64,000 nt of DNA, taken from contig CAVQEQ010000004.1 in NCBI GenBank assembly GCA_963711565.1, forward strand, positions 1,504,001 to 1,568,000, read 5' to 3'. The position numbers and the translations under genes are program-made. The notes beneath the pieces are model-generated. The model saw nothing but the letters and a program-made list of their open reading frames with translations, was not told the DNA's origin and searched no databases. The DNA comes from an uncultured delta proteobacterium. Its GTDB lineage: Bacteria > Desulfobacterota > Binatia > Binatales > Binataceae. This document shows positions 1-64,000 of the stretch, piece after piece. Within the stretch, counting starts at the first letter, position 1. Each line of letters starts with the position of its first letter.

Positions 1-606
1 AGTACACCTGTCTTCGCGATTGGGATACTACACCTCGATTCGCGTGACGCGCTCAAGCGCGCGATCAAAAGAGCGCGGCGTAAATCGCTCGGTCGCAGTG
101 CCCAATCCAACGAAATGAAGTGGTCGCAGAGCAGCGCCCGCGTCAGGATGGCGGTCATCGGCCAGATCGTCCGCGAAGCATCCCAGATCGCTGGAGTTTC
201 GGCCTGTGTGATCGATAAGCAATGGATTAACAGGTCGTTCGCGAAGCGACGGGAGGAAGTGCGATACAATTACGCAGTTAGATTCGCGCTTGAGAAAGGA
301 GGTCTGTTCGCCGCAGGCGCGAAGGGTCGAAGGATTCATCTCGCGATAGACGCCAGGAATCGTCGCGCGACTGACACCTTGACCGAGTACGTCGAGCTTC
401 TAATGACCAACAACGAATTGCCCTGCACCGTCGTAGTAAGTTCGGACGATTCGGCCCGGAGGCCTCAGCTTCAAGCAGCCGACTTCGTCATTGGATCGAT
501 TTATTCAGCATACGCTCACGGGGAATGGCGCTATTTGAACGCGCTTAGAGATGGCGGGATACAGGTCCAACTGCGGATACTGAAAAAGAAAGCGCCAGCT
601 CCCTGA
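1..606 (+). CDS. DUF3800-family protein (5' partial, frame open from window start)
   Basis: Frame 1 is open from base 1 (STPVFAIGILHLD...EMKWS) and ends with QLQAADFVIG, the E-x-K and QxAD motifs typical of DUF3800. Confidence 0.7.
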   Translation, partial: STPVFAIGILHLDSRDALKRAIKRARRKSLGRSAQSNEMKWSQSSARVRMAVIGQIVREASQIAGVSACVIDKQWINRSFAKRREEVRYNYAVRFALEKGGLFAAGAKGRRIHLAIDARNRRATDTLTEYVELLMTNNELPCTVVVSSDDSARRPQLQAADFVIGSIYSAYAHGEWRYLNALRDGGIQVQLRILKKKAPAP

Positions 607-670
607 GGCCTCTTTGAGTGCCCGAATCCACGGGCGAGGTGACTCAGGACTTACGCTGGCTGATCGGAGT
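594..670 (+). ncRNA. candidate structured RNA at the 3' end of the DUF3800 gene
   Basis: Nested stems GCCAGC594/GCTGGC655, CCTGAG602/CTCAGG643, CCTC609/GAGG636, GCCCG620/CGGGC631; DUF3800 genes are known to carry 3' RNA motifs. Confidence 0.55.
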
Positions 671-818
671 GTAGCCTACAATTGAAATTATAGATATATC
701 CCAACCAAACCACGCTGCCGCGCGAGAGCGTTTGATCGATGCGCTCAACGAGACTCGACCTAGACACTTTCGCGCCGATTGAAAACTGTTCGCGTTTCGT
801 TCTCCTGAACTTTCTGAC

Positions 819-834
819 CGTTTCACGTGAAACG
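819..834. promoter_or_regulatory. parS: parS centromere-like site (ParB binding)
   Basis: Perfect palindrome CGTTTCACGTGAAACG matching consensus TGTTTCACGTGAAACA. Confidence 0.85.
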
Positions 835-983
835 TTCGCGTCGAATAGCCCAACCGCCACAACGATTATTCGGACTTTCGACGAAATTCTCTGCACCATT
901 TGCACGTCGCGCGATGCTTCTGCGATGTGGATCCTCAAAAAGAGTCCGTTCCGGCTCGCCTTTTCCTTCTCCTGAACCAAAAA

Positions 984-999
984 CGTTTCACGTGAAACG
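984..999. promoter_or_regulatory. parS: parS centromere-like site (ParB binding)
   Basis: CGTTTCACGTGAAACG inside 20-bp palindrome AACGTTTCACGTGAAACGTT (982-1001). Confidence 0.85.
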
Positions 1000-1130
1000 T
1001 TCGCGTCTGAAACGTCAGCAAACACAACGGTTATTCGCGATTTCGATCCAAATCGCTGCGCCATCTTGATGGGTGCGCACTGGCCGTGCGATGCTCGCGA
1101 CGATACCGACATCCGCAAGGAGCGAACGAC

Positions 1131-1901
1131 ATGGCCGAGGAAGTTCTCAAAGTCACACGCCAGCCGAACTACGCGGTTCTGACCCTGAACCGTCCTGAAA
1201 AACGCAACGCGCTCAATCAGCCGCTGATCGACGCGCTCGACCAGGCGCTCCGCAAGTTCGAAAACGATCGCGAAGTCCGCGCGCTGCTCCTGCGCGGCGA
1301 GGGCGCGAGCTTCTGTGCGGGGATCGATCTCAAAGAAGTGGATGAGACGACCGGCGGCCACAACCCGACTTCGCTCGAATCCGTGTTTGGGCGGCTGGAG
1401 CGGTTTCCCGTGCCGACCATCGCGGCCGTGCAAGGCGCCGCGCTCGCTGGAGGCCTCGAGCTGGCGCTCCATTGCGATCTTCGAATCGCGTCGGACAATG
1501 CGAAGCTCGGCATGACGCTCGGGCGCGTCGGCCTGATGGTGCCGTACGACTTCACGCGCAAGCTGATCGAGGTCTGCGGCTCGGCCAACACTGCCTGGAT
1601 TCTCTACACCGCCGACCTGCTCGACGCCGAGCGCGGCCGCCACATGAACATCGTTCACAACGTCGTCGCCGACGCGAAGCTCGCCGAGGCCACGACCGCG
1701 CTGGCCGAGAAGATCGCAGCCAACGCCCCACTCTCACTGCGCGCGATGAAGGCGACGGTCCGCCGATGCATGAGCGAGACGTTCGATGCATGGCACGACG
1801 ACATGCTCCAGATGGCGCGCTCGGTCCGCGAGAGCAGCGACGCCAAGGAAGGCGTCCGCGCCTTCCTGGAAAAGCGCAAACCCGTCTGGAAGGCGCAGTA
1901 G
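1131..1901 (+). CDS. enoyl-CoA hydratase/isomerase (crotonase) family
   Basis: LNRPEKRNAL, FCAGIDLK, GGLELALHCD, EGVRAFLEKRKP motifs; RBS AAGGAG before ATG1131. Confidence 0.93.
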   Translation: MAEEVLKVTRQPNYAVLTLNRPEKRNALNQPLIDALDQALRKFENDREVRALLLRGEGASFCAGIDLKEVDETTGGHNPTSLESVFGRLERFPVPTIAAVQGAALAGGLELALHCDLRIASDNAKLGMTLGRVGLMVPYDFTRKLIEVCGSANTAWILYTADLLDAERGRHMNIVHNVVADAKLAEATTALAEKIAANAPLSLRAMKATVRRCMSETFDAWHDDMLQMARSVRESSDAKEGVRAFLEKRKPVWKAQ

Positions 1902-1952
1902 CTTCTCTGATGAAAGTAGGACGGAATTTATTCCGTCAAGCAGCGCCCGCAA

Positions 1953-2989
1953 TCACTCCGAGTGACGCCCCAGCGCGTTCCGAATCGCGGCCGCAGTCTG
2001 CAGCAACGTGCTCGGCAGGTTCAGCGTCCCCGCGACATTTGAGTATGGATACAGCCGCGCATTGATATGCGCGTGCAGCGGCAATCCCTCGCCCTGATGA
2101 ATTTCATAGTCGAGCGGCAGCGGCCCGAGGATCATCAGTATCCGATAGATCGCATTGGCGAACTGCCGCATCTGCTCCGGCGTCAGCTCCGATACCAGTC
2201 CACGAAAGTCCGGCATCACCACATCGTAACTGCGCGGGAACAAACCAATCGGGCTCGCATAGCTGACGATCGAGTCACCGCGATCGATCACCAGCCCGAG
2301 CCGCTCCATCAGCGCGACCAGCTCGTGCCACAGATGAGGATTCTCACGCTCGGCGCGCGCCTCCGCGAGCACCACCGGAAACGGCTCCGGCGATCCGATG
2401 ATCTGTTGATGCAGATGCGGCTGCGACGCGCCCGACTCGCGCCCTGGTTCTTGCGAATCACGACCGAGCAAACATCGGGATTCCCCAACGCTAGCCGCAT
2501 CACACGCGCATCGGCTTGCATCAGATGCAGGAAATGTGCGCCGCCCAGCGCGCCGGTGAAAATCAAATCGGCGGACGATCGCGGCGCATCGATAAAGTGC
2601 CGCGGGTCTTCGATCACGATGTACGACTCGTTGCGATTGCCGGTAAGCTCTGCGGGAATCCGCGGGAAGAGGTTGTTGATCACGCGCACCACCCACGGCG
2701 CTCTATCGTCCGTCTTCGTGCCGCTCCATTCGCGGATTTCCTCGCGCGTCATCCGAAACAGCTCGCGCGTCGTCATGCTCTCGTTGCCCGGACAGAACGG
2801 ACACGCCTCGGTCGCGTGACGAATCGCCTCGGGCGTCAACTGCGCGGCCTCGGGATCGACGCTCTCGCGCCCGCTGAGCGTGAATGCGAAGCTCTTGCCG
2901 CGAACATCGACAACGTATGAAATCACGCCGGTGATCGGATTCTTGATCCAGACCAGGGCGCCATCGCGAATTTCACATTCTATCGGCAT
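1953..2989 (-). pseudogene. galactose-1-phosphate uridylyltransferase (GalT/HIT)-like gene, frameshifted near 2440
   Basis: CPFCPGNE and VRVINNLFP are in one frame; RESGASQPHLHQQ (HxH active-site motif) is in another; one base is missing at CAG GGC GC GAG. Confidence 0.7.
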
Positions 2990-3198
2990 CGGAACGTGAT
3001 CACCTTTAACAATTGCCGCGACGCCATTACAACGTCGCCTCGAAACCGGCGCGAACGGCGCGTCACCTTGACTCTGCCCATCGGCTCCGTTATCCCAAGT
3101 GGTGAGGACGGGGACCCGGCAAAGCCGGGACAAATCGGGGTCTGGCGATCCGCATCCGCGGGTACCAGCCTTTTTTTTGGTTTTTTCAGTAGTCAGAA

Positions 3199-4353
3199 AT
3201 GCCACAGATGAAAAAATATCTTTTCACTCCCGGGCCGGCGCCGGTGCCGCCCGAGGTCTTGCTCGAAATGGCGCGTCCGATCATTCATCATCGCACGCCC
3301 GAGTTCAGTGCCGCGCTCGACCAGGCGCGCGATCGGATGAAGCCGCTTTACGGCACCACGTCGGGCGAAGTGATTCTGCTCTCGTCAACCGGCACCGGCG
3401 CGATGGAAGCGGCGGTGATCAATCTGCTGCAAGCCGGCGAGCATGCAATCTACGTCAACGGCGGCAAGTTCGGCGAGCGATGGGGCAAGCTGCTCTCGAC
3501 CTTCGGCATGATCGGGCACGAGGTGCGCGTCGAATGGGGTCGCGCCGCACGGCCGGGGCAAATCGAGGATGCGTTCAAGGCGTATCCCGAGTCGCGCGCC
3601 GTGCTGGTGCAGGCCAGCGAGACTTCGACGTGCGCAATCCATCCCGTCGCGCCGATTGGCGAGATCACTCGCAAGAGCGGCGCGATGCTGATCGTCGATG
3701 GGATCACGTCGGTCGGCGTGTTCGAGCAGAAGATGGACGAATGGGGCGTTGACGCGTTCGTCACCGGCAGCCAGAAAGCGCTGATGCTGCCGCCGGGTCT
3801 CGGAATGGTCGCGCTGTCGGCACGCGCCATCGACGTCGCGAAGACCAGCAAGACGCCGCGCTTCTATTTCGACTTGCTCAAAGAGTTGAAGGCGCAGCGC
3901 GACGAGCATACCACCGCATGGACGGCGGCCGTGTCGCTGATCTTCGGACTCAACAAATCACTCGAACTGATTCACGCCGAAGGCCTGCCGCAGGTCTATG
4001 CGCGGCACGCGCTGATGGCCGAGGCAACTCGCGACGCCGCCACGGATCTGGGATTGAAACTTATCGCGCCCGACAATCCCGCTCCCGGCGTCACCGGTAT
4101 CCTCGTTCCTGAAGGTCTCGACGGCGGCAAGCTGGTCAAGTTCCTGCGCGACAATCTTGGAGTGTCGGTGCAAGGCGGGCAGGATCAGATGAAGGGCAAG
4201 CTCGTGCGCATCGGGCACATGGGTCACTTGAGTCCGTTCGATACGCTGATCGCGGTGAGCGCGCTCGAGCTCGGACTCAAACATATTGGCGCAAACATTC
4301 AACTTGGCGCCGGCGTTGCCGCCGTTCAGGCGCGCCTGGCACGGAGCATCTAA
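3199..4353 (+). CDS. class V PLP aminotransferase (alanine-glyoxylate/serine-pyruvate type), likely in serine synthesis
   Basis: FTPGP, HHRT, ETST, GSQKALMLPPGL motifs; directly upstream of serA. Confidence 0.9.
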   Translation: MPQMKKYLFTPGPAPVPPEVLLEMARPIIHHRTPEFSAALDQARDRMKPLYGTTSGEVILLSSTGTGAMEAAVINLLQAGEHAIYVNGGKFGERWGKLLSTFGMIGHEVRVEWGRAARPGQIEDAFKAYPESRAVLVQASETSTCAIHPVAPIGEITRKSGAMLIVDGITSVGVFEQKMDEWGVDAFVTGSQKALMLPPGLGMVALSARAIDVAKTSKTPRFYFDLLKELKAQRDEHTTAWTAAVSLIFGLNKSLELIHAEGLPQVYARHALMAEATRDAATDLGLKLIAPDNPAPGVTGILVPEGLDGGKLVKFLRDNLGVSVQGGQDQMKGKLVRIGHMGHLSPFDTLIAVSALELGLKHIGANIQLGAGVAAVQARLARSI

Positions 4354-4359
4354 AATAAC

Positions 4360-5955
4360 ATGGCGGAAACTTTCCGCGTCCTTCTAAGCGACTCGCTAGC
4401 GGCGCAGGGGATCGAAGTTCTCAAGCGCTTCCCGCAGTTACAGTTCGACGTCAAAACCGGCCTCAAGCCCGAGGAGCTGGCGAAAATAATCGCGCCCTAC
4501 GACGCGCTGCTGATTCGCAGCGGCACTCGCGTCACGCGCGAAGTGATCGACGCCGCCACTTCGCTCAAAGTGATCGGACGCGCCGGCGTTGGCGTCGACA
4601 ACGTCGATATCGAAGCGGCGACGCGCCGCGGAATTGTCGTGATGAACAGCCCGACGGGCAACAGCGTTACGACCGCCGAGCACGCGGTCACGATGATGAT
4701 GGCGCTGGCGCGGCATATCCCGGCGGCGGACGCGTCGATCCACGCCGGCAAATGGGAGCGCGGCAAATTCACCGGCACCGAGGTCTGCAACAAGACGCTC
4801 GGCGTCGTCGGCCTCGGTAACATCGGACGTATCGTCGCCGACCGCGGTCTTGGGCTGAGGATGAAAGTGATCGGCTACGATCCGATCCTGACGGCTGACG
4901 CCGCCGGGCGCATCGGCGTCGAGCTGGTCAGTCTCGACGAGCTTTTTGCGCGCGCCGACTTCATCACGGTACACACTCCGTTGACCAACGACACGAAGGG
5001 CATTGTCGGCGCGGCAGCGTTCGCGAAGATGAAGAAGGGAGTGCGAATCATCAACTGCGCGCGCGGCGGCATCGTCGATGAAGCCGCGCTCGCCGACGCG
5101 CTGAAGTCCGGCAAGGTCGCCGGCGCCGCGCTGGACGTGTTCGTCGAGGAGCCGCCGCCGGCCAACCATCCGCTGCTCCATCTCGACTCCGTGATCGCAA
5201 CGCCGCACCTCGGCGCCGCCACCGACGAAGCGCAAGTCCAGGTCTCGGTCGATATCGCGCATCAGGTCGCCGAGTTCCTGATCGACGGCACGATTCGGCA
5301 GGCGGTGAACATCCCGGCGCTGTCCACCAAGGAGCTCGAAATACTTGGACCGCATCTCACGCTCGGCGAGAAGCTGGGCCGGCTAGCCGCGCAACTGATC
5401 ACCGACGCGCCGACGGAGTTGACGCTTGCGTTCGGCGGCGAAGCGGCGAATCTCAAGCCCGACGCGATCACCGCCGCAGTTCTGAAGGGCTTGATGAGCG
5501 GCTTTCTCGACGAGGATTTGAATTACGTCAACGCGCCGTTCATCGCGCGCGAGCGCGGCATCAGCATTATCGAGACGCGCTCGCGCGAAGTCACAGACTA
5601 CGTCAATACCTTGACGCTCACGGTTCGTACCGGCGCCGGCGAGCATGAAGTCTCCGGGGCAGTGCTGGGAAATCGCGCGCTGCGCCTGACGCGGATCGAC
5701 GGCTACCGCGTCGAGTCGGTGCCCGAGGGCTACTTCCTGATGCTGCACAATCGCGACGTGCCCGGCGTGGTGGGCGCGGTGGGCACGATGCTCGGGCAGG
5801 CTGGAGTCAATATTGGCGGACTGGAGCTCGGCCGCGATCGCGTGGGAGGAACCGCGCTCAGCATTTTCGAAGTGGACGAGCCGGTGCCAAGCACCGTCCT
5901 CGACAAGCTCAAGACGATTCCCGCGATTACGGCGGCGTCGCTGCTCAAGCTCTGA
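4360..5955 (+). CDS. serA: D-3-phosphoglycerate dehydrogenase
   Basis: GRAGVGVDNVD, GLGNIG, INCARGG, TPHLGA and C-terminal ACT domain. Confidence 0.96.
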   Translation: MAETFRVLLSDSLAAQGIEVLKRFPQLQFDVKTGLKPEELAKIIAPYDALLIRSGTRVTREVIDAATSLKVIGRAGVGVDNVDIEAATRRGIVVMNSPTGNSVTTAEHAVTMMMALARHIPAADASIHAGKWERGKFTGTEVCNKTLGVVGLGNIGRIVADRGLGLRMKVIGYDPILTADAAGRIGVELVSLDELFARADFITVHTPLTNDTKGIVGAAAFAKMKKGVRIINCARGGIVDEAALADALKSGKVAGAALDVFVEEPPPANHPLLHLDSVIATPHLGAATDEAQVQVSVDIAHQVAEFLIDGTIRQAVNIPALSTKELEILGPHLTLGEKLGRLAAQLITDAPTELTLAFGGEAANLKPDAITAAVLKGLMSGFLDEDLNYVNAPFIARERGISIIETRSREVTDYVNTLTLTVRTGAGEHEVSGAVLGNRALRLTRIDGYRVESVPEGYFLMLHNRDVPGVVGAVGTMLGQAGVNIGGLELGRDRVGGTALSIFEVDEPVPSTVLDKLKTIPAITAASLLKL

Positions 5956-6037
5956 ATTTAATTTTGGCGCGCGAACATTTTCAGCCCGACAGGTGCGCGC
6001 GGAGATCGGCGAAACTGACGCCGGCCGGGGGAGAGAC

Positions 6038-7333
<1,296 letters not shown>

Positions 7334-7340
7334 CGCATCG

Positions 7341-7568
7341 CTAGCCGTTCAGCAGTTTGACGAATTCCTCGACCGTCATTCCTGCTTTTCGGATCAGGCT
7401 GCGAAGAAGACCGGGACCGAGTTCTCGATGTAGTGGAACCGCGAGGACTACTACCGCGCCAGATTTCGTCATCGTCACGTGGCTTCCCTTGCGCGACGCT
7501 CGCAACCAGCTCGAACGTTCAAAAGCCCGGATTGCGTCGGCTCCAGAGCATACTGGCAATCTAGCCAT
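7341..7568 (-). CDS. hicA: HicA-family mRNA interferase toxin
   Basis: 75 aa; RKGSH and VPLHREL...GLLRSLIRKAG. Confidence 0.88.
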   Translation of the reverse strand: MARLPVCSGADAIRAFERSSWLRASRKGSHVTMTKSGAVVVLAVPLHRELGPGLLRSLIRKAGMTVEEFVKLLNG

Positions 7569-7650
7569 CGATTCCTCGGAGCTATTTTGAAGCGATTTTC
7601 GGGAAGGCGACTAGAGGGGAATTAAATTCCCCCTACTGGCATCCAGGAAA

Positions 7651-7866
7651 TTAACCCGTTGAGGTCTTTATTTCGACTTCGGCGACCTCAATTTGCGTCG
7701 GGATCCCATACTGTCGCCGCGTTTCCAAGCTCGCTTCGATAGCCTCTCTGATATTCGCGAGAGCTTCGGCTTCGGTGCGGCCTTGCGACAGACAACCAGG
7801 AAGGGCCGGGCACTCGACGACGATAAATCCGTCCTCATCGCGTTCGAGCGTCACCAGGAACTTCAT
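7651..7866 (-). CDS. hicB: HicB-family antitoxin (short, no DNA-binding domain)
   Basis: EDGFIVVECPALPGCLSQGRTEAEALANIREAI. Confidence 0.88.
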   Translation of the reverse strand: MKFLVTLERDEDGFIVVECPALPGCLSQGRTEAEALANIREAIEASLETRRQYGIPTQIEVAEVEIKTSTG

Positions 7867-7912
7867 GATTTCACTCTAGCACACGGAATCCCGCAACGGA
7901 TCTCCGCGCGCC

Positions 7913-9103
7913 CTACCCCGCGCAGACTGCGGCGAGGCTTGAGAGCGCGACGCCGCGGCGGCCCAGTCGCACGTCATTGCGATCGAAGCCGTTGGTTGTG
8001 TAGCCGAGCGAAATTCCCGTTGCCGGATCGGCCCATCCGATCTGGCCGCCGGCGCCGCCGTGACCGAATGCCAACGCCGAGTTGGTTTTGCCGAAGCCGC
8101 GATAATTCGCCATGCCGTCGCCGCCGGCTACAACGACACCCAGCGCGCGGTTCACCTTGACGCCGAAAATCGGATCTTTGTAATCGCCGGAGCGCACGCG
8201 CAGAGCGTCCTTGAGCGCCTCGGGTTTGATAATCGGTGCGCCGTTGACGCCGCGATTGTGCAGCAGACCCTGGTAGAACAGCGCGAGATCGCCCGCCGTC
8301 ATCACACCGCCGCCGCCCGGCACGCCGGCTTCCAGAACATTGGGCCGGTTGAAGCCCAGGATCGCGTCTTCGGTAACTTCGGTCTCGGGTATCGCGGGCA
8401 GGCCGAGTTTCTTTCGCTCTTCATCGGATAGCGCCTCGCCGACGTAGCAAAGCTGCGCATGTCGATTTTGAAATTCGCGCGGCAAACCGACGCGCAGTTC
8501 GGGCAGTCCGAGCGGCGTCGAAATCCGGTCGTACACGAACTTGCGAAACTCCGTGCCCGTGCGGCGCTCGATTATTTCCGCGATTACCCAGAAGCCGGAG
8601 GTCGGATGATATTCGAACTTGCTGCCGACCGGCCATTCGAGCCGCCACTTCGCGAATCGCTCGAGCCGCTTGCTCTTGTCGAGCCACTCGTCCTGCGGAT
8701 ACGGGGCGTTCGGAAATCCGCCGACGTGCAGCAGCACCTGCTCGACGGTCATTTTGTCCTTGCCGTTGGTGCCGAACTCGGGGATGATTTCCGCAACCAC
8801 CTCGCTCGGCTTAAGCTTGCCTTCGCCGATCAGAATCCACGACGCCGCCGACATGATCGCCTTGGTGCACGAGAAGATCGTGTAGAGCGTCTCGTTGGTC
8901 GCAGGCTTTTCGCTTCCGCCCTGGACTGCGCGGCCGACTGTGCGCATCGCGCCGATTTTTCCGTTGCGCGCAATTGCGATTTGCGTCGAAGGCAGCAACC
9001 CATCTTTGACTTCGCGCTCGGCGCGGTTGAACAGCGCTTCGACCTTGGCGGGATCGAGACCTACATCACGTGGACTATCGGCAAAATGATTCAGTGTCGG
9101 CAT
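7913..9103 (-). CDS. serine hydrolase, beta-lactamase/esterase family
   Basis: FSCTK (SxxK), LLHVGG, FEYHP, FGHGGAGG. Confidence 0.88.
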   Translation of the reverse strand: MPTLNHFADSPRDVGLDPAKVEALFNRAEREVKDGLLPSTQIAIARNGKIGAMRTVGRAVQGGSEKPATNETLYTIFSCTKAIMSAASWILIGEGKLKPSEVVAEIIPEFGTNGKDKMTVEQVLLHVGGFPNAPYPQDEWLDKSKRLERFAKWRLEWPVGSKFEYHPTSGFWVIAEIIERRTGTEFRKFVYDRISTPLGLPELRVGLPREFQNRHAQLCYVGEALSDEERKKLGLPAIPETEVTEDAILGFNRPNVLEAGVPGGGGVMTAGDLALFYQGLLHNRGVNGAPIIKPEALKDALRVRSGDYKDPIFGVKVNRALGVVVAGGDGMANYRGFGKTNSALAFGHGGAGGQIGWADPATGISLGYTTNGFDRNDVRLGRRGVALSSLAAVCAG

Positions 9104-9160
9104 TGCGGGAACCTCTGCGTCTGGATTGTTCTGGGGATATAACACACCCCCGCCGATTCG

Positions 9161-10075
9161 TCATTCGGTTGCCGCGCGAGCCGGACCCTGCGCCGAGATC
9201 CACCCCGCCCTGCCCGGCAACGTCGTCCGGATTACCTCGAATGCCGGCAGTTCTGCGCGATTCAACCGCCACGCGACCTCGCGCAGTTGCACGAAATTCG
9301 CGCCTCGCTCTTTGAGCGCACAGACCAATGCGGTGAAGCTTTCGAGCTGGCCCATCCCTTCGGTCTCGGCGTGAATCGTGTGCACGTTGAGCGCGTCGGG
9401 CTTGCACAAGCCGAGATAGAAATCGCGCACCGCATTGTCATCGCGCAATTCACGACGCCCCATCACCTCGTCAAGCGTCGGCAGTGTCGTTGGAATCTCG
9501 GGCGTCGCGAGGAGGCGTCCCTCGACGACGCATCGGTACGGCGCGACGCCTCGCGTGTCGCTGCGATAGTCGAGTCCCATCGCGTCGAGCGCGACCAGCG
9601 CGGCATTGTTGGTGCGCCAGCCGGGCGCCGCGAAACTCTTCGACGGCTCGCCGACAATCGCGCGGTATGCCTCGAACGCGTCGCCCAGTTCGTTGCGTAT
9701 CCCGCCATCGCCGATGTCATCCAGGTGATCCTGCCATCGCACGTGATCGTAACCATGCACGCCGACCTCGAAGCCGCGCGTTTTCAGATCGCGAATGACC
9801 CCGGGAAACGACAGCGCAATCGGTCGCGACGGCAGTATCGTGCCGGAGAGAATCGTGCGCGCGCCGTACATGGACACGGCCTTGGTGCGGAACATCTTCG
9901 ACAGGAATCCGCGATTGCGAAACACGCGCAGGATCGCGCGCCCGGAATTGTCCGGGCCCATCGTGATGTAGAAGCTGGCCGCGACGCCCTCGCGCTCGAG
10001 CATCGACGCCAGCCGCGGCACGCCCAGCTCGAGCCCCTGGTGGGTATCGACGTCGATCTTTAGTGCGACTTCCAA
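9161..10075 (-). CDS. arnD: polysaccharide deacetylase, ArnD-like deformylase
   Basis: LKIDVDT, GPDNSG, HGYDHVRWQD, APGW, TLPTLDE, HTIHAE; arn context. Confidence 0.8.
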   Translation of the reverse strand: MEVALKIDVDTHQGLELGVPRLASMLEREGVAASFYITMGPDNSGRAILRVFRNRGFLSKMFRTKAVSMYGARTILSGTILPSRPIALSFPGVIRDLKTRGFEVGVHGYDHVRWQDHLDDIGDGGIRNELGDAFEAYRAIVGEPSKSFAAPGWRTNNAALVALDAMGLDYRSDTRGVAPYRCVVEGRLLATPEIPTTLPTLDEVMGRRELRDDNAVRDFYLGLCKPDALNVHTIHAETEGMGQLESFTALVCALKERGANFVQLREVAWRLNRAELPAFEVIRTTLPGRAGWISAQGPARAATE

Positions 10076-10103
10076 GCGTAGTGAATGTGCGGGAGCGCCG
10101 CGC

Positions 10104-11069
10104 CTAAGACGCCAGCTCCTTGCGGAACCAGTCCATCGAGATTTTCACGCCGTCGCGCAGGTTCACTTTCGGCGTGACCTTCAGCAACGTGCGCATTTTC
10201 GTATTGTCGGGAACGCGGCGCGGGATGTCCTCGTAGCTGTTGCCGTACACTTCCTCCTGCGACACAAACTTGATTTTCGATTTGGTCGGCCCGAACAATT
10301 CGATCATCAACTTGGCGAACTCGAGCACCGTCGTCTCGACATCGACGCCGATATTAATCGCCTCGCCATCAGCCGCCGGATTCACTCCCGCCTGCACCGT
10401 CGCTTCGATCGCGTCGGTGACGTACGTGAAGCATCGCGTTTGCAGTCCGTCGCCGACCACGGTCAGGTCCGCGCCGCGCAGCAGTTGCCCCATGAAGATC
10501 GTAAACAGCCGGCCGACATCGACCTTGTCGAGCCGCGGACCGTACGCGTTGAAGTAGCGCACGATCGTAACCGGCATGCCGAGCTTGTGATACGCGAAAC
10601 AGAAATGCTCGCCAACCGCCTTCGAGGTCGAGTAGCACCAGCGGTCGATGCTGGTGGCGCCGAGCACGCGATCGTCGTCCTCGCGCCACGGCACCTTGGG
10701 GTTGCGCCCGTAGACCTCGGAGGTCGAGCTGAAGACCACGCGCTTGTTGTGCTTGTAGGCCGCCTTCAGCACGTTCTGCGTGCCGTTCACGTTTACGTTC
10801 AGCGTCTCGTAGGGATCGGCGACGTAGTGCTCGACGCCGACGACAGCCGCGAGATGGTAAAGCAGATCGACTTTCGACACGAGGCTGTCGATCAACTCGA
10901 GGTTGAAGACCGAATCGTGCACGTAGTGAAAGCGCGGATTGTTCAGGATGTGACGCACCTTGGCGATCGAGCCGGTGTCGAGCACGAAGACCTCGTCGCC
11001 GCGCGCGATGAACGCATCGGAGAGATGTGATCCGAGAAATCCGGCGCCGCCGGTTATAAGAACCCGCAT
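10104..11069 (-). CDS. NAD-dependent epimerase/UDP-glucuronate decarboxylase (ArnA C-terminal-like)
   Basis: GGAGFLGS, STSEVYG, RWCYSTSK (YxxxK). Confidence 0.85.
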   Translation of the reverse strand: MRVLITGGAGFLGSHLSDAFIARGDEVFVLDTGSIAKVRHILNNPRFHYVHDSVFNLELIDSLVSKVDLLYHLAAVVGVEHYVADPYETLNVNVNGTQNVLKAAYKHNKRVVFSSTSEVYGRNPKVPWREDDDRVLGATSIDRWCYSTSKAVGEHFCFAYHKLGMPVTIVRYFNAYGPRLDKVDVGRLFTIFMGQLLRGADLTVVGDGLQTRCFTYVTDAIEATVQAGVNPAADGEAINIGVDVETTVLEFAKLMIELFGPTKSKIKFVSQEEVYGNSYEDIPRRVPDNTKMRTLLKVTPKVNLRDGVKISMDWFRKELAS

Positions 11070-11084
11070 GTGACCTCCGCGAAA

Positions 11085-12029
11085 CTAATCGAATTGAATA
11101 GTATCCGTGACGCGCCCGGCTTGCGAAAGAGCCTCGCGCGCAACGCCTTCGACGCCGTCCTCGAACTGCGCGACCTTTACGATCACGCTGCCCTCGCCGG
11201 CCGCAATCTCAAGCGCGCCGTCCGTCATCTCGCGCACGACGCGTCCCGGCGCACCGAGCGTTCCATTTTCAGAACCAATTTGCACTTGCCATAAAAACAG
11301 CTTTCGCCCGCCAACGAAACAGAACGCGCCGGGATACGGATGCGTGACGGCGCGCACGAGATTGAAGATCTTCCGCGCCGGCAATCGCCAGTCTATCCGG
11401 CCGTCCTCCGGCTTTCTGCGCCCGAAGTAGCTGCCCTTCGAGATGTCCATCATTCGCCGCAGCGCGGTGCCGGCAACGATCTTCGGATGCAGCTCGTCGA
11501 TCAGATCAACGCCGAGCGGCACCAGCTTGCGGTACAACGTCAGTGCGTTGTCGCCGTCGTCGATCGCAACCGCGCGCTGCCCGACGATATCGCCGGCGTC
11601 CGCTCGCGCAACCATATGATGCAGCGTGACGCCGGTCTCGCGTTCCCCATTCACCAGCACCCAGTTCACGGGCGCGCGTCCTCGATACGCCGGCAGCAAC
11701 GACGGGTGCAGATTGAATGCTCCGAGCGGCGCCAGCGCGAGTACGCTCTCGGGAATCAGGTGCCGGTAGGAGAAGGAATAAATCACGTTCGGCTTCGACG
11801 CAGCGAGCTTCGCACCCGCTGTCTCGACGCTCTCATCAAGATGCACTGGGACGCCGTGGCGCGTGGCCAGTTCCGCACACGACCGCCACCAGATCTCCTC
11901 GTGCGGATCGTCGCGATGCGTGAACAGTGCCGCTATCGCCGCGCCCATTTTCAGCAACGCCTCCATGCACGCGTAACCCATGTCGTGGTACGCAAACAGC
12001 ACGCAGCGCGCCGATTTCACCGACTCCAC
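11085..12029 (-). CDS. formyltransferase (ArnA N-terminal-like)
   Basis: FAYHDMG, NLHPSLLPAYRGRAPVNW, DAGDIV, RAVTHPYPGAF. Confidence 0.88.
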   Translation of the reverse strand: MESVKSARCVLFAYHDMGYACMEALLKMGAAIAALFTHRDDPHEEIWWRSCAELATRHGVPVHLDESVETAGAKLAASKPNVIYSFSYRHLIPESVLALAPLGAFNLHPSLLPAYRGRAPVNWVLVNGERETGVTLHHMVARADAGDIVGQRAVAIDDGDNALTLYRKLVPLGVDLIDELHPKIVAGTALRRMMDISKGSYFGRRKPEDGRIDWRLPARKIFNLVRAVTHPYPGAFCFVGGRKLFLWQVQIGSENGTLGAPGRVVREMTDGALEIAAGEGSVIVKVAQFEDGVEGVAREALSQAGRVTDTIQFD

Positions 12030-12038
12030 GATTGCTCG

Positions 12039-13058
12039 CTAGTCGCTTTGCGAATCGCCCGGCTTGCCGTCAACGCCATGTACCGCGCGCACGATGTAAG
12101 TTGGGCGGCGCCGCACTTCGATATAGATGCGCCCCGCGTATTCGCCGATAAGCCCGAGCGCCAGGAATATCATGCCTATAAAAAAGAACAGGACCGCGAA
12201 CAGCGTCCACAGCGCGCCCTCTTCCTGCGGGCCGTAGATCAATCGATGTCCAAGGAGGACAAACGCCATCATCACAGCCAGCAGCGATATCCCAATCCCG
12301 GTCATGCTCAGCAGTTGGATCGGCGCCAGCGAAAATCCGGTAATCAGGTTGAGACTGAGCTTCGCCAGTGAAAAGAGATTGTACTTCGACTGGCCGCTCG
12401 CGCGGTCGTCGTGCCCGACCGGGATTTCCGCGACGCGCTTGGCGAACGAGTTGGCGAGCGCGGGAACGAACGCCGCCTTCTCGTCGCAATCGACCACCGT
12501 ATCGACGATATGCCGCCGATATGCGCGCAGCATGCATCCGTAGTCGTGCATCGGCACGCCGACGATCAAGGAGGTGAGCCGGTTGTGCAGGCGCGACGCG
12601 TACTTTCGATACGCCTGATCGTGACGCTCCTCGCGCCATCCGCCGACCACGTCGTTGCCTTCATCGATCGCGGCGATCAAACGCGGGATTTCTTCCGGCG
12701 GATTTTGCAGGTCCGCGTCGAGCGTGACGACGATGTCGCCGCGCGATTGCTTGAAGCCCGCGAGGATCGCCGAATGCTGTCCGAAGTTGCGCGCCAGCTC
12801 GACCACTCGCACACGCCCCTCTTCGCCCGCCGCGATTTCGCGCAGGATGGCGAGCGAGTCGTCGTGTGATCCGTCGTCGATAAAAACCGTCTCCCACGCA
12901 CGGTCCAAGCCGTCGAGCACCGGCTTGAGGCGCGACCATAGCGATGCCAAGTTGGCCGATTCGTTGAACACCGGCACCACGATCGACACCAGACCCTGCT
13001 CCGCGCGCGATACGACCGACGCGCCTCGAATCGGTGATATTTTGCCGGGGAAGCTCAA
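12039..13058 (-). CDS. arnC: undecaprenyl-phosphate glycosyltransferase GT2 (ArnC-like)
   Basis: DDGS, RNFGQH, DADLQNPPEEI, two C-terminal TM helices, GEY. Confidence 0.8.
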   Translation of the reverse strand: MSFPGKISPIRGASVVSRAEQGLVSIVVPVFNESANLASLWSRLKPVLDGLDRAWETVFIDDGSHDDSLAILREIAAGEEGRVRVVELARNFGQHSAILAGFKQSRGDIVVTLDADLQNPPEEIPRLIAAIDEGNDVVGGWREERHDQAYRKYASRLHNRLTSLIVGVPMHDYGCMLRAYRRHIVDTVVDCDEKAAFVPALANSFAKRVAEIPVGHDDRASGQSKYNLFSLAKLSLNLITGFSLAPIQLLSMTGIGISLLAVMMAFVLLGHRLIYGPQEEGALWTLFAVLFFFIGMIFLALGLIGEYAGRIYIEVRRRPTYIVRAVHGVDGKPGDSQSD

Positions 13059-13203
13059 GAGACCCGCGCGACCTGACCGCGATCACTCCATGCGAAATCG
13101 CCGTCGCGTGAGTTGATTCTTGCAGACAGCCTGCCGGAATTAAAGATAGCTCCTGCCCGCCCCGGTTGACCGCGCGTGATCACCTCGCGAGACTGCTTCG
13201 ACG

Positions 13204-14934
13204 ATGCTCGCCGCCAACCGCTCGCTTCGACTCGCCATCTACGCCATCCTCGCGGCGATTCTGTATCTTCCCGGACTCGGCCGCCCTGCGCTCTGGGAGC
13301 CTGACGAGGGCCGCTACGCCGAAATCGCGCGCGAGATGGTTATCTCGGGCGACTACGTCACGCCGCGCGACGACTTCGAACTCTACTTCGAAAAACCGCC
13401 GCTGGTTTATTGGGCGAACGCCGCGTCGATTAAAATCTTCGGCGTCAACGAGTTCGCGGTGCGTCTTCCGGCGGCGCTGTTCAGTATCGGACAAGTCGTC
13501 GTCACGGCCGCATTGGCTGAGTTGATTTTCGGCGCGACGGCCGGATTCTTCGCCGCACTAGCGCTCGCATTGAGTCCGCTGTTTTTCGGCTTCGCGCGGT
13601 TCGCGACGCTGGATCCCGCGCTCGCATTTTTTCTTACTGCGGCGCTGGCTGCGTTTCACGTGGCCGCCCATGACGATTCCTTCTCCCAACCGTCCGCTCG
13701 CCGATGGATGCTGATCTCCGCCGCGATGCTCGCGTTGGGCACTCTCGCCAAAGGACCCGTCGCGCTGATTCTCGGCGGTCCGATCGCGTTGGCGTGGCTC
13801 GCAACCGAGCGACGACTCCGCCAGATCGTGCAGATGCCGCTGGTCTGGTGCGGCCTCATCTATCTGGCAATCGTCCTGCCGTGGTTCATCTTGATGGAAG
13901 CGCGAAATCCGGGCTTCCTGCATTTCTTCTTCATCCACGAGCATCTCGAACGCTACGTCACGTCGAACGAACACGGATGGGGCCCGTGGTTCTTCATCCC
14001 GATCGTGATTGGAGGGATGTGGCCGTGGATTTTTTTCGTCCCGCTCGGATGGTCCGCGATGCGCGCTGACGACACCTTGCCCAACAGTGCGCCGGCTTCA
14101 TCGCGCCGCTCCGCCGCGAGCTTTCTCGCGATCTGGTTCATCATCATCTTCGTGTTTTTCTCGATTCCCCGATCCAAGCTCGGCACCTATATCCTGCCCG
14201 CGCTTCCACCGCTCGCGATCGTTGCGGGATTCGGCCTCGTGCGCATCGGCGCCGTCGGCGCCGCGAGCCGCCATCGTCTTCTAGCCGTCATCGCGATTGC
14301 GAACCTGATTCTCGCTAGTGGTCTCTTAATGTTTTTCGAAGTAGCACTCGCTCCGATAAATCGCGTGTTGGGCCTCGACGGCTTGATGATTGCCGCCGTG
14401 CTGGCCGCCGGCGCGATTGCGATGTACGCGCTGGCGCGCACGGCGTCGGGCGCTCCGTTCGCCATTGGCGCGCTCGCTCTGGCAATGGTCATAACGGTCG
14501 CGCTCGCCGCGCGCGTGCGCGAAGACGCGTCCCCGATTTCCACATATCGGAACCTTGCAGACGCCGTTCAGCCGTATCTCACAGACGATTGCGCGCTCGC
14601 CTCGTATCGCCACTACGTACAATCGCTGCCGTTCTACACGCGCGTCCGCGAGACCCGCGTCGAGTACTGGGGCGAGCTGTCCGAGGTCTCAGCGCCGACG
14701 CCCGGGAAATCCCCGTATCTCATCGGCTCCGGAGCGCGCCTGCGCCAGGTGTGGTCGTCGGGCTCGTGCATGGTTCTAATCGCTAACGCTCGCGACCTGA
14801 ATGGTCTCGAGGAGTCGCTGAAGCCCGCGCCGGTTGTGATCGGATGCGAGGGGAAAAAATTTGCGCTCTACAATGGCGCTTTAGCGCCGCCGCCGGCAGG
14901 CGCCGCTTGCCTCAAGTCCGAAGTGAAAAAATAG
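13204..14934 (+). CDS. arnT: 4-amino-4-deoxy-L-arabinose transferase, GT83 (ArnT-like)
   Basis: PDEGRYAEIAREM, YFEKPPL, KGP, SKLGTYILP; many TM segments. Confidence 0.85.
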   Translation: MLAANRSLRLAIYAILAAILYLPGLGRPALWEPDEGRYAEIAREMVISGDYVTPRDDFELYFEKPPLVYWANAASIKIFGVNEFAVRLPAALFSIGQVVVTAALAELIFGATAGFFAALALALSPLFFGFARFATLDPALAFFLTAALAAFHVAAHDDSFSQPSARRWMLISAAMLALGTLAKGPVALILGGPIALAWLATERRLRQIVQMPLVWCGLIYLAIVLPWFILMEARNPGFLHFFFIHEHLERYVTSNEHGWGPWFFIPIVIGGMWPWIFFVPLGWSAMRADDTLPNSAPASSRRSAASFLAIWFIIIFVFFSIPRSKLGTYILPALPPLAIVAGFGLVRIGAVGAASRHRLLAVIAIANLILASGLLMFFEVALAPINRVLGLDGLMIAAVLAAGAIAMYALARTASGAPFAIGALALAMVITVALAARVREDASPISTYRNLADAVQPYLTDDCALASYRHYVQSLPFYTRVRETRVEYWGELSEVSAPTPGKSPYLIGSGARLRQVWSSGSCMVLIANARDLNGLEESLKPAPVVIGCEGKKFALYNGALAPPPAGAACLKSEVKK

Positions 14935-15007
14935 TGGAAGGCGGAATCGGGACACTTGGATTCGGTCGCGTTCGACTGTAGCTTGGCCGTGGAGAGACTG
15001 ATCGCAG

Positions 15008-15646
15008 GTGGCTGACAAGAAATCCAAATCCAAAGTTCAAGCCGCGGACTTCGGTGCGGAAGGCGCGGCGGCGGAACCTTCACTCGGCCAAGTGATTACC
15101 GAAGCCCGCGAACGCAAAGGCCTGACGCGCGAGCAGGTCGCGACCGAGGCACACCTTCCTCCGCACTACGTCAAAATGATCGAGACCGACAGCTACGACA
15201 TGATTTCTGATCGGCTCTACCTGGTCCCGTTTCTGCGCCGCTATGCATCGTTCCTCGGCCTCGACGCCGAGGAAATCGCTTCCCGCTTCGTCAGCAACGT
15301 TCAACACGCCGAGGCCAACGTGGTGCGAATCTCGCAAGAGATCACGATGGTCGCGAAGAAGCCCGGCGCCAGCCGCGGGATCGCGTTCGCCGTTATGATC
15401 GCGGCGATAGTCGTCATACTGGCGGACCTGGTGTGGCGCAGATTCGTCGAGCGTGAAGCCCCCGTCCCTGTCTCCGCGCCGGCTGCCGCTGCACCCGCGC
15501 CGGTGACGACCGAGCCCAAGGCTCAAGCGCCAAACGAGACTCTGCCACCCGCATCAATTGTGACCAATCCCGGCGGGGCCGCTCCACCGGCGGCGAATCC
15601 TTCCGCGCCCCCGCGCTCGATCCCGCCCGCCGCGAATGACGACTAA
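15008..15646 (+). CDS. RodZ-like HTH membrane protein
   Basis: ARERKGLT..VA...IE...FLRRYASFLGLD, one TM helix, Pro-rich tail. Confidence 0.75.
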   Translation: MADKKSKSKVQAADFGAEGAAAEPSLGQVITEARERKGLTREQVATEAHLPPHYVKMIETDSYDMISDRLYLVPFLRRYASFLGLDAEEIASRFVSNVQHAEANVVRISQEITMVAKKPGASRGIAFAVMIAAIVVILADLVWRRFVEREAPVPVSAPAAAAPAPVTTEPKAQAPNETLPPASIVTNPGGAAPPAANPSAPPRSIPPAANDD

Positions 15647-15689
15647 AGCCCCTCTCCAGAAGGGAGAGGGGCTAGGGGTGAGGTAATCG

Positions 15690-16403
15690 CTAATGCAGTA
15701 CGGCGTTCGCGATCTCTTCGGCGACCAGTTCCTTGGCGCGCCGTAAGTCGTCGCCCGAGTGCACGACCGCGACCACCTTGAGCTCGTCGGTCGCGGCCTC
15801 GAGCGACGCGCGCGCGACGATCACCGTGTCGTAAATCTGTTCCTTCGGAATATTGTCGTAGTGCGTCAAGGCGCCGGCGCCGTTCATCGCCTGCCGGCTC
15901 GCCATGTAGGTCTTGAATTGCTCGGTCGTCGGATCGTCGGGATTCAACGCCTGGCGGCGAGCCTCGTTTGCGAAGGGATCGATCGGTTGACTGCCGCTGT
16001 CTCCCAGCGGCGGCGGATCAGCGCCGGCCTCCTTCAGCAACTCGACCATCGAGGGATCACCCGGGAACATCTGGTTCAACGACACCCCCGGCGCGAGCAT
16101 TTGCTGATTCACCGTCACCGTCAGCGTCACCGAATTGTCGGGATTCGACGGCTGCCCGTGCCGCGCCGCGCGCAGATCTTCGTTCAGCACGTTCTGCACG
16201 ACAGGATCGGTGCAAATCGCAACCACGGTGGCGTCCGCGGGAGCGTTCAATTTGCCCGACATCTTGATATCGGCGGCGCGTGCAGTTCCGCCAATAGCTA
16301 CCGCAATAGCTAATGCGGCAAGCGCGCCATGTGTAGCCTTACACACTACTTGCTCACCGATAAGCGCGCGCGGCCTCGATCGGCCAGGTCGCGACAACTT
16401 CAT
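15690..16403 (-). CDS. hypothetical exported protein
   Basis: ORF with signal-like segment ALAALAIAVAIGGTARA; start uncertain. Confidence 0.55.
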   Translation of the reverse strand: MKLSRPGRSRPRALIGEQVVCKATHGALAALAIAVAIGGTARAADIKMSGKLNAPADATVVAICTDPVVQNVLNEDLRAARHGQPSNPDNSVTLTVTVNQQMLAPGVSLNQMFPGDPSMVELLKEAGADPPPLGDSGSQPIDPFANEARRQALNPDDPTTEQFKTYMASRQAMNGAGALTHYDNIPKEQIYDTVIVARASLEAATDELKVVAVVHSGDDLRRAKELVAEEIANAVLH

Positions 16404-17415
16404 CGCCCCTCACGACGTAGTACTCACTGTGCAGGTTAATCGTCGTATCGTTGTGGCTCGGAATTATCTCGATTTTCGATCCCGGCTCGAGACTGCTCTC
16501 ACCCGCCGCAAGATGCCCATGCTCTTCGGACAGCCGTGCCACTTTAATCTCAGTGCCCTTGACCATTGGCGGACCGAATTCGTTGGTTAGCGATTTCATC
16601 CCCGCGTCGATTATCGCACGCGCGCCGCGCCGCGAAATTACCGTCGCGAGCAGGGTCAGCGCCGGACGGCCAAAGTCCGGGCGCACATTACGATAAGCGC
16701 CGTCCATGAAAACGTACGACCCGGCCTGCACTTCGGTTACGTCGGGCCAGTTGCCCGCGATGTCGAAAGTCCCGGTCCCGCCAGCGCTCACTATTTCCGG
16801 CGCCAGGCCTGCCGCCCGCAGCGCTTCGACGTGCCGGCTGAGCGTGCTCAGAGCCTCACGCGCAGTTGCAATCCGCTTCTCGCGATCTGCAATCAGCACC
16901 GCGTGGCCTTCGTAGCCCATCACGCCCCGATATTTGAGCCCCGCGCGAATCGCATACCGCGCCAGCTCGACCGTCTCCTCGGGCGTCTCGGTGCCGCATC
17001 GATGCATCCCCGCATCGACTTCGATAATCACGTCGGGCGCGCGCCCGGCTCGCGCCGCACCGGCCTCGAACTCGCGCACGTTGAACTCGCTCTCGATCGT
17101 TCCGATCAAGCTGATTTGCGCCGCGGCTTTGAAGAACCGATCGATCTTGGCCGCCCCCGCAATCTGATTGGCGAGCAGCACCGGACCGAGCCCGGCGCGC
17201 GCCAGCACCTCGACCTCGCCGAGCTTCGACGCCGTTATACCGATCGCGCCGGCCGCAAGCTGTCGCCGTGCTACCTCGATTGTCTTCGGCGTCTTGAAAT
17301 GCGGCCGGAGCTTTTGCGGTCGCGCCGCGAAGTACTCGCCCATCGTGCGGATATTTTCTTCGACCACGTCGAGGTCGAGAATCAATGCGGGCGTGTCGAT
17401 ATCACGTTTCGTCAT
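16354..17415 (-). CDS. PLP fold-III enzyme, DSD1/D-threonine aldolase family
   Basis: DTPAL, RPHFKT, GMHRCG, MGYEGH, SAGGTGT, EVQAGSYVFMD, LSEEHG. Confidence 0.88.
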   Translation of the reverse strand: MTKRDIDTPALILDLDVVEENIRTMGEYFAARPQKLRPHFKTPKTIEVARRQLAAGAIGITASKLGEVEVLARAGLGPVLLANQIAGAAKIDRFFKAAAQISLIGTIESEFNVREFEAGAARAGRAPDVIIEVDAGMHRCGTETPEETVELARYAIRAGLKYRGVMGYEGHAVLIADREKRIATAREALSTLSRHVEALRAAGLAPEIVSAGGTGTFDIAGNWPDVTEVQAGSYVFMDGAYRNVRPDFGRPALTLLATVISRRGARAIIDAGMKSLTNEFGPPMVKGTEIKVARLSEEHGHLAAGESSLEPGSKIEIIPSHNDTTINLHSEYYVVRGDEVVATWPIEAARAYR

Positions 17416-17437
17416 GGCCCGAATTTTAGCACGGCGG

Positions 17438-17932
17438 TCAGGGAATCTTCTGCTGCAACAATTCCTGCGCGCGCGCGGCCCGCCATTTCACCAGCCGCTC
17501 GCCGAGCTTCGCGTCGCTCAGCGCGATTATCTGCGCCGCCAGCAGGCCGGCGTTCGCCGCGCCGGCTTTGCCGATCGCCATCGTCGCGACCGGCACCCCC
17601 TTGGGCATTTGCACGATCGACAGCAGCGAGTCGATTCCATTGAGCGACGTCGTCGGCATCGGCACGCCAATCACCGGCAAGATCGTTTTCGCCGCGACCA
17701 CTCCCGCCAGATGCGCCGCGCCGCCGGCGCCGGCGATTATCGCGCGCAACCCGCGGCCCGCGGCCTTCGCGGAGTAGTCCAAAGTGACGTCGGGCGTTCG
17801 ATGCGCCGACATGATCCGAACTTCATGCGGCACTTGAAGTTCTTCCATGACCTCGGCCGCCGCCGCCATGTACTCCCAGTCGCTCTTGCTGCCCATGATC
17901 ACGCCGACAATCGGCGCCTTGTTCTCCGCCAT
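17438..17932 (-). CDS. purE: N5-carboxyaminoimidazole ribonucleotide mutase
   Basis: MGSKSD, SAHRTP, AGGAAHL, QMPKGVPVAT. Confidence 0.97.
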   Translation of the reverse strand: MAENKAPIVGVIMGSKSDWEYMAAAAEVMEELQVPHEVRIMSAHRTPDVTLDYSAKAAGRGLRAIIAGAGGAAHLAGVVAAKTILPVIGVPMPTTSLNGIDSLLSIVQMPKGVPVATMAIGKAGAANAGLLAAQIIALSDAKLGERLVKWRAARAQELLQQKIP

Positions 17933-18028
17933 CGTGGTCCCTCGTACGCAGCAGGCTGATTCGCCAGTGCCCGCATGTCAAGCCGGACGGTATGAGCGCG
18001 GTGGATAATTCGGCACAATGTACTCGCG

Positions 18029-19474
18029 ATGGCGACGCCGATTCCGATCAATCAGTGCGAGTTCACGCTCGCCGAAATTGTCGAGGCGGCCCGCGGTACT
18101 CTCGTCCGCGGCACCTCGTCGGGGGGCGCGCGCAAGATCTGCGGCGTCAGCATCGACACGCGCTCGATCGAGCCGGGAGCGATCTTCGTCGCGTTGCAGG
18201 GAGCGGCGTCCGACGGCCACGACTATATTCCACAAGCCGCCGCGCGAGGCGCCGTGGCAGCGATCGTCGCGACCGGCCACCATCATCCTGCGCTCGATTG
18301 CATCGAGGTCGACGACACGCTCACCGCATTGGGCCGCCTCGCGCGACGCCATCTCGCGCGCACGCGCGCAAGTCGTGCACTTCCGCTCATCGCAATCGGC
18401 GGTGCGGTCGGCAAGACCACGACCAAGGAACTCACCGCCGCCGTCGTTCGCGCGCTGTTTGGCGCCACGCTTGCGACGCCGGGCAATCTGAACAATCTGA
18501 TCGGCGTGCCGATGACGATTTTCACCCTTGCCGGCGAGCATCGCGCAGCTGTCCTCGAATGCGGCACCAACACGCGCGGCGAGATTCCGAAGCTCGCGCA
18601 AATCGTCGAGCCGGACGTCGCGATGGTTCTCAACGTCGACCTCGAACACAGCGAAGGCCTTGGCACGCTCGACGATATCGCTGACGAAGAAGCCGCGCTG
18701 TTCTCGACCGCCACGCGCTGTGCGGTTGCGTCCGCCGACGAGCCGATGGTGCTGTCGCGGATTCCGAAACATCTGCGCCAAATCAGATTTGGCAAATCGG
18801 CCAACGCTCACGTGCGGCTCGTCAGTCGCAGCGCCGGCGCCCGCTCGCGTATCCGCGTCGAGCTCGCACGCGACATTGTCGCGGCCGGATGCGAGCCCTT
18901 CATCGAAACTGAAATCGCGCTGCTGGGCGAGGCCGCCGCTCTCAACTGCACCGCCGCGATCGCCGGGGTCGCTGCGATGCGGGCGGCACCGCTCGAGTCG
19001 CGCGAACTCGCGGCCATCGGAGATGCGCTCGCGAGCGTCCAGCCGGTAGCCGGTCGGCTCGCCGGCAGTTCAATCAACGGCATCTTCGTGATCGACGACA
19101 CTTACAACTCGAACCCTCGCTCGATTCGAGCTGCGCTCGCGGCCGCGCGCGAAGTTGCCGACGGACTCCGCGCCCGTCTCGTGATTGCGATGGGAGATAT
19201 GCTGGAACTGGGCGAGCAGTCAGCCGCTGCGCATCAGGACGCGATTCGCGACGTTATGCTCGCGCGTCCCGCCGCATTCGTCGCAGTCGGCCCCGAAATG
19301 AACTCCGCACGAGCAGTCGTTTCCCGCGACGCGAACGCGACCGACATACTCACCGCGCCCGACAGTGTCGCGGCAGCGAAAACAGTTTCGGAGTTGGTGC
19401 GGCCGGGCGATGTGTTGCTGGTCAAAGGTTCGCGCGGAGTCGCGATGGAACGTGTTATCGAACGGCTCGCCTGA
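18029..19474 (+). CDS. murF: UDP-MurNAc-tripeptide-D-Ala-D-Ala ligase
   Basis: DTR, GKTTTKE, GNLNNLIGVP, DDTYNSNP, GDMLELG, VKGSRG. Confidence 0.93.
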   Translation: MATPIPINQCEFTLAEIVEAARGTLVRGTSSGGARKICGVSIDTRSIEPGAIFVALQGAASDGHDYIPQAAARGAVAAIVATGHHHPALDCIEVDDTLTALGRLARRHLARTRASRALPLIAIGGAVGKTTTKELTAAVVRALFGATLATPGNLNNLIGVPMTIFTLAGEHRAAVLECGTNTRGEIPKLAQIVEPDVAMVLNVDLEHSEGLGTLDDIADEEAALFSTATRCAVASADEPMVLSRIPKHLRQIRFGKSANAHVRLVSRSAGARSRIRVELARDIVAAGCEPFIETEIALLGEAAALNCTAAIAGVAAMRAAPLESRELAAIGDALASVQPVAGRLAGSSINGIFVIDDTYNSNPRSIRAALAAAREVADGLRARLVIAMGDMLELGEQSAAAHQDAIRDVMLARPAAFVAVGPEMNSARAVVSRDANATDILTAPDSVAAAKTVSELVRPGDVLLVKGSRGVAMERVIERLA

Positions 19475-19479
19475 CGCTA

Positions 19480-22131
19480 TCAATGGTCACCGATGCTGCG
19501 GCTGATTTCGAGCCAGTTGGTGCCGTCCCACTTGAGCCTCAGCACGTCGACTGAGCCGCTCGCGATGCTCGAGGTTGGCGCGGCGCCGCCGGTCCACTTG
19601 ATTGCGCCGGTTGATGTCGCCCACAACGGCCCCGCCGCTACCGCGCTGGTGATGTAGGACTCGATAGTTACGACCTGGTCCGCCACCAGCCCGGTTGTCG
19701 ACAGCGTGTAGGTGAGTCCCGTCGTTGCGGTGAACAGTTTCTGGCATGAGTTGGTTGAGAACGCGAGCGTCGTGTTGGCCGAAACCGTTCCAACGTTCGA
19801 GCAGGCTTCGATGTTCGATGCGTGGTTCAAGTACCCGACCCGGACGACGCCGCTCGCCAGCCAGTCGGTGAACTCCGTGAAGATCATCGAGTCGGGCGCG
19901 TTGCTGCCGTCACCGTTACGAAACGGGCTCGGGTCGCCGTAACTGTTCTGCATCGAGAAGATCGGCTGCGGGTTGGGCGCGTTGCCGTTGCTGATTCCGC
20001 AAACCGTGGTACCGCCGCCGCAGACCCAGGAGCTCTTGATTGCGGTCGGCCGATTCAACTGCATCAGGAATCCGTTGGGCCCCGGAGCGCCGGCGATTCG
20101 AGTCGCATCGATGATGAAGTTGGAACCGACGTTGTTGGTGTCGAAGATGAAGTATTGCGCGTCCTCGCTGGTCACGCCGGAGAACATCATGTTGCCGTCG
20201 GCGCCGCCGCCGAAGCGATCGACGGTCCACGCCTCGATCTTGTTCTGCTCGAAGTCGGTGCCGTAAATTTCGAGCTGGCCGACGAAGTCCGACATGATCG
20301 CAACGTCGTGGCCCTGGATCAGGCCGCCGCGGATCTCCTCGTTGTAGGTCTGGCCGGCGCCGCCGAAGAAGTAGCCCCACATGCCACCCTGCCCGTTCGA
20401 TGGATTCGAGATCTGCACGTCGTGAAAACTCAGGTTCTGGACGTTGCCGGCGGATTGATTCGCGACGCGAATGCCGATGCCCGCGCGGCCAAGGGCCAGC
20501 CGCTCGAAAGTATCGTGCTGGGTCGCGAGGCCGTCGCCACCGCCGCCGGTCGCGTAGTTGTCCACGTCGATTATCACGCCGGCTGTGTTTCCGTTGATGC
20601 CCGAGACCGACAGCCCTGCGACTCGCGAGTCGGCCGCCTTGTTCATATTGATGACGGTGCCGCCGGTCACGCCGTGCCATTCCAGTTCGACCGGATGTCC
20701 GCCATCGCCGTTCTGCGCGCCGGTGAGCGAGAGCGTGACGCCCCAGCATCCGTAGAGATTGAGCGACTGGCCGAGCGGATAAGCGGAGGTCGCGGGAAAT
20801 TCGACGATTCCGCCGACGGTCGCGCCGGTCGCCGTGTGCGAGCAAATCGAACTTATGGCGGCGTTGATCGGGACGCTGTCGTCGTGACGCATCGTGAACG
20901 AGCCCGTCTGCGCGGGCGCTATAGACAACGTCACGCTGACGCCGTTCACGCCGGTAATTTGCGCGAACAGATCCTGCACCACGGCGCTCGAGCCAAGCGC
21001 GGTGCCGAAATCTTCATCGGTGCCGAAAGCGTGTCCGAAGTCGCGATAGGATTCGGCCGTCGCGCCCGGCGCACCGGCGTGAGGCACGACCGCGTGCAGG
21101 CTGGGCGTGCATCCGGCGCCGCTGCACGAATAGACCAGATACGCGATGTCATTCGCCGCGCCGGTCCAGCTCACCAGCAGATTGTTGTTGGTGCTGAGCG
21201 TCGCCGGTCCCGCGCTGGTCGAAACCGCCGCGGTCGGCGCCGACCATCCGCCGCCATTGCTCACGCCGACAATTTGATAGGTGTAGGAAACGTTGCATGC
21301 GCTGTTGTGCGCGGGGTTGCCGGTTTGCGAATCAACCTCGCATCCGCCGCCATTGGCCACGGACTTGGTGATATCCGAAGTCGGATTCGGATTCATGCCG
21401 TAGCTGTTCGGGACGACCGTCACGCCGGTCGGCGGATTCGCATTCGAGGCGGCGCCCGCATGATCGATCTTGATCCAATTGCCGACTTTGAAGTCGGCGA
21501 TCGAATTTACCGTGATGACGGCATTACTTGCACTGGTGGTCGCGGTCACGGTCGCGAGTGAGCCGGTCGCGCCGAACGCTCTCACGTTTTTGACGCCGTT
21601 GAGGCTGACGTTCGCGATCGCGTCGCTGCCGTCGAGCTTCGAGCCCGACAGCGTGTTGAGCTGCGCCCCGGTCTGTCCGAACGCGAGCGCGTCGCCGTTG
21701 ATTGTGCCGCTGGCCAGGTTCGAGACCTTGTTGCCGTTCGCGTTCAGAGTGGCTTCCAGAGCCGCGCCCGCGCATGCCCACTGGCCGCGAGTACCGAGAG
21801 CATAGGCGCCGTCGCCACCGCTCACGCACGGCGTCGCGCTCCTGCAATTCTCGCAGTAGAGGAGCATCCCGTCCTGCTCGCGCGGCAGATTGGCAAAGGT
21901 CGGAGTGGTTATCGAAGGCGCGATCGGCTGGGCGCCGGAAAATCGCTCGTTGATAGCCTCGCGGAACTGCAAGCCCGCGCCGACGCCGGTGAAGTTGGGA
22001 ATCGGCTGATACGATCCCGGCGGCGGAAGATTCTGTGCCGATGCCCCCGCGCTCAGGACGAGCAAGATCATCGCGGTGATCGTCATGCGCGGAATCGCCG
22101 GCAAAGTCTTTCTCTTCGATTTCTTCATCAT
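19480..22131 (-). CDS. tailspike-like pectate-lyase beta-helix protein with N-terminal signal peptide
   Basis: VKNVRAFGATG, DDSVPINAAI, GGIVEFP..Y motifs; last gene of tail operon; MMKKSKRK...MILLVLSAGASA signal. Confidence 0.6.
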   Translation of the reverse strand: MMKKSKRKTLPAIPRMTITAMILLVLSAGASAQNLPPPGSYQPIPNFTGVGAGLQFREAINERFSGAQPIAPSITTPTFANLPREQDGMLLYCENCRSATPCVSGGDGAYALGTRGQWACAGAALEATLNANGNKVSNLASGTINGDALAFGQTGAQLNTLSGSKLDGSDAIANVSLNGVKNVRAFGATGSLATVTATTSASNAVITVNSIADFKVGNWIKIDHAGAASNANPPTGVTVVPNSYGMNPNPTSDITKSVANGGGCEVDSQTGNPAHNSACNVSYTYQIVGVSNGGGWSAPTAAVSTSAGPATLSTNNNLLVSWTGAANDIAYLVYSCSGAGCTPSLHAVVPHAGAPGATAESYRDFGHAFGTDEDFGTALGSSAVVQDLFAQITGVNGVSVTLSIAPAQTGSFTMRHDDSVPINAAISSICSHTATGATVGGIVEFPATSAYPLGQSLNLYGCWGVTLSLTGAQNGDGGHPVELEWHGVTGGTVINMNKAADSRVAGLSVSGINGNTAGVIIDVDNYATGGGGDGLATQHDTFERLALGRAGIGIRVANQSAGNVQNLSFHDVQISNPSNGQGGMWGYFFGGAGQTYNEEIRGGLIQGHDVAIMSDFVGQLEIYGTDFEQNKIEAWTVDRFGGGADGNMMFSGVTSEDAQYFIFDTNNVGSNFIIDATRIAGAPGPNGFLMQLNRPTAIKSSWVCGGGTTVCGISNGNAPNPQPIFSMQNSYGDPSPFRNGDGSNAPDSMIFTEFTDWLASGVVRVGYLNHASNIEACSNVGTVSANTTLAFSTNSCQKLFTATTGLTYTLSTTGLVADQVVTIESYITSAVAAGPLWATSTGAIKWTGGAAPTSSIASGSVDVLRLKWDGTNWLEISRSIGDH

Positions 22132-22153
22132 CGATCGCTCGTCGCCGACAATC

Positions 22154-22715
22154 TCAGAATCCAATTGCCATCCAGTAAAAGCCATCGTTCGGTGCCTGGC
22201 CGCCCTCGCCGCCGATCAAGTCTGAGCGAAAGGTTCCCGCGGTGGTTGTGAAACTGACTATATCGATTATCAACTTGCCGGTGTTGTTCAGCGCGCGCGA
22301 GTTCGACAGCGTCGCCATCGACCATACGCATGCGTTGGGAAAAGCCTTCGGCCACGTCACTGCATAGCTGGTATCGTCGGCGAGCCCGCCGCCCGGAAAC
22401 ATCGCGCCCCACTGGACGATCGCCACGATCGAGCCGCGATTGATGTCGGCGAGCGGAATAGCCAGGTAGCCGTTTGCACCCATCGCGCCGGCAAAGTTCG
22501 TCATGAACGCCTGCAACACGCCGATGTTCGCGATGTTGACGTTCCTGGCGCTGTTTCAGGAACGCGGTGCGATTAGCCAGTTGCTGATGCGGTTGATTCG
22601 AGACGCCGGTGCCGCTGAAACTCGCGCCGGTGGCGGCGCCTTCGACCGGATCGGTCGCCTGAATCTGGTAAACCTCATTCGAGGTGAACTCTGCTGCGTC
22701 GATTAGTGTAGCCAT
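22154..22715 (-). pseudogene. short tail-fibre protein (gp53-like C-terminus), frameshifted by one extra A near 22542
   Basis: N-part EVYQI...DPV...NQPHQQLANRTAFLK and C-part NGYLAIP...IVQWG...VTWPKAFPNAC...YWMAIG lie in different frames. Confidence 0.75.
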
Positions 22716-22723
22716 TGACTACC

Positions 22724-23188
22724 TCAGAAGGTAAGCGTCCACGTACCGCTAATACTCATTCCCGCGCCAAATACTATTGGTGCAATAGTCTTGCGCGCGA
22801 GCATCGGGGTCGGCGCAGTCGTTCCCGGCAACACGGCGCTCGCTTGATTCGCGAAGATCGCGAGCTCCTGGATTGTGATCCCCTGCGCGCCGGTGTCGGC
22901 CGTCGTCAGCGACCAGTTGAGCGTCAAGCCGCCGTTGCCGTCCTCGCTGTGGCCGTCGAGCGCCTTGTAATATGCGGGCGCGGTCAGCGCAGTGTCGGTA
23001 ATCGTCGGCGCATTCGAGCCGGTGCCGAAGCCCACCGCCGCCGCGAATTCGCCCGCGGTATCGCCGCCGAGCAGGGCAGCCAGCGCGGGCAGCCCGGCGT
23101 TGACGAAAAGGTTGCGGCCTTCGTATTCCCACGCGACGCGGCCTCGATCGACAAGACGGATTCGCACGATTCCAATCGGCCTTCTCAT
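22724..23188 (-). CDS. phage tail/baseplate-distal hypothetical protein
   Basis: NLFVNAG...GFGTG...DTAL...IQELAIF..LARKT pattern seen in tail-fibre-adjacent proteins; operon position. Confidence 0.65.
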   Translation of the reverse strand: MRRPIGIVRIRLVDRGRVAWEYEGRNLFVNAGLPALAALLGGDTAGEFAAAVGFGTGSNAPTITDTALTAPAYYKALDGHSEDGNGGLTLNWSLTTADTGAQGITIQELAIFANQASAVLPGTTAPTPMLARKTIAPIVFGAGMSISGTWTLTF

Positions 23189-23189
23189 T

Positions 23190-24053
23190 TTAACCTCCGT
23201 GCAAGACTGCTGCGCCGTTGACGATCAGCGCCGAGTCCGCAACCGCGGGTTCGTTGACGCCGTAAGTAATCCCGCTATGCAGATAGTGACCGTCGTAAGC
23301 GGGGACAATCGGACCGTACGCATCGGTCGAGGAGCCCGTCGCGATCGTAAATGCGAGAGCGTTGTCATTGGGCGCGCGCGCCGCGTCGAGCTGGTACTCG
23401 ACGGTTCCGCCGAGCGTCAAACTGTCCGCGGGCACGGGCCCCGCGTCGGAAATCGCGGGCACCGCGAACCATAGCGAGTCGAGCCACGCTCGCGCCGGCT
23501 TGAAGAAATTAACCGCGGCCACGGCAGTGGACGCCGCACCGATTGAAACGCCCTGCCCCGCCGCGAGATCGATCATCACCCGAAACGCAGCCCATCCCTG
23601 GCTCGACGGATACGCATCGCCGCCCCAGCTCGTCTGACCTTCGAGCAGCGTGACCTGCGTCCATCCGAGCGAGCCGAGCGCATTCTTGATCGCCGACGGC
23701 GTGCCGCGAAATCGATGGAGCCCGATCGCGTTCTGGAGCAGCTCGCGCTGCGCCGCTTCGGTGAGAGCCAGCTCCGTGACCTGACCGCCGGATTCGATCA
23801 GATTGTCGACGTCGATTAGCAAATCGATGTTGGTGAGCGCGTCAACGCCGAGCGCGACCGGCGCGATCAACTGCCAGAGAGGAGACAGGATATCGAACTG
23901 CCACGCGAGGAAGGGCAAGGCGCCGGCGATCACCGAGTCGATGCGGTAAACCAGCAGCGTCGTAAGATCGAGCGCCGCGAGCCGCGCGATCAACACCAGC
24001 AGCGCCTGCGTGCGCGTATCGTCGATCGAAGGCGCGGCCGAAAGCTCGGGCAT
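23190..24053 (-). CDS. phage tail protein I (P2 gpI-like baseplate wedge)
   Basis: LPFLAWQFD, RELLQNAIGLHRFRGTPSAIK, KPAR. Confidence 0.85.
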   Translation of the reverse strand: MPELSAAPSIDDTRTQALLVLIARLAALDLTTLLVYRIDSVIAGALPFLAWQFDILSPLWQLIAPVALGVDALTNIDLLIDVDNLIESGGQVTELALTEAAQRELLQNAIGLHRFRGTPSAIKNALGSLGWTQVTLLEGQTSWGGDAYPSSQGWAAFRVMIDLAAGQGVSIGAASTAVAAVNFFKPARAWLDSLWFAVPAISDAGPVPADSLTLGGTVEYQLDAARAPNDNALAFTIATGSSTDAYGPIVPAYDGHYLHSGITYGVNEPAVADSALIVNGAAVLHGG

Positions 24054-25225
24054 CAGCTGTGCTCCTTGCTGAACGCGGTCGTCAGCGAGATCATCGTGCA
24101 GTTCGCCCATTGGCCAGCCGTGAGAGGAGTCAGCGTCGGCGAGGTGAGCGTCACGCCATAGACGCCGGCGACGGACAGCGCCGCGATTATCTGGCTCGGC
24201 ACGATGTCGCGCTGAATCTTGGCGGCGAGCTCGAGCGCGAGCTCCTGCGCGGCGGTGGTCGCGGCGGTGATCGTCGTTGTTGGGTCGGCATCCGAGTAGA
24301 GCGTCACGGTGGCGGTTATCTGGTAGTCCACCTCGGTCACGGCGAGGACGTTCACGGTGTCGGTGAGCGGACGCACCGTATCGGCATTCAGAACGGCGGC
24401 AACTTTCGCAAGCAGCGCGGAGTTCGCGACTCCAGCGCTGTTGGGCGCGGGCGCGGGCTGTTGCGTCAGCGGTCCGGTCAGCACGTACACGTTGACCGAG
24501 CCGGGGGCGGGACTGACAATTTGCGCGTCGGCGATCGAGGGGTCGGCGCCCATTGCGAAGAAGCGGTATGCGCCGATCGGTCCCGCGACGCTGAACTGAT
24601 TCGGCGCGGCCTGGATGCGCGCGCGGAGATGAGCGTCGGTCTCGGGAGCGGAGCCGCCGGTGGTCGTGCTGGAGTTGGTCACGCTCGCAATCAGGGCGTT
24701 CGGATTGAGCTGGACGCTCACCTGACCCGCGAGATATCCGTTCGCAGCCGCTCCTGGAGCGGTTGCCGTCGCAGCGACAGTCCCGGTGGTTCCGCCGGCC
24801 GCGATGCTGATCGTAGCGCTCGTCGCGAAAGCAAACTGCCCATCGTTGGTGCCGACCAGGGTTCCTGCGGCGATCGTGAACGGCACCGTCAGCGCGGCGG
24901 TCAGCGTGAATTGAAGGGTCGTGACCGCGGGCTGCGACGCGAGCCGCGTGACGCTCAGCAGTTGACCGAGATAATCGAGCATCGGGAAGGACGCGAAGGC
25001 GAGCAGATTCTGCTGAGCGGCATACTGGATTGCGTCGCGCACCAGAGATTCGCGGTACGCGTACAGATTGATCAGAAGGCGCTCGACCTGCGCCGGATAC
25101 AGCGTCCGGTCGGCAGCCGCCTCGAACTCGGCGATCATGTCGGCGAGAATTAAATTCGGATCGAGACCATCGGCGTCGTCAACGAACACCGGCGGCGGCA
25201 GCGACGGAATTCCTGCACTCATCAA
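24053..25225 (-). CDS. baseplate J/gp47 wedge protein
   Basis: LYPAQVERLLI, GGSAPETDAHLRARI, FSVAGPIGAY, VRPLTD. Confidence 0.92.
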   Translation of the reverse strand: MMSAGIPSLPPPVFVDDADGLDPNLILADMIAEFEAAADRTLYPAQVERLLINLYAYRESLVRDAIQYAAQQNLLAFASFPMLDYLGQLLSVTRLASQPAVTTLQFTLTAALTVPFTIAAGTLVGTNDGQFAFATSATISIAAGGTTGTVAATATAPGAAANGYLAGQVSVQLNPNALIASVTNSSTTTGGSAPETDAHLRARIQAAPNQFSVAGPIGAYRFFAMGADPSIADAQIVSPAPGSVNVYVLTGPLTQQPAPAPNSAGVANSALLAKVAAVLNADTVRPLTDTVNVLAVTEVDYQITATVTLYSDADPTTTITAATTAAQELALELAAKIQRDIVPSQIIAALSVAGVYGVTLTSPTLTPLTAGQWANCTMISLTTAFSKEHS

Positions 25226-25258
25226 CTTATCCTTTCATCGCGGTCGGCGCGGCGCGCA

Positions 25259-25675
25259 CTAGACCGTCGCTCCCGGTACTGACACTGTCGTGGTCTGAAC
25301 GGGACTCGCGGCGGCGCCGAGATTGAGCTGCCAGTTGAGCGTGACGTCGAGATGCGCGCCAGACTGCGAGCTGCCGTCGAGCACGGGTTGCGCGGTCACT
25401 GAAACGAGATTCACGCGCGGCTCCCACGTCGTGATCGCGGAGGTGAGTTCGCTGACGATCGCGGGCAACGCCTGGCTGATCGGAAAATCGATGTAACGCC
25501 AGATATCCGCGCCAAAGGTCGGACGCAAGGGATCGCTGCCCTGCGGCGTCGTCACGATAATCCCGAGGCATTGCTCAACGTCGGCGATTCCCTGCACAAC
25601 CTCACCGATGGCTCCCAGAGCCAACGACCAATCGACCGAAGTGATATCCGCAAGCGTGATTGCTCCCGCCGGCAT
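25259..25675 (-). CDS. baseplate GPW/gp25 family protein
   Basis: IVTTPQGSDPLRPTFG...WEPRV. Confidence 0.9.
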   Translation of the reverse strand: MPAGAITLADITSVDWSLALGAIGEVVQGIADVEQCLGIIVTTPQGSDPLRPTFGADIWRYIDFPISQALPAIVSELTSAITTWEPRVNLVSVTAQPVLDGSSQSGAHLDVTLNWQLNLGAAASPVQTTTVSVPGATV

Positions 25676-25677
25676 GG

Positions 25678-26370
25678 TCAGCCCGCCAGCACGTCGGTGC
25701 TTGCCGTCACGATCGTTCCGGTCTGCTCGCCGACCTGAACCTGATCGCCGAGCCGGGCGACACCAGCCAACGCGCCGTTGCCGAGCTGGATTAGTCCCGC
25801 GCTTCTAATTGTGACGTTGCCGTTCGAGTCGATCTGAATCTGCGCGCCGTTCGCGGTAAGATTGAATACGCCGCCCTGGGGCAGACTCACGCTCAACACA
25901 TGTTCGATGCCGTCGTACTTGAGCTCAGCCTGATCCTGAAATCTCAGATCGAGGAGATGAGTCAGAGCATCGTACTGGAGCTGCGTCGTATCCTGGAAAA
26001 ACAGATTGAGGAGATGCGCGACGCGATCGTAGTCAAAGTTCGCGCCGTCCTTGAACGCGATATGGAACTTGTCGGCGCTGTTCACCGGCGGCACGTCAGC
26101 GGCGGAATAAATCGCGCCGAGCACCGCGCCGGCCTCGTCGCGCAAATCCATCAGGCAGACGACCTGCTCGCCGATGTCGGGAATCCAGTAGAACTTGTCG
26201 TCCTGCGTCTTCGCGAAAATCACCGGCAGCCACCAGCTGATCATCTCGTCGTAATCTGGAAACACCACGCGCACCTTCGCGTGCACCGTGTCCTGGGCCT
26301 GGACGATGCCGACGCGGAAGGTGGGATTCAGCGAAGCAAATCGCTCGCGGTATTCGATTATGTCGTTCAT
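25678..26370 (-). CDS. baseplate spike, gpV/gp45
   Basis: VRVVFPD..SWWLPV, WIPDIGEQV, GAVLGAIY. Confidence 0.88.
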   Translation of the reverse strand: MNDIIEYRERFASLNPTFRVGIVQAQDTVHAKVRVVFPDYDEMISWWLPVIFAKTQDDKFYWIPDIGEQVVCLMDLRDEAGAVLGAIYSAADVPPVNSADKFHIAFKDGANFDYDRVAHLLNLFFQDTTQLQYDALTHLLDLRFQDQAELKYDGIEHVLSVSLPQGGVFNLTANGAQIQIDSNGNVTIRSAGLIQLGNGALAGVARLGDQVQVGEQTGTIVTASTDVLAG

Positions 26371-27383
26371 GCGCTAACCCTTCGCGCGGCAATCGCAGTT
26401 GTATATCCAGTCGCGCGCGCCAGATGATGCTTCGCAGTCTCGACTAGATATGCTCCGTCCAGCGCGCCCCATCCACTGAGTAGTACATTGTTGCCGGCCA
26501 CCAGCACTGTATTCCCGGGCCCCTCAATCGAAGCGTCCACGAACACCATGTTGTGCAGATGAAGCAACGCTTCGGCCTTCACTTGCGCCTGCTGCGCGTT
26601 TTCGCAGCGCGCCACGATTTTGAGCGTATCGCCGGTCGGCGAAGGTTGGTCCGCGGGCACCGACTGAGTAATCAGTTCTTTCGTGTCGGGATCGAAGTAA
26701 GAGAACTCCGCGCCGTCGTAGATTCGACGCGCCCGGTTCCGAAATGAGAATCGAATAGTATTCGATCGAGTAATCGTTACTGCGGCCGGAACCGACTCAA
26801 GCGCCGGCCGTTCGTAAAATACCAACTGCCCGGCGCGTACTGTGAAATCGAAGTTGTGTTCTCGCGCGAGACGTTTTAGAAATTCCAAGTCCATCTGCCG
26901 CCGTTGAGTGACACGCGCAAATACGACATCGCTCTCGGATTCGGATGACGCCGTGACGAGTGTCAGACCGTACTTGCCGGCGATTTGCGCGGCTATTTCC
27001 ACGATGCCCATGTTCTCGTACGCCATAGTATTTGCCGTGCGCATCGCGGGTGTGATGTAGGCGGCGAGGCAGCGGATTCGCATCACGTCGGGCGGCCCGT
27101 CCAACTCCAGTTCGTCGATCTGAAAGTCGCCGCAATCCAGCAACGGCTGACCGCTGTACCCAATTTGTAGACTCACTGCATCGCCGAGCGCGGGATACCA
27201 GGGCCCCTGCCACAGCTTCATCGAGTCTTCGAGTTCCACTTCCAGCTCACCTGAAGCGCCGTCAAGGCGATCGACATATCTGATCGCCAGAACCATCTGC
27301 GAGACGTCCGAAGTAATGTTCACGCCCGAATAAGTGAGTATCCATTGAGGTGAGAGAACTGTATAAGACGCGGTTGCAGTCAT
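26367..27383 (-). CDS. baseplate hub, late control D/gp44 family
   Basis: YVDRLDG, CGDFQIDE, Q..DLEFLKRLA, GAYLVE..H. Confidence 0.88.
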   Translation of the reverse strand: MTATASYTVLSPQWILTYSGVNITSDVSQMVLAIRYVDRLDGASGELEVELEDSMKLWQGPWYPALGDAVSLQIGYSGQPLLDCGDFQIDELELDGPPDVMRIRCLAAYITPAMRTANTMAYENMGIVEIAAQIAGKYGLTLVTASSESESDVVFARVTQRRQMDLEFLKRLAREHNFDFTVRAGQLVFYERPALESVPAAVTITRSNTIRFSFRNRARRIYDGAEFSYFDPDTKELITQSVPADQPSPTGDTLKIVARCENAQQAQVKAEALLHLHNMVFVDASIEGPGNTVLVAGNNVLLSGWGALDGAYLVETAKHHLARATGYTTAIAARRVSA

Positions 27384-27625
27384 TAGTCACTCGCAATTTG
27401 AGATACTTTCCAGGGTGGCAAGCTGGCGATAGCCACGTCGCTCTTCTGCTGGAGCGGTATGGCTATTGACAGTCCGGCGTCGAATACCGGTTCAATAGGC
27501 ACAGTTGGATTAGCCATTATGATCGGCAAATAGTCAGTCGGATCGCCGTAGTATTGCCACGCGAGCAGGTCCCAGCGTTCGCCGGCGGTCGTAATGTGAA
27601 CGATGGACTCTGAGCACGATGTCAT
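27383..27625 (-). CDS. tail protein X (LysM-like)
   Basis: GERWDLLAWQYYGD...IIMANP...LPPWK. Confidence 0.88.
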   Translation of the reverse strand: MTSCSESIVHITTAGERWDLLAWQYYGDPTDYLPIIMANPTVPIEPVFDAGLSIAIPLQQKSDVAIASLPPWKVSQIASD

Positions 27626-28209
27626 CGCGCAACGCTCCTCACGATCGCGGCGGCAGGCACGTCATCGGCCTCAAGATTGGGACCGCTTGCTCCCGTCGCC
27701 GGCTGCGTACTGAGTAATACCGACACACCTGGCGTGAGCCCGTTCGCGCCGCTGCTCCCCGACTGCTGCGACGCCATCCTGATTCCAATCGGCGATACTG
27801 CGTTCGCCGTCAGTGCGCTGGAAAGCAGCAGCGAGTCCGCTATCCATTCCTTGAGTGCAAGCGCGACCCGAATCGCGATCGGCGTCCCGCTCGCCGACAG
27901 TTGCTGCGATTTTACCTTGATCGATTCGATCACAAAGAACCCGCGGAGACTGCCGTTGCCGAACACCAGCGGCAGTGCAAGATGCTCCGCGGCCGACGCG
28001 CGCAATAGCGCCAGTTGCGTGGCGGGATTCGTGAACGACGCGTGCCAGGTTAGCTCGAAATTTAGCCGCTCGAGATCATCGCCGACCCACTGCAGCTGCG
28101 GTTTGCTATCGAGAACTTTCTGCTCGGCGAAATCGTACGCGCCCGCGGACTCGTAAGCTTCCGGAGAGCCGACCACTTCGAACTGAATATCGCCTAATGC
28201 TGCGAACAA
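27622..28209 (-). CDS. P2 GpU-like tail tube initiator
   Basis: MFAALGDIQF, KPQLQWVG, LPLVFGNG, LKEW. Confidence 0.85.
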   Translation of the reverse strand: MFAALGDIQFEVVGSPEAYESAGAYDFAEQKVLDSKPQLQWVGDDLERLNFELTWHASFTNPATQLALLRASAAEHLALPLVFGNGSLRGFFVIESIKVKSQQLSASGTPIAIRVALALKEWIADSLLLSSALTANAVSPIGIRMASQQSGSSGANGLTPGVSVLLSTQPATGASGPNLEADDVPAAAIVRSVAR

Positions 28210-28219
28210 GCGATCCCCC

Positions 28220-29065
28220 TCAAAACTGCGCCCGCTCGCGCCGCGCCGATTCTCGTTTCAATTGATCGAACAGCTCTTCGCGATGCGTCCGCAACGCGCC
28301 CATCACATCGTGTTGCACGGAGGCGCTCGCCGGCGCATTGATCACGACCGTCGGCGACGAGTTGATGGTGATCCCCGCGCGTCCGCCGCCGGCATTTGAA
28401 GCGCGAACATCGCTCGACGGTCGCGCGAACTCGCGCGGCGAAATCTTCGGCGGCGGAGTCACGCCGCGAATCGACGGAGCAACGCGGACGTTCGATCGCA
28501 GGCCCGCTTCGGCGAAAGACTGTCGCTTTGCTTCGCGACCGTCTCGCGCTCGGCTCGCCGCGCCGGTATCCGAAGTCATCGTCAGCGACGCGTATTTCCG
28601 CGCATCCAGAATCGCGCGGCGCGTGCTTCCTGAGTCAATCGAGCGCTCAACCCGCGACAGCGCATCCATTGCATGAGTTAATTCCGGAATCTTTCGCGAC
28701 GAACACGCGACATCGACCATTGCGGTTGCGCGATGCCACGTACTCTCCACCCTCGAGGTCTTGCCGCGATTGCCTGCTTCACTCGAACTCGACGTGCTGC
28801 CGGAATCGCTCTCAGAGCCCCCGAGAGCGGTTCTTCGGTCAACAAAAGCTCCCGCCTCCACAATCTGACCGTCCTTCAACTGCAAGCTCTGCGCGGGAAG
28901 TTCCAAACGATGATTCCCTGATAGCGCCACGCGCGCAGCTGTTCGCGATACTCGATCGCTCTGCCGCGCAACTTTACTCATTCGGTCAAGCTGGCTGAGC
29001 GCGCGCGCCGCGTTCGCTTCCGCGCTGGTCGCCGCCGGCCTGCTTGTGCTTCGTTGCCTCGCCAT
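28220..29065 (-). CDS. miniature or degenerate tape-measure protein (281 aa)
   Basis: TMP position before GpU; C-terminus ITINSSPTVVIN...ELFDQLKRESARRERAQF resembles myophage TMP ends; the rest is S/R/A-rich. Confidence 0.55.
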   Translation of the reverse strand: MARQRSTSRPAATSAEANAARALSQLDRMSKVARQSDRVSRTAARVALSGNHRLELPAQSLQLKDGQIVEAGAFVDRRTALGGSESDSGSTSSSSEAGNRGKTSRVESTWHRATAMVDVACSSRKIPELTHAMDALSRVERSIDSGSTRRAILDARKYASLTMTSDTGAASRARDGREAKRQSFAEAGLRSNVRVAPSIRGVTPPPKISPREFARPSSDVRASNAGGGRAGITINSSPTVVINAPASASVQHDVMGALRTHREELFDQLKRESARRERAQF

Positions 29066-29097
29066 CTGATGCTTGCCCTGAAGTCGCGCTCGAGCAG

Positions 29098-29379
29098 TTA
29101 CGCCCGCGCCGCGTTGCGGTCGAACGGACGGCGTGGCAACGTCGCCGCTTCCACTCGCAGCGGACGTCCCGCGAGTTCCTTGCCGTTCATCGCTCGCAGC
29201 GCGACCGCCGCGTCGTCCTCGGTCTTCATCTCGACAAAGCCGAACCCGCGCGAGCGCCCGTCAAAACGGTCTCGCACGATCTCAGCTCGATTTACGTCAC
29301 CGATTTCGGCAAAGGCTTCGCGCAGATCGCCGTCGCCCAGTGAGAAACTCAGGTTGCCTACGAATAATCTTATTCCCAT
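29098..29379 (-). CDS. RRM RNA-binding protein
   Basis: RNP2 LFVGNL and RNP1 RGFGFVEM, followed by LRVEAA. Confidence 0.93.
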   Translation of the reverse strand: MGIRLFVGNLSFSLGDGDLREAFAEIGDVNRAEIVRDRFDGRSRGFGFVEMKTEDDAAVALRAMNGKELAGRPLRVEAATLPRRPFDRNAARA

Positions 29380-29441
29380 CGTTTCACCGTCTCGCGTGAT
29401 TACTCACTACACGCATTGTGTATAGTCACTGTGATTACTAC

Positions 29442-29606
29442 TCACGATTCGTCCCCTCCGCCGCGTTCGACGCATTCCCTTTCATACTCCGTCATTGCGT
29501 CCAGCCAATACGACAGCTCCGCAAAGTCCATCCCACTCAGTTCCTGGACTGAGAATCCCGATTGGACGAGTCCTGCGAAGCTCGCTGCGGAGGGCGGTCG
29601 AAATTT
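29442..29606 (-). CDS. -1 frameshift extension of the tail chaperone (gpE+E')
   Basis: Slippery A AAT TTC at 29606-29600; the -1 frame reads RPPSAASFAGLVQSGFSVQELSGMDFAELSYWLDAM...stop 29442. Confidence 0.75.
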   Translation of the reverse strand, partial: KFRPPSAASFAGLVQSGFSVQELSGMDFAELSYWLDAMTEYERECVERGGGDES

Positions 29607-29902
29607 TCGTCAATCACCTCGGCCTGCAACGCCATGACGTCCGCCAGGTCCATCTCGAGCACGTCTTCGTACACGATCTTGTGCCCGTCCACGTGCGTTA
29701 CCTCGGCGATCAACGCAAATACCACCGCGCTGGCGTCCCCTCCCGCCGCTGCCCGCTGAGCGCGCATCAGATCTCGACCAAAGCCCTTCCGTACTTCGGC
29801 ATGCGCGCCCGACGGCAGTTCGAGCGTCCGGGTGTCTTGTTCCTCGTTCGCTTCTGCGCGATCGATTCGTACTCCGTTCACGGTCAGGTCGTCGGTTTTC
29901 AT
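29537..29902 (-). CDS. tail assembly chaperone (gpE/gp41-like)
   Basis: Position after tube; GRDLMRAQR...LIA...EDVLEMDLAD. Confidence 0.75.
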   Translation of the reverse strand: MKTDDLTVNGVRIDRAEANEEQDTRTLELPSGAHAEVRKGFGRDLMRAQRAAAGGDASAVVFALIAEVTHVDGHKIVYEDVLEMDLADVMALQAEVIDENFDRPPQRASQDSSNRDSQSRN

Positions 29903-29942
29903 TAGTTACTGCTCCCGTCTTTCGGCTTCGTACGCAAGTCAC

Positions 29943-30461
29943 TCAACCGCCGAGATTAGATCTGAAGGTACTCAATTGATCGACGCCCCCGACCACGTAG
30001 ATATTGGCGAATACGTCGTACAAGTATATTTGGACTCCAGCGACGTATAGTTCGCAGTGATAGATACTTACTATTGAGGCAGTCTCGACCATCTGATGCT
30101 GGCGGAAGGTGGGACTTCCCGCATCTTTGAATATCCCGGTCATCAGGTAGACAACAGGAAGCTGCGCGGTCCGTCCCTGGCTAGTGTACTGCTCCAGGTT
30201 CCCGCGGGTCTGAAAGGAATGCGTCTGGAAGGGACTGGTCAACATCGTGAGCGTATCGGCATCGAACGACGACCACTTGATTCTCGACTCGAGCTTTTCC
30301 ACCCCGGCCCACAACTCGGCTGTGCCAGCCATACCCAGCCCCTTGTAGTCAATCATCTTGTGCCTGGGATTGGCGATTTGGATCTCTTCTGCCCGTCCCA
30401 GCAGTCCGACACCATCGATGTATATATTCGCATTAGTCAGTGAGTTTATCTGGATATTCAT
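29943..30461 (-). CDS. major tail tube protein (P2 FII-like)
   Basis: NANIYIDG..LLGRAEE, GLGMAG, NIYVVGGVDQL...NLG. Confidence 0.9.
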   Translation of the reverse strand: MNIQINSLTNANIYIDGVGLLGRAEEIQIANPRHKMIDYKGLGMAGTAELWAGVEKLESRIKWSSFDADTLTMLTSPFQTHSFQTRGNLEQYTSQGRTAQLPVVYLMTGIFKDAGSPTFRQHQMVETASIVSIYHCELYVAGVQIYLYDVFANIYVVGGVDQLSTFRSNLGG

Positions 30462-30485
30462 TCTGTTCCCCTGCATCTGCGTGAT

Positions 30486-32027
30486 TTACGACGTCGCACC
30501 CGCCGCTGCGGTTATTGGACTCGTTTGCCCGAGTTGCTGAAGCAGCGTCACATCTATGAACGCCTCAAATGTGATCCTTTCCGCGGGCGGCGGAGGCATC
30601 ACGTCGATGTCAAAGACCAGTTGGCCGGCGGCGATCTGCGTATATGGATTCTCCGCGGGGTCGAAGCTCGCGGCGCCGGCGACCAGCGCGCCGCGCTGGA
30701 TGAGCGATCTGATGAACGCGTTAGCGCTGGCGAGGATTGCCGTGATTAGCGCGTTCGATATCGGCTGGTCGATGAACTGGAGCATCGCGATCTCCAGCGA
30801 TTCCTCGATCACGTCCATCGTGCGGCGCACCGAGATGAAATTGTCCGGCGCGGTTGAGCTCGGATACTCCGCGCTGCGATTGCCCCACACCCGAAGCCCT
30901 GTGCCGAATGCATTGAAGACCGTCACGATTCCCGCCGCGTTCAGATTGTTGGTGTCCGACGACGCGTCGAGAATCGAGGCGTAGAGCTGAACGTCAGGCC
31001 CGAGCATTCCATCGACCTGCGTGTTGGACGGCGACCACCAGTAACCTTGCGCCAGGTCCTTCGCCGCGATCGCGCCGGCCACCCACTGCGAGTATGGCCC
31101 GACCGAGTTCGCATTGAATTGCGACGTCAGCGGCATCCCTGAGGTGTTGAGCGTGACTCCCGTCGGCACGATTCCCGTGTCGTAGAAAGTCTCTTGCGGG
31201 TAGCAGAGAATTGTCCGGTTGCTCGACGTTGCGAACGCATTGCCCGCGACCCCGCGATTGGCTATCGCGGCCGCTGCCGAAGTTGCCGGCGGCGAATCGA
31301 CCAACGCCATCGCGCGAATCGTGTTGGCCAGCGCGTCGAGCGCGGCCGCAACCGCGGCGGCCTGCGAGTAGCCCGGCGCGATTAGTATCTTCGAGAAAAA
31401 CCCCATTGTCCCGTAGGTCGTCTGCAACGCCGGTATCCCGGTATAAACGCCGCTGGTGACTGCACCAATCACGTCGGCGTCCGTTACTTTCGATGGATCG
31501 GCGTAGTTAAATGCGATCAACACAATGGCGCCGGCGGCCATATGTCCTCCGGACGCCGCTGGGACGATAGTCACTACGCCATTGACGGCATCGACCGTAT
31601 AGTCAGTTCCCGCTACATACGTAGTACCGGCGGGATTACTAGTGACTACTACGTTCGACACGCCCATGTGCCCGAGATTGACGGCTCCCTGCGTATTGAA
31701 GGTGAATGCGGTCGCGGCAATCGCCGTAAAATGAACGGCGGGATTAAACACGTTGACGACAATCGCCTGTCCGGCGCCTTGCTCCTGGATTGCCGCGAGT
31801 GCGTATGGAATCGAGTAGCCTTGAACTATCGGCCCGAAGTTCGCCGCGTCGAGGGCCGACGAGACCAGAGTCGGCGTGTTGGGCGCCGGCGCGACCGACG
31901 GCGATTCCACCGCCCAGCTCGGTGCCGTCCCCACCAATCCAATCACCGCCGATTTGACGACCGTGACGGGGACGGGGCCATTAGGTACTTCGATTACTTC
32001 AACTCCGTGCAGAAAACTGGCTGGCAT
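30486..32027 (-). CDS. contractile tail sheath protein
   Basis: FLHGVEVIE, SAVIGLVGTAP, ILIAPG, WWSPSN, RVWGNR, PPPAERITF. Confidence 0.95.
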   Translation of the reverse strand: MPASFLHGVEVIEVPNGPVPVTVVKSAVIGLVGTAPSWAVESPSVAPAPNTPTLVSSALDAANFGPIVQGYSIPYALAAIQEQGAGQAIVVNVFNPAVHFTAIAATAFTFNTQGAVNLGHMGVSNVVVTSNPAGTTYVAGTDYTVDAVNGVVTIVPAASGGHMAAGAIVLIAFNYADPSKVTDADVIGAVTSGVYTGIPALQTTYGTMGFFSKILIAPGYSQAAAVAAALDALANTIRAMALVDSPPATSAAAAIANRGVAGNAFATSSNRTILCYPQETFYDTGIVPTGVTLNTSGMPLTSQFNANSVGPYSQWVAGAIAAKDLAQGYWWSPSNTQVDGMLGPDVQLYASILDASSDTNNLNAAGIVTVFNAFGTGLRVWGNRSAEYPSSTAPDNFISVRRTMDVIEESLEIAMLQFIDQPISNALITAILASANAFIRSLIQRGALVAGAASFDPAENPYTQIAAGQLVFDIDVMPPPPAERITFEAFIDVTLLQQLGQTSPITAAAGATS

Positions 32028-32064
32028 GTATCACCTATAGTCAGTCGGATCGAGTTACTATTTG

Positions 32065-32892
32065 TCAGGCCTGGTTAGTCGGCTCGCTCTGGCCCGCCGC
32101 CGCGATAGCCATTTCGGCGTATGTATATGCGATCTGCACCGTCTCGCCGGCGGATATCGCGCCGCCGGGAATCGCCGTGATGATTCCGTCCGCGCGATCG
32201 ACCGAGAAGTCCGTACCCTGAACCAGCAGCAGGCCGCCGGGAGCCGTGATGCTCACGGCAAACACGTTGCCATGGGGAAGCTGAACCTGCAGGTTCGAGT
32301 TGAACGTGTATGCGGCCGCGCCAATTGTAACGGAAGTCTGCCCGCCTTCTTCGAGCGCGATGCCTTTGATGAACAGCGGGAAATCTTCCGCCGGCGAGGC
32401 TTCGACGGCGACTGTGCTGAACGCGAAGGTTGACGAATACGTCCACACGCCGCCCTGCTTGTCGCGCTTTATGAATTTTTCCCGCAGCGGGTATATCTTG
32501 CGGCAGCCGGGGATCAGATATCCCGTCAGCGCGGTGCGGATGCTCTCGATGATCGCGTACGCGCCGGGACTCGTCCCCGACGGATCTCCACCGACCGCCC
32601 AGCCGAGGTCGCGCATCATGATCGAGACCTCGAACTCGAGCTTGCGTTCCTGAATTATCGCCGCGGTGTCGAGCAGGTCGCCGTACTGCGCGCCCTTGTA
32701 CATTACCAGCGCCGCGCCGACGCGATGCGTCAGGCGCCAGGTCTCGGGACGATCGGGATAGTGCGCGATCTCGATCGAATTGATTTGCGATTGCAGTTGG
32801 CTGACGATCGCGTCTTCGATTGTCGCGATGTCGATCGCGGTCGGCGGCGTGAAGGTCAGGCCATTCCAGGGCGCGTCAAGCATGACAGCCAT
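32065..32892 (-). CDS. Mu gp37-like tail terminator with C-terminal beta-sandwich extension
   Basis: IEDAIV..L, YPDRP, GAALVMYKG, GAYAIIESIRTALTG; position after gp36. Confidence 0.75.
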   Translation of the reverse strand: MAVMLDAPWNGLTFTPPTAIDIATIEDAIVSQLQSQINSIEIAHYPDRPETWRLTHRVGAALVMYKGAQYGDLLDTAAIIQERKLEFEVSIMMRDLGWAVGGDPSGTSPGAYAIIESIRTALTGYLIPGCRKIYPLREKFIKRDKQGGVWTYSSTFAFSTVAVEASPAEDFPLFIKGIALEEGGQTSVTIGAAAYTFNSNLQVQLPHGNVFAVSITAPGGLLLVQGTDFSVDRADGIITAIPGGAISAGETVQIAYTYAEMAIAAAGQSEPTNQA

Positions 32893-32893
32893 C

Positions 32894-33328
32894 TCAGTAG
32901 CCCTTCAACTTTTTGCGGCTGAACACGCGATCCGGCCCCAGGACCTTCTCTTCCGTTTCCGCAATCGGCGGCTCCTGGTTGTCGGCCGACAGGCCGAGGG
33001 TGAGATCGCCGTCCGCGACTTTCGTCAGCATCGCGACTGCATCCTCGTAGCGTTTGCGCGCATCTTCGAGGTCGTGCAGAGGGCGCAGCGACTGCAGGCG
33101 GTACATCGCGATATCAGTAGTCAGACGGTTGAGGACGGCGGGCGGATCTGTCAGCGGCAGCGTGAAGCGTCCTTCGATGTATCCATCGATTTCGGCGGAG
33201 GCGTCGGCCAGGGCCTGCGTGATCGGTGTGTCATTAACCGTCGTCGCCGTGGGATCTTCATTAGTCAGTTGGACCAGATCCCGATTAGGGTATCGATTGA
33301 TCATGTCCTGCGCCGTCGCGTAACTCAC
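32894..33328 (-). CDS. Mu gp36 (DUF1320) head-tail connector
   Basis: SYATAQDM..RY...LVQLT, ASAEIDGYI..RF.LPL, DIAMYRL, RYEDAV..L. Confidence 0.9.
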   Translation of the reverse strand: MSYATAQDMINRYPNRDLVQLTNEDPTATTVNDTPITQALADASAEIDGYIEGRFTLPLTDPPAVLNRLTTDIAMYRLQSLRPLHDLEDARKRYEDAVAMLTKVADGDLTLGLSADNQEPPIAETEEKVLGPDRVFSRKKLKGY

Positions 33329-33499
33329 TGGCCAAACCTCATCGCGTCCGAAGTGGCTATTATACTTTCGGGGCTCTCCGCGGGCGCTGGACACTCGATC
33401 TGCGCCCGCGGAGAGTGGTCGCGCATTCCGGCGGCGCGGGCAGGAGGGGAACCCGCGGTACGCCGGCTCAGGGAAACTGGATTCATCGCCGGGTCGTCC

Positions 33500-34444
33500 T
33501 TACGCCAGGAACTCGCTGACGATAAGGTCCGCGCTGTTGCGCCAGATGTTCGAGGTCGCGACGTTCGCGCTTGCGCCGGTGCCGGCCATGAACTCGGAGT
33601 TCAGCAATTGACGCGCGACTTCTTCCAGCGTCGGCGGCACCAGCAGGTACACGCCGGTACGGCTCGACAACGCGCCAAACGGCTGTCCCGCATCGGTGGT
33701 GAACGATCTCATCGCGGCGCGCGCTGCGCCGTAGTTGGTTGGGTTGCTCAGATCGGTGTTGCTGGCGTACGCCAACTGCCAGAGGCCGACGCCGGTGTTG
33801 GCGCGGCCGTCCACGCCGTAGCGGAACTCGCGGCGGTTGAAGACGGCTTCGTCCGCGACATTAGTCATTCGGGTGACTGCGTATTCGCGGCGCAGCTGAA
33901 AAATGAATGGACGAATCACTCGCGACGCGTCGATCAGGAACCAGTACGCGCCCGAGCCGCTCGAGTTGATATTCGCCGTCGGCGTTCCGCTCTGGCCCAT
34001 CAGGCCGACCGGATGAGTCGCGGAGAAGAACGGCACGCCGTCGAAGCCGACAACGTCGCCGGGATTGGCCACCGCGTCCTTGATCATCGCGAACAGCAGC
34101 ATGTCCGGATGGACCTTGGTGTCCCATCCGAGCTGCTCGATGATCGGCTCGTAGGCGCCGTAGGTGTCGTCTTCGATGTCGTTTCGATCAATAGCCACTG
34201 TGTCTTCGAAGTTCCGATTGACTATTGTGTATTCGTGCGTTTCGAGCGCCTGGATTACTCTGTCGCCCAGCCATTCGCGGAACTTGGTAGTGCGGCCGAG
34301 CCACGGATAGGTAGTCTGGCGCGAGGCCGATCGGACCACGCTGGTGATCTGCTCGTAGTATGACGGCGGCTTCTCGAAGCCGCGCTGGAAGACGACGTCG
34401 AAGCCGGTGAACAATGAGGTCAGATTTGCTGCGCTGATTTCCAT
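33500..34444 (-). CDS. Mu-like major capsid protein gpT
   Basis: YPWLG...REWLGDR, FEDTVAIDRNDIEDD, FDGVPFF...HP, YGVDGR.N.G.GLWQLAY, LLVPPTLE. Confidence 0.93.
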   Translation of the reverse strand: MEISAANLTSLFTGFDVVFQRGFEKPPSYYEQITSVVRSASRQTTYPWLGRTTKFREWLGDRVIQALETHEYTIVNRNFEDTVAIDRNDIEDDTYGAYEPIIEQLGWDTKVHPDMLLFAMIKDAVANPGDVVGFDGVPFFSATHPVGLMGQSGTPTANINSSGSGAYWFLIDASRVIRPFIFQLRREYAVTRMTNVADEAVFNRREFRYGVDGRANTGVGLWQLAYASNTDLSNPTNYGAARAAMRSFTTDAGQPFGALSSRTGVYLLVPPTLEEVARQLLNSEFMAGTGASANVATSNIWRNSADLIVSEFLA

Positions 34445-34485
34445 CTAGATGATCCTTCTTTTCGTTGTTCGCCTGAGCGTCATCG

Positions 34486-34968
34486 TCACGCCGATGCGGT
34501 CGCCTGGTGCCAGAAATCGACCCACACCTGGCCGCTCGGATCGATCGCGACGACAGTTCCGGCCGCCGCGTATTGCTGCACGCTGGCGCCGCTGGCGCGG
34601 TCGGTGGCGGTGACGTTGTTGTCGTCGAGCGCAAAGCAGACGAGGCCGACCTGCGCGACGCCGACCGAGCCGTCGGTCGCGTAGAGGAACACGCCCTTGC
34701 GCGCCGCGATCGAGATTGCGCCGGCGACGCCGGGATTGTTGATCGCGTTCTGGCCAGGGATTCCGTTGCTGACGTATTCCGCGCGGCCGATGACCTTGAG
34801 CGCGTTGGCGACGGTCGTGGTTGCCGAGGCGGGCACGGCGTTGCCGGCCGCGTTCAGCGCGACGATTCCGCCGAGGTAAACATTGGTGTTCGCTTCGACC
34901 GGATACACGCGCATCCTGCCGCCATCGGCCATCTCGGGCGTGTTTCGCGCATTGGTTAGAGCCGCCAT
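34486..34968 (-). CDS. capsid decoration/cement protein
   Basis: MAALT.ARNT...YPV...GRAE...GVF...DDNNV...VWV; lies between protease and capsid. Confidence 0.7.
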   Translation of the reverse strand: MAALTNARNTPEMADGGRMRVYPVEANTNVYLGGIVALNAAGNAVPASATTTVANALKVIGRAEYVSNGIPGQNAINNPGVAGAISIAARKGVFLYATDGSVGVAQVGLVCFALDDNNVTATDRASGASVQQYAAAGTVVAIDPSGQVWVDFWHQATASA

Positions 34969-35023
34969 CTTTTCACCCTTGTTGATGCGCGCCCGCGAGC
35001 TTCACAGCCGCGCGCGGCGCGAG

Positions 35024-36163
35024 TTAGTCCTGGTTATTTCGAATATCGTTGTTGCGGATTTCCGCGTTGCGGAGTTCGGCGTCGGTGCGCTCGAGGCTCA
35101 GGAAGTCAGCGCGTCCGCGCTTGCGGCGGATAAACTCGGAATGCTTGAGGCCGAGCTGCGCGCAGATTGCCAGCTCGGCCGCGTTAAGCGCGCCGCCGCG
35201 GCGGTCGGCATTCGGCTGGCCCCCGAGGCCCAAATTGTCGCCGACGATCGACGGCTGTTTGGCGACGAACGCATTGAAGCCGCGCGCGTCGGCGGCGCAA
35301 TACGCGATCGCCCATTCGCGCTGCGCGGGCACGAGCTTGCCGGCGCGAATCGCGTCTTCCACCGCATGCGCGGCGCGCTCGCGCGCGCGTTCGGCCTTAA
35401 GCGCGTTGAGTTCGGTGAGGGTCCGCTCGAACTCGGCGATCGCTACGTAATGGGCCGGATCGTGCGCATGGACGCCGATTTCCGCCGAAATCGCATCACT
35501 GGCACTTCGCAGCTCGCGCACTTTTGCGACAACGTCGGCAACCGTCGCGTCGCCATCCAGGCCGAGCAGTTCGCGCAATTCTTGAGTTGGAAATTCCATG
35601 CGTTCGTCCTTCGTCTCGGCGGCCGTGGTGCGCGCCGCCGCAATCGCGGTCAGGTGAAGATTTGGATTGTTGGTGAGGCCGGCCCGGAGCAGGCGGGTCA
35701 CGCTGCCGTCTTTCGGATCGAACTGGAACACGGGCGAGACGTAGCGGTACTCGCGCGCGACAATCGAACTCGCGGCGCGCGCGGTCCATTCGACTCGGCC
35801 CCATACTGCGCCGCCGCGCACTTCGAGCTCGCGAATCCATCCGGCGGCGGGCGCGGGACGTCCTGCGGGCGCGCCGAAGTCGGTGGCGTGGTCGTAGTCG
35901 ATCGGGATGCCCGCCGCCATCTGCATCGCGGTCGTGGACGCGATCACCGCGACGGGATCGTCGAGGCGAAAGGGTCCGCGTCCGTCGCGGCCGTAGAACA
36001 CGCCGGCCGGCAGCAGCTCGATCCATTCGGGGGCCGAGGCAGCCGCATCGGCCGGCGACGGTGCGGAGGCGGGCGCACCGGCGGTATCGATCACGAACGA
36101 AGGAATCAGTTTGCCCGCCCGCGTGTCGCTTTCACCGCCGGTGCGTGTAGTGAGGTGTTCCAT
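35024..36163 (-). CDS. Mu gpI-like prohead protease/scaffold
   Basis: WIELLPAG, IPIDYDH, APAAGWI, VEWT, EYRYVSPVF, AGLTNNPNL. Confidence 0.93.
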   Translation of the reverse strand: MEHLTTRTGGESDTRAGKLIPSFVIDTAGAPASAPSPADAAASAPEWIELLPAGVFYGRDGRGPFRLDDPVAVIASTTAMQMAAGIPIDYDHATDFGAPAGRPAPAAGWIRELEVRGGAVWGRVEWTARAASSIVAREYRYVSPVFQFDPKDGSVTRLLRAGLTNNPNLHLTAIAAARTTAAETKDERMEFPTQELRELLGLDGDATVADVVAKVRELRSASDAISAEIGVHAHDPAHYVAIAEFERTLTELNALKAERARERAAHAVEDAIRAGKLVPAQREWAIAYCAADARGFNAFVAKQPSIVGDNLGLGGQPNADRRGGALNAAELAICAQLGLKHSEFIRRKRGRADFLSLERTDAELRNAEIRNNDIRNNQD

Positions 36164-36279
36164 CGAGGCGCATTGTGCATCGGGAAAAGGAGATGCATAA
36201 GGCTGAACAGTTCATCCCTGAACTTTTGTGGCTACAGCGAAGATTATCGCCGCTAATGGGAGGGGATTCGGAGACAAAC

Positions 36280-36393
36280 CGCCTGCGGGGCGGGAAGATG
36301 CGGGGCTCCTCGCCCCGCGCCCTCGGCAGGGGTGACCCCTGCACCCAGTGTAAAGAAATCGCAAAATGGCGAGGACGCCGTTTTGCTCTCAGG
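36280..36393. repeat. three-hairpin dispersed repeat, copy 1
   Basis: GGGAAGATGCGGGGCTCCTCGCCCCGCGCCCTCGGCAGGGGTGACCCCTGCACCCAGTGT, also at ~48603-48730 (inverted) and ~63094-63222. Confidence 0.85.
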
Positions 36394-36455
36394 TTCTTTT
36401 CCTGTGTCATTCAGAGCGAAGCGAAGAATCCGGGCTCTTACCTCTCCCCTCGTTG

Positions 36456-36635
36456 GAGACCTTTGCATGACTGCGGGCCGCGCATCTTCCCGTCTCCCAG
36501 AATGGGAGAGGATCGAAGAGCCTGCCCTGAGCCTGCCGAAGGGTGAGGGTCCTTATACAGCGCGCGTTTTTTCGCGCGCGATTCAAGATTCTGGTTCCTG
36601 CCTGAATGTCTCCACCGAGGTCAGGAAAAGATCTC
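36456..36635. mobile_element. MITE with IS5-type terminal inverted repeats
   Basis: Ends GAGACCTTTGCATGACT and GGTCAGGAAAAGATCTC; internal sequence shared with 37773-39130 and ~57553-57653. Confidence 0.7.
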
Positions 36636-36717
36636 CGGGGGGAGAGGTATAGCAGTTCCATTCCAGGGTTTTGCGCCGGATGACAGAACGAGGGGCGCGC
36701 GGTACAAGTCGCTCACC

Positions 36718-37524
36718 ATGAAGTCCAATGTGCCGGTGATCGAAGTCAGTGCGCTCCGGGTTGAGCGCGAAGCGGTTATCCTCGAGGCGATCGATTGGCG
36801 GGTCGGGCGCGGGGAGCATTGGGCGATTCTTGGGGCCAATGGATCGGGCAAGACTTCGCTGCTGCGGGCGCTCACCGGATATCTGCCGCCGACATCCGGC
36901 GCGATTCGCGTGCTGGGGGAGACTTACGGGCGGTTTGACTGGCGCGAGCTGAGGACGCGGATCGGGCTGGTCAGTTCCAGCGTGCATCAGATGATGGAAG
37001 ACGGGGAGACGGCTCTGAAAGCCGTCGTCAGCGGTCGCTTCGCGCAGATTGGCTACTGGGGCGAGATGCGCGACGAGGACCGGCGCGCTGCCGATGCGAT
37101 ACTGCGGCGAATCGAGGCGCGCGATCTGCGCGAGCGCCCGTGGCGATTTCTCTCGCAGGGCGAGCGTCAGCGCGTGCTGATCGGGCGCGCGCTGATGGCG
37201 TCGCCGCGGCTGCTGATCCTCGACGAGCCGTGCGCCGGACTCGACCCGGTCGCGCGCGAGCATTTTCTGCAATTTATTCAGCGCCTCGCCGGCGCGCGCG
37301 GTGCGCCGACGATGATCCTGGTCACCCATCACGTCGAGGAGATCGTGCCGATTTTTTCGCACGTGCTGGTGCTCAAGGCGGGACGCGTGATTGCGGCAGG
37401 ACCGCGCGCGCAAGTGCTCACGTCGAAGATACTGTCGAGTGCGTTCGCGGCGCCGGTGCGGCTTAGCCGCGCGCGCGGGAGATACTCACTCGCGGTACGG
37501 GCGCATCGCGGGATCGTGATTTGA
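36718..37524 (+). CDS. ABC transporter ATP-binding protein (ModF/YlmA-like)
   Basis: GANGSGKT, LSQGE, ILDEP, VTHH. Confidence 0.9.
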   Translation: MKSNVPVIEVSALRVEREAVILEAIDWRVGRGEHWAILGANGSGKTSLLRALTGYLPPTSGAIRVLGETYGRFDWRELRTRIGLVSSSVHQMMEDGETALKAVVSGRFAQIGYWGEMRDEDRRAADAILRRIEARDLRERPWRFLSQGERQRVLIGRALMASPRLLILDEPCAGLDPVAREHFLQFIQRLAGARGAPTMILVTHHVEEIVPIFSHVLVLKAGRVIAAGPRAQVLTSKILSSAFAAPVRLSRARGRYSLAVRAHRGIVI

Positions 37525-37819
37525 AGGTTGCGATCGCGCGAAGGTTCCCAGCAACCTAACCCCTAACCCCTTCCCGCGCGGGAAGGGGAACTAGAAGAAA
37601 CCTCGAAGCGCGCCTCTGTCCTATCCCCCTGGCCCCCTTTCCGGGGCGGAAAGGGGGGACCAGCATTGGCGGTCCGGGCGCATCGCGGGCTTGTGATTTG
37701 AAGTAACTCTGCTCGATGCCGCCCTCACCGCGCGCGGCGACACCAAGTGTCGCCGCCCTGCCTCTCCCGCAGCAAACCTTTGCATAACTGCGCCGCGCAT
37801 CTTCCCCTCTCCCATTCTG

Positions 37820-39018
37820 GAAACCTTTGCATAACTCGTGCGTCTTTGATCAAATTGATGCAACGGATGCGGCGGAGGAAGGGAAGATGAGTCATCGGAA
37901 GATGGGGCAGTTGAGTTTGGCGGAGAGCATAATCGCGCGGCGCAAGCCCAAGCACTGGCTGCAGGAGGTGTACGAACTGGTGGATTGGGAGCGGCTGGCG
38001 GCGCCCCTGGCGGAGTTGTACGCCGCGCGCGAGGGACGGCCGTCGTATCCGCCGATCGTAATGTTGCGCGCGCTGCTGTTGCAGCAGTGGCATCGGCTGT
38101 CGGACCCGGAGCTGGAAGCGGCGCTGGAGGACCGGATAAGTTTTCGCCAGTTCGCGGGGCTGGCGCTCGATCAGCAGGTACCCGACCATTCGACCATCAG
38201 CCGGTTTCGCGCGCAGTTGGCCGCCCGAGGTTTGGATCAGGCATTGTTCGACGAAATCAGCGCGCAGCTCGAACGTCAGCAGTTGGTGATCAAGCGTGGC
38301 ACCCTGATCGACGCTTCGTTGGTGCGCGCGGCGATCAAGGAGCCGGGCACGGGTGAGCGCGGAGAGCATCTCGGCCAAGGCTCGCGGCTGGACCCTGACG
38401 CGCAATGGACCCGGCGCCAGGGCCAGGGCTCGCACTTCGGTTACAAGGCGCACGTGGCGGTGGACCTCGGCAGCGGTCTCATCCGCAGAGCGCTGTTGAC
38501 CGGGGCCAGGACCAATGACAGTGAGCCGGCCGATCAGCTGATCTGCGGGGACGAGAGTGCGGTGTTCGCCGACAAGGCTTACGACAGCGGACCGCGGCGC
38601 GAACTGTTGCGGCGGTTGGCGATTGCCGACGGCATCATGCGGCGGGCCTGGTGGGGCACCGCGCGCAATCCGGACCCGCAATTGACCGCGCGCAATCAGG
38701 CGCTGGCCCGGGTCCGCTTTCAGGTGGAGCGCGCCTTTGCGGTGATGAAGCTGCATTATCATTACCGGCGAGTGCGCTATCGCGGGCTGCTGCGCAACCG
38801 GGTGCAACTGCTCACCGTGTGCATCGCGATCAACCTCAAACGGGCGCTGGTCCTGAGCACGGCCTGAAGCCATGCGGGTACTGCACCTAACCTTCATCGA
38901 TCACACCCGCCACCAAGTTTTGGCGGACCGCAGATCCACCGCTCCAATCGCTCGCCTCAGTCGAGCCGTCCATGCCACTCTCGTCCCAGCAAAACCACCC
39001 CAGTTACGCAAAGGTCTC
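37820..39018 (+). mobile_element. IS5-family insertion sequence (~1.2 kb)
   Basis: TIRs GAAACCTTTGCATAACT and AGTTACGCAAAGGTCTC (15/17 match) flank the transposase. Confidence 0.9.
37887..38867 (+). CDS. IS5-family DDE transposase
   Basis: GRPSYP, LLQQW..LSD, PDHSTISRFR, IDAS, FGYKAH, ADKAY, R..VER.F. Confidence 0.95.
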   Translation: MSHRKMGQLSLAESIIARRKPKHWLQEVYELVDWERLAAPLAELYAAREGRPSYPPIVMLRALLLQQWHRLSDPELEAALEDRISFRQFAGLALDQQVPDHSTISRFRAQLAARGLDQALFDEISAQLERQQLVIKRGTLIDASLVRAAIKEPGTGERGEHLGQGSRLDPDAQWTRRQGQGSHFGYKAHVAVDLGSGLIRRALLTGARTNDSEPADQLICGDESAVFADKAYDSGPRRELLRRLAIADGIMRRAWWGTARNPDPQLTARNQALARVRFQVERAFAVMKLHYHYRRVRYRGLLRNRVQLLTVCIAINLKRALVLSTA

Positions 39019-39150
39019 CAGGATGGGAGAGGATCGAAGGTGAGGGTCCATATACAGCGCGCTCTTTGGCGCGCGATTCAAGATTCTGCTTTCTGCCTGA
39101 GTGTCTCCACCGAGGTTATACAAAGTTCTCCGAAGGGAGAGGTAAAAGAG

Positions 39151-39180
39151 AAGCGGCGAGCCAGAAGGCTCGCCGCTTTC
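39151..39180 (-). terminator. intrinsic terminator after the large surface-protein gene
   Basis: AAGCGGCGAGCC-AGAA-GGCTCGCCGCTT hairpin with T-rich flanks. Confidence 0.7.
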
Positions 39181-39213
39181 GTTGCGGGCGTTATCGGTTG
39201 CGATCTTGGCCGC

Positions 39214-42200
39214 CTACTTCTTGACCTTGGGCGCCTTGCCGGTGCCGGATAGCGGGATCACCTGCGGATTTCCGGTCGCGTCGTCGGTGACGGTTAACTG
39301 TCCAGTTTGCAAAGAGGTGTCCGGCGGAGTGAAGGTCACAAAAACCTTACAGCTCTTTCCGGGCGCCAACACTTTGTCGCATTGGGTCTTTACCGCGAAT
39401 GGAGAGTCAGTCGTCTCGCCATTGACCATGATGTCGATCTTGGACTTCTTCGGACTGGTGTTCTTGATCGTGATCTTCTTGGCCTTGCTGGTTTTGTTAA
39501 CCACGTCCTTATCGCCGAAACTCACCGGATCCGGATTGAACGACAGCGTACCCTCAGGTGTCGGCGTCCCGGTTGGAGTCGCGGTCACGGTCGGCGTCGG
39601 AGTTGCCGTCCTCGTCGCAGTCGCAGTCGTGGTCGCAGTCGATGTCGCGGTTGCGGTCGCCGTCCTGGTCGCAGTCGCGGTGGGAGTTGCCGTCCGCGAA
39701 CTGGTTGACGTTGACGTTGCCGTCGGTGTCGCCGTTGTCGTCGCGGTCCTGGTTGGGGTCGCGGTCGGGGTTGCCGTCCGCGAACCGGTCGAGGTCGGTG
39801 TCAACGTCGGGGTTGACGTTGCAGTCCTGGTTGCGGTTCCGGTGGCGGTCGCCGTGCTGGTTGGCGTCGCGGTCCTCGTTGCGGTGGAAGTCGCCGTCGG
39901 TCCAGTCGTACCCGTCGCGGTTGCGGTCGGAGTGGCCGTCCGGGTTGAGGTGGCAGTGGCCGTAGGCGTTGGAGTCGTCGTGGCGCCGGTCGGAGTCGCG
40001 GTCGGAGTGGGCTTTACGAACGGCGTCGGGCACGTGTTACCCGCCGGATTGATCTCGGTCAAAAACGCGTTGGTGCTGCTCACGCCCGCCGCATTGTTGA
40101 AGAGTTGGAACCCATTCGACGTGACTGGGAAGTCCGTCGAGTAGGTGGTTCCGGCCACGTAAATGTTCTTGCCGACCGGATCGTATCCCAGCCCCAGTCC
40201 GACGTCGGCCATTCCCGAGCCGCCGAGCAAGCTCGAATAGACCAACTGATCCGTTGCGTTTGAATTTGTCGTGTCGAGCGCGGACACGAACGCCGTTATC
40301 GGCACCGTTTCATCATCGAACGTTATACCGCTGCTGTTATTCGTCGCCTGGCACTTATTGGTGCTGAGCGGAAATGGAGTGGTACCTCCTTGCGCCGCCG
40401 ATGTCGTGAGCCCAGTCAAGTAGACAATGCCGCTATGCTCCGCCATCGCTCCTATAGCGTCTCCAAGCCCGACATCGACAAGCCCGTCGAACACGATGTC
40501 GAAACCGGTCCCGCCGAAGTAGGTTGAATAGAGTATCTGGCCGAGCCCAGCAGTGTCACTTGGGTCTATCTCAGTGACAAATCCTGTGAACGCAGGGATA
40601 CCCGCGCTCGTTTGGGCATTGTTGTGTTCCTCAAACGGAGGATTCGTCGTGGTGACCCCGGCCAGGTTGCCGTCCACGGGAAAATTCGCCGAGGCCGTCA
40701 AGCCTGCGACGTATATATTTCCCGAGTCGAGTACGATTGCGGTTCCAACGTCGCCAATAGCTAAAATCGAATCGCCTAAAAACGAGAGATCAGCCCCTGA
40801 ACCACCCAGGTAGCTGGCGTACGTCAACGAAGTTCCAGTGAGCGTACCGGTCCCGGTCGGATTGAACTCGGCGACGAACGCATTGCTGGTGCCTTCGCTG
40901 GTGCTGCCCAGGAATGTGCCTTGCGTCGCGTTCTTAGTCGGGATGTTGTCCGAGAACGCCGCACCCGTTATCGCTACTTCGGTGGCTGATTCGACCGAGA
41001 TGCCAAGGCCAACGTCGCCGGCGCCAGCCGTACTATTTCCGGTCCCGCCGTAGTAGCTCGAATAGACGGGCGTGGATCCTTCCCCGTCTCCTCCGACCAC
41101 CATGATGAACGCGTTGCTCAATCCGCCCTCTCCGCCAGCGAGGTTGGACTGCGCCGCATTGGAGGTCACGACAAACCCGTCAGGGCCGGTCGTGGGCACC
41201 ACCGGCGAGCCGGCCGTGCTCTGCGTGCTGCCGACGATGTACGCATCGCAATCCGTCGTGCAGCCCGGCACCAGCGCGACGCGGGCCGCCGTCGCATTCA
41301 GGGCGCCCGGGATATAGCACGAGTAAACCACGCTGTGGCCGTCCGCATCCAACTCACTCACAAACCCCTGGTTGGTATTTGCTTTGACGCCGATATTGGT
41401 CTGGCCCCACGCTCCGCACGACGAGGTGCCGGGAAAAGGATCCGAAGGTGAATCATTCACCTGGCCCGAGTAGGTCTGTCCGACGACGTACGCCTCGCCG
41501 TCGCCGTCAACGGCGATGCCAAATCCGAGATCGCCGTCGCCCTTGCCGACCGCGTCGGGATCGCTGGTTTTCGTATCGCCATTGGAGCCGAGGTAGGTCG
41601 CGTAAACCAGCGAACTGGCGCCGCTTAGAGTCGTATTGAACTTCGCAACGTAGACGTTTGGATTCTGCGTCGGAGGAGAATTCGCGCCCAGCAGCGACGG
41701 AAACGCCGCCGTCTCCGAAAGCGCACCATGGGTCGGCAGATCGTTCGAGTACGCGGACCCGGTAATGTATGCCTTCGCCGACGAATCGAGCGCGAGGTCC
41801 ACTCCAGTTTCAGAATCAATCAGGCCGGTGTCGTTCCCCAGGAACGACGAGAATTGCTCGAGGTTCAGCGGGCCGGTGCTCGAACCGTCGCCGCCGAAAT
41901 AAGTGGAGTATGGAATCGTATCGACGGTCGGATCGATAAACAGCGGCTTGGCGCGATCGTAGCTTGCCAGCTCAAATCCGACCTCGCGCGTTGTGATTCC
42001 GGCCACTACCGTGCTGTCTTTCGCGAGTTTGAAACTGCCTTCAATCGGCGTGCGGCTACCGTCGGCATTCTGCTGATAGTTCTTCGGCTTGGCGATCCTG
42101 ATCGTTCCGGAAACGGTCGCAATTACGATGTCACCTGACGCAGTCTGCGTGGTCTGCGCCGGACCCTCGATCGCAAACTTGATCTTCGAGGTATCCGCGC

Positions 42201-42807
42201 CCGGCGCCGCTATCAGATCGTACTCTAGCGCGCTGGGCGTGCCGTAATAGACCACGTCGACGCCCGGGTACACGTTGTTGAATCGCACGCGACCGAAGGT
42301 CGGGATGTCGCGATGCCAGTTCTTTTTGTTCCCAATCAGGTAATTGACGCGGCCCGGCAGCGGCTCCAGCCCCTCGGCTTGCGGATGCGGATTCGCACCG
42401 ACCAGGCGCACTCGCACCGCCGACTCGGTGAGATGGGTATCGTCCCCATGCCTGCCCGACAATGCGTTCGCCAGCGGACTCTTGTGAAACACGCCACCGA
42501 TCAGAGAGAACGTCGCAGCGTCATCGGTCAGAAACAGCGAGTAGCGTCCACTGCGCGAAAGATAGCGCACGCTTGGATTGACCTGCCCCCGATTCACTTC
42601 GAAGTACAGCGGCAGTCCGGCGATTTTGGCCATCGCCTCCTGCTTGGCCTGTTGGGGGTTCTTGACCGCCTCCGACGACGAGGTCATCGCCGTCCCGGTT
42701 CGCGATCCCAAGGTCAGGACCACGAACGCCAAAATCGCGAGCGCGCCAATCGAGGCCGCGATCGTTAACCGTGCGCGCAGCGAAATGCCGGAATTACGAA
42801 CCGTCAT
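39214..42807 (-). CDS. exported SBBP-repeat beta-propeller protein with Thr/Pro linker and C-terminal ASH/Ig-like domain
   Basis: [25 protein letters not shown], repeated YSTYFGG/AYITG..S; long PT/TA linker; C-terminal domain with Cys pair. Confidence 0.85.
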
Positions 42808-43122
42808 GATGCTCCTCCCTGTAAAAAACCCACCTTGCAAGACTTAAAACTCTCAGCCCACGTTAATGATTACTGCGGGCACAAAATTTCAAGATTGCGA
42901 TTAAGTACCATTACGCCCATTTAAAGACAAGGAAATCGTCCACAGCGATCTAAAAGCGTCACGTTCAATAGTTCCAGACTACTTGGCAACAGCGTGCGAT
43001 TGAGCCAAAGAAAGCTTTGTCTAGCGTACGATTGTGCTTGATCAGGAGGCGGCGACGCAGATCACTGCTGCCGGATGGGGCGTGGAACCCCGCGTGGCGG
43101 GATTCACATCAAACGAGGATGC

Positions 43123-46074
43123 TCACCTGCCGACCCCGCTCAGCTTGACCTTGACGGTGCGATGCTTCGGGTCGCTGCTCGTGATTTCTAGCACTTCCCG
43201 TGCAGTACCCTTCGCGGTCGGCGCGAACTGAATTGCGATCGTCGTCGAGCCATGCGGATCGACGATAAACTCGCCGCCACTCACCGCGAACGGCGCGCCC
43301 AGCGTCGGCACCGATGCGGCCAGCGTCACGGTCCCGCCGTTCCCGATCTCGATCGTGCGGGAGCCCGAACTGCTCCCGATCGCGACCTTGCCGAACTTCA
43401 ACGACTTCGGCCTCAGCTTCAGCTTGCCGCCCATCGCCTGGGTCGGCGTTGGCGACGCGGTCGGGGTCGTAGTCGCGGTTGCGGTTGCCGTCGCCGTCGA
43501 TGTGGCGAGCGCCGTCGCAGTTGCGGTCGCGGTCATCGTCGTCGTCGCGGTCGGCGACGCGGTGGCGGTTGCGGTCGCCGTAGCTGTAGCAGTCGGCGTG
43601 GGCGTCGCGAATATGCCGTCATAGACCATCGAGCGATTGTTCTGCGTGTCCGCCACGTAGAGGTCGACATTGGCGTCGAGCGCGACCGCGTCCGGCGCGC
43701 ACAAACTGTCGGCGCCGAGTCCGAATAAGTCGCCCGGCGCGATTCCGTTATCGCATCCCGAAGTCGTGAAGCTGCCCGCGTCGCCCTGCCCTATCACCAT
43801 CACCGCCGCGGTATCCGAGCTGAACGGCGGCTCGTACTCGAGCACGCGATCATTGCTCGCGTCGGCCACCCACAGGTCGCCGAACAAGTCGAGCATCAAT
43901 CCCGCCGGCGCGCACAACGTGGCCGCACCCGGTGCCGCCGCACCGCGATTGCATTTCGACGCCGTGAAATCGCCGCCCTGGCCGAACACCCGCGAGGCAT
44001 CCTGCGTCCCCGCCAGTGGCGCGTCGATTTCAAGCACGCGATTGTTGCCCGAGTCGGCGACAAACAGATCGCCCGACGCATCGATCGCCACGCCGCCCGG
44101 ATTGCACATCCCCTGATTGCTCGCCGGCGGATTCGCACCCGCGCCGTTCGCGCATACCGTGTCGGAGAAATCCGCAATCCCCGCCTGCCCGTACGCGCGA
44201 CTCGCAATCGCATCCGACGCGCTTGGCGGAGTGCCGGCTGGCGCGAATTCGAGCACCCGGTTGTTCCCGGCGTCCGCAATATAGATGTTACCGGCGCCGT
44301 CGAGCACCGACGACGACGGATTGCACAGGGTCGTCGCATTCGCGCCGCTCGGATTGCAGGTCCGCGTCGTGAACGCGCCCAGTTGCCCGTAGACGAAATC
44401 CGCCGACCCGTCACCCGCGCCCGGCTCGCCGCTGGCCGTGTTGAAGGGGGCGTTGTACACCAGCACCCGATTGTTGCCCGAATCGGCGACGTACAGATTT
44501 CCATTCTGATCGACCGTCATCCGCGCCGGACCGCAGAGGCTGTCGGCGCCGAGTCCCGCAAGGTCGCCCGCCGCGACGCCGTTGTTGCACTTGTACGAGA
44601 ACAGGTCGGGCTGCCCCAGCACGATATCGGCCGGCTCGGCGGCGACGAACAACGTCACGTCCCTCCAGCCGAGCACGCGATTGTTGGTGGTGTCGGCGAC
44701 ATAAAGATGGCGATACGGCGGCTGCGACGTCGCATCGACCGCGATTCCGCCGGGCGCGTGCGCGCCAATCGCATCGACGAAGTTCGGCCCGTTATGCGAT
44801 CGATCGATCTGTCCACCGGCGCCGTTCGCCACGGTATTGCCGGGCGAGCCGGACTCGTTGAACTCGAGCACGCGGTTGTTCGCCTGGTCGGCGACGTAGA
44901 GATTGTTGCTCGCGTCGATCGCCAGGCCCATCGGGAATTGCAGCGACGCGGCGTTCGGATTCTGCGCGCCGGGTCCGATCTCAAGATTGAGCAGATCCGC
45001 CGCCATCAGCGGCACCGGCTGCGTGTACTCGTACACCTGGTTATGCGCCTCCGATGAGACGTAAAAATTCTGATTCGAATCCGCGGCGACCCCCGAAGGC
45101 AGCGCGAGGTTGTCGCCCTCGAAGACCAGATCCGCGGCGACGTTATTCGCCTGCCCGTAACCGAACGGGCCGTTGTACTCGAGCGCGCGATTGTTCTCGG
45201 TATCCGGAACGTAGAGATTGTCGGCGACATCGACCGCAATCCCGACGCCGAAAAACGGCGTCATGCACAAGCTCGTCAACGTCGCGCTCCCACCCTGGTT
45301 GCACGCGCCGCTGAACAGGTTCGGCTGCCCAATCGCCACGTCGGCTGTCGCGTCGCCGAAATTTCCCGGCGTCCCGGCGACCGACGTCATCGGGAACGGC
45401 GAGAAAAAAACCAGCGCGCGATTGTTGTTCACGTCGGCCACGAACAGATTGCCCGTCGCATCGAGCGCCACGCCCTGCGGACTGCTCATGCTGTTGGGGC
45501 CGAGCCCGCCTTCGTTCGCGCCGTTGGTGACAAAGCTCCCCGCCTGCCCGAACACCGCGTCAGCCGCAAAATCGCTCGCCTGACCGCTCCCGCTAAGCAA
45601 CGCGAATGGATCTTCAAACACCACCACCCGGTTGTTGAGCGCATCGCCGACGTACACGCGATGCGCCAAATCGACCGCCACGCCAATCGGGCGGCACAGG
45701 CTGCTCGCACTCGGTGCCGGCGCGTTCTGATTGCATCCCGACGAATTGAAATCCTGCTGGCCGATCACGATATCCGCCGCCCCGCCCGACGCGAACGCCG
45801 ACGCGCTGATCCACCCCATCACGCGATTATTTTGCGAATCGGCCACAAGCACATGGCCCGCGGCCTGGTCGATCGCCACGCCGGCCGGCGCATTCATCCC
45901 GATCGCATCGACAAAGTTGACCTGGTTGTTGGTGAAATCGATCTGCCCCAGCACGCGGTCCGCGCTCGGCGCGCCGACTCCCGCACGCAACACCCCGCGC
46001 ATTATTTCCGTCGCGAGCGCGATCACGATAAGCGCGAGAAGAACGATCCCGCCAGTTCGCAAACCAGGGCGCAC
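43123..46074 (-). CDS. exported NHL-repeat protein with Thr/Ala linker and C-terminal Ig-like domain
   Basis: Many P.G.A.D..GNLYVAD..NNRVL repeats and ADxVxGQ motifs. Confidence 0.88.
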   Translation of the reverse strand: MRPGLRTGGIVLLALIVIALATEIMRGVLRAGVGAPSADRVLGQIDFTNNQVNFVDAIGMNAPAGVAIDQAAGHVLVADSQNNRVMGWISASAFASGGAADIVIGQQDFNSSGCNQNAPAPSASSLCRPIGVAVDLAHRVYVGDALNNRVVVFEDPFALLSGSGQASDFAADAVFGQAGSFVTNGANEGGLGPNSMSSPQGVALDATGNLFVADVNNNRALVFFSPFPMTSVAGTPGNFGDATADVAIGQPNLFSGACNQGGSATLTSLCMTPFFGVGIAVDVADNLYVPDTENNRALEYNGPFGYGQANNVAADLVFEGDNLALPSGVAADSNQNFYVSSEAHNQVYEYTQPVPLMAADLLNLEIGPGAQNPNAASLQFPMGLAIDASNNLYVADQANNRVLEFNESGSPGNTVANGAGGQIDRSHNGPNFVDAIGAHAPGGIAVDATSQPPYRHLYVADTTNNRVLGWRDVTLFVAAEPADIVLGQPDLFSYKCNNGVAAGDLAGLGADSLCGPARMTVDQNGNLYVADSGNNRVLVYNAPFNTASGEPGAGDGSADFVYGQLGAFTTRTCNPSGANATTLCNPSSSVLDGAGNIYIADAGNNRVLEFAPAGTPPSASDAIASRAYGQAGIADFSDTVCANGAGANPPASNQGMCNPGGVAIDASGDLFVADSGNNRVLEIDAPLAGTQDASRVFGQGGDFTASKCNRGAAAPGAATLCAPAGLMLDLFGDLWVADASNDRVLEYEPPFSSDTAAVMVIGQGDAGSFTTSGCDNGIAPGDLFGLGADSLCAPDAVALDANVDLYVADTQNNRSMVYDGIFATPTPTATATATATATASPTATTTMTATATATALATSTATATATATTTPTASPTPTQAMGGKLKLRPKSLKFGKVAIGSSSGSRTIEIGNGGTVTLAASVPTLGAPFAVSGGEFIVDPHGSTTIAIQFAPTAKGTAREVLEITSSDPKHRTVKVKLSGVGR

Positions 46075-46372
46075 ACACCCTCCCCGCCGACCTGGAGGTG
46101 CGACTTCCGACGCGATGCGACTGTGCGAAGACTAAACGGAAGGCGTAATCCGGCTGCGTGTAAACTAACTGTCAAACTCAGCATAGCTCCCAGTGGAGCG
46201 TTCTAGAACATGCGCGGAGTTCCTCAAAGCACATTTTCATCACTATTCTCAGCAAAGGGTCCAAGCGAAAGGCGACGCGCCAAGATGCGCGGCTGAAAAA
46301 CACGGTCGAGCATCACTTCGATTTGTAGGAATTCCGAAAGGCGATCAAGCCGCTGATCGCGACGAAGAGGCG

Positions 46373-46705
46373 CTAAGCAGTTTTACGCGCAGCCTGTTTA
46401 CCAAGCTTCTTTTTGATTTCACGTGACCGCGACGAAATAATATCGCGAACCAACGCCGAGTCAAAAGGATCGATCCCTTCAATCTTCACTTTGGCCAGTA
46501 GTCCATCCTCACCATACAGTTTGGCGAGCATACCGAAGGATTCGTCAAAAAATGAAACGGAGGTAATCTGCATCCCTGTGAAATCTACGACAACTGGAAA
46601 CGAGTCCTGAGCGATCGCTTCCTCAATCAAGGTTCGCATCTTCTGGCCATGTTCTCGCGAAACCACGTCGTCGCCCAATTGTGTTTTAACTTCAATACGT
46701 TTCAT
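46373..46705 (-). CDS. STAS-like (DUF4325) protein
   Basis: SREHG..R, VVVDFTGM...SFFDESFG. Confidence 0.75.
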   Translation of the reverse strand: MKRIEVKTQLGDDVVSREHGQKMRTLIEEAIAQDSFPVVVDFTGMQITSVSFFDESFGMLAKLYGEDGLLAKVKIEGIDPFDSALVRDIISSRSREIKKKLGKQAARKTA

Positions 46706-47645
46706 TGCCGTTGTCCTCATCCCCCAGAACGTACAATCCTCTCTGGGTAGGAACGAGCGAAAGAAAAACTGCTGTACCGGGGAATATTCCATCGATCTTG
46801 TCTGTCTTCGGTCGGCGGTCTGGCCGAAAACGAACTCTACCCTTACCTGATATTATAGTCATTGTACCGCCGTTGACACGGACGAAGCGACGAATAACGT
46901 CCAAACCCCGACCACGATTGGTGGCGACCGCAGAAACCCCCGGCTCTGTCGCTAATTCGATGAGGTGCGGATCGCTTCTCATGCGACGATACCGATCCAC
47001 GCCACGCAAACTCGTCGGTATTCCCTTCCCTAAATCGAGCAGACAGAGCGTTATCCGATTTCGATATTTGTGGCCAGAGACCCAAGCCCCTGTCGCCGAG
47101 CCAGAATGTTCGGCGAAATTTTGCACCAATTCAAGAAGCGACATTCGCATCGACGGCTTTAGACCCGGAGCAAACGGCTGCAACGATTCGAGGAAATTTA
47201 AGAGACCGTCTATGAACAGCGGTTCGAGTTCGCGTATGTGAACCAAATCAACGCGATTTCTGTCCGGTTGTCTAGGCCTGAACTGATCTCCCAAGCCGAT
47301 AGATTCGTAGAAGCCAGCGTTCTGCAAATATGCGTGTACATTCGCCCTCGTTGGTGGGCGAACCAAAATCTTTGTGATGGCCTCCTGACCGCTGCATCGA
47401 TCCAAACAAGCCGCAAGATACGTCAAGCCAAAGGAATCCAAAAACTCCACCGAGGACAAATCAACCAAAAGTTCCCGTGGCATCTCTGGCGCTAGCAGCG
47501 GCAACGTCTGGCGTAGAAGCGGGTTTGCCCAACCAATGGTGGAAAGTCTGTAGAACGGGAACCGAGGCGGTCCCATTAATATTTCCGTGCCAAGTCCCAT
47601 GCGAGAGGGCATTAAACACTGGAACGCGCGCCGATGCCAAGTCAC
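46692..47645 (-). CDS. STAS plus HATPase (anti-sigma kinase-like) protein
   Basis: VDLSSVEFLDSFGL; ELVQNFAEHS, DLGKGIP, GRGL, FPGT. Confidence 0.75.
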   Translation of the reverse strand: MTWHRRAFQCLMPSRMGLGTEILMGPPRFPFYRLSTIGWANPLLRQTLPLLAPEMPRELLVDLSSVEFLDSFGLTYLAACLDRCSGQEAITKILVRPPTRANVHAYLQNAGFYESIGLGDQFRPRQPDRNRVDLVHIRELEPLFIDGLLNFLESLQPFAPGLKPSMRMSLLELVQNFAEHSGSATGAWVSGHKYRNRITLCLLDLGKGIPTSLRGVDRYRRMRSDPHLIELATEPGVSAVATNRGRGLDVIRRFVRVNGGTMTIISGKGRVRFRPDRRPKTDKIDGIFPGTAVFLSLVPTQRGLYVLGDEDNGNETY

Positions 47646-47731
47646 TTCCCTAGATTGAAAAAAACCGCGCGCCCCGCCGGGAGGCGACGAGGCGCGCAGT
47701 CAGCAATCGCTATCAGCAACAATCCCGAGCG

Positions 47732-48319
47732 CTAGAACCCGTAGCCATAGCCGTAAGGCACGCCGCCGCAATTGAGCTCCGCATTATGCAGTTGCCCGAG
47801 CAGGTCGGCCGCCGCCGCCGGATGCCCGGTGTTGCGGTCCTGGTAGTACACATTGCGCAGATGCTGCGCCCATGCGCACGCTCCGCCCGCATAGCCGTAA
47901 GGCATTACATAGACGCCAGGCCCGCCGGCGTAGTAACCGCCGTCGTATCCACGATCGCCGTAGTTTCGGTAGTCGCGGTCGCCGTTATGGTCCGAGCGAT
48001 AGCGATCGTTTCGATAATCCCTTGAGTCACGATTCGCCGCTACCGCAGGCGCCGGATGCTCCGTGCGCACGCTGCGCTCATCGCGCGCCTCGTTGCGAGT
48101 GGCTGTCCTCGGCTCGGCTTTGCGCGCCGTTTCATTGGACCGCGCCGGAGCCTTGTTGTTATGCGCCGCCGTGGCATCGCGATGCGATTGCGATACCGCC
48201 GGATGCGAGTCGTTCTTGCCGCTATCGCGATCCTGTGCGGTGGCAACGATCGGCGTCGCCAGAAGCGCAAGCCCAATCAACCCCGTCATAATATTTTTTC
48301 TGAAGTTCATGGTCATCAA
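47732..48319 (-). CDS. exported low-complexity hypothetical protein
   Basis: Signal peptide, R/D-rich and G/Y-rich segments, C-terminal Cys pair. Confidence 0.65.
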   Translation of the reverse strand: MMTMNFRKNIMTGLIGLALLATPIVATAQDRDSGKNDSHPAVSQSHRDATAAHNNKAPARSNETARKAEPRTATRNEARDERSVRTEHPAPAVAANRDSRDYRNDRYRSDHNGDRDYRNYGDRGYDGGYYAGGPGVYVMPYGYAGGACAWAQHLRNVYYQDRNTGHPAAAADLLGQLHNAELNCGGVPYGYGYGF

Positions 48320-48602
48320 CCTCTAGACAGAGGTACAGCATCAAAGATGCCAATCCCGTCGAGGTAGAAAAGTCCTTGCAAACCCTTCTTTCTTGACGAT
48401 TCGGAACCGCGAAACACTCACGAATCAAAGAAATCGGCAAATTCTGCGATGACCCAATCCGGTCACCAAAAAACGAAAAATGTCGCGCGAAAAAGCAGCT
48501 TAATGCACGTTCAGACTTCGAGCGCCGACCACCATACCCGCCACCGCTGCGGGTTTCCAGATTCAGTTCAACCGTGCGCCCTGCCGCTACCGAGAGCCAC
48601 CG

Positions 48603-48730
48603 CCCCTGAGAGCAAAGTAGCGCGCTGCGCGCAACTTTGCGCTTCACACTGGGTGCAGGGGTCACCCCTGCCGAGGGCGCGGGGCGAGGAGCCCCGCATC
48701 TTTCCCCCCGCCGCGCAGGCGATTATTCTC
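48603..48730. repeat. three-hairpin dispersed repeat, copy 2 (inverted)
   Basis: Near-identical reverse complement of 63094-63222. Confidence 0.85.
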
Positions 48731-48762
48731 TGAACCCTCACCGACGGTACGCGAAGCTCTCT

Positions 48763-49608
48763 TCATGGATAAACTTTGATCGGCGATACGTCGGAACGAA
48801 ACGCGCTGGCCGACAGCACAAAGCGCGGTGCCGCGGAGCAGTTTGCCGCCGGAGCATGCAGTATCAGCGGATGCGCCAGGAATACATCGCCGGGTTCGCC
48901 GGTCATTTCATTCACGCGCATCTCTACTCCGCCGGCGACCTTGGTTCTATTTTTCATGAAGCGCTGAACGCGGCCAGCTTTTTCGTCCCTCGAACAGAGA
49001 GCCTTCACCCACGGGTACGCGCGAATCAGGCGCTTGCGAGCGTCGGCCGACGGCAGGTGTTCGATTCGCCCCTCGCGCGCGAGATTCTGCACCAGCTTGT
49101 GAGAACCGGCGACGAAAAGTGTTCCGCCTCCTCCCGGCGGCAACTTGGCCAGGCACGTGAAGATACGCACGCCGGTAAGGCCCAATGAACTACACGAAGC
49201 CGGGAAATCGAGATGCCAGAGGCTGCTGGGAACGTCCCAATGGTCTCTGGATTCCGGAAATGCGACCAACGGCGAGCCCCATCGCTCCGGCCGCTGCCAG
49301 TTTCCAGCCCCCAATAGCTCGTCCAGCGCGGCGCGAACGACTGCGCTGCCGGCCTGCTCAAAGGTTTCCGACTTCGGCAGATGACGAGTGCCGGTAAACC
49401 GATGTGCTCCACTGATCTGCTGCACTTCCACCGCGCCGCGTTCAGGTTCCGGCCACGTATCCGGCGCGTCGCGATGGATGTGATATCGGTCGCGAAGGCA
49501 ATTCCAGACGGTCGCCAGCATTTCCTCGGCCGCGGATTTCGCGACCGCGCCAGGCATCCGGACTATCCCGTATTGATCGAATTCATTGCGCTGTTCAGCG
49601 GTAAGCAT
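48763..49608 (-). CDS. phytanoyl-CoA dioxygenase (PhyH) family 2OG-Fe(II) oxygenase
   Basis: LTAEQ..F...G, WHLD, GGT..V.GSH, GEPGDV..HP..LH. Confidence 0.85.
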   Translation of the reverse strand: MLTAEQRNEFDQYGIVRMPGAVAKSAAEEMLATVWNCLRDRYHIHRDAPDTWPEPERGAVEVQQISGAHRFTGTRHLPKSETFEQAGSAVVRAALDELLGAGNWQRPERWGSPLVAFPESRDHWDVPSSLWHLDFPASCSSLGLTGVRIFTCLAKLPPGGGGTLFVAGSHKLVQNLAREGRIEHLPSADARKRLIRAYPWVKALCSRDEKAGRVQRFMKNRTKVAGGVEMRVNEMTGEPGDVFLAHPLILHAPAANCSAAPRFVLSASAFRSDVSPIKVYP

Positions 49609-50056
49609 CGAGCACCTCCCGTTATACGCAGACCATAATTTCCGCGCACCTTGGTGAATTCATCAAAATGAAAACGCCTCGTGCTTGCCCACTCTGCCGT
49701 TTGAGGGGCAAACACGGGGCGTCCCCGTGTTCAGGCCTGCCTGCAATCCTGCAAAGCAAGCTCAGATATTTCGCGAATCGCGGGACCTAGTTACACCCGC
49801 TCGACCTACCGCTTTATGACAAACTTCCCGCGCCGTTACAACCAGCCTCTCCCCTAATAACACTGGGTGCAGAGCCTGTGCTGAGCTTGCCGAACGAGGT
49901 CACCCCTGCCGAAGGAGGTGCGGAACCCACCGCGGGTTCCGCATTTAACAATGTGAATTTCTCTTCGCACCCACGTTTTGTAACCTCCCCATCAAGCCTG
50001 CTAATCTTCACCCCGAAAATTGCCCAACCATCGGTACCGGAAAGGAGACCGCGACC

Positions 50057-50719
50057 ATGACCATCAAAGAGCGAATCGGGTTTGTGACCCTGACTCTCGC
50101 CGCCGCCTTCGTCGGAGGCGCCGTGTCGGGACATATCTTCGCCGCCCGCAGCGTTGACGCCGCCAATGCGCCCAGGATGATTACCGCGCAGAAGTTCATG
50201 CTCGTTGACAGTCACGGCAAGACCCGCGGCGAGTTCAACGTCACTCACAACGGCGTCGCGCAAATCGCGGTCTTCGATGGGACCGGCACTCTGCGCGCCG
50301 GCCTCGGCGTCGGCGCCGACGGCGCTCCCGCGCTGGGCATCTACGGCCACGACGGCAAGCCGCGCGCCGAAGTCGGACTTACCAACAGCGTCGCGCGCGT
50401 GGTGCTGTTCGACGCGAACGCGCAGCCGCAAGCCACGATCGGTGTTGCGCCCGACGGTCAGTCCGGCCTCGGCCTGATGGACAGTAAAGGCAATCCGCGC
50501 GCTTCGATTATCGTACAGCCCGACGGCACTCCCACGCTGCGCCTCGCCGACGATCAGCACGGACGCATCGGGATGGATCTGACGCCTGACGGGCGGCCCG
50601 GCCTCGCACTGCTGGGCAGCGACGGCAAGACCCGCGCCTCGCTCACCGTCAATACGGACGGCGTCGGCGCACTGACCTTGTTCGACGCCAACGGCAATGC
50701 AATCAACTCCGTGCCCTGA
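50057..50719 (+). CDS. exported protein with tandem beta-hairpin repeats
   Basis: Signal/TM then repeated D..G..RA.L.V..DG.P.L units; terminator follows. Confidence 0.7.
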   Translation: MTIKERIGFVTLTLAAAFVGGAVSGHIFAARSVDAANAPRMITAQKFMLVDSHGKTRGEFNVTHNGVAQIAVFDGTGTLRAGLGVGADGAPALGIYGHDGKPRAEVGLTNSVARVVLFDANAQPQATIGVAPDGQSGLGLMDSKGNPRASIIVQPDGTPTLRLADDQHGRIGMDLTPDGRPGLALLGSDGKTRASLTVNTDGVGALTLFDANGNAINSVP

Positions 50720-50730
50720 TTGATTCCGCG

Positions 50731-50762
50731 AAGGGCGGCCCCACACAGGCCGCCCTTTTTTC
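50731..50762 (+). terminator. intrinsic terminator
   Basis: AAGGGCGGCC-CCACACA-GGCCGCCCTT followed by TTTT. Confidence 0.75.
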
Positions 50763-50807
50763 CTCCGCATCAACCCCGTGAACCAGTGAGTAGTGAAAAA
50801 GGAACGA

Positions 50808-51302
50808 ATGCCGCGACGCCCGACCTCTTCGATCGCCCTCAGCTTTATAATTGCCGCGCTTTCGGCCGCGCTATGCGGATGCAGCTCGGTATCTCAATCG
50901 ATCGAACCGCAACCGCCGACCGCCGAACAGAAGGCCGAGCAGCTCGAACCGATGCTCGCGGCGGCCGGCTTCCGGATGCTGCCCGCCGACACCCCGCAGC
51001 GCCAGCAGCAGCTGTCGACGCTGGTTCCGCTCAACGTCAATTACTATGTCGGCAAGACCGGCAACCTGCATTACTACATGGCCGATCCCGACTATTGTAA
51101 GTGTATGTACATCGGCACCGAGGAGAATTATCAGCAGTACGAAAAGATCAAACTCAACCAACAGTTCCAGGCGAAGGAAGGCGAGATCTCCCGCGAAGAT
51201 CTCGAAGCCCAGCAGATGGAGGACATGGACATGCAGGAAGAGATGTTCAATCCGTACGGCCTGGGACTCGTCGGCCCGATGGGCCCCGCGATGTACTGGT
51301 GA
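50808..51302 (+). CDS. hypothetical lipoprotein
   Basis: Lipobox LCGC; LAAAGF...YADP..C.C.Y.G....YQQY. Confidence 0.7.
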   Translation: MPRRPTSSIALSFIIAALSAALCGCSSVSQSIEPQPPTAEQKAEQLEPMLAAAGFRMLPADTPQRQQQLSTLVPLNVNYYVGKTGNLHYYMADPDYCKCMYIGTEENYQQYEKIKLNQQFQAKEGEISREDLEAQQMEDMDMQEEMFNPYGLGLVGPMGPAMYW

Positions 51303-51329
51303 CGCGACTTCCACCGCTCCAGCCAAAAA

Positions 51330-52136
51330 ATGGACTTTGACGCTTTCCTCGAGCGATGCCGTGCGCAATGGCCCGAGTTTGCCGACGCGCGCCGCCTCGC
51401 CCGCTCGACTCATCCCGCCGATCGCTCGCTCTCGCACATCCTCGGCGAAATTCCCGGGATGGCGACCGAGAACAAACTGCGCCTCCTCAATTGCGCCGTC
51501 GCCTCGCTCGACGAGGGCGAGGTTTACGTCGAAGTAGGATGCTACAAAGGTGCGAGCCTGGTCGGCGCCGCCGCGTCCAATCCTCACGCGCGAATCCTCG
51601 CATGCGACAACTTCTCGCAATTCGACGGCGCCGCCGACGCGCTCCGCCGCACCCTCGACGCGCACACCGCGCCGGGCCAAGTCACCTTCCACGACATAGA
51701 CTTCCGCGATTTCCTCGCCGCCGCGCCATGGCGTCCCGCAAAGATCGGCGCCTACTTTTACGACGGCGGCCATTCTTTTGCCGATCAGTACGACGGCGTC
51801 GCGCTGGCAATCCCGCACCTCGCCGACGACGCACTCGTCATCGTCAACGATACCAACAAGCGCGCCGCCCGCTCCGCCAACAACCTCGTCGCGCATGTCC
51901 TGACCAATTTCGATCTGATTCTGGATTTGCGCACGTCGCGCAATCACTCGCCCACATGGTGGAACGGCGTCCAGGTCTACCGCTACCAACGCCGCCCCAA
52001 AGACTCCGCGATCAAATTTCCAACCCCGGGTTTCTCGATCCGAAAATTGGTGTACGACGACATCTTCCTGGAAATGAAACACCGCCGCCGCGCCCGCCGC
52101 AAAGCCCGAAAGGACCGCCAACCAACAACTACTTGA
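51330..52136 (+). CDS. class I SAM-dependent methyltransferase (Methyltransf_24-like)
   Basis: YVEVGCYKGAS, YFYDGGH. Confidence 0.8.
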   Translation: MDFDAFLERCRAQWPEFADARRLARSTHPADRSLSHILGEIPGMATENKLRLLNCAVASLDEGEVYVEVGCYKGASLVGAAASNPHARILACDNFSQFDGAADALRRTLDAHTAPGQVTFHDIDFRDFLAAAPWRPAKIGAYFYDGGHSFADQYDGVALAIPHLADDALVIVNDTNKRAARSANNLVAHVLTNFDLILDLRTSRNHSPTWWNGVQVYRYQRRPKDSAIKFPTPGFSIRKLVYDDIFLEMKHRRRARRKARKDRQPTTT

Positions 52137-52266
52137 CCCCCTCTCCCAGTGAGCAGATGGCGACCTAAGTCGCCATCTGCGGGCAGCCCCCAACAACCTT
52201 TCCTAACACCGGGTGCAGGGGTCACCCCTGCCCAAGGAGGTGTGGAACCCACGGAGGGTTCCACGT

Positions 52267-53640
52267 TCAATTTATCTCCCCCGTCTCCTTAATCGCCCCG
52301 AGCACCGCGTCGCCCGCGCCTGCCTCCGCGATTCCCAGCTTGTCCAGTATCGTCTTCTGACTAACCCTCAGCCCTCGATCCGCCAGCATCGCGACGATTT
52401 CCGCGAACACTTTCGCATCGCTATCGTCCGGCAGCCCCAACTCGATCTTCGGATACTGGCGCTGCGGTCCCATGTTCAGCTCGACGATCGGCCGCACCAG
52501 GTCGCGCGCGAGCGTCGCCGCCAGTCGCTTCGCGTCCGCATTGAGGATGTCGCGGCGGACGCCCTCATGCACTTGCGCGGCGGCTCGCGAGCCTCCCGAC
52601 CTGGGCATCTCAGTAGTCAATGTCTGTCCGAGGACTGCCTTACTCACTTGCGCATCTAGGTATTGACAAAAGCTCTGATACAATTCCGAACTGCCATTCT
52701 GATGCGCCTCAGTAAACTCTATTACCATCGACTCCGGCATTATCGCCGCCGCGTCAGTGCCTATTCGCGATACCGCATTGAGTAGTGCCTGCTTGTCCTG
52801 TTCCGATGCCCCCGGATGGTATTTGCCGACTCTCAGTGGCTGTCCGAATACCTCAGTGAACGTTACCCAGTCCTTTAGTACGTAGTTCTTGAACAGGTAT
52901 GCCCACCCCGCGGCACGCGCGAGACCGCCGCGTATCGGCAGGCCGGCTTTCGCCTTGGCGAAATGAGTTATGAACTTGTAGGGCGCCAGCGGCGCCGTCA
53001 TCGGCTGAATCCCGATTCCCGGGCGCATCGGCGAGTACATTCCGTCGCCGCCAAAATGCGTCGGGAGCCGAGCCTGCGCGTCGCTCTCGACCGGGATCAT
53101 CTCGCCGTTCAACGTCCGCACCAGCATCTCTTCACCCGAGATCCAGTCGAACGCGAACCAGCGCGGGTCGCGCCACTTCAACAGTGCGGGAAACCATTCT
53201 CTCCCAGAGGTATCCCACATTATTTCAGTGGCCGAGAATCCCTTGCCGACTGCGTCGAGGATGTCGAACAGCACGCTGTCGAGCTGTATCGGGCCATCGA
53301 TAAGTACCTCGCGTACCATCGCCGCCGCGCGCTGATCTTCGGCAGAGCTGGACGCCGCCCGCACAACGACATCGAGTTGTGCGGCCGCGTTTTTCCGAGT
53401 GCCCAGAACCGCCAGGTAATGCAGGTCCTTCTCTTCCATCTCCTCGGCCAGCTCGAGGTACAGATACGGATCGCCGAACTCCGCCTGCTGCAGGATTGCC
53501 GTCAATCGTTCGGGCGTAAGCCCGATCGACGGATGCATCACGGAATATATATTTCGCACTCCGGCCATCGTCGGCGCTGCCTGCTCTTCGCGCAGCATTC
53601 CGGTATCCACTTCGCGACCGTAAGCATCATAGAGTGTCAT
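52267..53640 (-). CDS. Mu gp29-like portal protein (DUF935)
   Basis: LYDAYGR, LAEEMEEKD.H, KGFS..EI.W, F.E.FG.P.R.GKY, SKAVLGQTLT. Confidence 0.93.
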   Translation of the reverse strand: MTLYDAYGREVDTGMLREEQAAPTMAGVRNIYSVMHPSIGLTPERLTAILQQAEFGDPYLYLELAEEMEEKDLHYLAVLGTRKNAAAQLDVVVRAASSSAEDQRAAAMVREVLIDGPIQLDSVLFDILDAVGKGFSATEIMWDTSGREWFPALLKWRDPRWFAFDWISGEEMLVRTLNGEMIPVESDAQARLPTHFGGDGMYSPMRPGIGIQPMTAPLAPYKFITHFAKAKAGLPIRGGLARAAGWAYLFKNYVLKDWVTFTEVFGQPLRVGKYHPGASEQDKQALLNAVSRIGTDAAAIMPESMVIEFTEAHQNGSSELYQSFCQYLDAQVSKAVLGQTLTTEMPRSGGSRAAAQVHEGVRRDILNADAKRLAATLARDLVRPIVELNMGPQRQYPKIELGLPDDSDAKVFAEIVAMLADRGLRVSQKTILDKLGIAEAGAGDAVLGAIKETGEIN

Positions 53641-53657
53641 AATTACTCTCCGGACGA

Positions 53658-53807
53658 TTAGTCAGTTGCATGTTCTTTCGATACCGCTTCGCCAATCTTC
53701 AAGAACCAGTCGCCCCCGCACCGATGACACGGATGCGGCAGCCGAATTAGCGCAAGAATAAACTCGTAGCCGCACTCCTCGCATTTCCACCGCCAGTAGC
53801 TATTCAT
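53658..53807 (-). CDS. 49-aa zinc-ribbon protein (not in ORF track)
   Basis: MNSYWRWKCEECGYEFILALIRLPHPCHRCGGDWFLKIGEAVSKEHATD; fills the terL-portal gap. Confidence 0.65.
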   Translation of the reverse strand: MNSYWRWKCEECGYEFILALIRLPHPCHRCGGDWFLKIGEAVSKEHATD

Positions 53808-53812
53808 CGTTG

Positions 53813-55336
53813 CTAGAATCCACGCGCGTGCGCGGCGGCGAATTCCTCTTCGGCCGGTGGGGGGCCGAATGAATCGAAGCGGCCCGCGAAGAACTCTCTG
53901 TTGGCCGACGGGCGCGCCGGGGTGTATGCGATCAAGCCGGCGTCGGTGCGCGACGCGAAGAATGCGAGCGCCGCCGCCATCGCGGAGTCGCCATGCCGTC
54001 CTTTGCCGTCGCTGCCCGCGCGCCGATCGGAAATTTTCGCGACGCCGTTCTCAAGCACGATCGCGCGATGGTCCGCGAGCACGTCGGCGTCCTTCGGAAT
54101 TTCGATCGTGCCGTCCTCGAAGGCAGCCTTGTAGCGCGGCATATTCTCGCGGTACCAACTCTCCGACAGCATCACCTGCACGATGCGCCCGCCGTAACGC
54201 TGCGCCGCGGTTTCCGCGAGATACTGGCCGTTGCCCCGCGCGTCCATCGCGCCGTTGGTGAAGCGCGGCAGATGGTCCACGACGTAGGTGAGCACCTGCT
54301 CCTGGTTGCGAAACGGGATGTTACGCAGCTCGACGACGAACGGCGTGCGCCGCGTCAGGTTCGCCGCGATTTGCAGCGGCCAGATCACGGTCAGGTCGCC
54401 CGAGCGGCCGAAGTCTTCGCCGAAAAAGCTCGCGCGCGCCGGATCGAGCGTCGCCAGCGCCGGCGCGATATTGTCCTCGCACCACGCCTGCGTTTCCGAG
54501 TAGCGCTCCGCTTCCGGACGCCCCGAAAATTCCGCCGGCATTTCCCAGCGCAGGATCGGGATTCCGGCTTTCATCCGCGCTTCGATCAGCACCGAGCTCA
54601 GGTACGCGCCGGACGACGCGCGCGGGACACAGAACAACTCTTCGCCGACGTTATCGCCGTAGTAATCGACAATCTGCTGGCGCCATTCGCGCTGCTTCGC
54701 CTCGTTCCACTCGGTTTCATTCTGCTCGCAGATTTTTTTGTATAGTCCGTCGGCGAGCGCCTCGTCGAAAGTAGTACGATGAAGTGAGTATGGCCAGCGG
54801 CAGGCGCGAATCTCACTGACTAGTTCATTGAAGGGGTTTTGCGCGCCGTTGTGAGTACTGATTATCCGCACCAGACCGCCCCACATGGTAAAGGCCAGCG
54901 CCGCCTTCAGCAGCCCCGCCAAGTCTTCGTGGAAGGCAGCCTCATCTATAACGGCGCATCCGTCCTTGCCGCGCAGGTTCGACGGGCGCGACGACAGCGC
55001 GACGATTTTGTGCCCGGACGCGAAGCGAATGCGATATGCGAGGATGTCGGCGCGCTCGTCCTCGAGCACGATTTCCTCGACCGCCTCGGCCGCCCGATTG
55101 AAGCGCCGCGCCCATCGCGCGGCGGCCTCGATAAACTCGAGCGCCATGTCCTTGTTGTAGCCGATATACCATCCGTCGATTCCGGCGCGGCCGCCGGTCG
55201 CGGCGCCAAGCGCGCGATCGGCCGCCTCGGTCCAGGTGATCCCGATGCGGCGGGATTTCTCGCTGACCTTCACCTGCGACTGGTCGGCCAGCCATCGGCG
55301 TTGATAAGGAAGTAGTATTGAGAGTGGTTCATTCAT
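53813..55336 (-). CDS. Mu gp28-like terminase large subunit
   Basis: LLPYQ, KSRRIGITW, VIDEAAFH, ISTHNG, GEDFGRSGD, HGDSA. Confidence 0.94.
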   Translation of the reverse strand: MNEPLSILLPYQRRWLADQSQVKVSEKSRRIGITWTEAADRALGAATGGRAGIDGWYIGYNKDMALEFIEAAARWARRFNRAAEAVEEIVLEDERADILAYRIRFASGHKIVALSSRPSNLRGKDGCAVIDEAAFHEDLAGLLKAALAFTMWGGLVRIISTHNGAQNPFNELVSEIRACRWPYSLHRTTFDEALADGLYKKICEQNETEWNEAKQREWRQQIVDYYGDNVGEELFCVPRASSGAYLSSVLIEARMKAGIPILRWEMPAEFSGRPEAERYSETQAWCEDNIAPALATLDPARASFFGEDFGRSGDLTVIWPLQIAANLTRRTPFVVELRNIPFRNQEQVLTYVVDHLPRFTNGAMDARGNGQYLAETAAQRYGGRIVQVMLSESWYRENMPRYKAAFEDGTIEIPKDADVLADHRAIVLENGVAKISDRRAGSDGKGRHGDSAMAAALAFFASRTDAGLIAYTPARPSANREFFAGRFDSFGPPPAEEEFAAAHARGF

Positions 55337-55557
55337 TAGCTAGTTGCTATTCGGTTATGTTTCCAATTCCCTCGCCCCACGAGGGGAGAGGGTTAGGGTG
55401 AGGGACATTTTTTGCGGCGCGATTGTCTGTTGCGACGCAGATCCGGAATCTTCGGCGAAATTTGGTCCCTCACCCGCCGCTCGAAGACGAGCGTTGGCCT
55501 ATCCCCTCGTGGGGGCGAGGCAAAGAGTCGCCTTGCTCGGGCACGCAAGAGTCATCT

Positions 55558-56163
55558 CTATATCTCCATCAACACTGCTTTGATCTGCGCGGCCGCGTCC
55601 TTGCTCAGGCCTTTGGTGCGGGCTTCTTCCACCTTTTTTTGTACGGCGGCTACTCCTGCGCGGGTGCGCTCGGCCAGCCTTCGGTGTTCGGTTTCGGTTT
55701 TCGCCAGATTCGACACGCAACGGGCCAGGGCGCCGATGTTTACCGGAGCGACGGTTGCGCGCCTGGTGCTGCCCTTGCCGTTGGAGACGGCGAGCACCTG
55801 GAAAAGCTGAGTCTGTACGAGTCTGAGCAGAGCGGTTTGCATTTCAGCGTCGTCGTTTTTGAATTGCTTACAAACGATTCGGGCCTGTTCGGTCGCGAGC
55901 CGGATCGCATCGAGCTGCTTATCGAAGTTCGCCCCGTATTGGCGTATGGACCTGCTCGAAATCTCGAAGCCATTGTCGCCCAACCACTTCGCCAATTGCA
56001 GCGAGCTATGGAAGGTGCCATCGCTCATCATTGCGTCGAGCTGCTGCTTTAGATCTTTGGGCATCCGCTTGATCTTCCAGGTCTTGGGGGGCTTGGGGCG
56101 GTAGGGCACGCGCTTGGGATGGCCGCCGGGTTCCTTTTTCTTCGCGCCTTTTTTCTCATTCAT
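55558..56163 (-). CDS. Mu gp27-like (DUF3486) putative small terminase
   Basis: KIKRMP..LK..LD, L..WL...GFEISSRSI..YG; position before terL. Confidence 0.85.
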   Translation of the reverse strand: MNEKKGAKKKEPGGHPKRVPYRPKPPKTWKIKRMPKDLKQQLDAMMSDGTFHSSLQLAKWLGDNGFEISSRSIRQYGANFDKQLDAIRLATEQARIVCKQFKNDDAEMQTALLRLVQTQLFQVLAVSNGKGSTRRATVAPVNIGALARCVSNLAKTETEHRRLAERTRAGVAAVQKKVEEARTKGLSKDAAAQIKAVLMEI

Positions 56164-56172
56164 CGGCGGCGC

Positions 56173-56487
56173 TCACCAGTACTTGCGCGGGCGGGCGACG
56201 CCGGCGGGTGACGGGAAGTTGTACTCGACGACGTTAACGCCGGCGGCGGTGAGTTTCGCGAACCAGGTTTCACCGCCTTCGTTTTCGAGTTCGAGCAGGC
56301 CGAGATCGCGCAGGTAGGCGAGTTCGCGCCGCACCGTGTTGAGCGACAGCGAGAGCTTGATATCGGCGAGCACGCGCCAGATAATCTGCTCGGAGACCGC
56401 TATTGGACGGCCGGCGTTAACGACGCGGAGCATCCGCCATCGCGCTTCCTCGCGATTCTTTTGTTCGAGATCAATTCCGTCCGGCAT
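56173..56487 (-). CDS. Mu gp26-like winged-helix protein
   Basis: REEARW..L, ELAYL...GL, LT..GV.VVEY...GVARP.KYW. Confidence 0.75.
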   Translation of the reverse strand: MPDGIDLEQKNREEARWRMLRVVNAGRPIAVSEQIIWRVLADIKLSLSLNTVRRELAYLRDLGLLELENEGGETWFAKLTAAGVNVVEYNFPSPAGVARPRKYW

Positions 56488-56773
56488 ACAACCTGTCCTT
56501 TACCTCTCCGATTTCTCCGCGCATTTCCTCGCGCATCGCATCGAGCTTCGCGTCGAGCGTTCCGCTGAAGCGAATCCAGTCCTCGCGGCGCACGTACTCG
56601 AGCGGCAGATTGACGCGCAATTCGGTCACCTGCCGCTCGAGCTCATCGACGCGGCCCGTGTCGCGCTCATGCTGTTCCTCGCGGCGCTTGAGCAGCCATT
56701 GAATCGTGCTGGCGTTGACCGCCAGGAACGCGATGAAGGTGGCGGCCCATCCGGCTGCGCTGCCCCACTCCAT
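56471..56773 (-). CDS. Mu gp25-like membrane/coiled-coil protein
   Basis: N-terminal TM; LPLEYVRREDWIR...KLD. Confidence 0.7.
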   Translation of the reverse strand: MEWGSAAGWAATFIAFLAVNASTIQWLLKRREEQHERDTGRVDELERQVTELRVNLPLEYVRREDWIRFSGTLDAKLDAMREEMRGEIGEVKDRLYAGRN

Positions 56774-56962
56774 TTTTTCAGGCCGCTCCGGTTTTCATCT
56801 GTGTCAGAACCTCACCCCTAACCCCTCTCCCTTCTGGAGAGGGGAACAATCGCGCGCCGTTGTCGCGCTCACCTTTCTTTTTGCTGTCAGGATCATTTCA
56901 TCTGCCTTCTTTCGCGCGCGACAACGGAGCGCGGCCTTATCACTGCGCCGCGGCAGCAGCGG

Positions 56963-57493
56963 CTAACGCTTCACGTCCGAGACCGACGCTCCCGACGGAG
57001 CTGCTATCGGCGCGGGCGCGACACCGGTCGGGCAATTTCCGAGCGTCACGGTCTGCGGGACGATCAGCTGATTGCTCGAATTGGTGTAGCCGTACACCTG
57101 GCACGAGAACTGACTCGCCTCGGTCTGATAGGTGGTGCTCATCGACATCGGCAGCGCGGGAGTCTTGCCCTCGCAATAAAGCACGAGGCCGGCGTAATCG
57201 ACCTGCGCCTGCGCGTTGCAGAAGTTGGTGGCCTCCATGCTGAGGGCGGCGGCGCTCGGCACGATCGTGTTCTTGCCGCTGATGATTTGTTTGGGCGTCG
57301 GTTCGAGGAGCCCGCCGCCTTGCTGCGCGCATCCGGGAAGGATGAGAGCGCAGAGGAGAAGGAACCTCACCCCTAGCCCCTCTCCCTTCAGGAGAGGGGG
57401 ACGGAACCTAACCCCTAACCCCTTCCCGCGCGGGAAGGGGAACCGGATGGGAGAAGGGAGATAGGACAGAACGGTTTGGATTTTTGAACTCAT
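56963..57493 (-). CDS. hypothetical lipoprotein in lysis region with REP-derived N-terminus
   Basis: RBS GAGG, MSSKIQ...FPFPRGKGLGVRF...LLLCALILPGC lipobox. Confidence 0.55.
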   Translation of the reverse strand: MSSKIQTVLSYLPSPIRFPFPRGKGLGVRFRPPLLKGEGLGVRFLLLCALILPGCAQQGGGLLEPTPKQIISGKNTIVPSAAALSMEATNFCNAQAQVDYAGLVLYCEGKTPALPMSMSTTYQTEASQFSCQVYGYTNSSNQLIVPQTVTLGNCPTGVAPAPIAAPSGASVSDVKR

Positions 57494-57676
57494 TTCGATT
57501 TCACCTCTGGGTTTTTCGGGCGTTAGATTTTCATCGCGGATCTGTCGCCCTCCTCCCCTCTCCCAGAATGGGAGAGGATCGAAGGTGAGGGTCCTTTTAC
57601 AGCGCGCCTTTTGTTTGGCGCGCGAGTTAAGATTCTGGTCATGCAAAGCCTCCTCATAGGCGCGATGCCTTTCCGT

Positions 57677-58234
57677 TCACGGCGCATAACTTACGTGGCT
57701 TGCAGCGGTGCTCAGCGGGTTCGTGAGTTGGCTCAGGCCGGTATCGACGGGGGTCTCGATGTTCAGCGTCACGACGCCGGCGTTGTCGCATCGGGCGATC
57801 GCACGATGGGGCGGGAAGAGCAGCGGGACCGGGCTGGTCGAAACGTCGAGCGCCATCGCGGTGCCGGGGGACATCTCGCCGGGCAGCGGCGCGCGGCCGA
57901 TCGCACAGTCGAGCGTGAAGATCTGATCGTGCACCTGCGCGCATCCGGCGGCGAGCGTGAGGATGAGGGCGCAGATGAGGAACCTAACCCCTAACCCCTT
58001 CCCTCGAGGGAAGGGGAAGAATCGCGCGCATGACGGCGCGGCGAGCAGCAGCGCGAGGGAGATGAGGAACCTAACCCCCGGCCCCTTCCCGCGCGGGAAG
58101 GGGAGCAAGACGTGGAGGACGCCCCTCCCGCTCCAAATAATCCGGTTCCCCTTCCCGCGTGCGAAGGGGTTCCGCACCATCCGGTTCCCCTTCCCGCGCG
58201 GGAAGGGGTTAGGGGTTAGGTTCCTCATCTTCAT
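57677..58234 (-). CDS. hypothetical lipoprotein in lysis region with in-frame REP repeats
   Basis: Four PFPRGKG-type units before lipobox LAAGC; start uncertain. Confidence 0.5.
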   Translation of the reverse strand: MKMRNLTPNPFPRGKGNRMVRNPFARGKGNRIIWSGRGVLHVLLPFPRGKGPGVRFLISLALLLAAPSCARFFPFPRGKGLGVRFLICALILTLAAGCAQVHDQIFTLDCAIGRAPLPGEMSPGTAMALDVSTSPVPLLFPPHRAIARCDNAGVVTLNIETPVDTGLSQLTNPLSTAASHVSYAP

Positions 58235-58235
58235 C

Positions 58236-58580
58236 TTAATTCCCAGCCGCACGTCCGCGCGCGCGGGCGTAGGCGTTGCGGCAGTAGTCGCGATCGTCGT
58301 GGAGAATTTTGAAACGATCCTGGCGCACGATGTCCTGATCGTGGGTGAAGCACGCCGCCAGCCCGGAATCGCGCGGACACGGCGATTGATCGGCGTCCGG
58401 CAAATGCGGCGGAGGATCGAGCGGCGCAATCGCGATCGCCGTCGGCGCCGGCGAAGCTGCCTCCGGCGCGTCGAGATGCGGTGCGTAGGTCGGCGCGCAT
58501 CCTGCGGCTAACAGGCTAGTCACCGCGATCAGCATCAACAGGAGTTTTGTCTTTTTGTACATCTGACTTTGCATCCTCAA
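58236..58580 (-). CDS. Pro-rich lipoprotein, spanin-like
   Basis: LLAAGC lipobox, Pro-rich, overlaps the upstream holin-like gene. Confidence 0.55.
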   Translation of the reverse strand: MRMQSQMYKKTKLLLMLIAVTSLLAAGCAPTYAPHLDAPEAASPAPTAIAIAPLDPPPHLPDADQSPCPRDSGLAACFTHDQDIVRQDRFKILHDDRDYCRNAYARARGRAAGN

Positions 58581-58776
58581 CGTCGGTCGCAGATTGATCG
58601 GCGACTGCGAGTGGAGTGTCGGCGACGACGCGGCCGTAAACCGCGAGCGTGCCGGTGCCTATCGCAAGCATCGCGTCGGTGGAGACGTGGCCGGTGGTGA
58701 AAATTATTGAGAGGCCGGTGAGGATCGAGCCGAGCCCGCCCCAGAAACCTTTGCTCTTCCAGAATGCTTTTTTCAC
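58516..58776 (-). CDS. holin-like small membrane protein
   Basis: KAFWKSKGFWG...LAVYGRV, two TM segments, follows the lysin. Confidence 0.6.
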   Translation of the reverse strand: MKKAFWKSKGFWGGLGSILTGLSIIFTTGHVSTDAMLAIGTGTLAVYGRVVADTPLAVADQSATDVEDAKSDVQKDKTPVDADRGD

Positions 58777-58821
58777 AATCTACGCGTTCTCCGTGCGCGG
58801 GCGTGGATACCAACGAAGCCG

Positions 58822-59337
58822 TTACGCATAGGCGCGATTCAGCCATCCCTTGATGAAGTCGACGCCGCCGTTCTGATTCGCGGCGAGCATCCGGTAATAG
58901 CCGGCGGCCTCCGAGCGCATCGCGGACATCAGCGCGGCCGGCTCGGCGCGGCCGGATGCGAGCACGGTCGCGGAGCCGAGGACGCCGTCTTCGGTCACCG
59001 GCGATCCGCACGCGCGCAGTGCGCGCTGAAGGCATTCGATCGCGTGTGCGGCGCCGATATTGACACTGAGGTCGAAGGTCTTGGCGGCGATTGCGGCGGG
59101 CAGTTGGGCGAAGCCGAACGGCAGCCACCATTCGCGCCAGTAGATGCTCACCGCGGCGTCGCGCGTGAGCGTCGCGATGTTGACGCCCGGATGCGCGCGC
59201 GCGGAAATTCCGAACTTGGTCGCGCCGCCGGGGTCGCCGGGATCGGACGAGTAGCCGCCCTCCTCGGCGAGGACGCGTTCGACGGCGGCTAGAAATTCCG
59301 GGCTGTATGCGTCACACGCGCTGTTTGATTGGTCCAC
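58822..59337 (-). CDS. GH108 endolysin with peptidoglycan-binding domain
   Basis: EGGYSSDPGDPGGATKFGI, FD.SVN.G, LQRAL, DG.LG..T, F.KGWLNR. Confidence 0.92.
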   Translation of the reverse strand: MDQSNSACDAYSPEFLAAVERVLAEEGGYSSDPGDPGGATKFGISARAHPGVNIATLTRDAAVSIYWREWWLPFGFAQLPAAIAAKTFDLSVNIGAAHAIECLQRALRACGSPVTEDGVLGSATVLASGRAEPAALMSAMRSEAAGYYRMLAANQNGGVDFIKGWLNRAYA

Positions 59338-59812
59338 GTTTCAATCGCTCGGCGATCGGCGCGGACGTTGGCGGAAACTCGGCCGCGGGCAGATCGGAGG
59401 AGCGGTTCAGGGCGAGCACCTTGTAGACGTAGCGCTCGGTGCATCGGAGCTGGCGTGCGATGCGCGAAACGCTGACGTTGTCGGCGCGCATCGCGAGGAT
59501 TCGCACGCGGCGGCGCGCATGGTCGGTCGTGACGGGAATCAGCAGGCGGTCGCTGCCGAAGACACGCGCCATCGCGAGCGCCGCGAGTAGTCCGATCGAG
59601 CGCGCGATCTGATCGCCGGGCGCGGGCGCAATCGGGACATAGAGGCGGCGTCCGCCGAAGTCGGCGATCAGTTTGTCGGCGGCGTCGGCGCCGATCGAGC
59701 GAACGATCAGATCGTAAAGCGTGGTGCGCTCGGCGTCCGCAAACGGAGCGAAGCGCGGCGCATCCGGCATAACGCGATCGAGCGCGGGCATCCGGCCGGC
59801 GATCGCGTTCAT
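59312..59812 (-). CDS. Mor/C-like late transcription activator
   Basis: IG.DAA.KL...FGG..LYVP and C-terminal HTH SVSRIARQLRCTERYVYKVL. Confidence 0.8.
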   Translation of the reverse strand: MNAIAGRMPALDRVMPDAPRFAPFADAERTTLYDLIVRSIGADAADKLIADFGGRRLYVPIAPAPGDQIARSIGLLAALAMARVFGSDRLLIPVTTDHARRRVRILAMRADNVSVSRIARQLRCTERYVYKVLALNRSSDLPAAEFPPTSAPIAERLKRGPIKQRV

Positions 59813-60030
59813 AAGCCGTACGCGGCGCGCAGATTCGAAGGGATCGAGCCGATGCGGCGATCACGGTCGTAAACGAGGCGCCAACTGATCTCGACGCTGT
59901 CATGGGCGCAGCTTTGACAGAGGCCGTGGTTGCGCGTCGCGTCGTGGGTAGTGGTGGCTTCGTGACACCAGAGGCAAGCAACGAGGCGGCTAGCGGCGGC
60001 GGTACGAATCGGAGAGGTCGCGGGTTCCAT
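59809..60030 (-). CDS. small CxxC...CxxC zinc-finger protein
   Basis: RBS GGAGG; CLWC...CQSC; stop overlaps the Mor start. Confidence 0.55.
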   Translation of the reverse strand: MEPATSPIRTAAASRLVACLWCHEATTTHDATRNHGLCQSCAHDSVEISWRLVYDRDRRIGSIPSNLRAAYGL

Positions 60031-60348
60031 AAATCCTCCGCGCGAGTTGGGCGGGTGTAGAACAATATGACGGCAAAGAAAACAAGCGGGATTGATCGGG
60101 CAGGACGGTCGAGCCGGGGAAAAATGTCGTCGAAGCAGCGGGCGCGAGGTCACGAACTAAGGTAAAGATGTGTAGTCGGTGAGATCGAGCGGCGGTGAGG
60201 ATCGAGGGAGACGCGGGGATGGGCGTGGCGCGGTAACGGCGAGGGAGCAAATGCGCTCGCGTGGGCGGGGGATTCGGCTTGAGTTGGGAATGGTTTGCTT
60301 GAGGCGGGATCATGCGCTTTAAGAACCTTATTTCACATAAGGAGATTT

Positions 60349-61011
60349 ATGTCAACCACTATAGTTGATGCAGCATTTCGCGCCCGGCTGACGCAGGTGA
60401 TTCATTCGTTCGGCACGGTGGTCTCGCTGGCGACGGCGGTCGGGGTATCGGACAACGCGATCTACAAGTGGCTAGCGGGGCGGGGGCAACCCAGCGTGGC
60501 GAATCTGGTGGCGCTGGCGCGCGCGGGGCGGGTGTCGGTCGAATGGCTGGCGACCGGGACGGAGCCGGCGCAGGGCGCGACAGCGTCGCGGCACGCAGTC
60601 GAGCACGGCGACTACATCTTCATGCCGCGCAACCGGATTCGATTCTCGAGTGGGCGCGAGGGGATACTGCGCAGCGAGCAGGTGGTGGATTCGATCGCGT
60701 TTCGCGCGGAATGGGTCAAGCGGACGCTGCGCACGGAAACGCGCGACTTGATCCTGATCGAGGTGGTGGGAGATTCGATGGCGCCGACAGTCGAGGACGG
60801 GGACTTGATCCTCGCCAATCTGGCGGAGCCGCGCTTTCGTCAGGACGGCATCTACCTGCTGCGGCATGACAGCGGGCTGACGGTGAAGCGAATCCAGCGG
60901 CGTCCCGACGGCAAGCTGCTGGTGCGCAGCGACAATCCGAAATACGAATCGATGGTGGTGGCCAGCGTCAGTATCATCGGGCGCGTGATCTGGATCGGCG
61001 GATGCGTGTGA
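60349..61011 (+). CDS. CI-like repressor (XRE HTH plus S24 peptidase)
   Basis: LATAVGVSDNAIYKW..G, VSVEWLATG, GDSM.PT..DGD, VKR, SDNPKY, IIGRVIW. Confidence 0.92.
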   Translation: MSTTIVDAAFRARLTQVIHSFGTVVSLATAVGVSDNAIYKWLAGRGQPSVANLVALARAGRVSVEWLATGTEPAQGATASRHAVEHGDYIFMPRNRIRFSSGREGILRSEQVVDSIAFRAEWVKRTLRTETRDLILIEVVGDSMAPTVEDGDLILANLAEPRFRQDGIYLLRHDSGLTVKRIQRRPDGKLLVRSDNPKYESMVVASVSIIGRVIWIGGCV

Positions 61012-61017
61012 GGCGGC

Positions 61018-61434
61018 TCAAGAAGGTTTCGCGTCCGCGGTGACGCCGAATTGAGTAATGAAGAGCGCGCAGGCGATCATCGCGAGTCCCTTGAGGAACA
61101 TCGAGACGTTGACGGTGCGCATGATGGGGTCGGGCAGCATGATCATCGCGGTGCCGTGCACGACGATGGTGACGGGGACGAGAAAGATCACGATGAGCCA
61201 GCCGCCGAGGCGCGGACGGTAGTTGAAGAGAATCATCGCGGCGCCGAGGAGCTCGACGACGGCGGAGATGGTCACCCAGAATGCGCGGAACGGAATCGCG
61301 GCGGGCATCAGATCAATGTAACTCTTCATCGCGGTGAAGTGGGTGATGCCGGAGAGGAAGAAAATCAGGGTGAACAGGATGCGGGCGATGAGGCCGATGG
61401 CGGGACTGGTGATCCTGAGATCGTCGGTGTCCAT
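61018..61434 (-). CDS. DoxX-family membrane protein
   Basis: RIL...FFLSGI.H, VELLG, FLVPVT...H, FLKGLA. Confidence 0.8.
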   Translation of the reverse strand: MDTDDLRITSPAIGLIARILFTLIFFLSGITHFTAMKSYIDLMPAAIPFRAFWVTISAVVELLGAAMILFNYRPRLGGWLIVIFLVPVTIVVHGTAMIMLPDPIMRTVNVSMFLKGLAMIACALFITQFGVTADAKPS

Positions 61435-61511
61435 ATTGGTTCCGCGAAGATAGTGGATCGAGGAGTCGAATAGAAGAGTTTTTCTCTCTTTTTCAGTATT
61501 ATGCTGCGGGC

Positions 61512-63089
61512 GTGGCATCGCGAAATAAAGATAACGACATTGTGCGGGCTGACCTGGCCGAGGTGATCGAGCGGCATGAGGTCGGGCTCGACGCGGCGCG
61601 TCCGGACGCCGTCGCGCGGCGGCGCAAGACGGGGCAGCGGACGGCGCGCGAAAATATCGAGGAGCTGTGCGACGCGGGGACGTTCGTCGAGTACGGGCCG
61701 ATTGTCGTCGCGGCACAGCGGCGGCGTCGCACGATTGAGGATCTGATCAAGAACACGCCGGCCGACGGACTGGTCACCGGGCTCGCGACCGTCAATGGGA
61801 ATCTGTTCGGCGCCGAGCGGTCGCGCTGCGTCGTGATGTCGTATGACTACACGGTGCTGGCCGGCACGCAGGGCCATCAGAACCATCGCAAGAAAGACCG
61901 CATGTTCCAGCTTGCGCGCGAGCTGCGACTGCCGCTGGTGCTGTTCGCGGAAGGCGGCGGCGGGCGTCCGGGCGATACCGACGGCGGCTTTCACAATTCG
62001 CGATCGTTTCATGATTTTCCGAAGCTGAGCGGGCTGGTGCCGCTGGTCGGGATCACGTCGGGGCGATGCTTCGCGGGCAATGCGTCGTTGCTGGGATGTT
62101 GCAACGTCGTGATCGCGACGCGCCGATCGAATATCGGGATGGGCGGGCCGGCGATGATCGAAGGCGGCGGGCTCGGAATCTTTCGGCCCGAGGAAATCGG
62201 GCCGATGGAGGTGCAGGTGCGCAACGGCGTCGTCGATATCGCGGTCGAGGACGAGGCCGAAGCCGTGGCGGTCGCGCGCAAATATCTTTCATACTTCCAG
62301 GGCCCAGTAAGCGAATGGACGTGCGCGGACCAGCGTATCCTGCGCAATATCATTCCCGAGAATCGGCTGCGCGTGTACGACGTGCGCGACGTGATCGAGA
62401 CGATGGCGGATACTGGGTCGGTGCTCGAGATTCGGCGCGACTTCGGGCTGACGATGATAGCCGCGTTCATCCGGATCGAGGGACATCCGTTTGGAGTAGT
62501 GGCGAACAACCCCAAGCATCTGGCGGGCGCGATCGACAGCGACGGCGCCGACAAGGGCGCGCGGTTTATCCAGTTGTGCGACGCGTTCGATGTTCCGATT
62601 TTATTTTTGTGCGACACTCCTGGAATCATGGTCGGCCCGGAGATCGAGAAAACGGCGCTGGTGCGGCATTCGTCGCGGATGTTTCTGACGGCGGCGAATG
62701 CGACCGTGCCGTTTTTCACGATCGTGCTGCGCAAGGCGTACGGACTCGGCGGTATCGCGATGGCCGGCGGGAGTTACGATGCGCCGCTGTTCACGGTGGC
62801 GTGGCCGACGGGCGAGTTCGGGCCGATGGGGCTCGAGGGCGCGGTGAAGCTGGGCTATCGCAACGAGCTGGCGGCGATTGCGGAGCCGACGGCGCGCAAG
62901 AAGCGGTTCGACGAAATGGTCGCGACGATGTATCAGCGCGGGAAGGCGATCAACAACGCGTCGCATTTCGGAGTTGATGATGTGATCGACCCGGCTGATT
63001 CGCGGAGATGGATTGCGGCAGGATTGAGATCGAGTGCGCCGGCGGAGCCACGCGTCGGGAAGAAATATCCATATATCGACAGCTGGTGA
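61512..63089 (+). CDS. acyl-CoA carboxylase carboxyltransferase subunit
   Basis: TARE.I..L.D, YDYTVLAGTQG, EGGGGRPGD, CDTPG.MVG, LRKAYG, DDVIDP. Confidence 0.92.
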   Translation: MASRNKDNDIVRADLAEVIERHEVGLDAARPDAVARRRKTGQRTARENIEELCDAGTFVEYGPIVVAAQRRRRTIEDLIKNTPADGLVTGLATVNGNLFGAERSRCVVMSYDYTVLAGTQGHQNHRKKDRMFQLARELRLPLVLFAEGGGGRPGDTDGGFHNSRSFHDFPKLSGLVPLVGITSGRCFAGNASLLGCCNVVIATRRSNIGMGGPAMIEGGGLGIFRPEEIGPMEVQVRNGVVDIAVEDEAEAVAVARKYLSYFQGPVSEWTCADQRILRNIIPENRLRVYDVRDVIETMADTGSVLEIRRDFGLTMIAAFIRIEGHPFGVVANNPKHLAGAIDSDGADKGARFIQLCDAFDVPILFLCDTPGIMVGPEIEKTALVRHSSRMFLTAANATVPFFTIVLRKAYGLGGIAMAGGSYDAPLFTVAWPTGEFGPMGLEGAVKLGYRNELAAIAEPTARKKRFDEMVATMYQRGKAINNASHFGVDDVIDPADSRRWIAAGLRSSAPAEPRVGKKYPYIDSW

Positions 63090-63093
63090 GTGA

Positions 63094-63222
63094 GAGATAA
63101 TCGCCTGCGCGGCGCTGGGAAGATGCGGGGCTCCTCGCCCCGCGCCCTCGGCAGGGGTGACCCCTGCACTCAGTGTGAAGAGCAAAGTTGCGCGCGGCGC
63201 GCTACTTTGCTCTCAAGGGGTG
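63094..63222. repeat. three-hairpin dispersed repeat, copy 3
   Basis: Matches 48603-48730 (inverted) and 36280-36393. Confidence 0.85.
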
Positions 63223-63709
63223 ACTAACCCATTCACAAATTTGATAAGGGCGACACCCGAAGCTTTTTGTCAGATTCCCCCTTTCCAGAATGGAAAGGGG
63301 GAATCGGAAATATTCGCAAGAGCCTTTTCGGCTTGAGAAGAGTCGCGGAGTCGGGGGTTTGTGCTGGGAATGGTGAGTGAGGTATTCGATTCAAGAAGGG
63401 TGATGCGGAATCGTGAATCGCGCTCGGAACCTCACCCCTGACCCCTCTCCCTTCAGGAGAGGGGAACAAAGGACGCGCGACGAACAGGGGCTCTCACCCT
63501 TCGATCCTCACCCTGAAGGTGGAGGTGAAGACAGGAGAGGACCGATGCTATTGATTGTGCTTAGACGAGTCGGGGTCAGTGCGAGGTCGCGCGTTGTACC
63601 TCTCCCGCCGTGCTCCTTCGGCGCACGGCGACCTCCCCTCGGACAAGGGGAGGTTAGATTGGAAAGGCGGCGCTCTACGCTCATGAAGTGAGTTTCCAGG
63701 AGAGATGCT

Positions 63710-64000
63710 GTGATCAAATCTTCCGAGGAAGTTGTAAACGTTGCGGGGGAGCGGCTTGCTCTTGTGAAGGGTGGGTCGGGGAAGCCGCTCCTCATTTTTC
63801 ATGACGAGCTTGGGTATCCCGGGTGGATGACGTGGAATGAGACGCTGGCGCATGAGAGGACTCTGTACATCCCGCTCCAGCCGGGGTTTGGGAAGACGCC
63901 GAAGCTCGAATGGGTGCGGACTTATCGGGATTTGGCGGGGTTCTATTCGCAGGCGGTCAGGGAGTTGAAGCTCGATCCGGTCGATGTAATCGGGTATTCG
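63710..64000 (+). CDS. alpha/beta hydrolase (3' partial)
   Basis: GTG start after AGGAG; GGSGKPLLIFH...PGFG...VDVIGYS runs to the window end. Confidence 0.8.
   Translation, partial: MIKSSEEVVNVAGERLALVKGGSGKPLLIFHDELGYPGWMTWNETLAHERTLYIPLQPGFGKTPKLEWVRTYRDLAGFYSQAVRELKLDPVDVIGYS

Follow-up and report, generated by a model that had tools for sequence, protein, structure and literature searches.

A selected remnant of a Mu-like myophage at a fixed locus in Candidatus Binataceae, with mini-Mu elements as candidate satellites

Introduction

To our knowledge, few GTA-like systems exist outside the Alphaproteobacteria, and our literature searches found none derived from a transposable phage. R-type tailocins, which include Mu-derived ones of Pseudomonas, consist of domesticated contractile-tail, lysis and regulator genes without head or packaging genes, and BcepMu-type phages have a P2-like tail. 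The domesticated late genes of RcGTA lie at dispersed loci, and its particle combines a short tape measure with ejection into the periplasm for competence uptake (PMC7296036); its short tail is non-contractile, it is under host regulation, and, as in the other GTAs known so far, its small terminase lacks a DNA-binding domain (PMC11841831). PBSX, a fixed Bacillus element with a head, a contractile tail and lysis genes, packages random host DNA (PMC8347963, PMC12946183). PBSX and Bp15.1PLP of B. pumilus are described there as conserved elements of Gram-positive hosts that carry repressor, late activator, terminase, capsid, sheath, tube, baseplate and lysis genes and do not propagate themselves; the tape measure is long and, in the B. 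pumilus element, contains a transglycosylase domain.

Here we describe a locus (19480..61011) in a 64,000-nucleotide stretch of an uncultured bacterial genome, hereafter the window, and confirm that it is what remains, fixed and under selection, of a Mu-like myophage in the family Candidatus Binataceae. Like Mu-like myophages (Mu; BcepMu-type phages; the free-type relatives G176:C22 and IMG/VR loci L181-L251), it arranges its genes for head, neck, lysis and regulation in Mu order and has the complete connector of portal, gp36 and gp37 without a stopper described for Mu (PMC11915804), but it lacks ner, MuA, MuB, GemA, ends, F and G and is inherited with its host. What sets it apart from RcGTA are its contractile tail of P2 type, a cI/Mor switch of its own and a complete gp27. 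It differs from PBSX, for which killing has been shown, in its Mu ancestry (gpT, Mor, gp27), in the loss of F, G and the larger part of the tape measure, and in being split in several genomes. The initial annotation knew of no described example of such an architecture, which is too strong for function, given PBSX.

Results

Gene content, borders and gene arms

The named genes from repressor through baseplate are open ORFs with the family matches listed in Table 1, of Mu and P2 types, which bears out the initial reading of intact switch (S24 repressor, Mor), lysis (GH108 endolysin, gp25, gp26), packaging (gp27, TerL, Mu portal) and virion genes (Mu I protease, decoration protein, gpT capsid, gp36, gp37, sheath, tube, chaperone, baseplate). 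Among 39 intact relatives, the catalytic motifs of TerL are conserved (Walker A in 39/39, Walker B in 37/39, three nuclease patterns in 39/39). Of the virion genes, only those for head and neck are of Mu type; those for the tail (U, X, D, V, W, J, I) are of P2 type, which the initial annotation had missed.

The repressor ATG (60349) and the Zn-finger ATG (60030) are indeed separated by 318 bp, and the early region is absent, with a repressor-to-Mor gap of 382-1200 bp in all 33 loci that have both genes. Locus and host stop codons lie only 5-6 bp apart (murF end 19474 versus last locus gene end 19480; repressor end 61011 versus DoxX end 61018), which leaves no space for Mu ends, as originally proposed, and no TG...CA ends with a target duplication are found at the locus. 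Depth across the locus is flat and the same as over murF in X1 and X3; among 22 listed runs, none was of a virome or of particles.

The region had been presented as a single block, a view that does not stand: two phage arms enclose ~16 kb of host DNA between portal (52267) and protease (36163), comprising genes for an ABC ATPase, an IS transposase, DUF7948, an NHL-repeat protein, a STAS pair, PhyH and a methyltransferase. Compact genera are without this insert, the portal directly preceding the protease (L131, L133, L135). The insert site is a break point of genome rearrangements. A distance of 1.25 Mb separates the arms in G007, one of several dispersed arrangements: they are inverted in G083 and unlinked in G182 and G156, and the locus is split by >200 kb in some genomes. 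Conservation of the flanks, proposed as a check on fixation, is only partial: murF adjoins the tail end in genera g1, g51 and g37, but accD is the neighbour of the repressor in 13/19 g1 loci that could be evaluated and in no other genus listed.

Table 1. Features of the locus in window coordinates
Feature	Position	Strand	Evidence
Large tailspike-like protein, signal-peptide-like N-terminal segment	19480..22185	-	Atlas tailspike/pectate-lyase clusters, 0.82-0.88, lead only
154-aa tail gene + short fibre (~186 aa)	22154..23188	-	phrog_5417, phrog_3100/4209
P2-type baseplate: U, X, D (hub), V (spike), W, J, I	23190..28209	-	phrog/Pfam matches; omega 0.12-0.21
Degenerate tape measure, 281 aa	28220..29065	-	conserved C-terminal tip, low-complexity middle, no membrane segment
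Tail assembly chaperone + RRM RNA-binding gene	29098..29902	-	PF10109 weak, PF00076; omega 0.18, 0.06
Tail sheath + tube	29943..32027	-	PF04984/PF17482, PF04985; omega 0.11, 0.04
Adaptor gp36 + tail terminator gp37 (Ig-like extension)	32065..33394	-	PF07030, PF09646; omega 0.11, 0.16
Major capsid protein (Mu gpT)	33500..34444	-	PF10124 E=2e-92; omega 0.06
Decoration protein	34486..34968	-	phrog_1731; omega 0.11
Head protease/scaffold (Mu I/Z)	35024..36163	-	PF10123 E=4e-71; omega 0.15
Late-promoter-like element	36164..36230	-	dyad + CCTTA, then -10-like box; 50 bp before protease
Host DNA insert at expected Mu F/G site	36583..52196	.	family matches; variable size
Portal (Mu gp29)	52267..53640	-	PF06074 E=1e-101; omega 0.13
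Large terminase	53813..55336	-	phrog_2; motifs conserved; omega 0.11
Small terminase (Mu gp27)	55558..56163	-	PF11985 over residues 31-199, phrog_426; omega 0.29
Mu gp25-like (releasin position) + gp26-like genes	56173..56773	-	phrog_462, phrog_436; omega 0.18, 0.10
Holin-like small membrane protein + three small lipoprotein-like genes	56963..58776	-	genus-conserved; omega 0.18-0.29
Endolysin (GH108 + PG-binding)	58822..59337	-	PF05838, PF09374, phrog_315; omega 0.30
Mor/C-family late activator	59312..59812	-	PF08765, phrog_836; recognition helix conserved
Small Zn-finger gene, first of rightward operon	59809..60030	-	CxxC..CxxC; conserved; omega 0.29
cI-like repressor, HTH + S24 peptidase	60349..61011	+	PF00717/PF01381, phrog_4; omega 0.14, n=9

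Switch, lysis, head and tail

The catalytic Ser of the repressor is kept in 28/33 loci (lost in 5/33) and the Lys in 30/33, and the cleavage site is mostly Ser-Gly instead of Ala-Gly. The locus keeps its own cI and Mor, with no evident host control. A homolog of the Zn-finger gene is also present in the free-type prophage L158, in which the RRM gene has an identical position, and G176:C22 likewise has an RRM gene before the tape measure. The promoter-like element precedes the protease in 64 loci and the lysin in 5, with one full site in the genome of the window (36213), and may be bound by Mor. Family searches with the holin-like and lipoprotein-like genes, among which palindromic repeats are interspersed, gave no match; these genes may act as holin and spanins. 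The releasin of Mu is gp25 (PMC9239132). The N-terminal helical domain of gp27 is kept (34 sequences), the PF11985 match starting at model position 1. For the capsid, the closest solved structure is 9jod_A (E=6e-59) and the closest cultured phage shares 42%.

Missing from the locus are the infectivity genes F (gp30) and G (gp31) of Mu and a full tape measure, losses that the initial annotation did not note. F occurs in 13/165 and G in 4/165 family genomes, neither is found in the genome of the window, and a profile search of the fixed loci for G gave no match; both genes, with a tape measure of at least 623 aa, are present in the free-type prophage G176:C22. Tape measures span 253-505 aa across fixed loci versus 620-690 aa in free-type Mu-like relatives. 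A profile of 54 short ones matches the C-termini of 9/12 full-length ones (E<=1.3e-5), 48 of the 54 have no hydrophobic segment, and omega is ~0.6 in the middle and 0.20-0.26 at the tip, for which the best reading is reduction to a membrane-less ruler. Fibre homologs (n=70) have a median length of 189 aa and are fairly variable, with a within-genus median identity of 68%; the fibre gene itself (22154-22715) is frameshifted by an extra base at 22542 that is absent in 4/4 independent runs, and the frameshift is therefore an assembly error. The tailspike-like protein has a hydrophobic N-terminal segment in 41/48 loci and 14 cysteines.

Distribution, selection and descent

The capsid gene is present in 46/46 other genomes of the genus, in 121/165 genomes of the family (an rpoB segment was recovered with the same tool in 142/165) and, at 37% identity, in 1/251 other genomes of the class. 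Presence in close relatives, which fixation demands, is thus near-universal within the genus. Across the locus dN/dS is 0.04-0.37, comparable to neighbouring host genes, and median NG86 omega values for capsid (0.06), tube (0.04), sheath (0.11), TerL (0.11) and portal (0.13), far below 1, stand beside 0.17 for murF and 0.09 for accD at similar dS, in keeping with the predicted purifying selection.

In 36 genomes, trees of TerL+portal and RpoB+RpoC have 16/33 splits in common (random mean 0.17, maximum 2) and a patristic Spearman correlation of 0.91, so that the gene tree follows the host tree, although 4/16 supported splits of this core set conflict with it. G076, G163, G126 and G121 have copies that cluster with free-type prophages and were therefore kept out of the core set; when they are included, 14/37 splits are common and Spearman is 0.77. 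The MuA C-terminal family occurs in 29/165 genomes and was not found in the single-contig G007. No cognate MuA/MuB or ends were found for the locus, as initially claimed: the two MuA/MuB pairs elsewhere in the genome of the window are parts of other elements that have repressors and ends of their own.

These results show that the module was acquired once, early in Binataceae, that transposase, ends, F, G and the larger part of the tape measure were lost, and that the genes for switch, lysis, packaging, head, neck, sheath, tube and baseplate were retained under purifying selection; the promoter-like element at the second operon is conserved as well. Distribution, selection, tree congruence and the absence of MuA, MuB and ends together uphold the proposed domestication of a Mu-derived locus, which is inherited vertically, is without genes for autonomous replication or integration (no early region in 33/33 loci) and could not spread its own genes as a unit (the G007 arms).

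Mini-Mu companion elements

Thirteen of 19 transposase-anchored elements in the family are 'mini-Mu' elements of ~11-14 kb, which combine MuA, MuB, ends and a full tape measure under selection, often with the hub partner of the tape measure, small terminase, protease/scaffold or Mor; five have intact ends and target duplications. They carry their own ends and mobility genes without capsid, portal, large terminase, sheath or tube, no Mu-type head is among their genes, and G is absent from 12/13. The genome of the window has a single copy each of capsid, portal, large terminase, sheath and tube, all in the window. By hand count, mini-Mu elements occur in about 15/119 genomes with the locus versus 3/46 without (Fisher p=0.40). 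Locus and mini-Mu have the Mor recognition helix in common; a common operator was not found between them.

Phage satellites (P4, PICI/SaPI) and engineered mini-Mu are the nearest comparison. Common features are a size of ~11-14 kb, mobility genes of their own and few virion genes, in some cases with small terminase, scaffold/protease and a late activator. Classical satellites obtain the tape measure from the helper, a phage, whereas mini-Mu elements transpose by their own MuA/MuB, bring their own full tape measure and have a host-domesticated locus as candidate helper. The mini-Mu elements look like satellites supplying a part that the host locus lost, and their selected full tape measures indirectly point to particles being built.

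Discussion

We put at about even the prospect that the late module builds GTA-like particles, which would leave host DNA in the periplasm of relatives for competence uptake. Inactivation of the repressor, perhaps RecA-driven, would turn on the Zn-finger gene and Mor, and Mor would activate the protease-to-tail operon, even at long distance. The pac site of Mu is located in its left end; with that end gone, the intact terminase would fill heads from chromosomal sites. The initial annotation held that heads could package chromosomal DNA only, but mini-Mu satellite DNA may be packaged as well. The shortened tape measure would serve only as a ruler for a short tail (~12 rings here, 11-22 in the family, assuming Mu's 23 residues per ring), and the host cell would lyse after assembly. 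Direct injection into the cytoplasm is made less likely by the loss of G, of F and of the part of the tape measure that spans the membrane; without G and the membrane helices, DNA would stop short of it, as in RcGTA, and enter via ComEC/DprA. ComEC and DprA are present in 5/5 genomes tested and also in 10-11/14 control genomes, so that their presence does not discriminate. The N-terminal domain of gp27, unlike the small terminases of known GTAs, the locus's own repressor and activator, and the variable fibre would argue against the GTA reading. In this setting, mini-Mu elements would parasitise the particles by bringing a full tape measure, often with hub, small terminase, protease/scaffold or Mor. 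A two-part infectious system, in which a Mu-derived contractile-tailed GTA, the first of its kind, is 'disarmed' by losing the tail completion protein and the membrane channel of the tape measure, so that recipients control DNA entry, and is re-armed by self-transposing 11-14 kb satellites that bring a full tape measure, is a tentative and, on balance, doubtful extension.

The main rival, in our view rather unlikely, is a headed bacteriocin that, like PBSX, carries host DNA as filler and kills competitors by puncture. PBSX has the same parts list at a fixed site (PMC8347963), does not inject DNA (PMC12946183) and acts by killing, not by transfer (PMC8347963, PMC12946183); the locus is likewise a fixed element with head, contractile tail, lysis genes and repressor, delivery functions went with F, G and the membrane helices, and fibre and terminal protein vary among relatives, as for a weapon. 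The predicted tail is, however, much shorter than Mu's 30 rings and probably less apt to reach the inner membrane, the sole clear fibre has ~189 aa, and constraint on the capsid and on the nuclease and ATPase sites of the terminase matches that on core host genes. Constraint that is among the strongest in the locus on capsid, portal, protease and terminase also separates it from R-type tailocins. The loss of G means that DNA delivery may be absent altogether, because Mu gpG mutants are non-infectious (PMC11099176, Table 1) and SPP1 particles without the equivalent tail completion protein release DNA outside the cell. Particles might then provide protected extracellular DNA (biofilm matrix, transformation substrate), act as decoys or deliver the exported tailspike-like protein, whose signal-peptide-like N-terminus and cysteines are odd for a cytoplasmically assembled fibre; we judge such functions improbable, as a full contractile baseplate, spike and sheath under strong selection point to envelope penetration.

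Retention solely as a helper for mini-Mu or incoming Mu-like phages, without host benefit, would fit the complementary parts that mini-Mu elements hold, but it is very improbable: the locus is under uniform selection and tracks the host tree, yet few locus-bearing genomes have mini-Mu, and a chromosomal helper gains no spread by packaging others. An ordinary, rearranged or decaying prophage could be suspected from the two MuA/MuB pairs and from true Mu-like prophages with related head genes in a few family genomes; it is already refuted, to the point of being scarcely credible, by the absent ends, conserved gene order across genera, low omega, congruent trees, megabase splits and the assignment of those pairs to separate elements.

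What may be new here are mini-Mu elements as candidate satellites of the Binataceae locus; the particle that they exploit would then belong to the host and not to a phage, and a head capacity of ~14-15 kb is predicted from their size. The consistent losses (F, G, tape-measure membrane helices) may mark the parts that a host removes when taming a myophage, a testable rule. IMG/VR lists pieces of the locus as viruses, which inflates soil phage counts. As the locus spans most of an abundant, uncultured soil family, much of the gene exchange or competition there could run through it.

Gene content and borders of the locus

Family scans bore out the gene set named in the initial annotation, comprising the repressor, Mor, endolysin, gp25-27, large terminase (TerL), portal, protease, decoration protein, capsid, gp36, gp37, sheath, tube, chaperone and baseplate genes; the 318-bp gap between the repressor and the Zn-finger gene and the tight borders to murF and DoxX likewise stand. 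That annotation treated 19480..61011 as a continuous phage locus and overlooked about 16 kb of host genes between portal and protease; it was right to call the tail contractile, but missed that the tail is of P2 type, that Mu F and G (gp30 and gp31) are absent and that the tape measure has 281 aa. A frameshift in the fibre gene is an assembly error, the extra base being absent from 4/4 sequencing runs. The window is C4:1504001-1568000 of the source genome (G000), whose close relatives are titled Candidatus Binatus or Binataceae.

The last gene of the locus is tailspike-like, yet in 41 of 48 loci the start of its product resembles a signal peptide; its N-terminal domain is conserved and its C-terminal parts vary (628-1519 aa from the matched start). 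Searches of Pfam, PHROG, NCBIfam and PDB with this terminal 901-aa protein gave no matches, and a homolog is carried by L321, one of the small MuA-anchored "mini-Mu" elements described below. The gene with a single RNA-binding (RRM) domain (omega 0.06) occupies the same position in the free Mu-like prophage L158 and is an inheritance from the phage ancestor. Sheath and gp37 have a short Ig-like domain in common, which the decoration protein of some genera has as well.

Features of the window and related elements, with their coordinates
Feature	Position	Description
Aminoarabinose lipid A modification genes	window 9161-14934	arn type: deacetylase, epimerase, formyltransferase, GT2, ArnT
Last locus gene	window 19480-22185	
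Fibre frameshift	window 22542	
Single-RRM gene	window 29098-29379	between chaperone and tape measure
Ig-like domain genes	window 30486-34968	cross-hits
Dyad element	window 36213	
Palindromic repeat family	window 36300-36600 and 55300-58300	~45 bp, between and inside genes
Insertion sequence	window 37725-38897	DDE_Tnp_1 + DUF772
STAS/HATPase + DUF4325 pair	window 46373-47645	low GC
Gene trio beside portal	window 50057-52136	plus strand: unnamed (220 aa), unnamed, methyltransferase PF13578
Conserved insert gene	window 50057-50719	only unnamed clusters matched
ARAGORN tRNA-Phe call	window 57343-57425	rejected as artefact; coincides with palindromic repeats
F protein of free-type prophage	L158:11231-12622	C-terminal extension
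Mini-Mu	G000:C1:1246880-1260179 (L315:1880-15179)	TG...CA ends, 7-bp target duplication, beside tRNA-Ser
Mini-Mu	G000:C2:291349-303490 (L313)	

Portal lies immediately before protease in compact genera (L131, L133, L135), and elsewhere host DNA occupies this junction. The gene trio, tail-to-tail with portal and kept facing it in several genera, is an old insertion. The insertion sequence is a recent one, absent from the mapped runs, in which reads join 36349 to 37549-37553 sites elsewhere; the STAS/HATPase pair, 95-99% identical in another genome (G017, L098), is a recent mobile cassette. Judged from read depth at 36312-37600, the palindromic repeat is genome-wide.

Selection, descent and distribution

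The locus is almost certainly domesticated. Its genes evolve far below a dN/dS of 1, much like host murF (0.17) and accD (0.09): within the genus, median pairwise values were 0.04-0.21 (virion genes), 0.11 (TerL), 0.29 (the small terminase gp27) and 0.29-0.37 (the Zn-finger gene, the lysin and Mor), with dS similar to that of the host genes, the pairs not being independent. Each virion gene had 53-77 intact copies and only 0-4 that were split or frameshifted, the latter clustered in a few assemblies. The terminase and portal tree also largely tracks the host tree, TerL+portal sharing 16/33 splits with RpoB+RpoC across 36 genomes (random maximum 2; Spearman 0.91) and conflicting in 4 of 16 supported splits; this set excludes four genomes whose copies group with free-type prophages, and with these put back 14/37 splits were common (Spearman 0.77).

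The capsid gene was detected in all 46 other genomes of the genus, in 121 of 165 in the family and in 22 of 30 genera, and TerL in 124/165 family genomes, a few being weak or prophage matches; with the same tool, an rpoB segment used as yardstick was found in 142/165. The capsid and TerL tallies take in seven genomes flagged as unpublished (G018, G023, G125, G181, G186-G188), on which no other claim rests. A class-wide draw outside the family gave a match in 1 of 251 genomes (37% identity). The locus is missing from genera g25, g39 and g46 and most of g43 and g35; g25 and g39 are nested among carriers on the host tree, and absence there looks like loss. IMG/VR "viral" contigs with TerL 69-92% identical and inside the host-inherited clade (L172-L180, L193, L195) are likely chromosomal fragments.

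Architecture across relatives

The comparison drew on about 40 genomes, for their terminase or tail regions, and on 80 loci centred on the sheath gene. Repressor and Mor were 382-1200 bp apart in 33/33 loci with both genes, which leaves none of them with an early region. The two arms are separated in some genomes, lying 1.25 Mb apart in the single-contig G007, inverted in G083 and unlinked in G182 and G156. The proposal of conserved flanks held in part: the murF-tail border recurs in three genera, whereas accD is the neighbour of the repressor in genus g1 alone, at 13 of the 19 loci that could be evaluated there.

In 64 loci, not all of them from separate genomes, a conserved dyad element lies upstream of the protease. 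Its sequence differs according to which of the two types of Mor helix a clade has, which fits a putative Mor-activated late promoter. Mu has a late promoter before gene I. In G000 the full site occurs only before the protease, other regulon sites amounting to 4 loose matches against 2 expected. Scrambled Mu-like gene sets of the free-prophage clade, without G, occur in G076 (L113-L114), G163 (L141-L142 and L342) and G126 (L149-L150), and are possibly separate decays or second domestications.

Loss of F and G and shortening of the tape measure

In a free-type relative (G176:C22), MuA, MuB, GemA, F and G are present, as is the RRM gene, and the tape measure has at least 623 aa. F occurs in 13/165 and G in 4/165 family genomes, and neither was found in G000, the 16-kb insert included, by tblastn, Pfam or our own profile. 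The C-terminal extension of the L158 F protein may resemble the ADP-ribosyltransferase domains that are fused to MuF in phages.

Locus tape measures span 253-505 aa (54 sequences), and the C-terminal tip alone matches full-length ones (9/12 at E<=1.3e-5); the hydrophobic segment, present in 10/12 full-length proteins, is absent from 48/54 of the locus. With a middle evolving at omega ~0.6 and a length constant within clades (6/7 at 368 aa), the protein behaves as a ruler only. Complete loss in g27, g32 and g51 was considered and rejected, the gene having relocated between gp27 and TerL. As the 690-aa tape measure of Mu gives 30 rings (PMC11915804, in excerpt), scaling would put the tail of this locus near 12 rings, although a disordered linker might not follow such a rule. 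For its connector Mu requires portal, gp36 and gp37 alone (same excerpt), and the locus retains all three.

Mini-Mu companion elements

The suggested genome search for MuA/MuB recovered two pairs in G000, but in separate small elements, and a cognate transposase near the locus is thus rejected. Both elements carry repressor, MuA, MuB, GemA, a full tape measure and hub D, without head, sheath or tube. Each adjoins a 4.2-kb stretch that encodes a glycoside hydrolase and is nearly identical between the two, so the contigs could represent haplotypes or a duplication. An element of G003 with 88% identity to the C1 element is inserted at a different site.

The MuA C-terminal family occurs in 29/165 genomes, and anchoring on its hits gave 19 elements from 18 of these 29. 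Thirteen have a full tape measure of 617-717 aa (one split in its assembly; omega 0.25-0.32), two resemble larger prophages, two are truncated where their contigs end and two are small without a tape measure. Capsid, portal, sheath, tube and J were found in none with locus-built profiles, nor in a PHROG scan of 84 mini-Mu ORFs. Several also encode hub D, a protease domain, a gp27-like gene or Mor; in Mu, the tip of the tape measure attaches to the hub (PMC11915804, in excerpt), which explains why the two are retained together. Five have TG...CA ends, 5-7 bp target duplications and lengths of 12.6-13.7 kb. Mini-Mu tape measures retrieved 80 loci from IMG/VR, of which 78 belonged to ordinary phages that carry structural genes and none had MuA/MuB within 10 kb, a result that says little on mini-Mu range because IMG/VR favours hallmark-bearing contigs.

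C[TA]ERYV, the recognition helix of Mor in five mini-Mu elements, recurs in 24/37 locus hits and in 0/11 unrelated phage Mors. Several observations speak against a strict link between mini-Mu elements and the locus. Similar elements also occur in G097, G112 and G135, which have no close capsid; the tally of 15/119 locus-bearing and 3/46 other genomes (hand count) is not significant, a separate rough table giving p=0.28; the late operator is missing from the elements, its best scores there being <=14.2, compared with 17.3 for random host DNA and 40.3 at a true site; and 12/13 elements are without G. Genuine Mu-like prophages could instead act as helpers.

Possible functions of the predicted particle

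We found no paper on this locus, a Mu-derived gene transfer agent (GTA) or natural tape-measure-bearing Mu satellites, most subscription journals and supplements lying outside the scope of the search, and the accessible text of PMC8705779 and PMC8987985 holds no such description. That the locus is an ordinary prophage is scarcely credible given that it has no ends and that the transposase genes belong to separate elements. It is very improbable that it serves solely as a satellite helper.

Release of DNA or protein outside the cell seems improbable as the purpose of the particle; SPP1 particles without the G equivalent release DNA outside the cell, and Mu gpG mutants are non-infectious (PMC11099176, in excerpt). 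Killing in the manner of PBSX, a headed Bacillus bacteriocin particle, is a reading that draws on the available portions of PMC8347963 and PMC12946183, and we regard it as doubtful. Packaging of host DNA is probable, as intact and constrained terminase, portal and capsid genes persist with no ends left. Known GTA small terminases are without an N-terminal DNA-binding domain (PMC11841831, in excerpt), whereas that of the locus keeps its N-terminal domain; for this reason, and because packaging and transfer are predictions, we do not class the locus as a GTA. RcGTA, from Rhodobacter capsulatus, combines a short tape measure with dependence on recipient competence proteins (PMC7296036, in excerpt), and ComEC and DprA were present in 5/5 genomes tested and in most controls. 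On the evidence of its genes, the chance that the particle delivers DNA to the periplasm of recipient cells in a GTA-like manner is about even.
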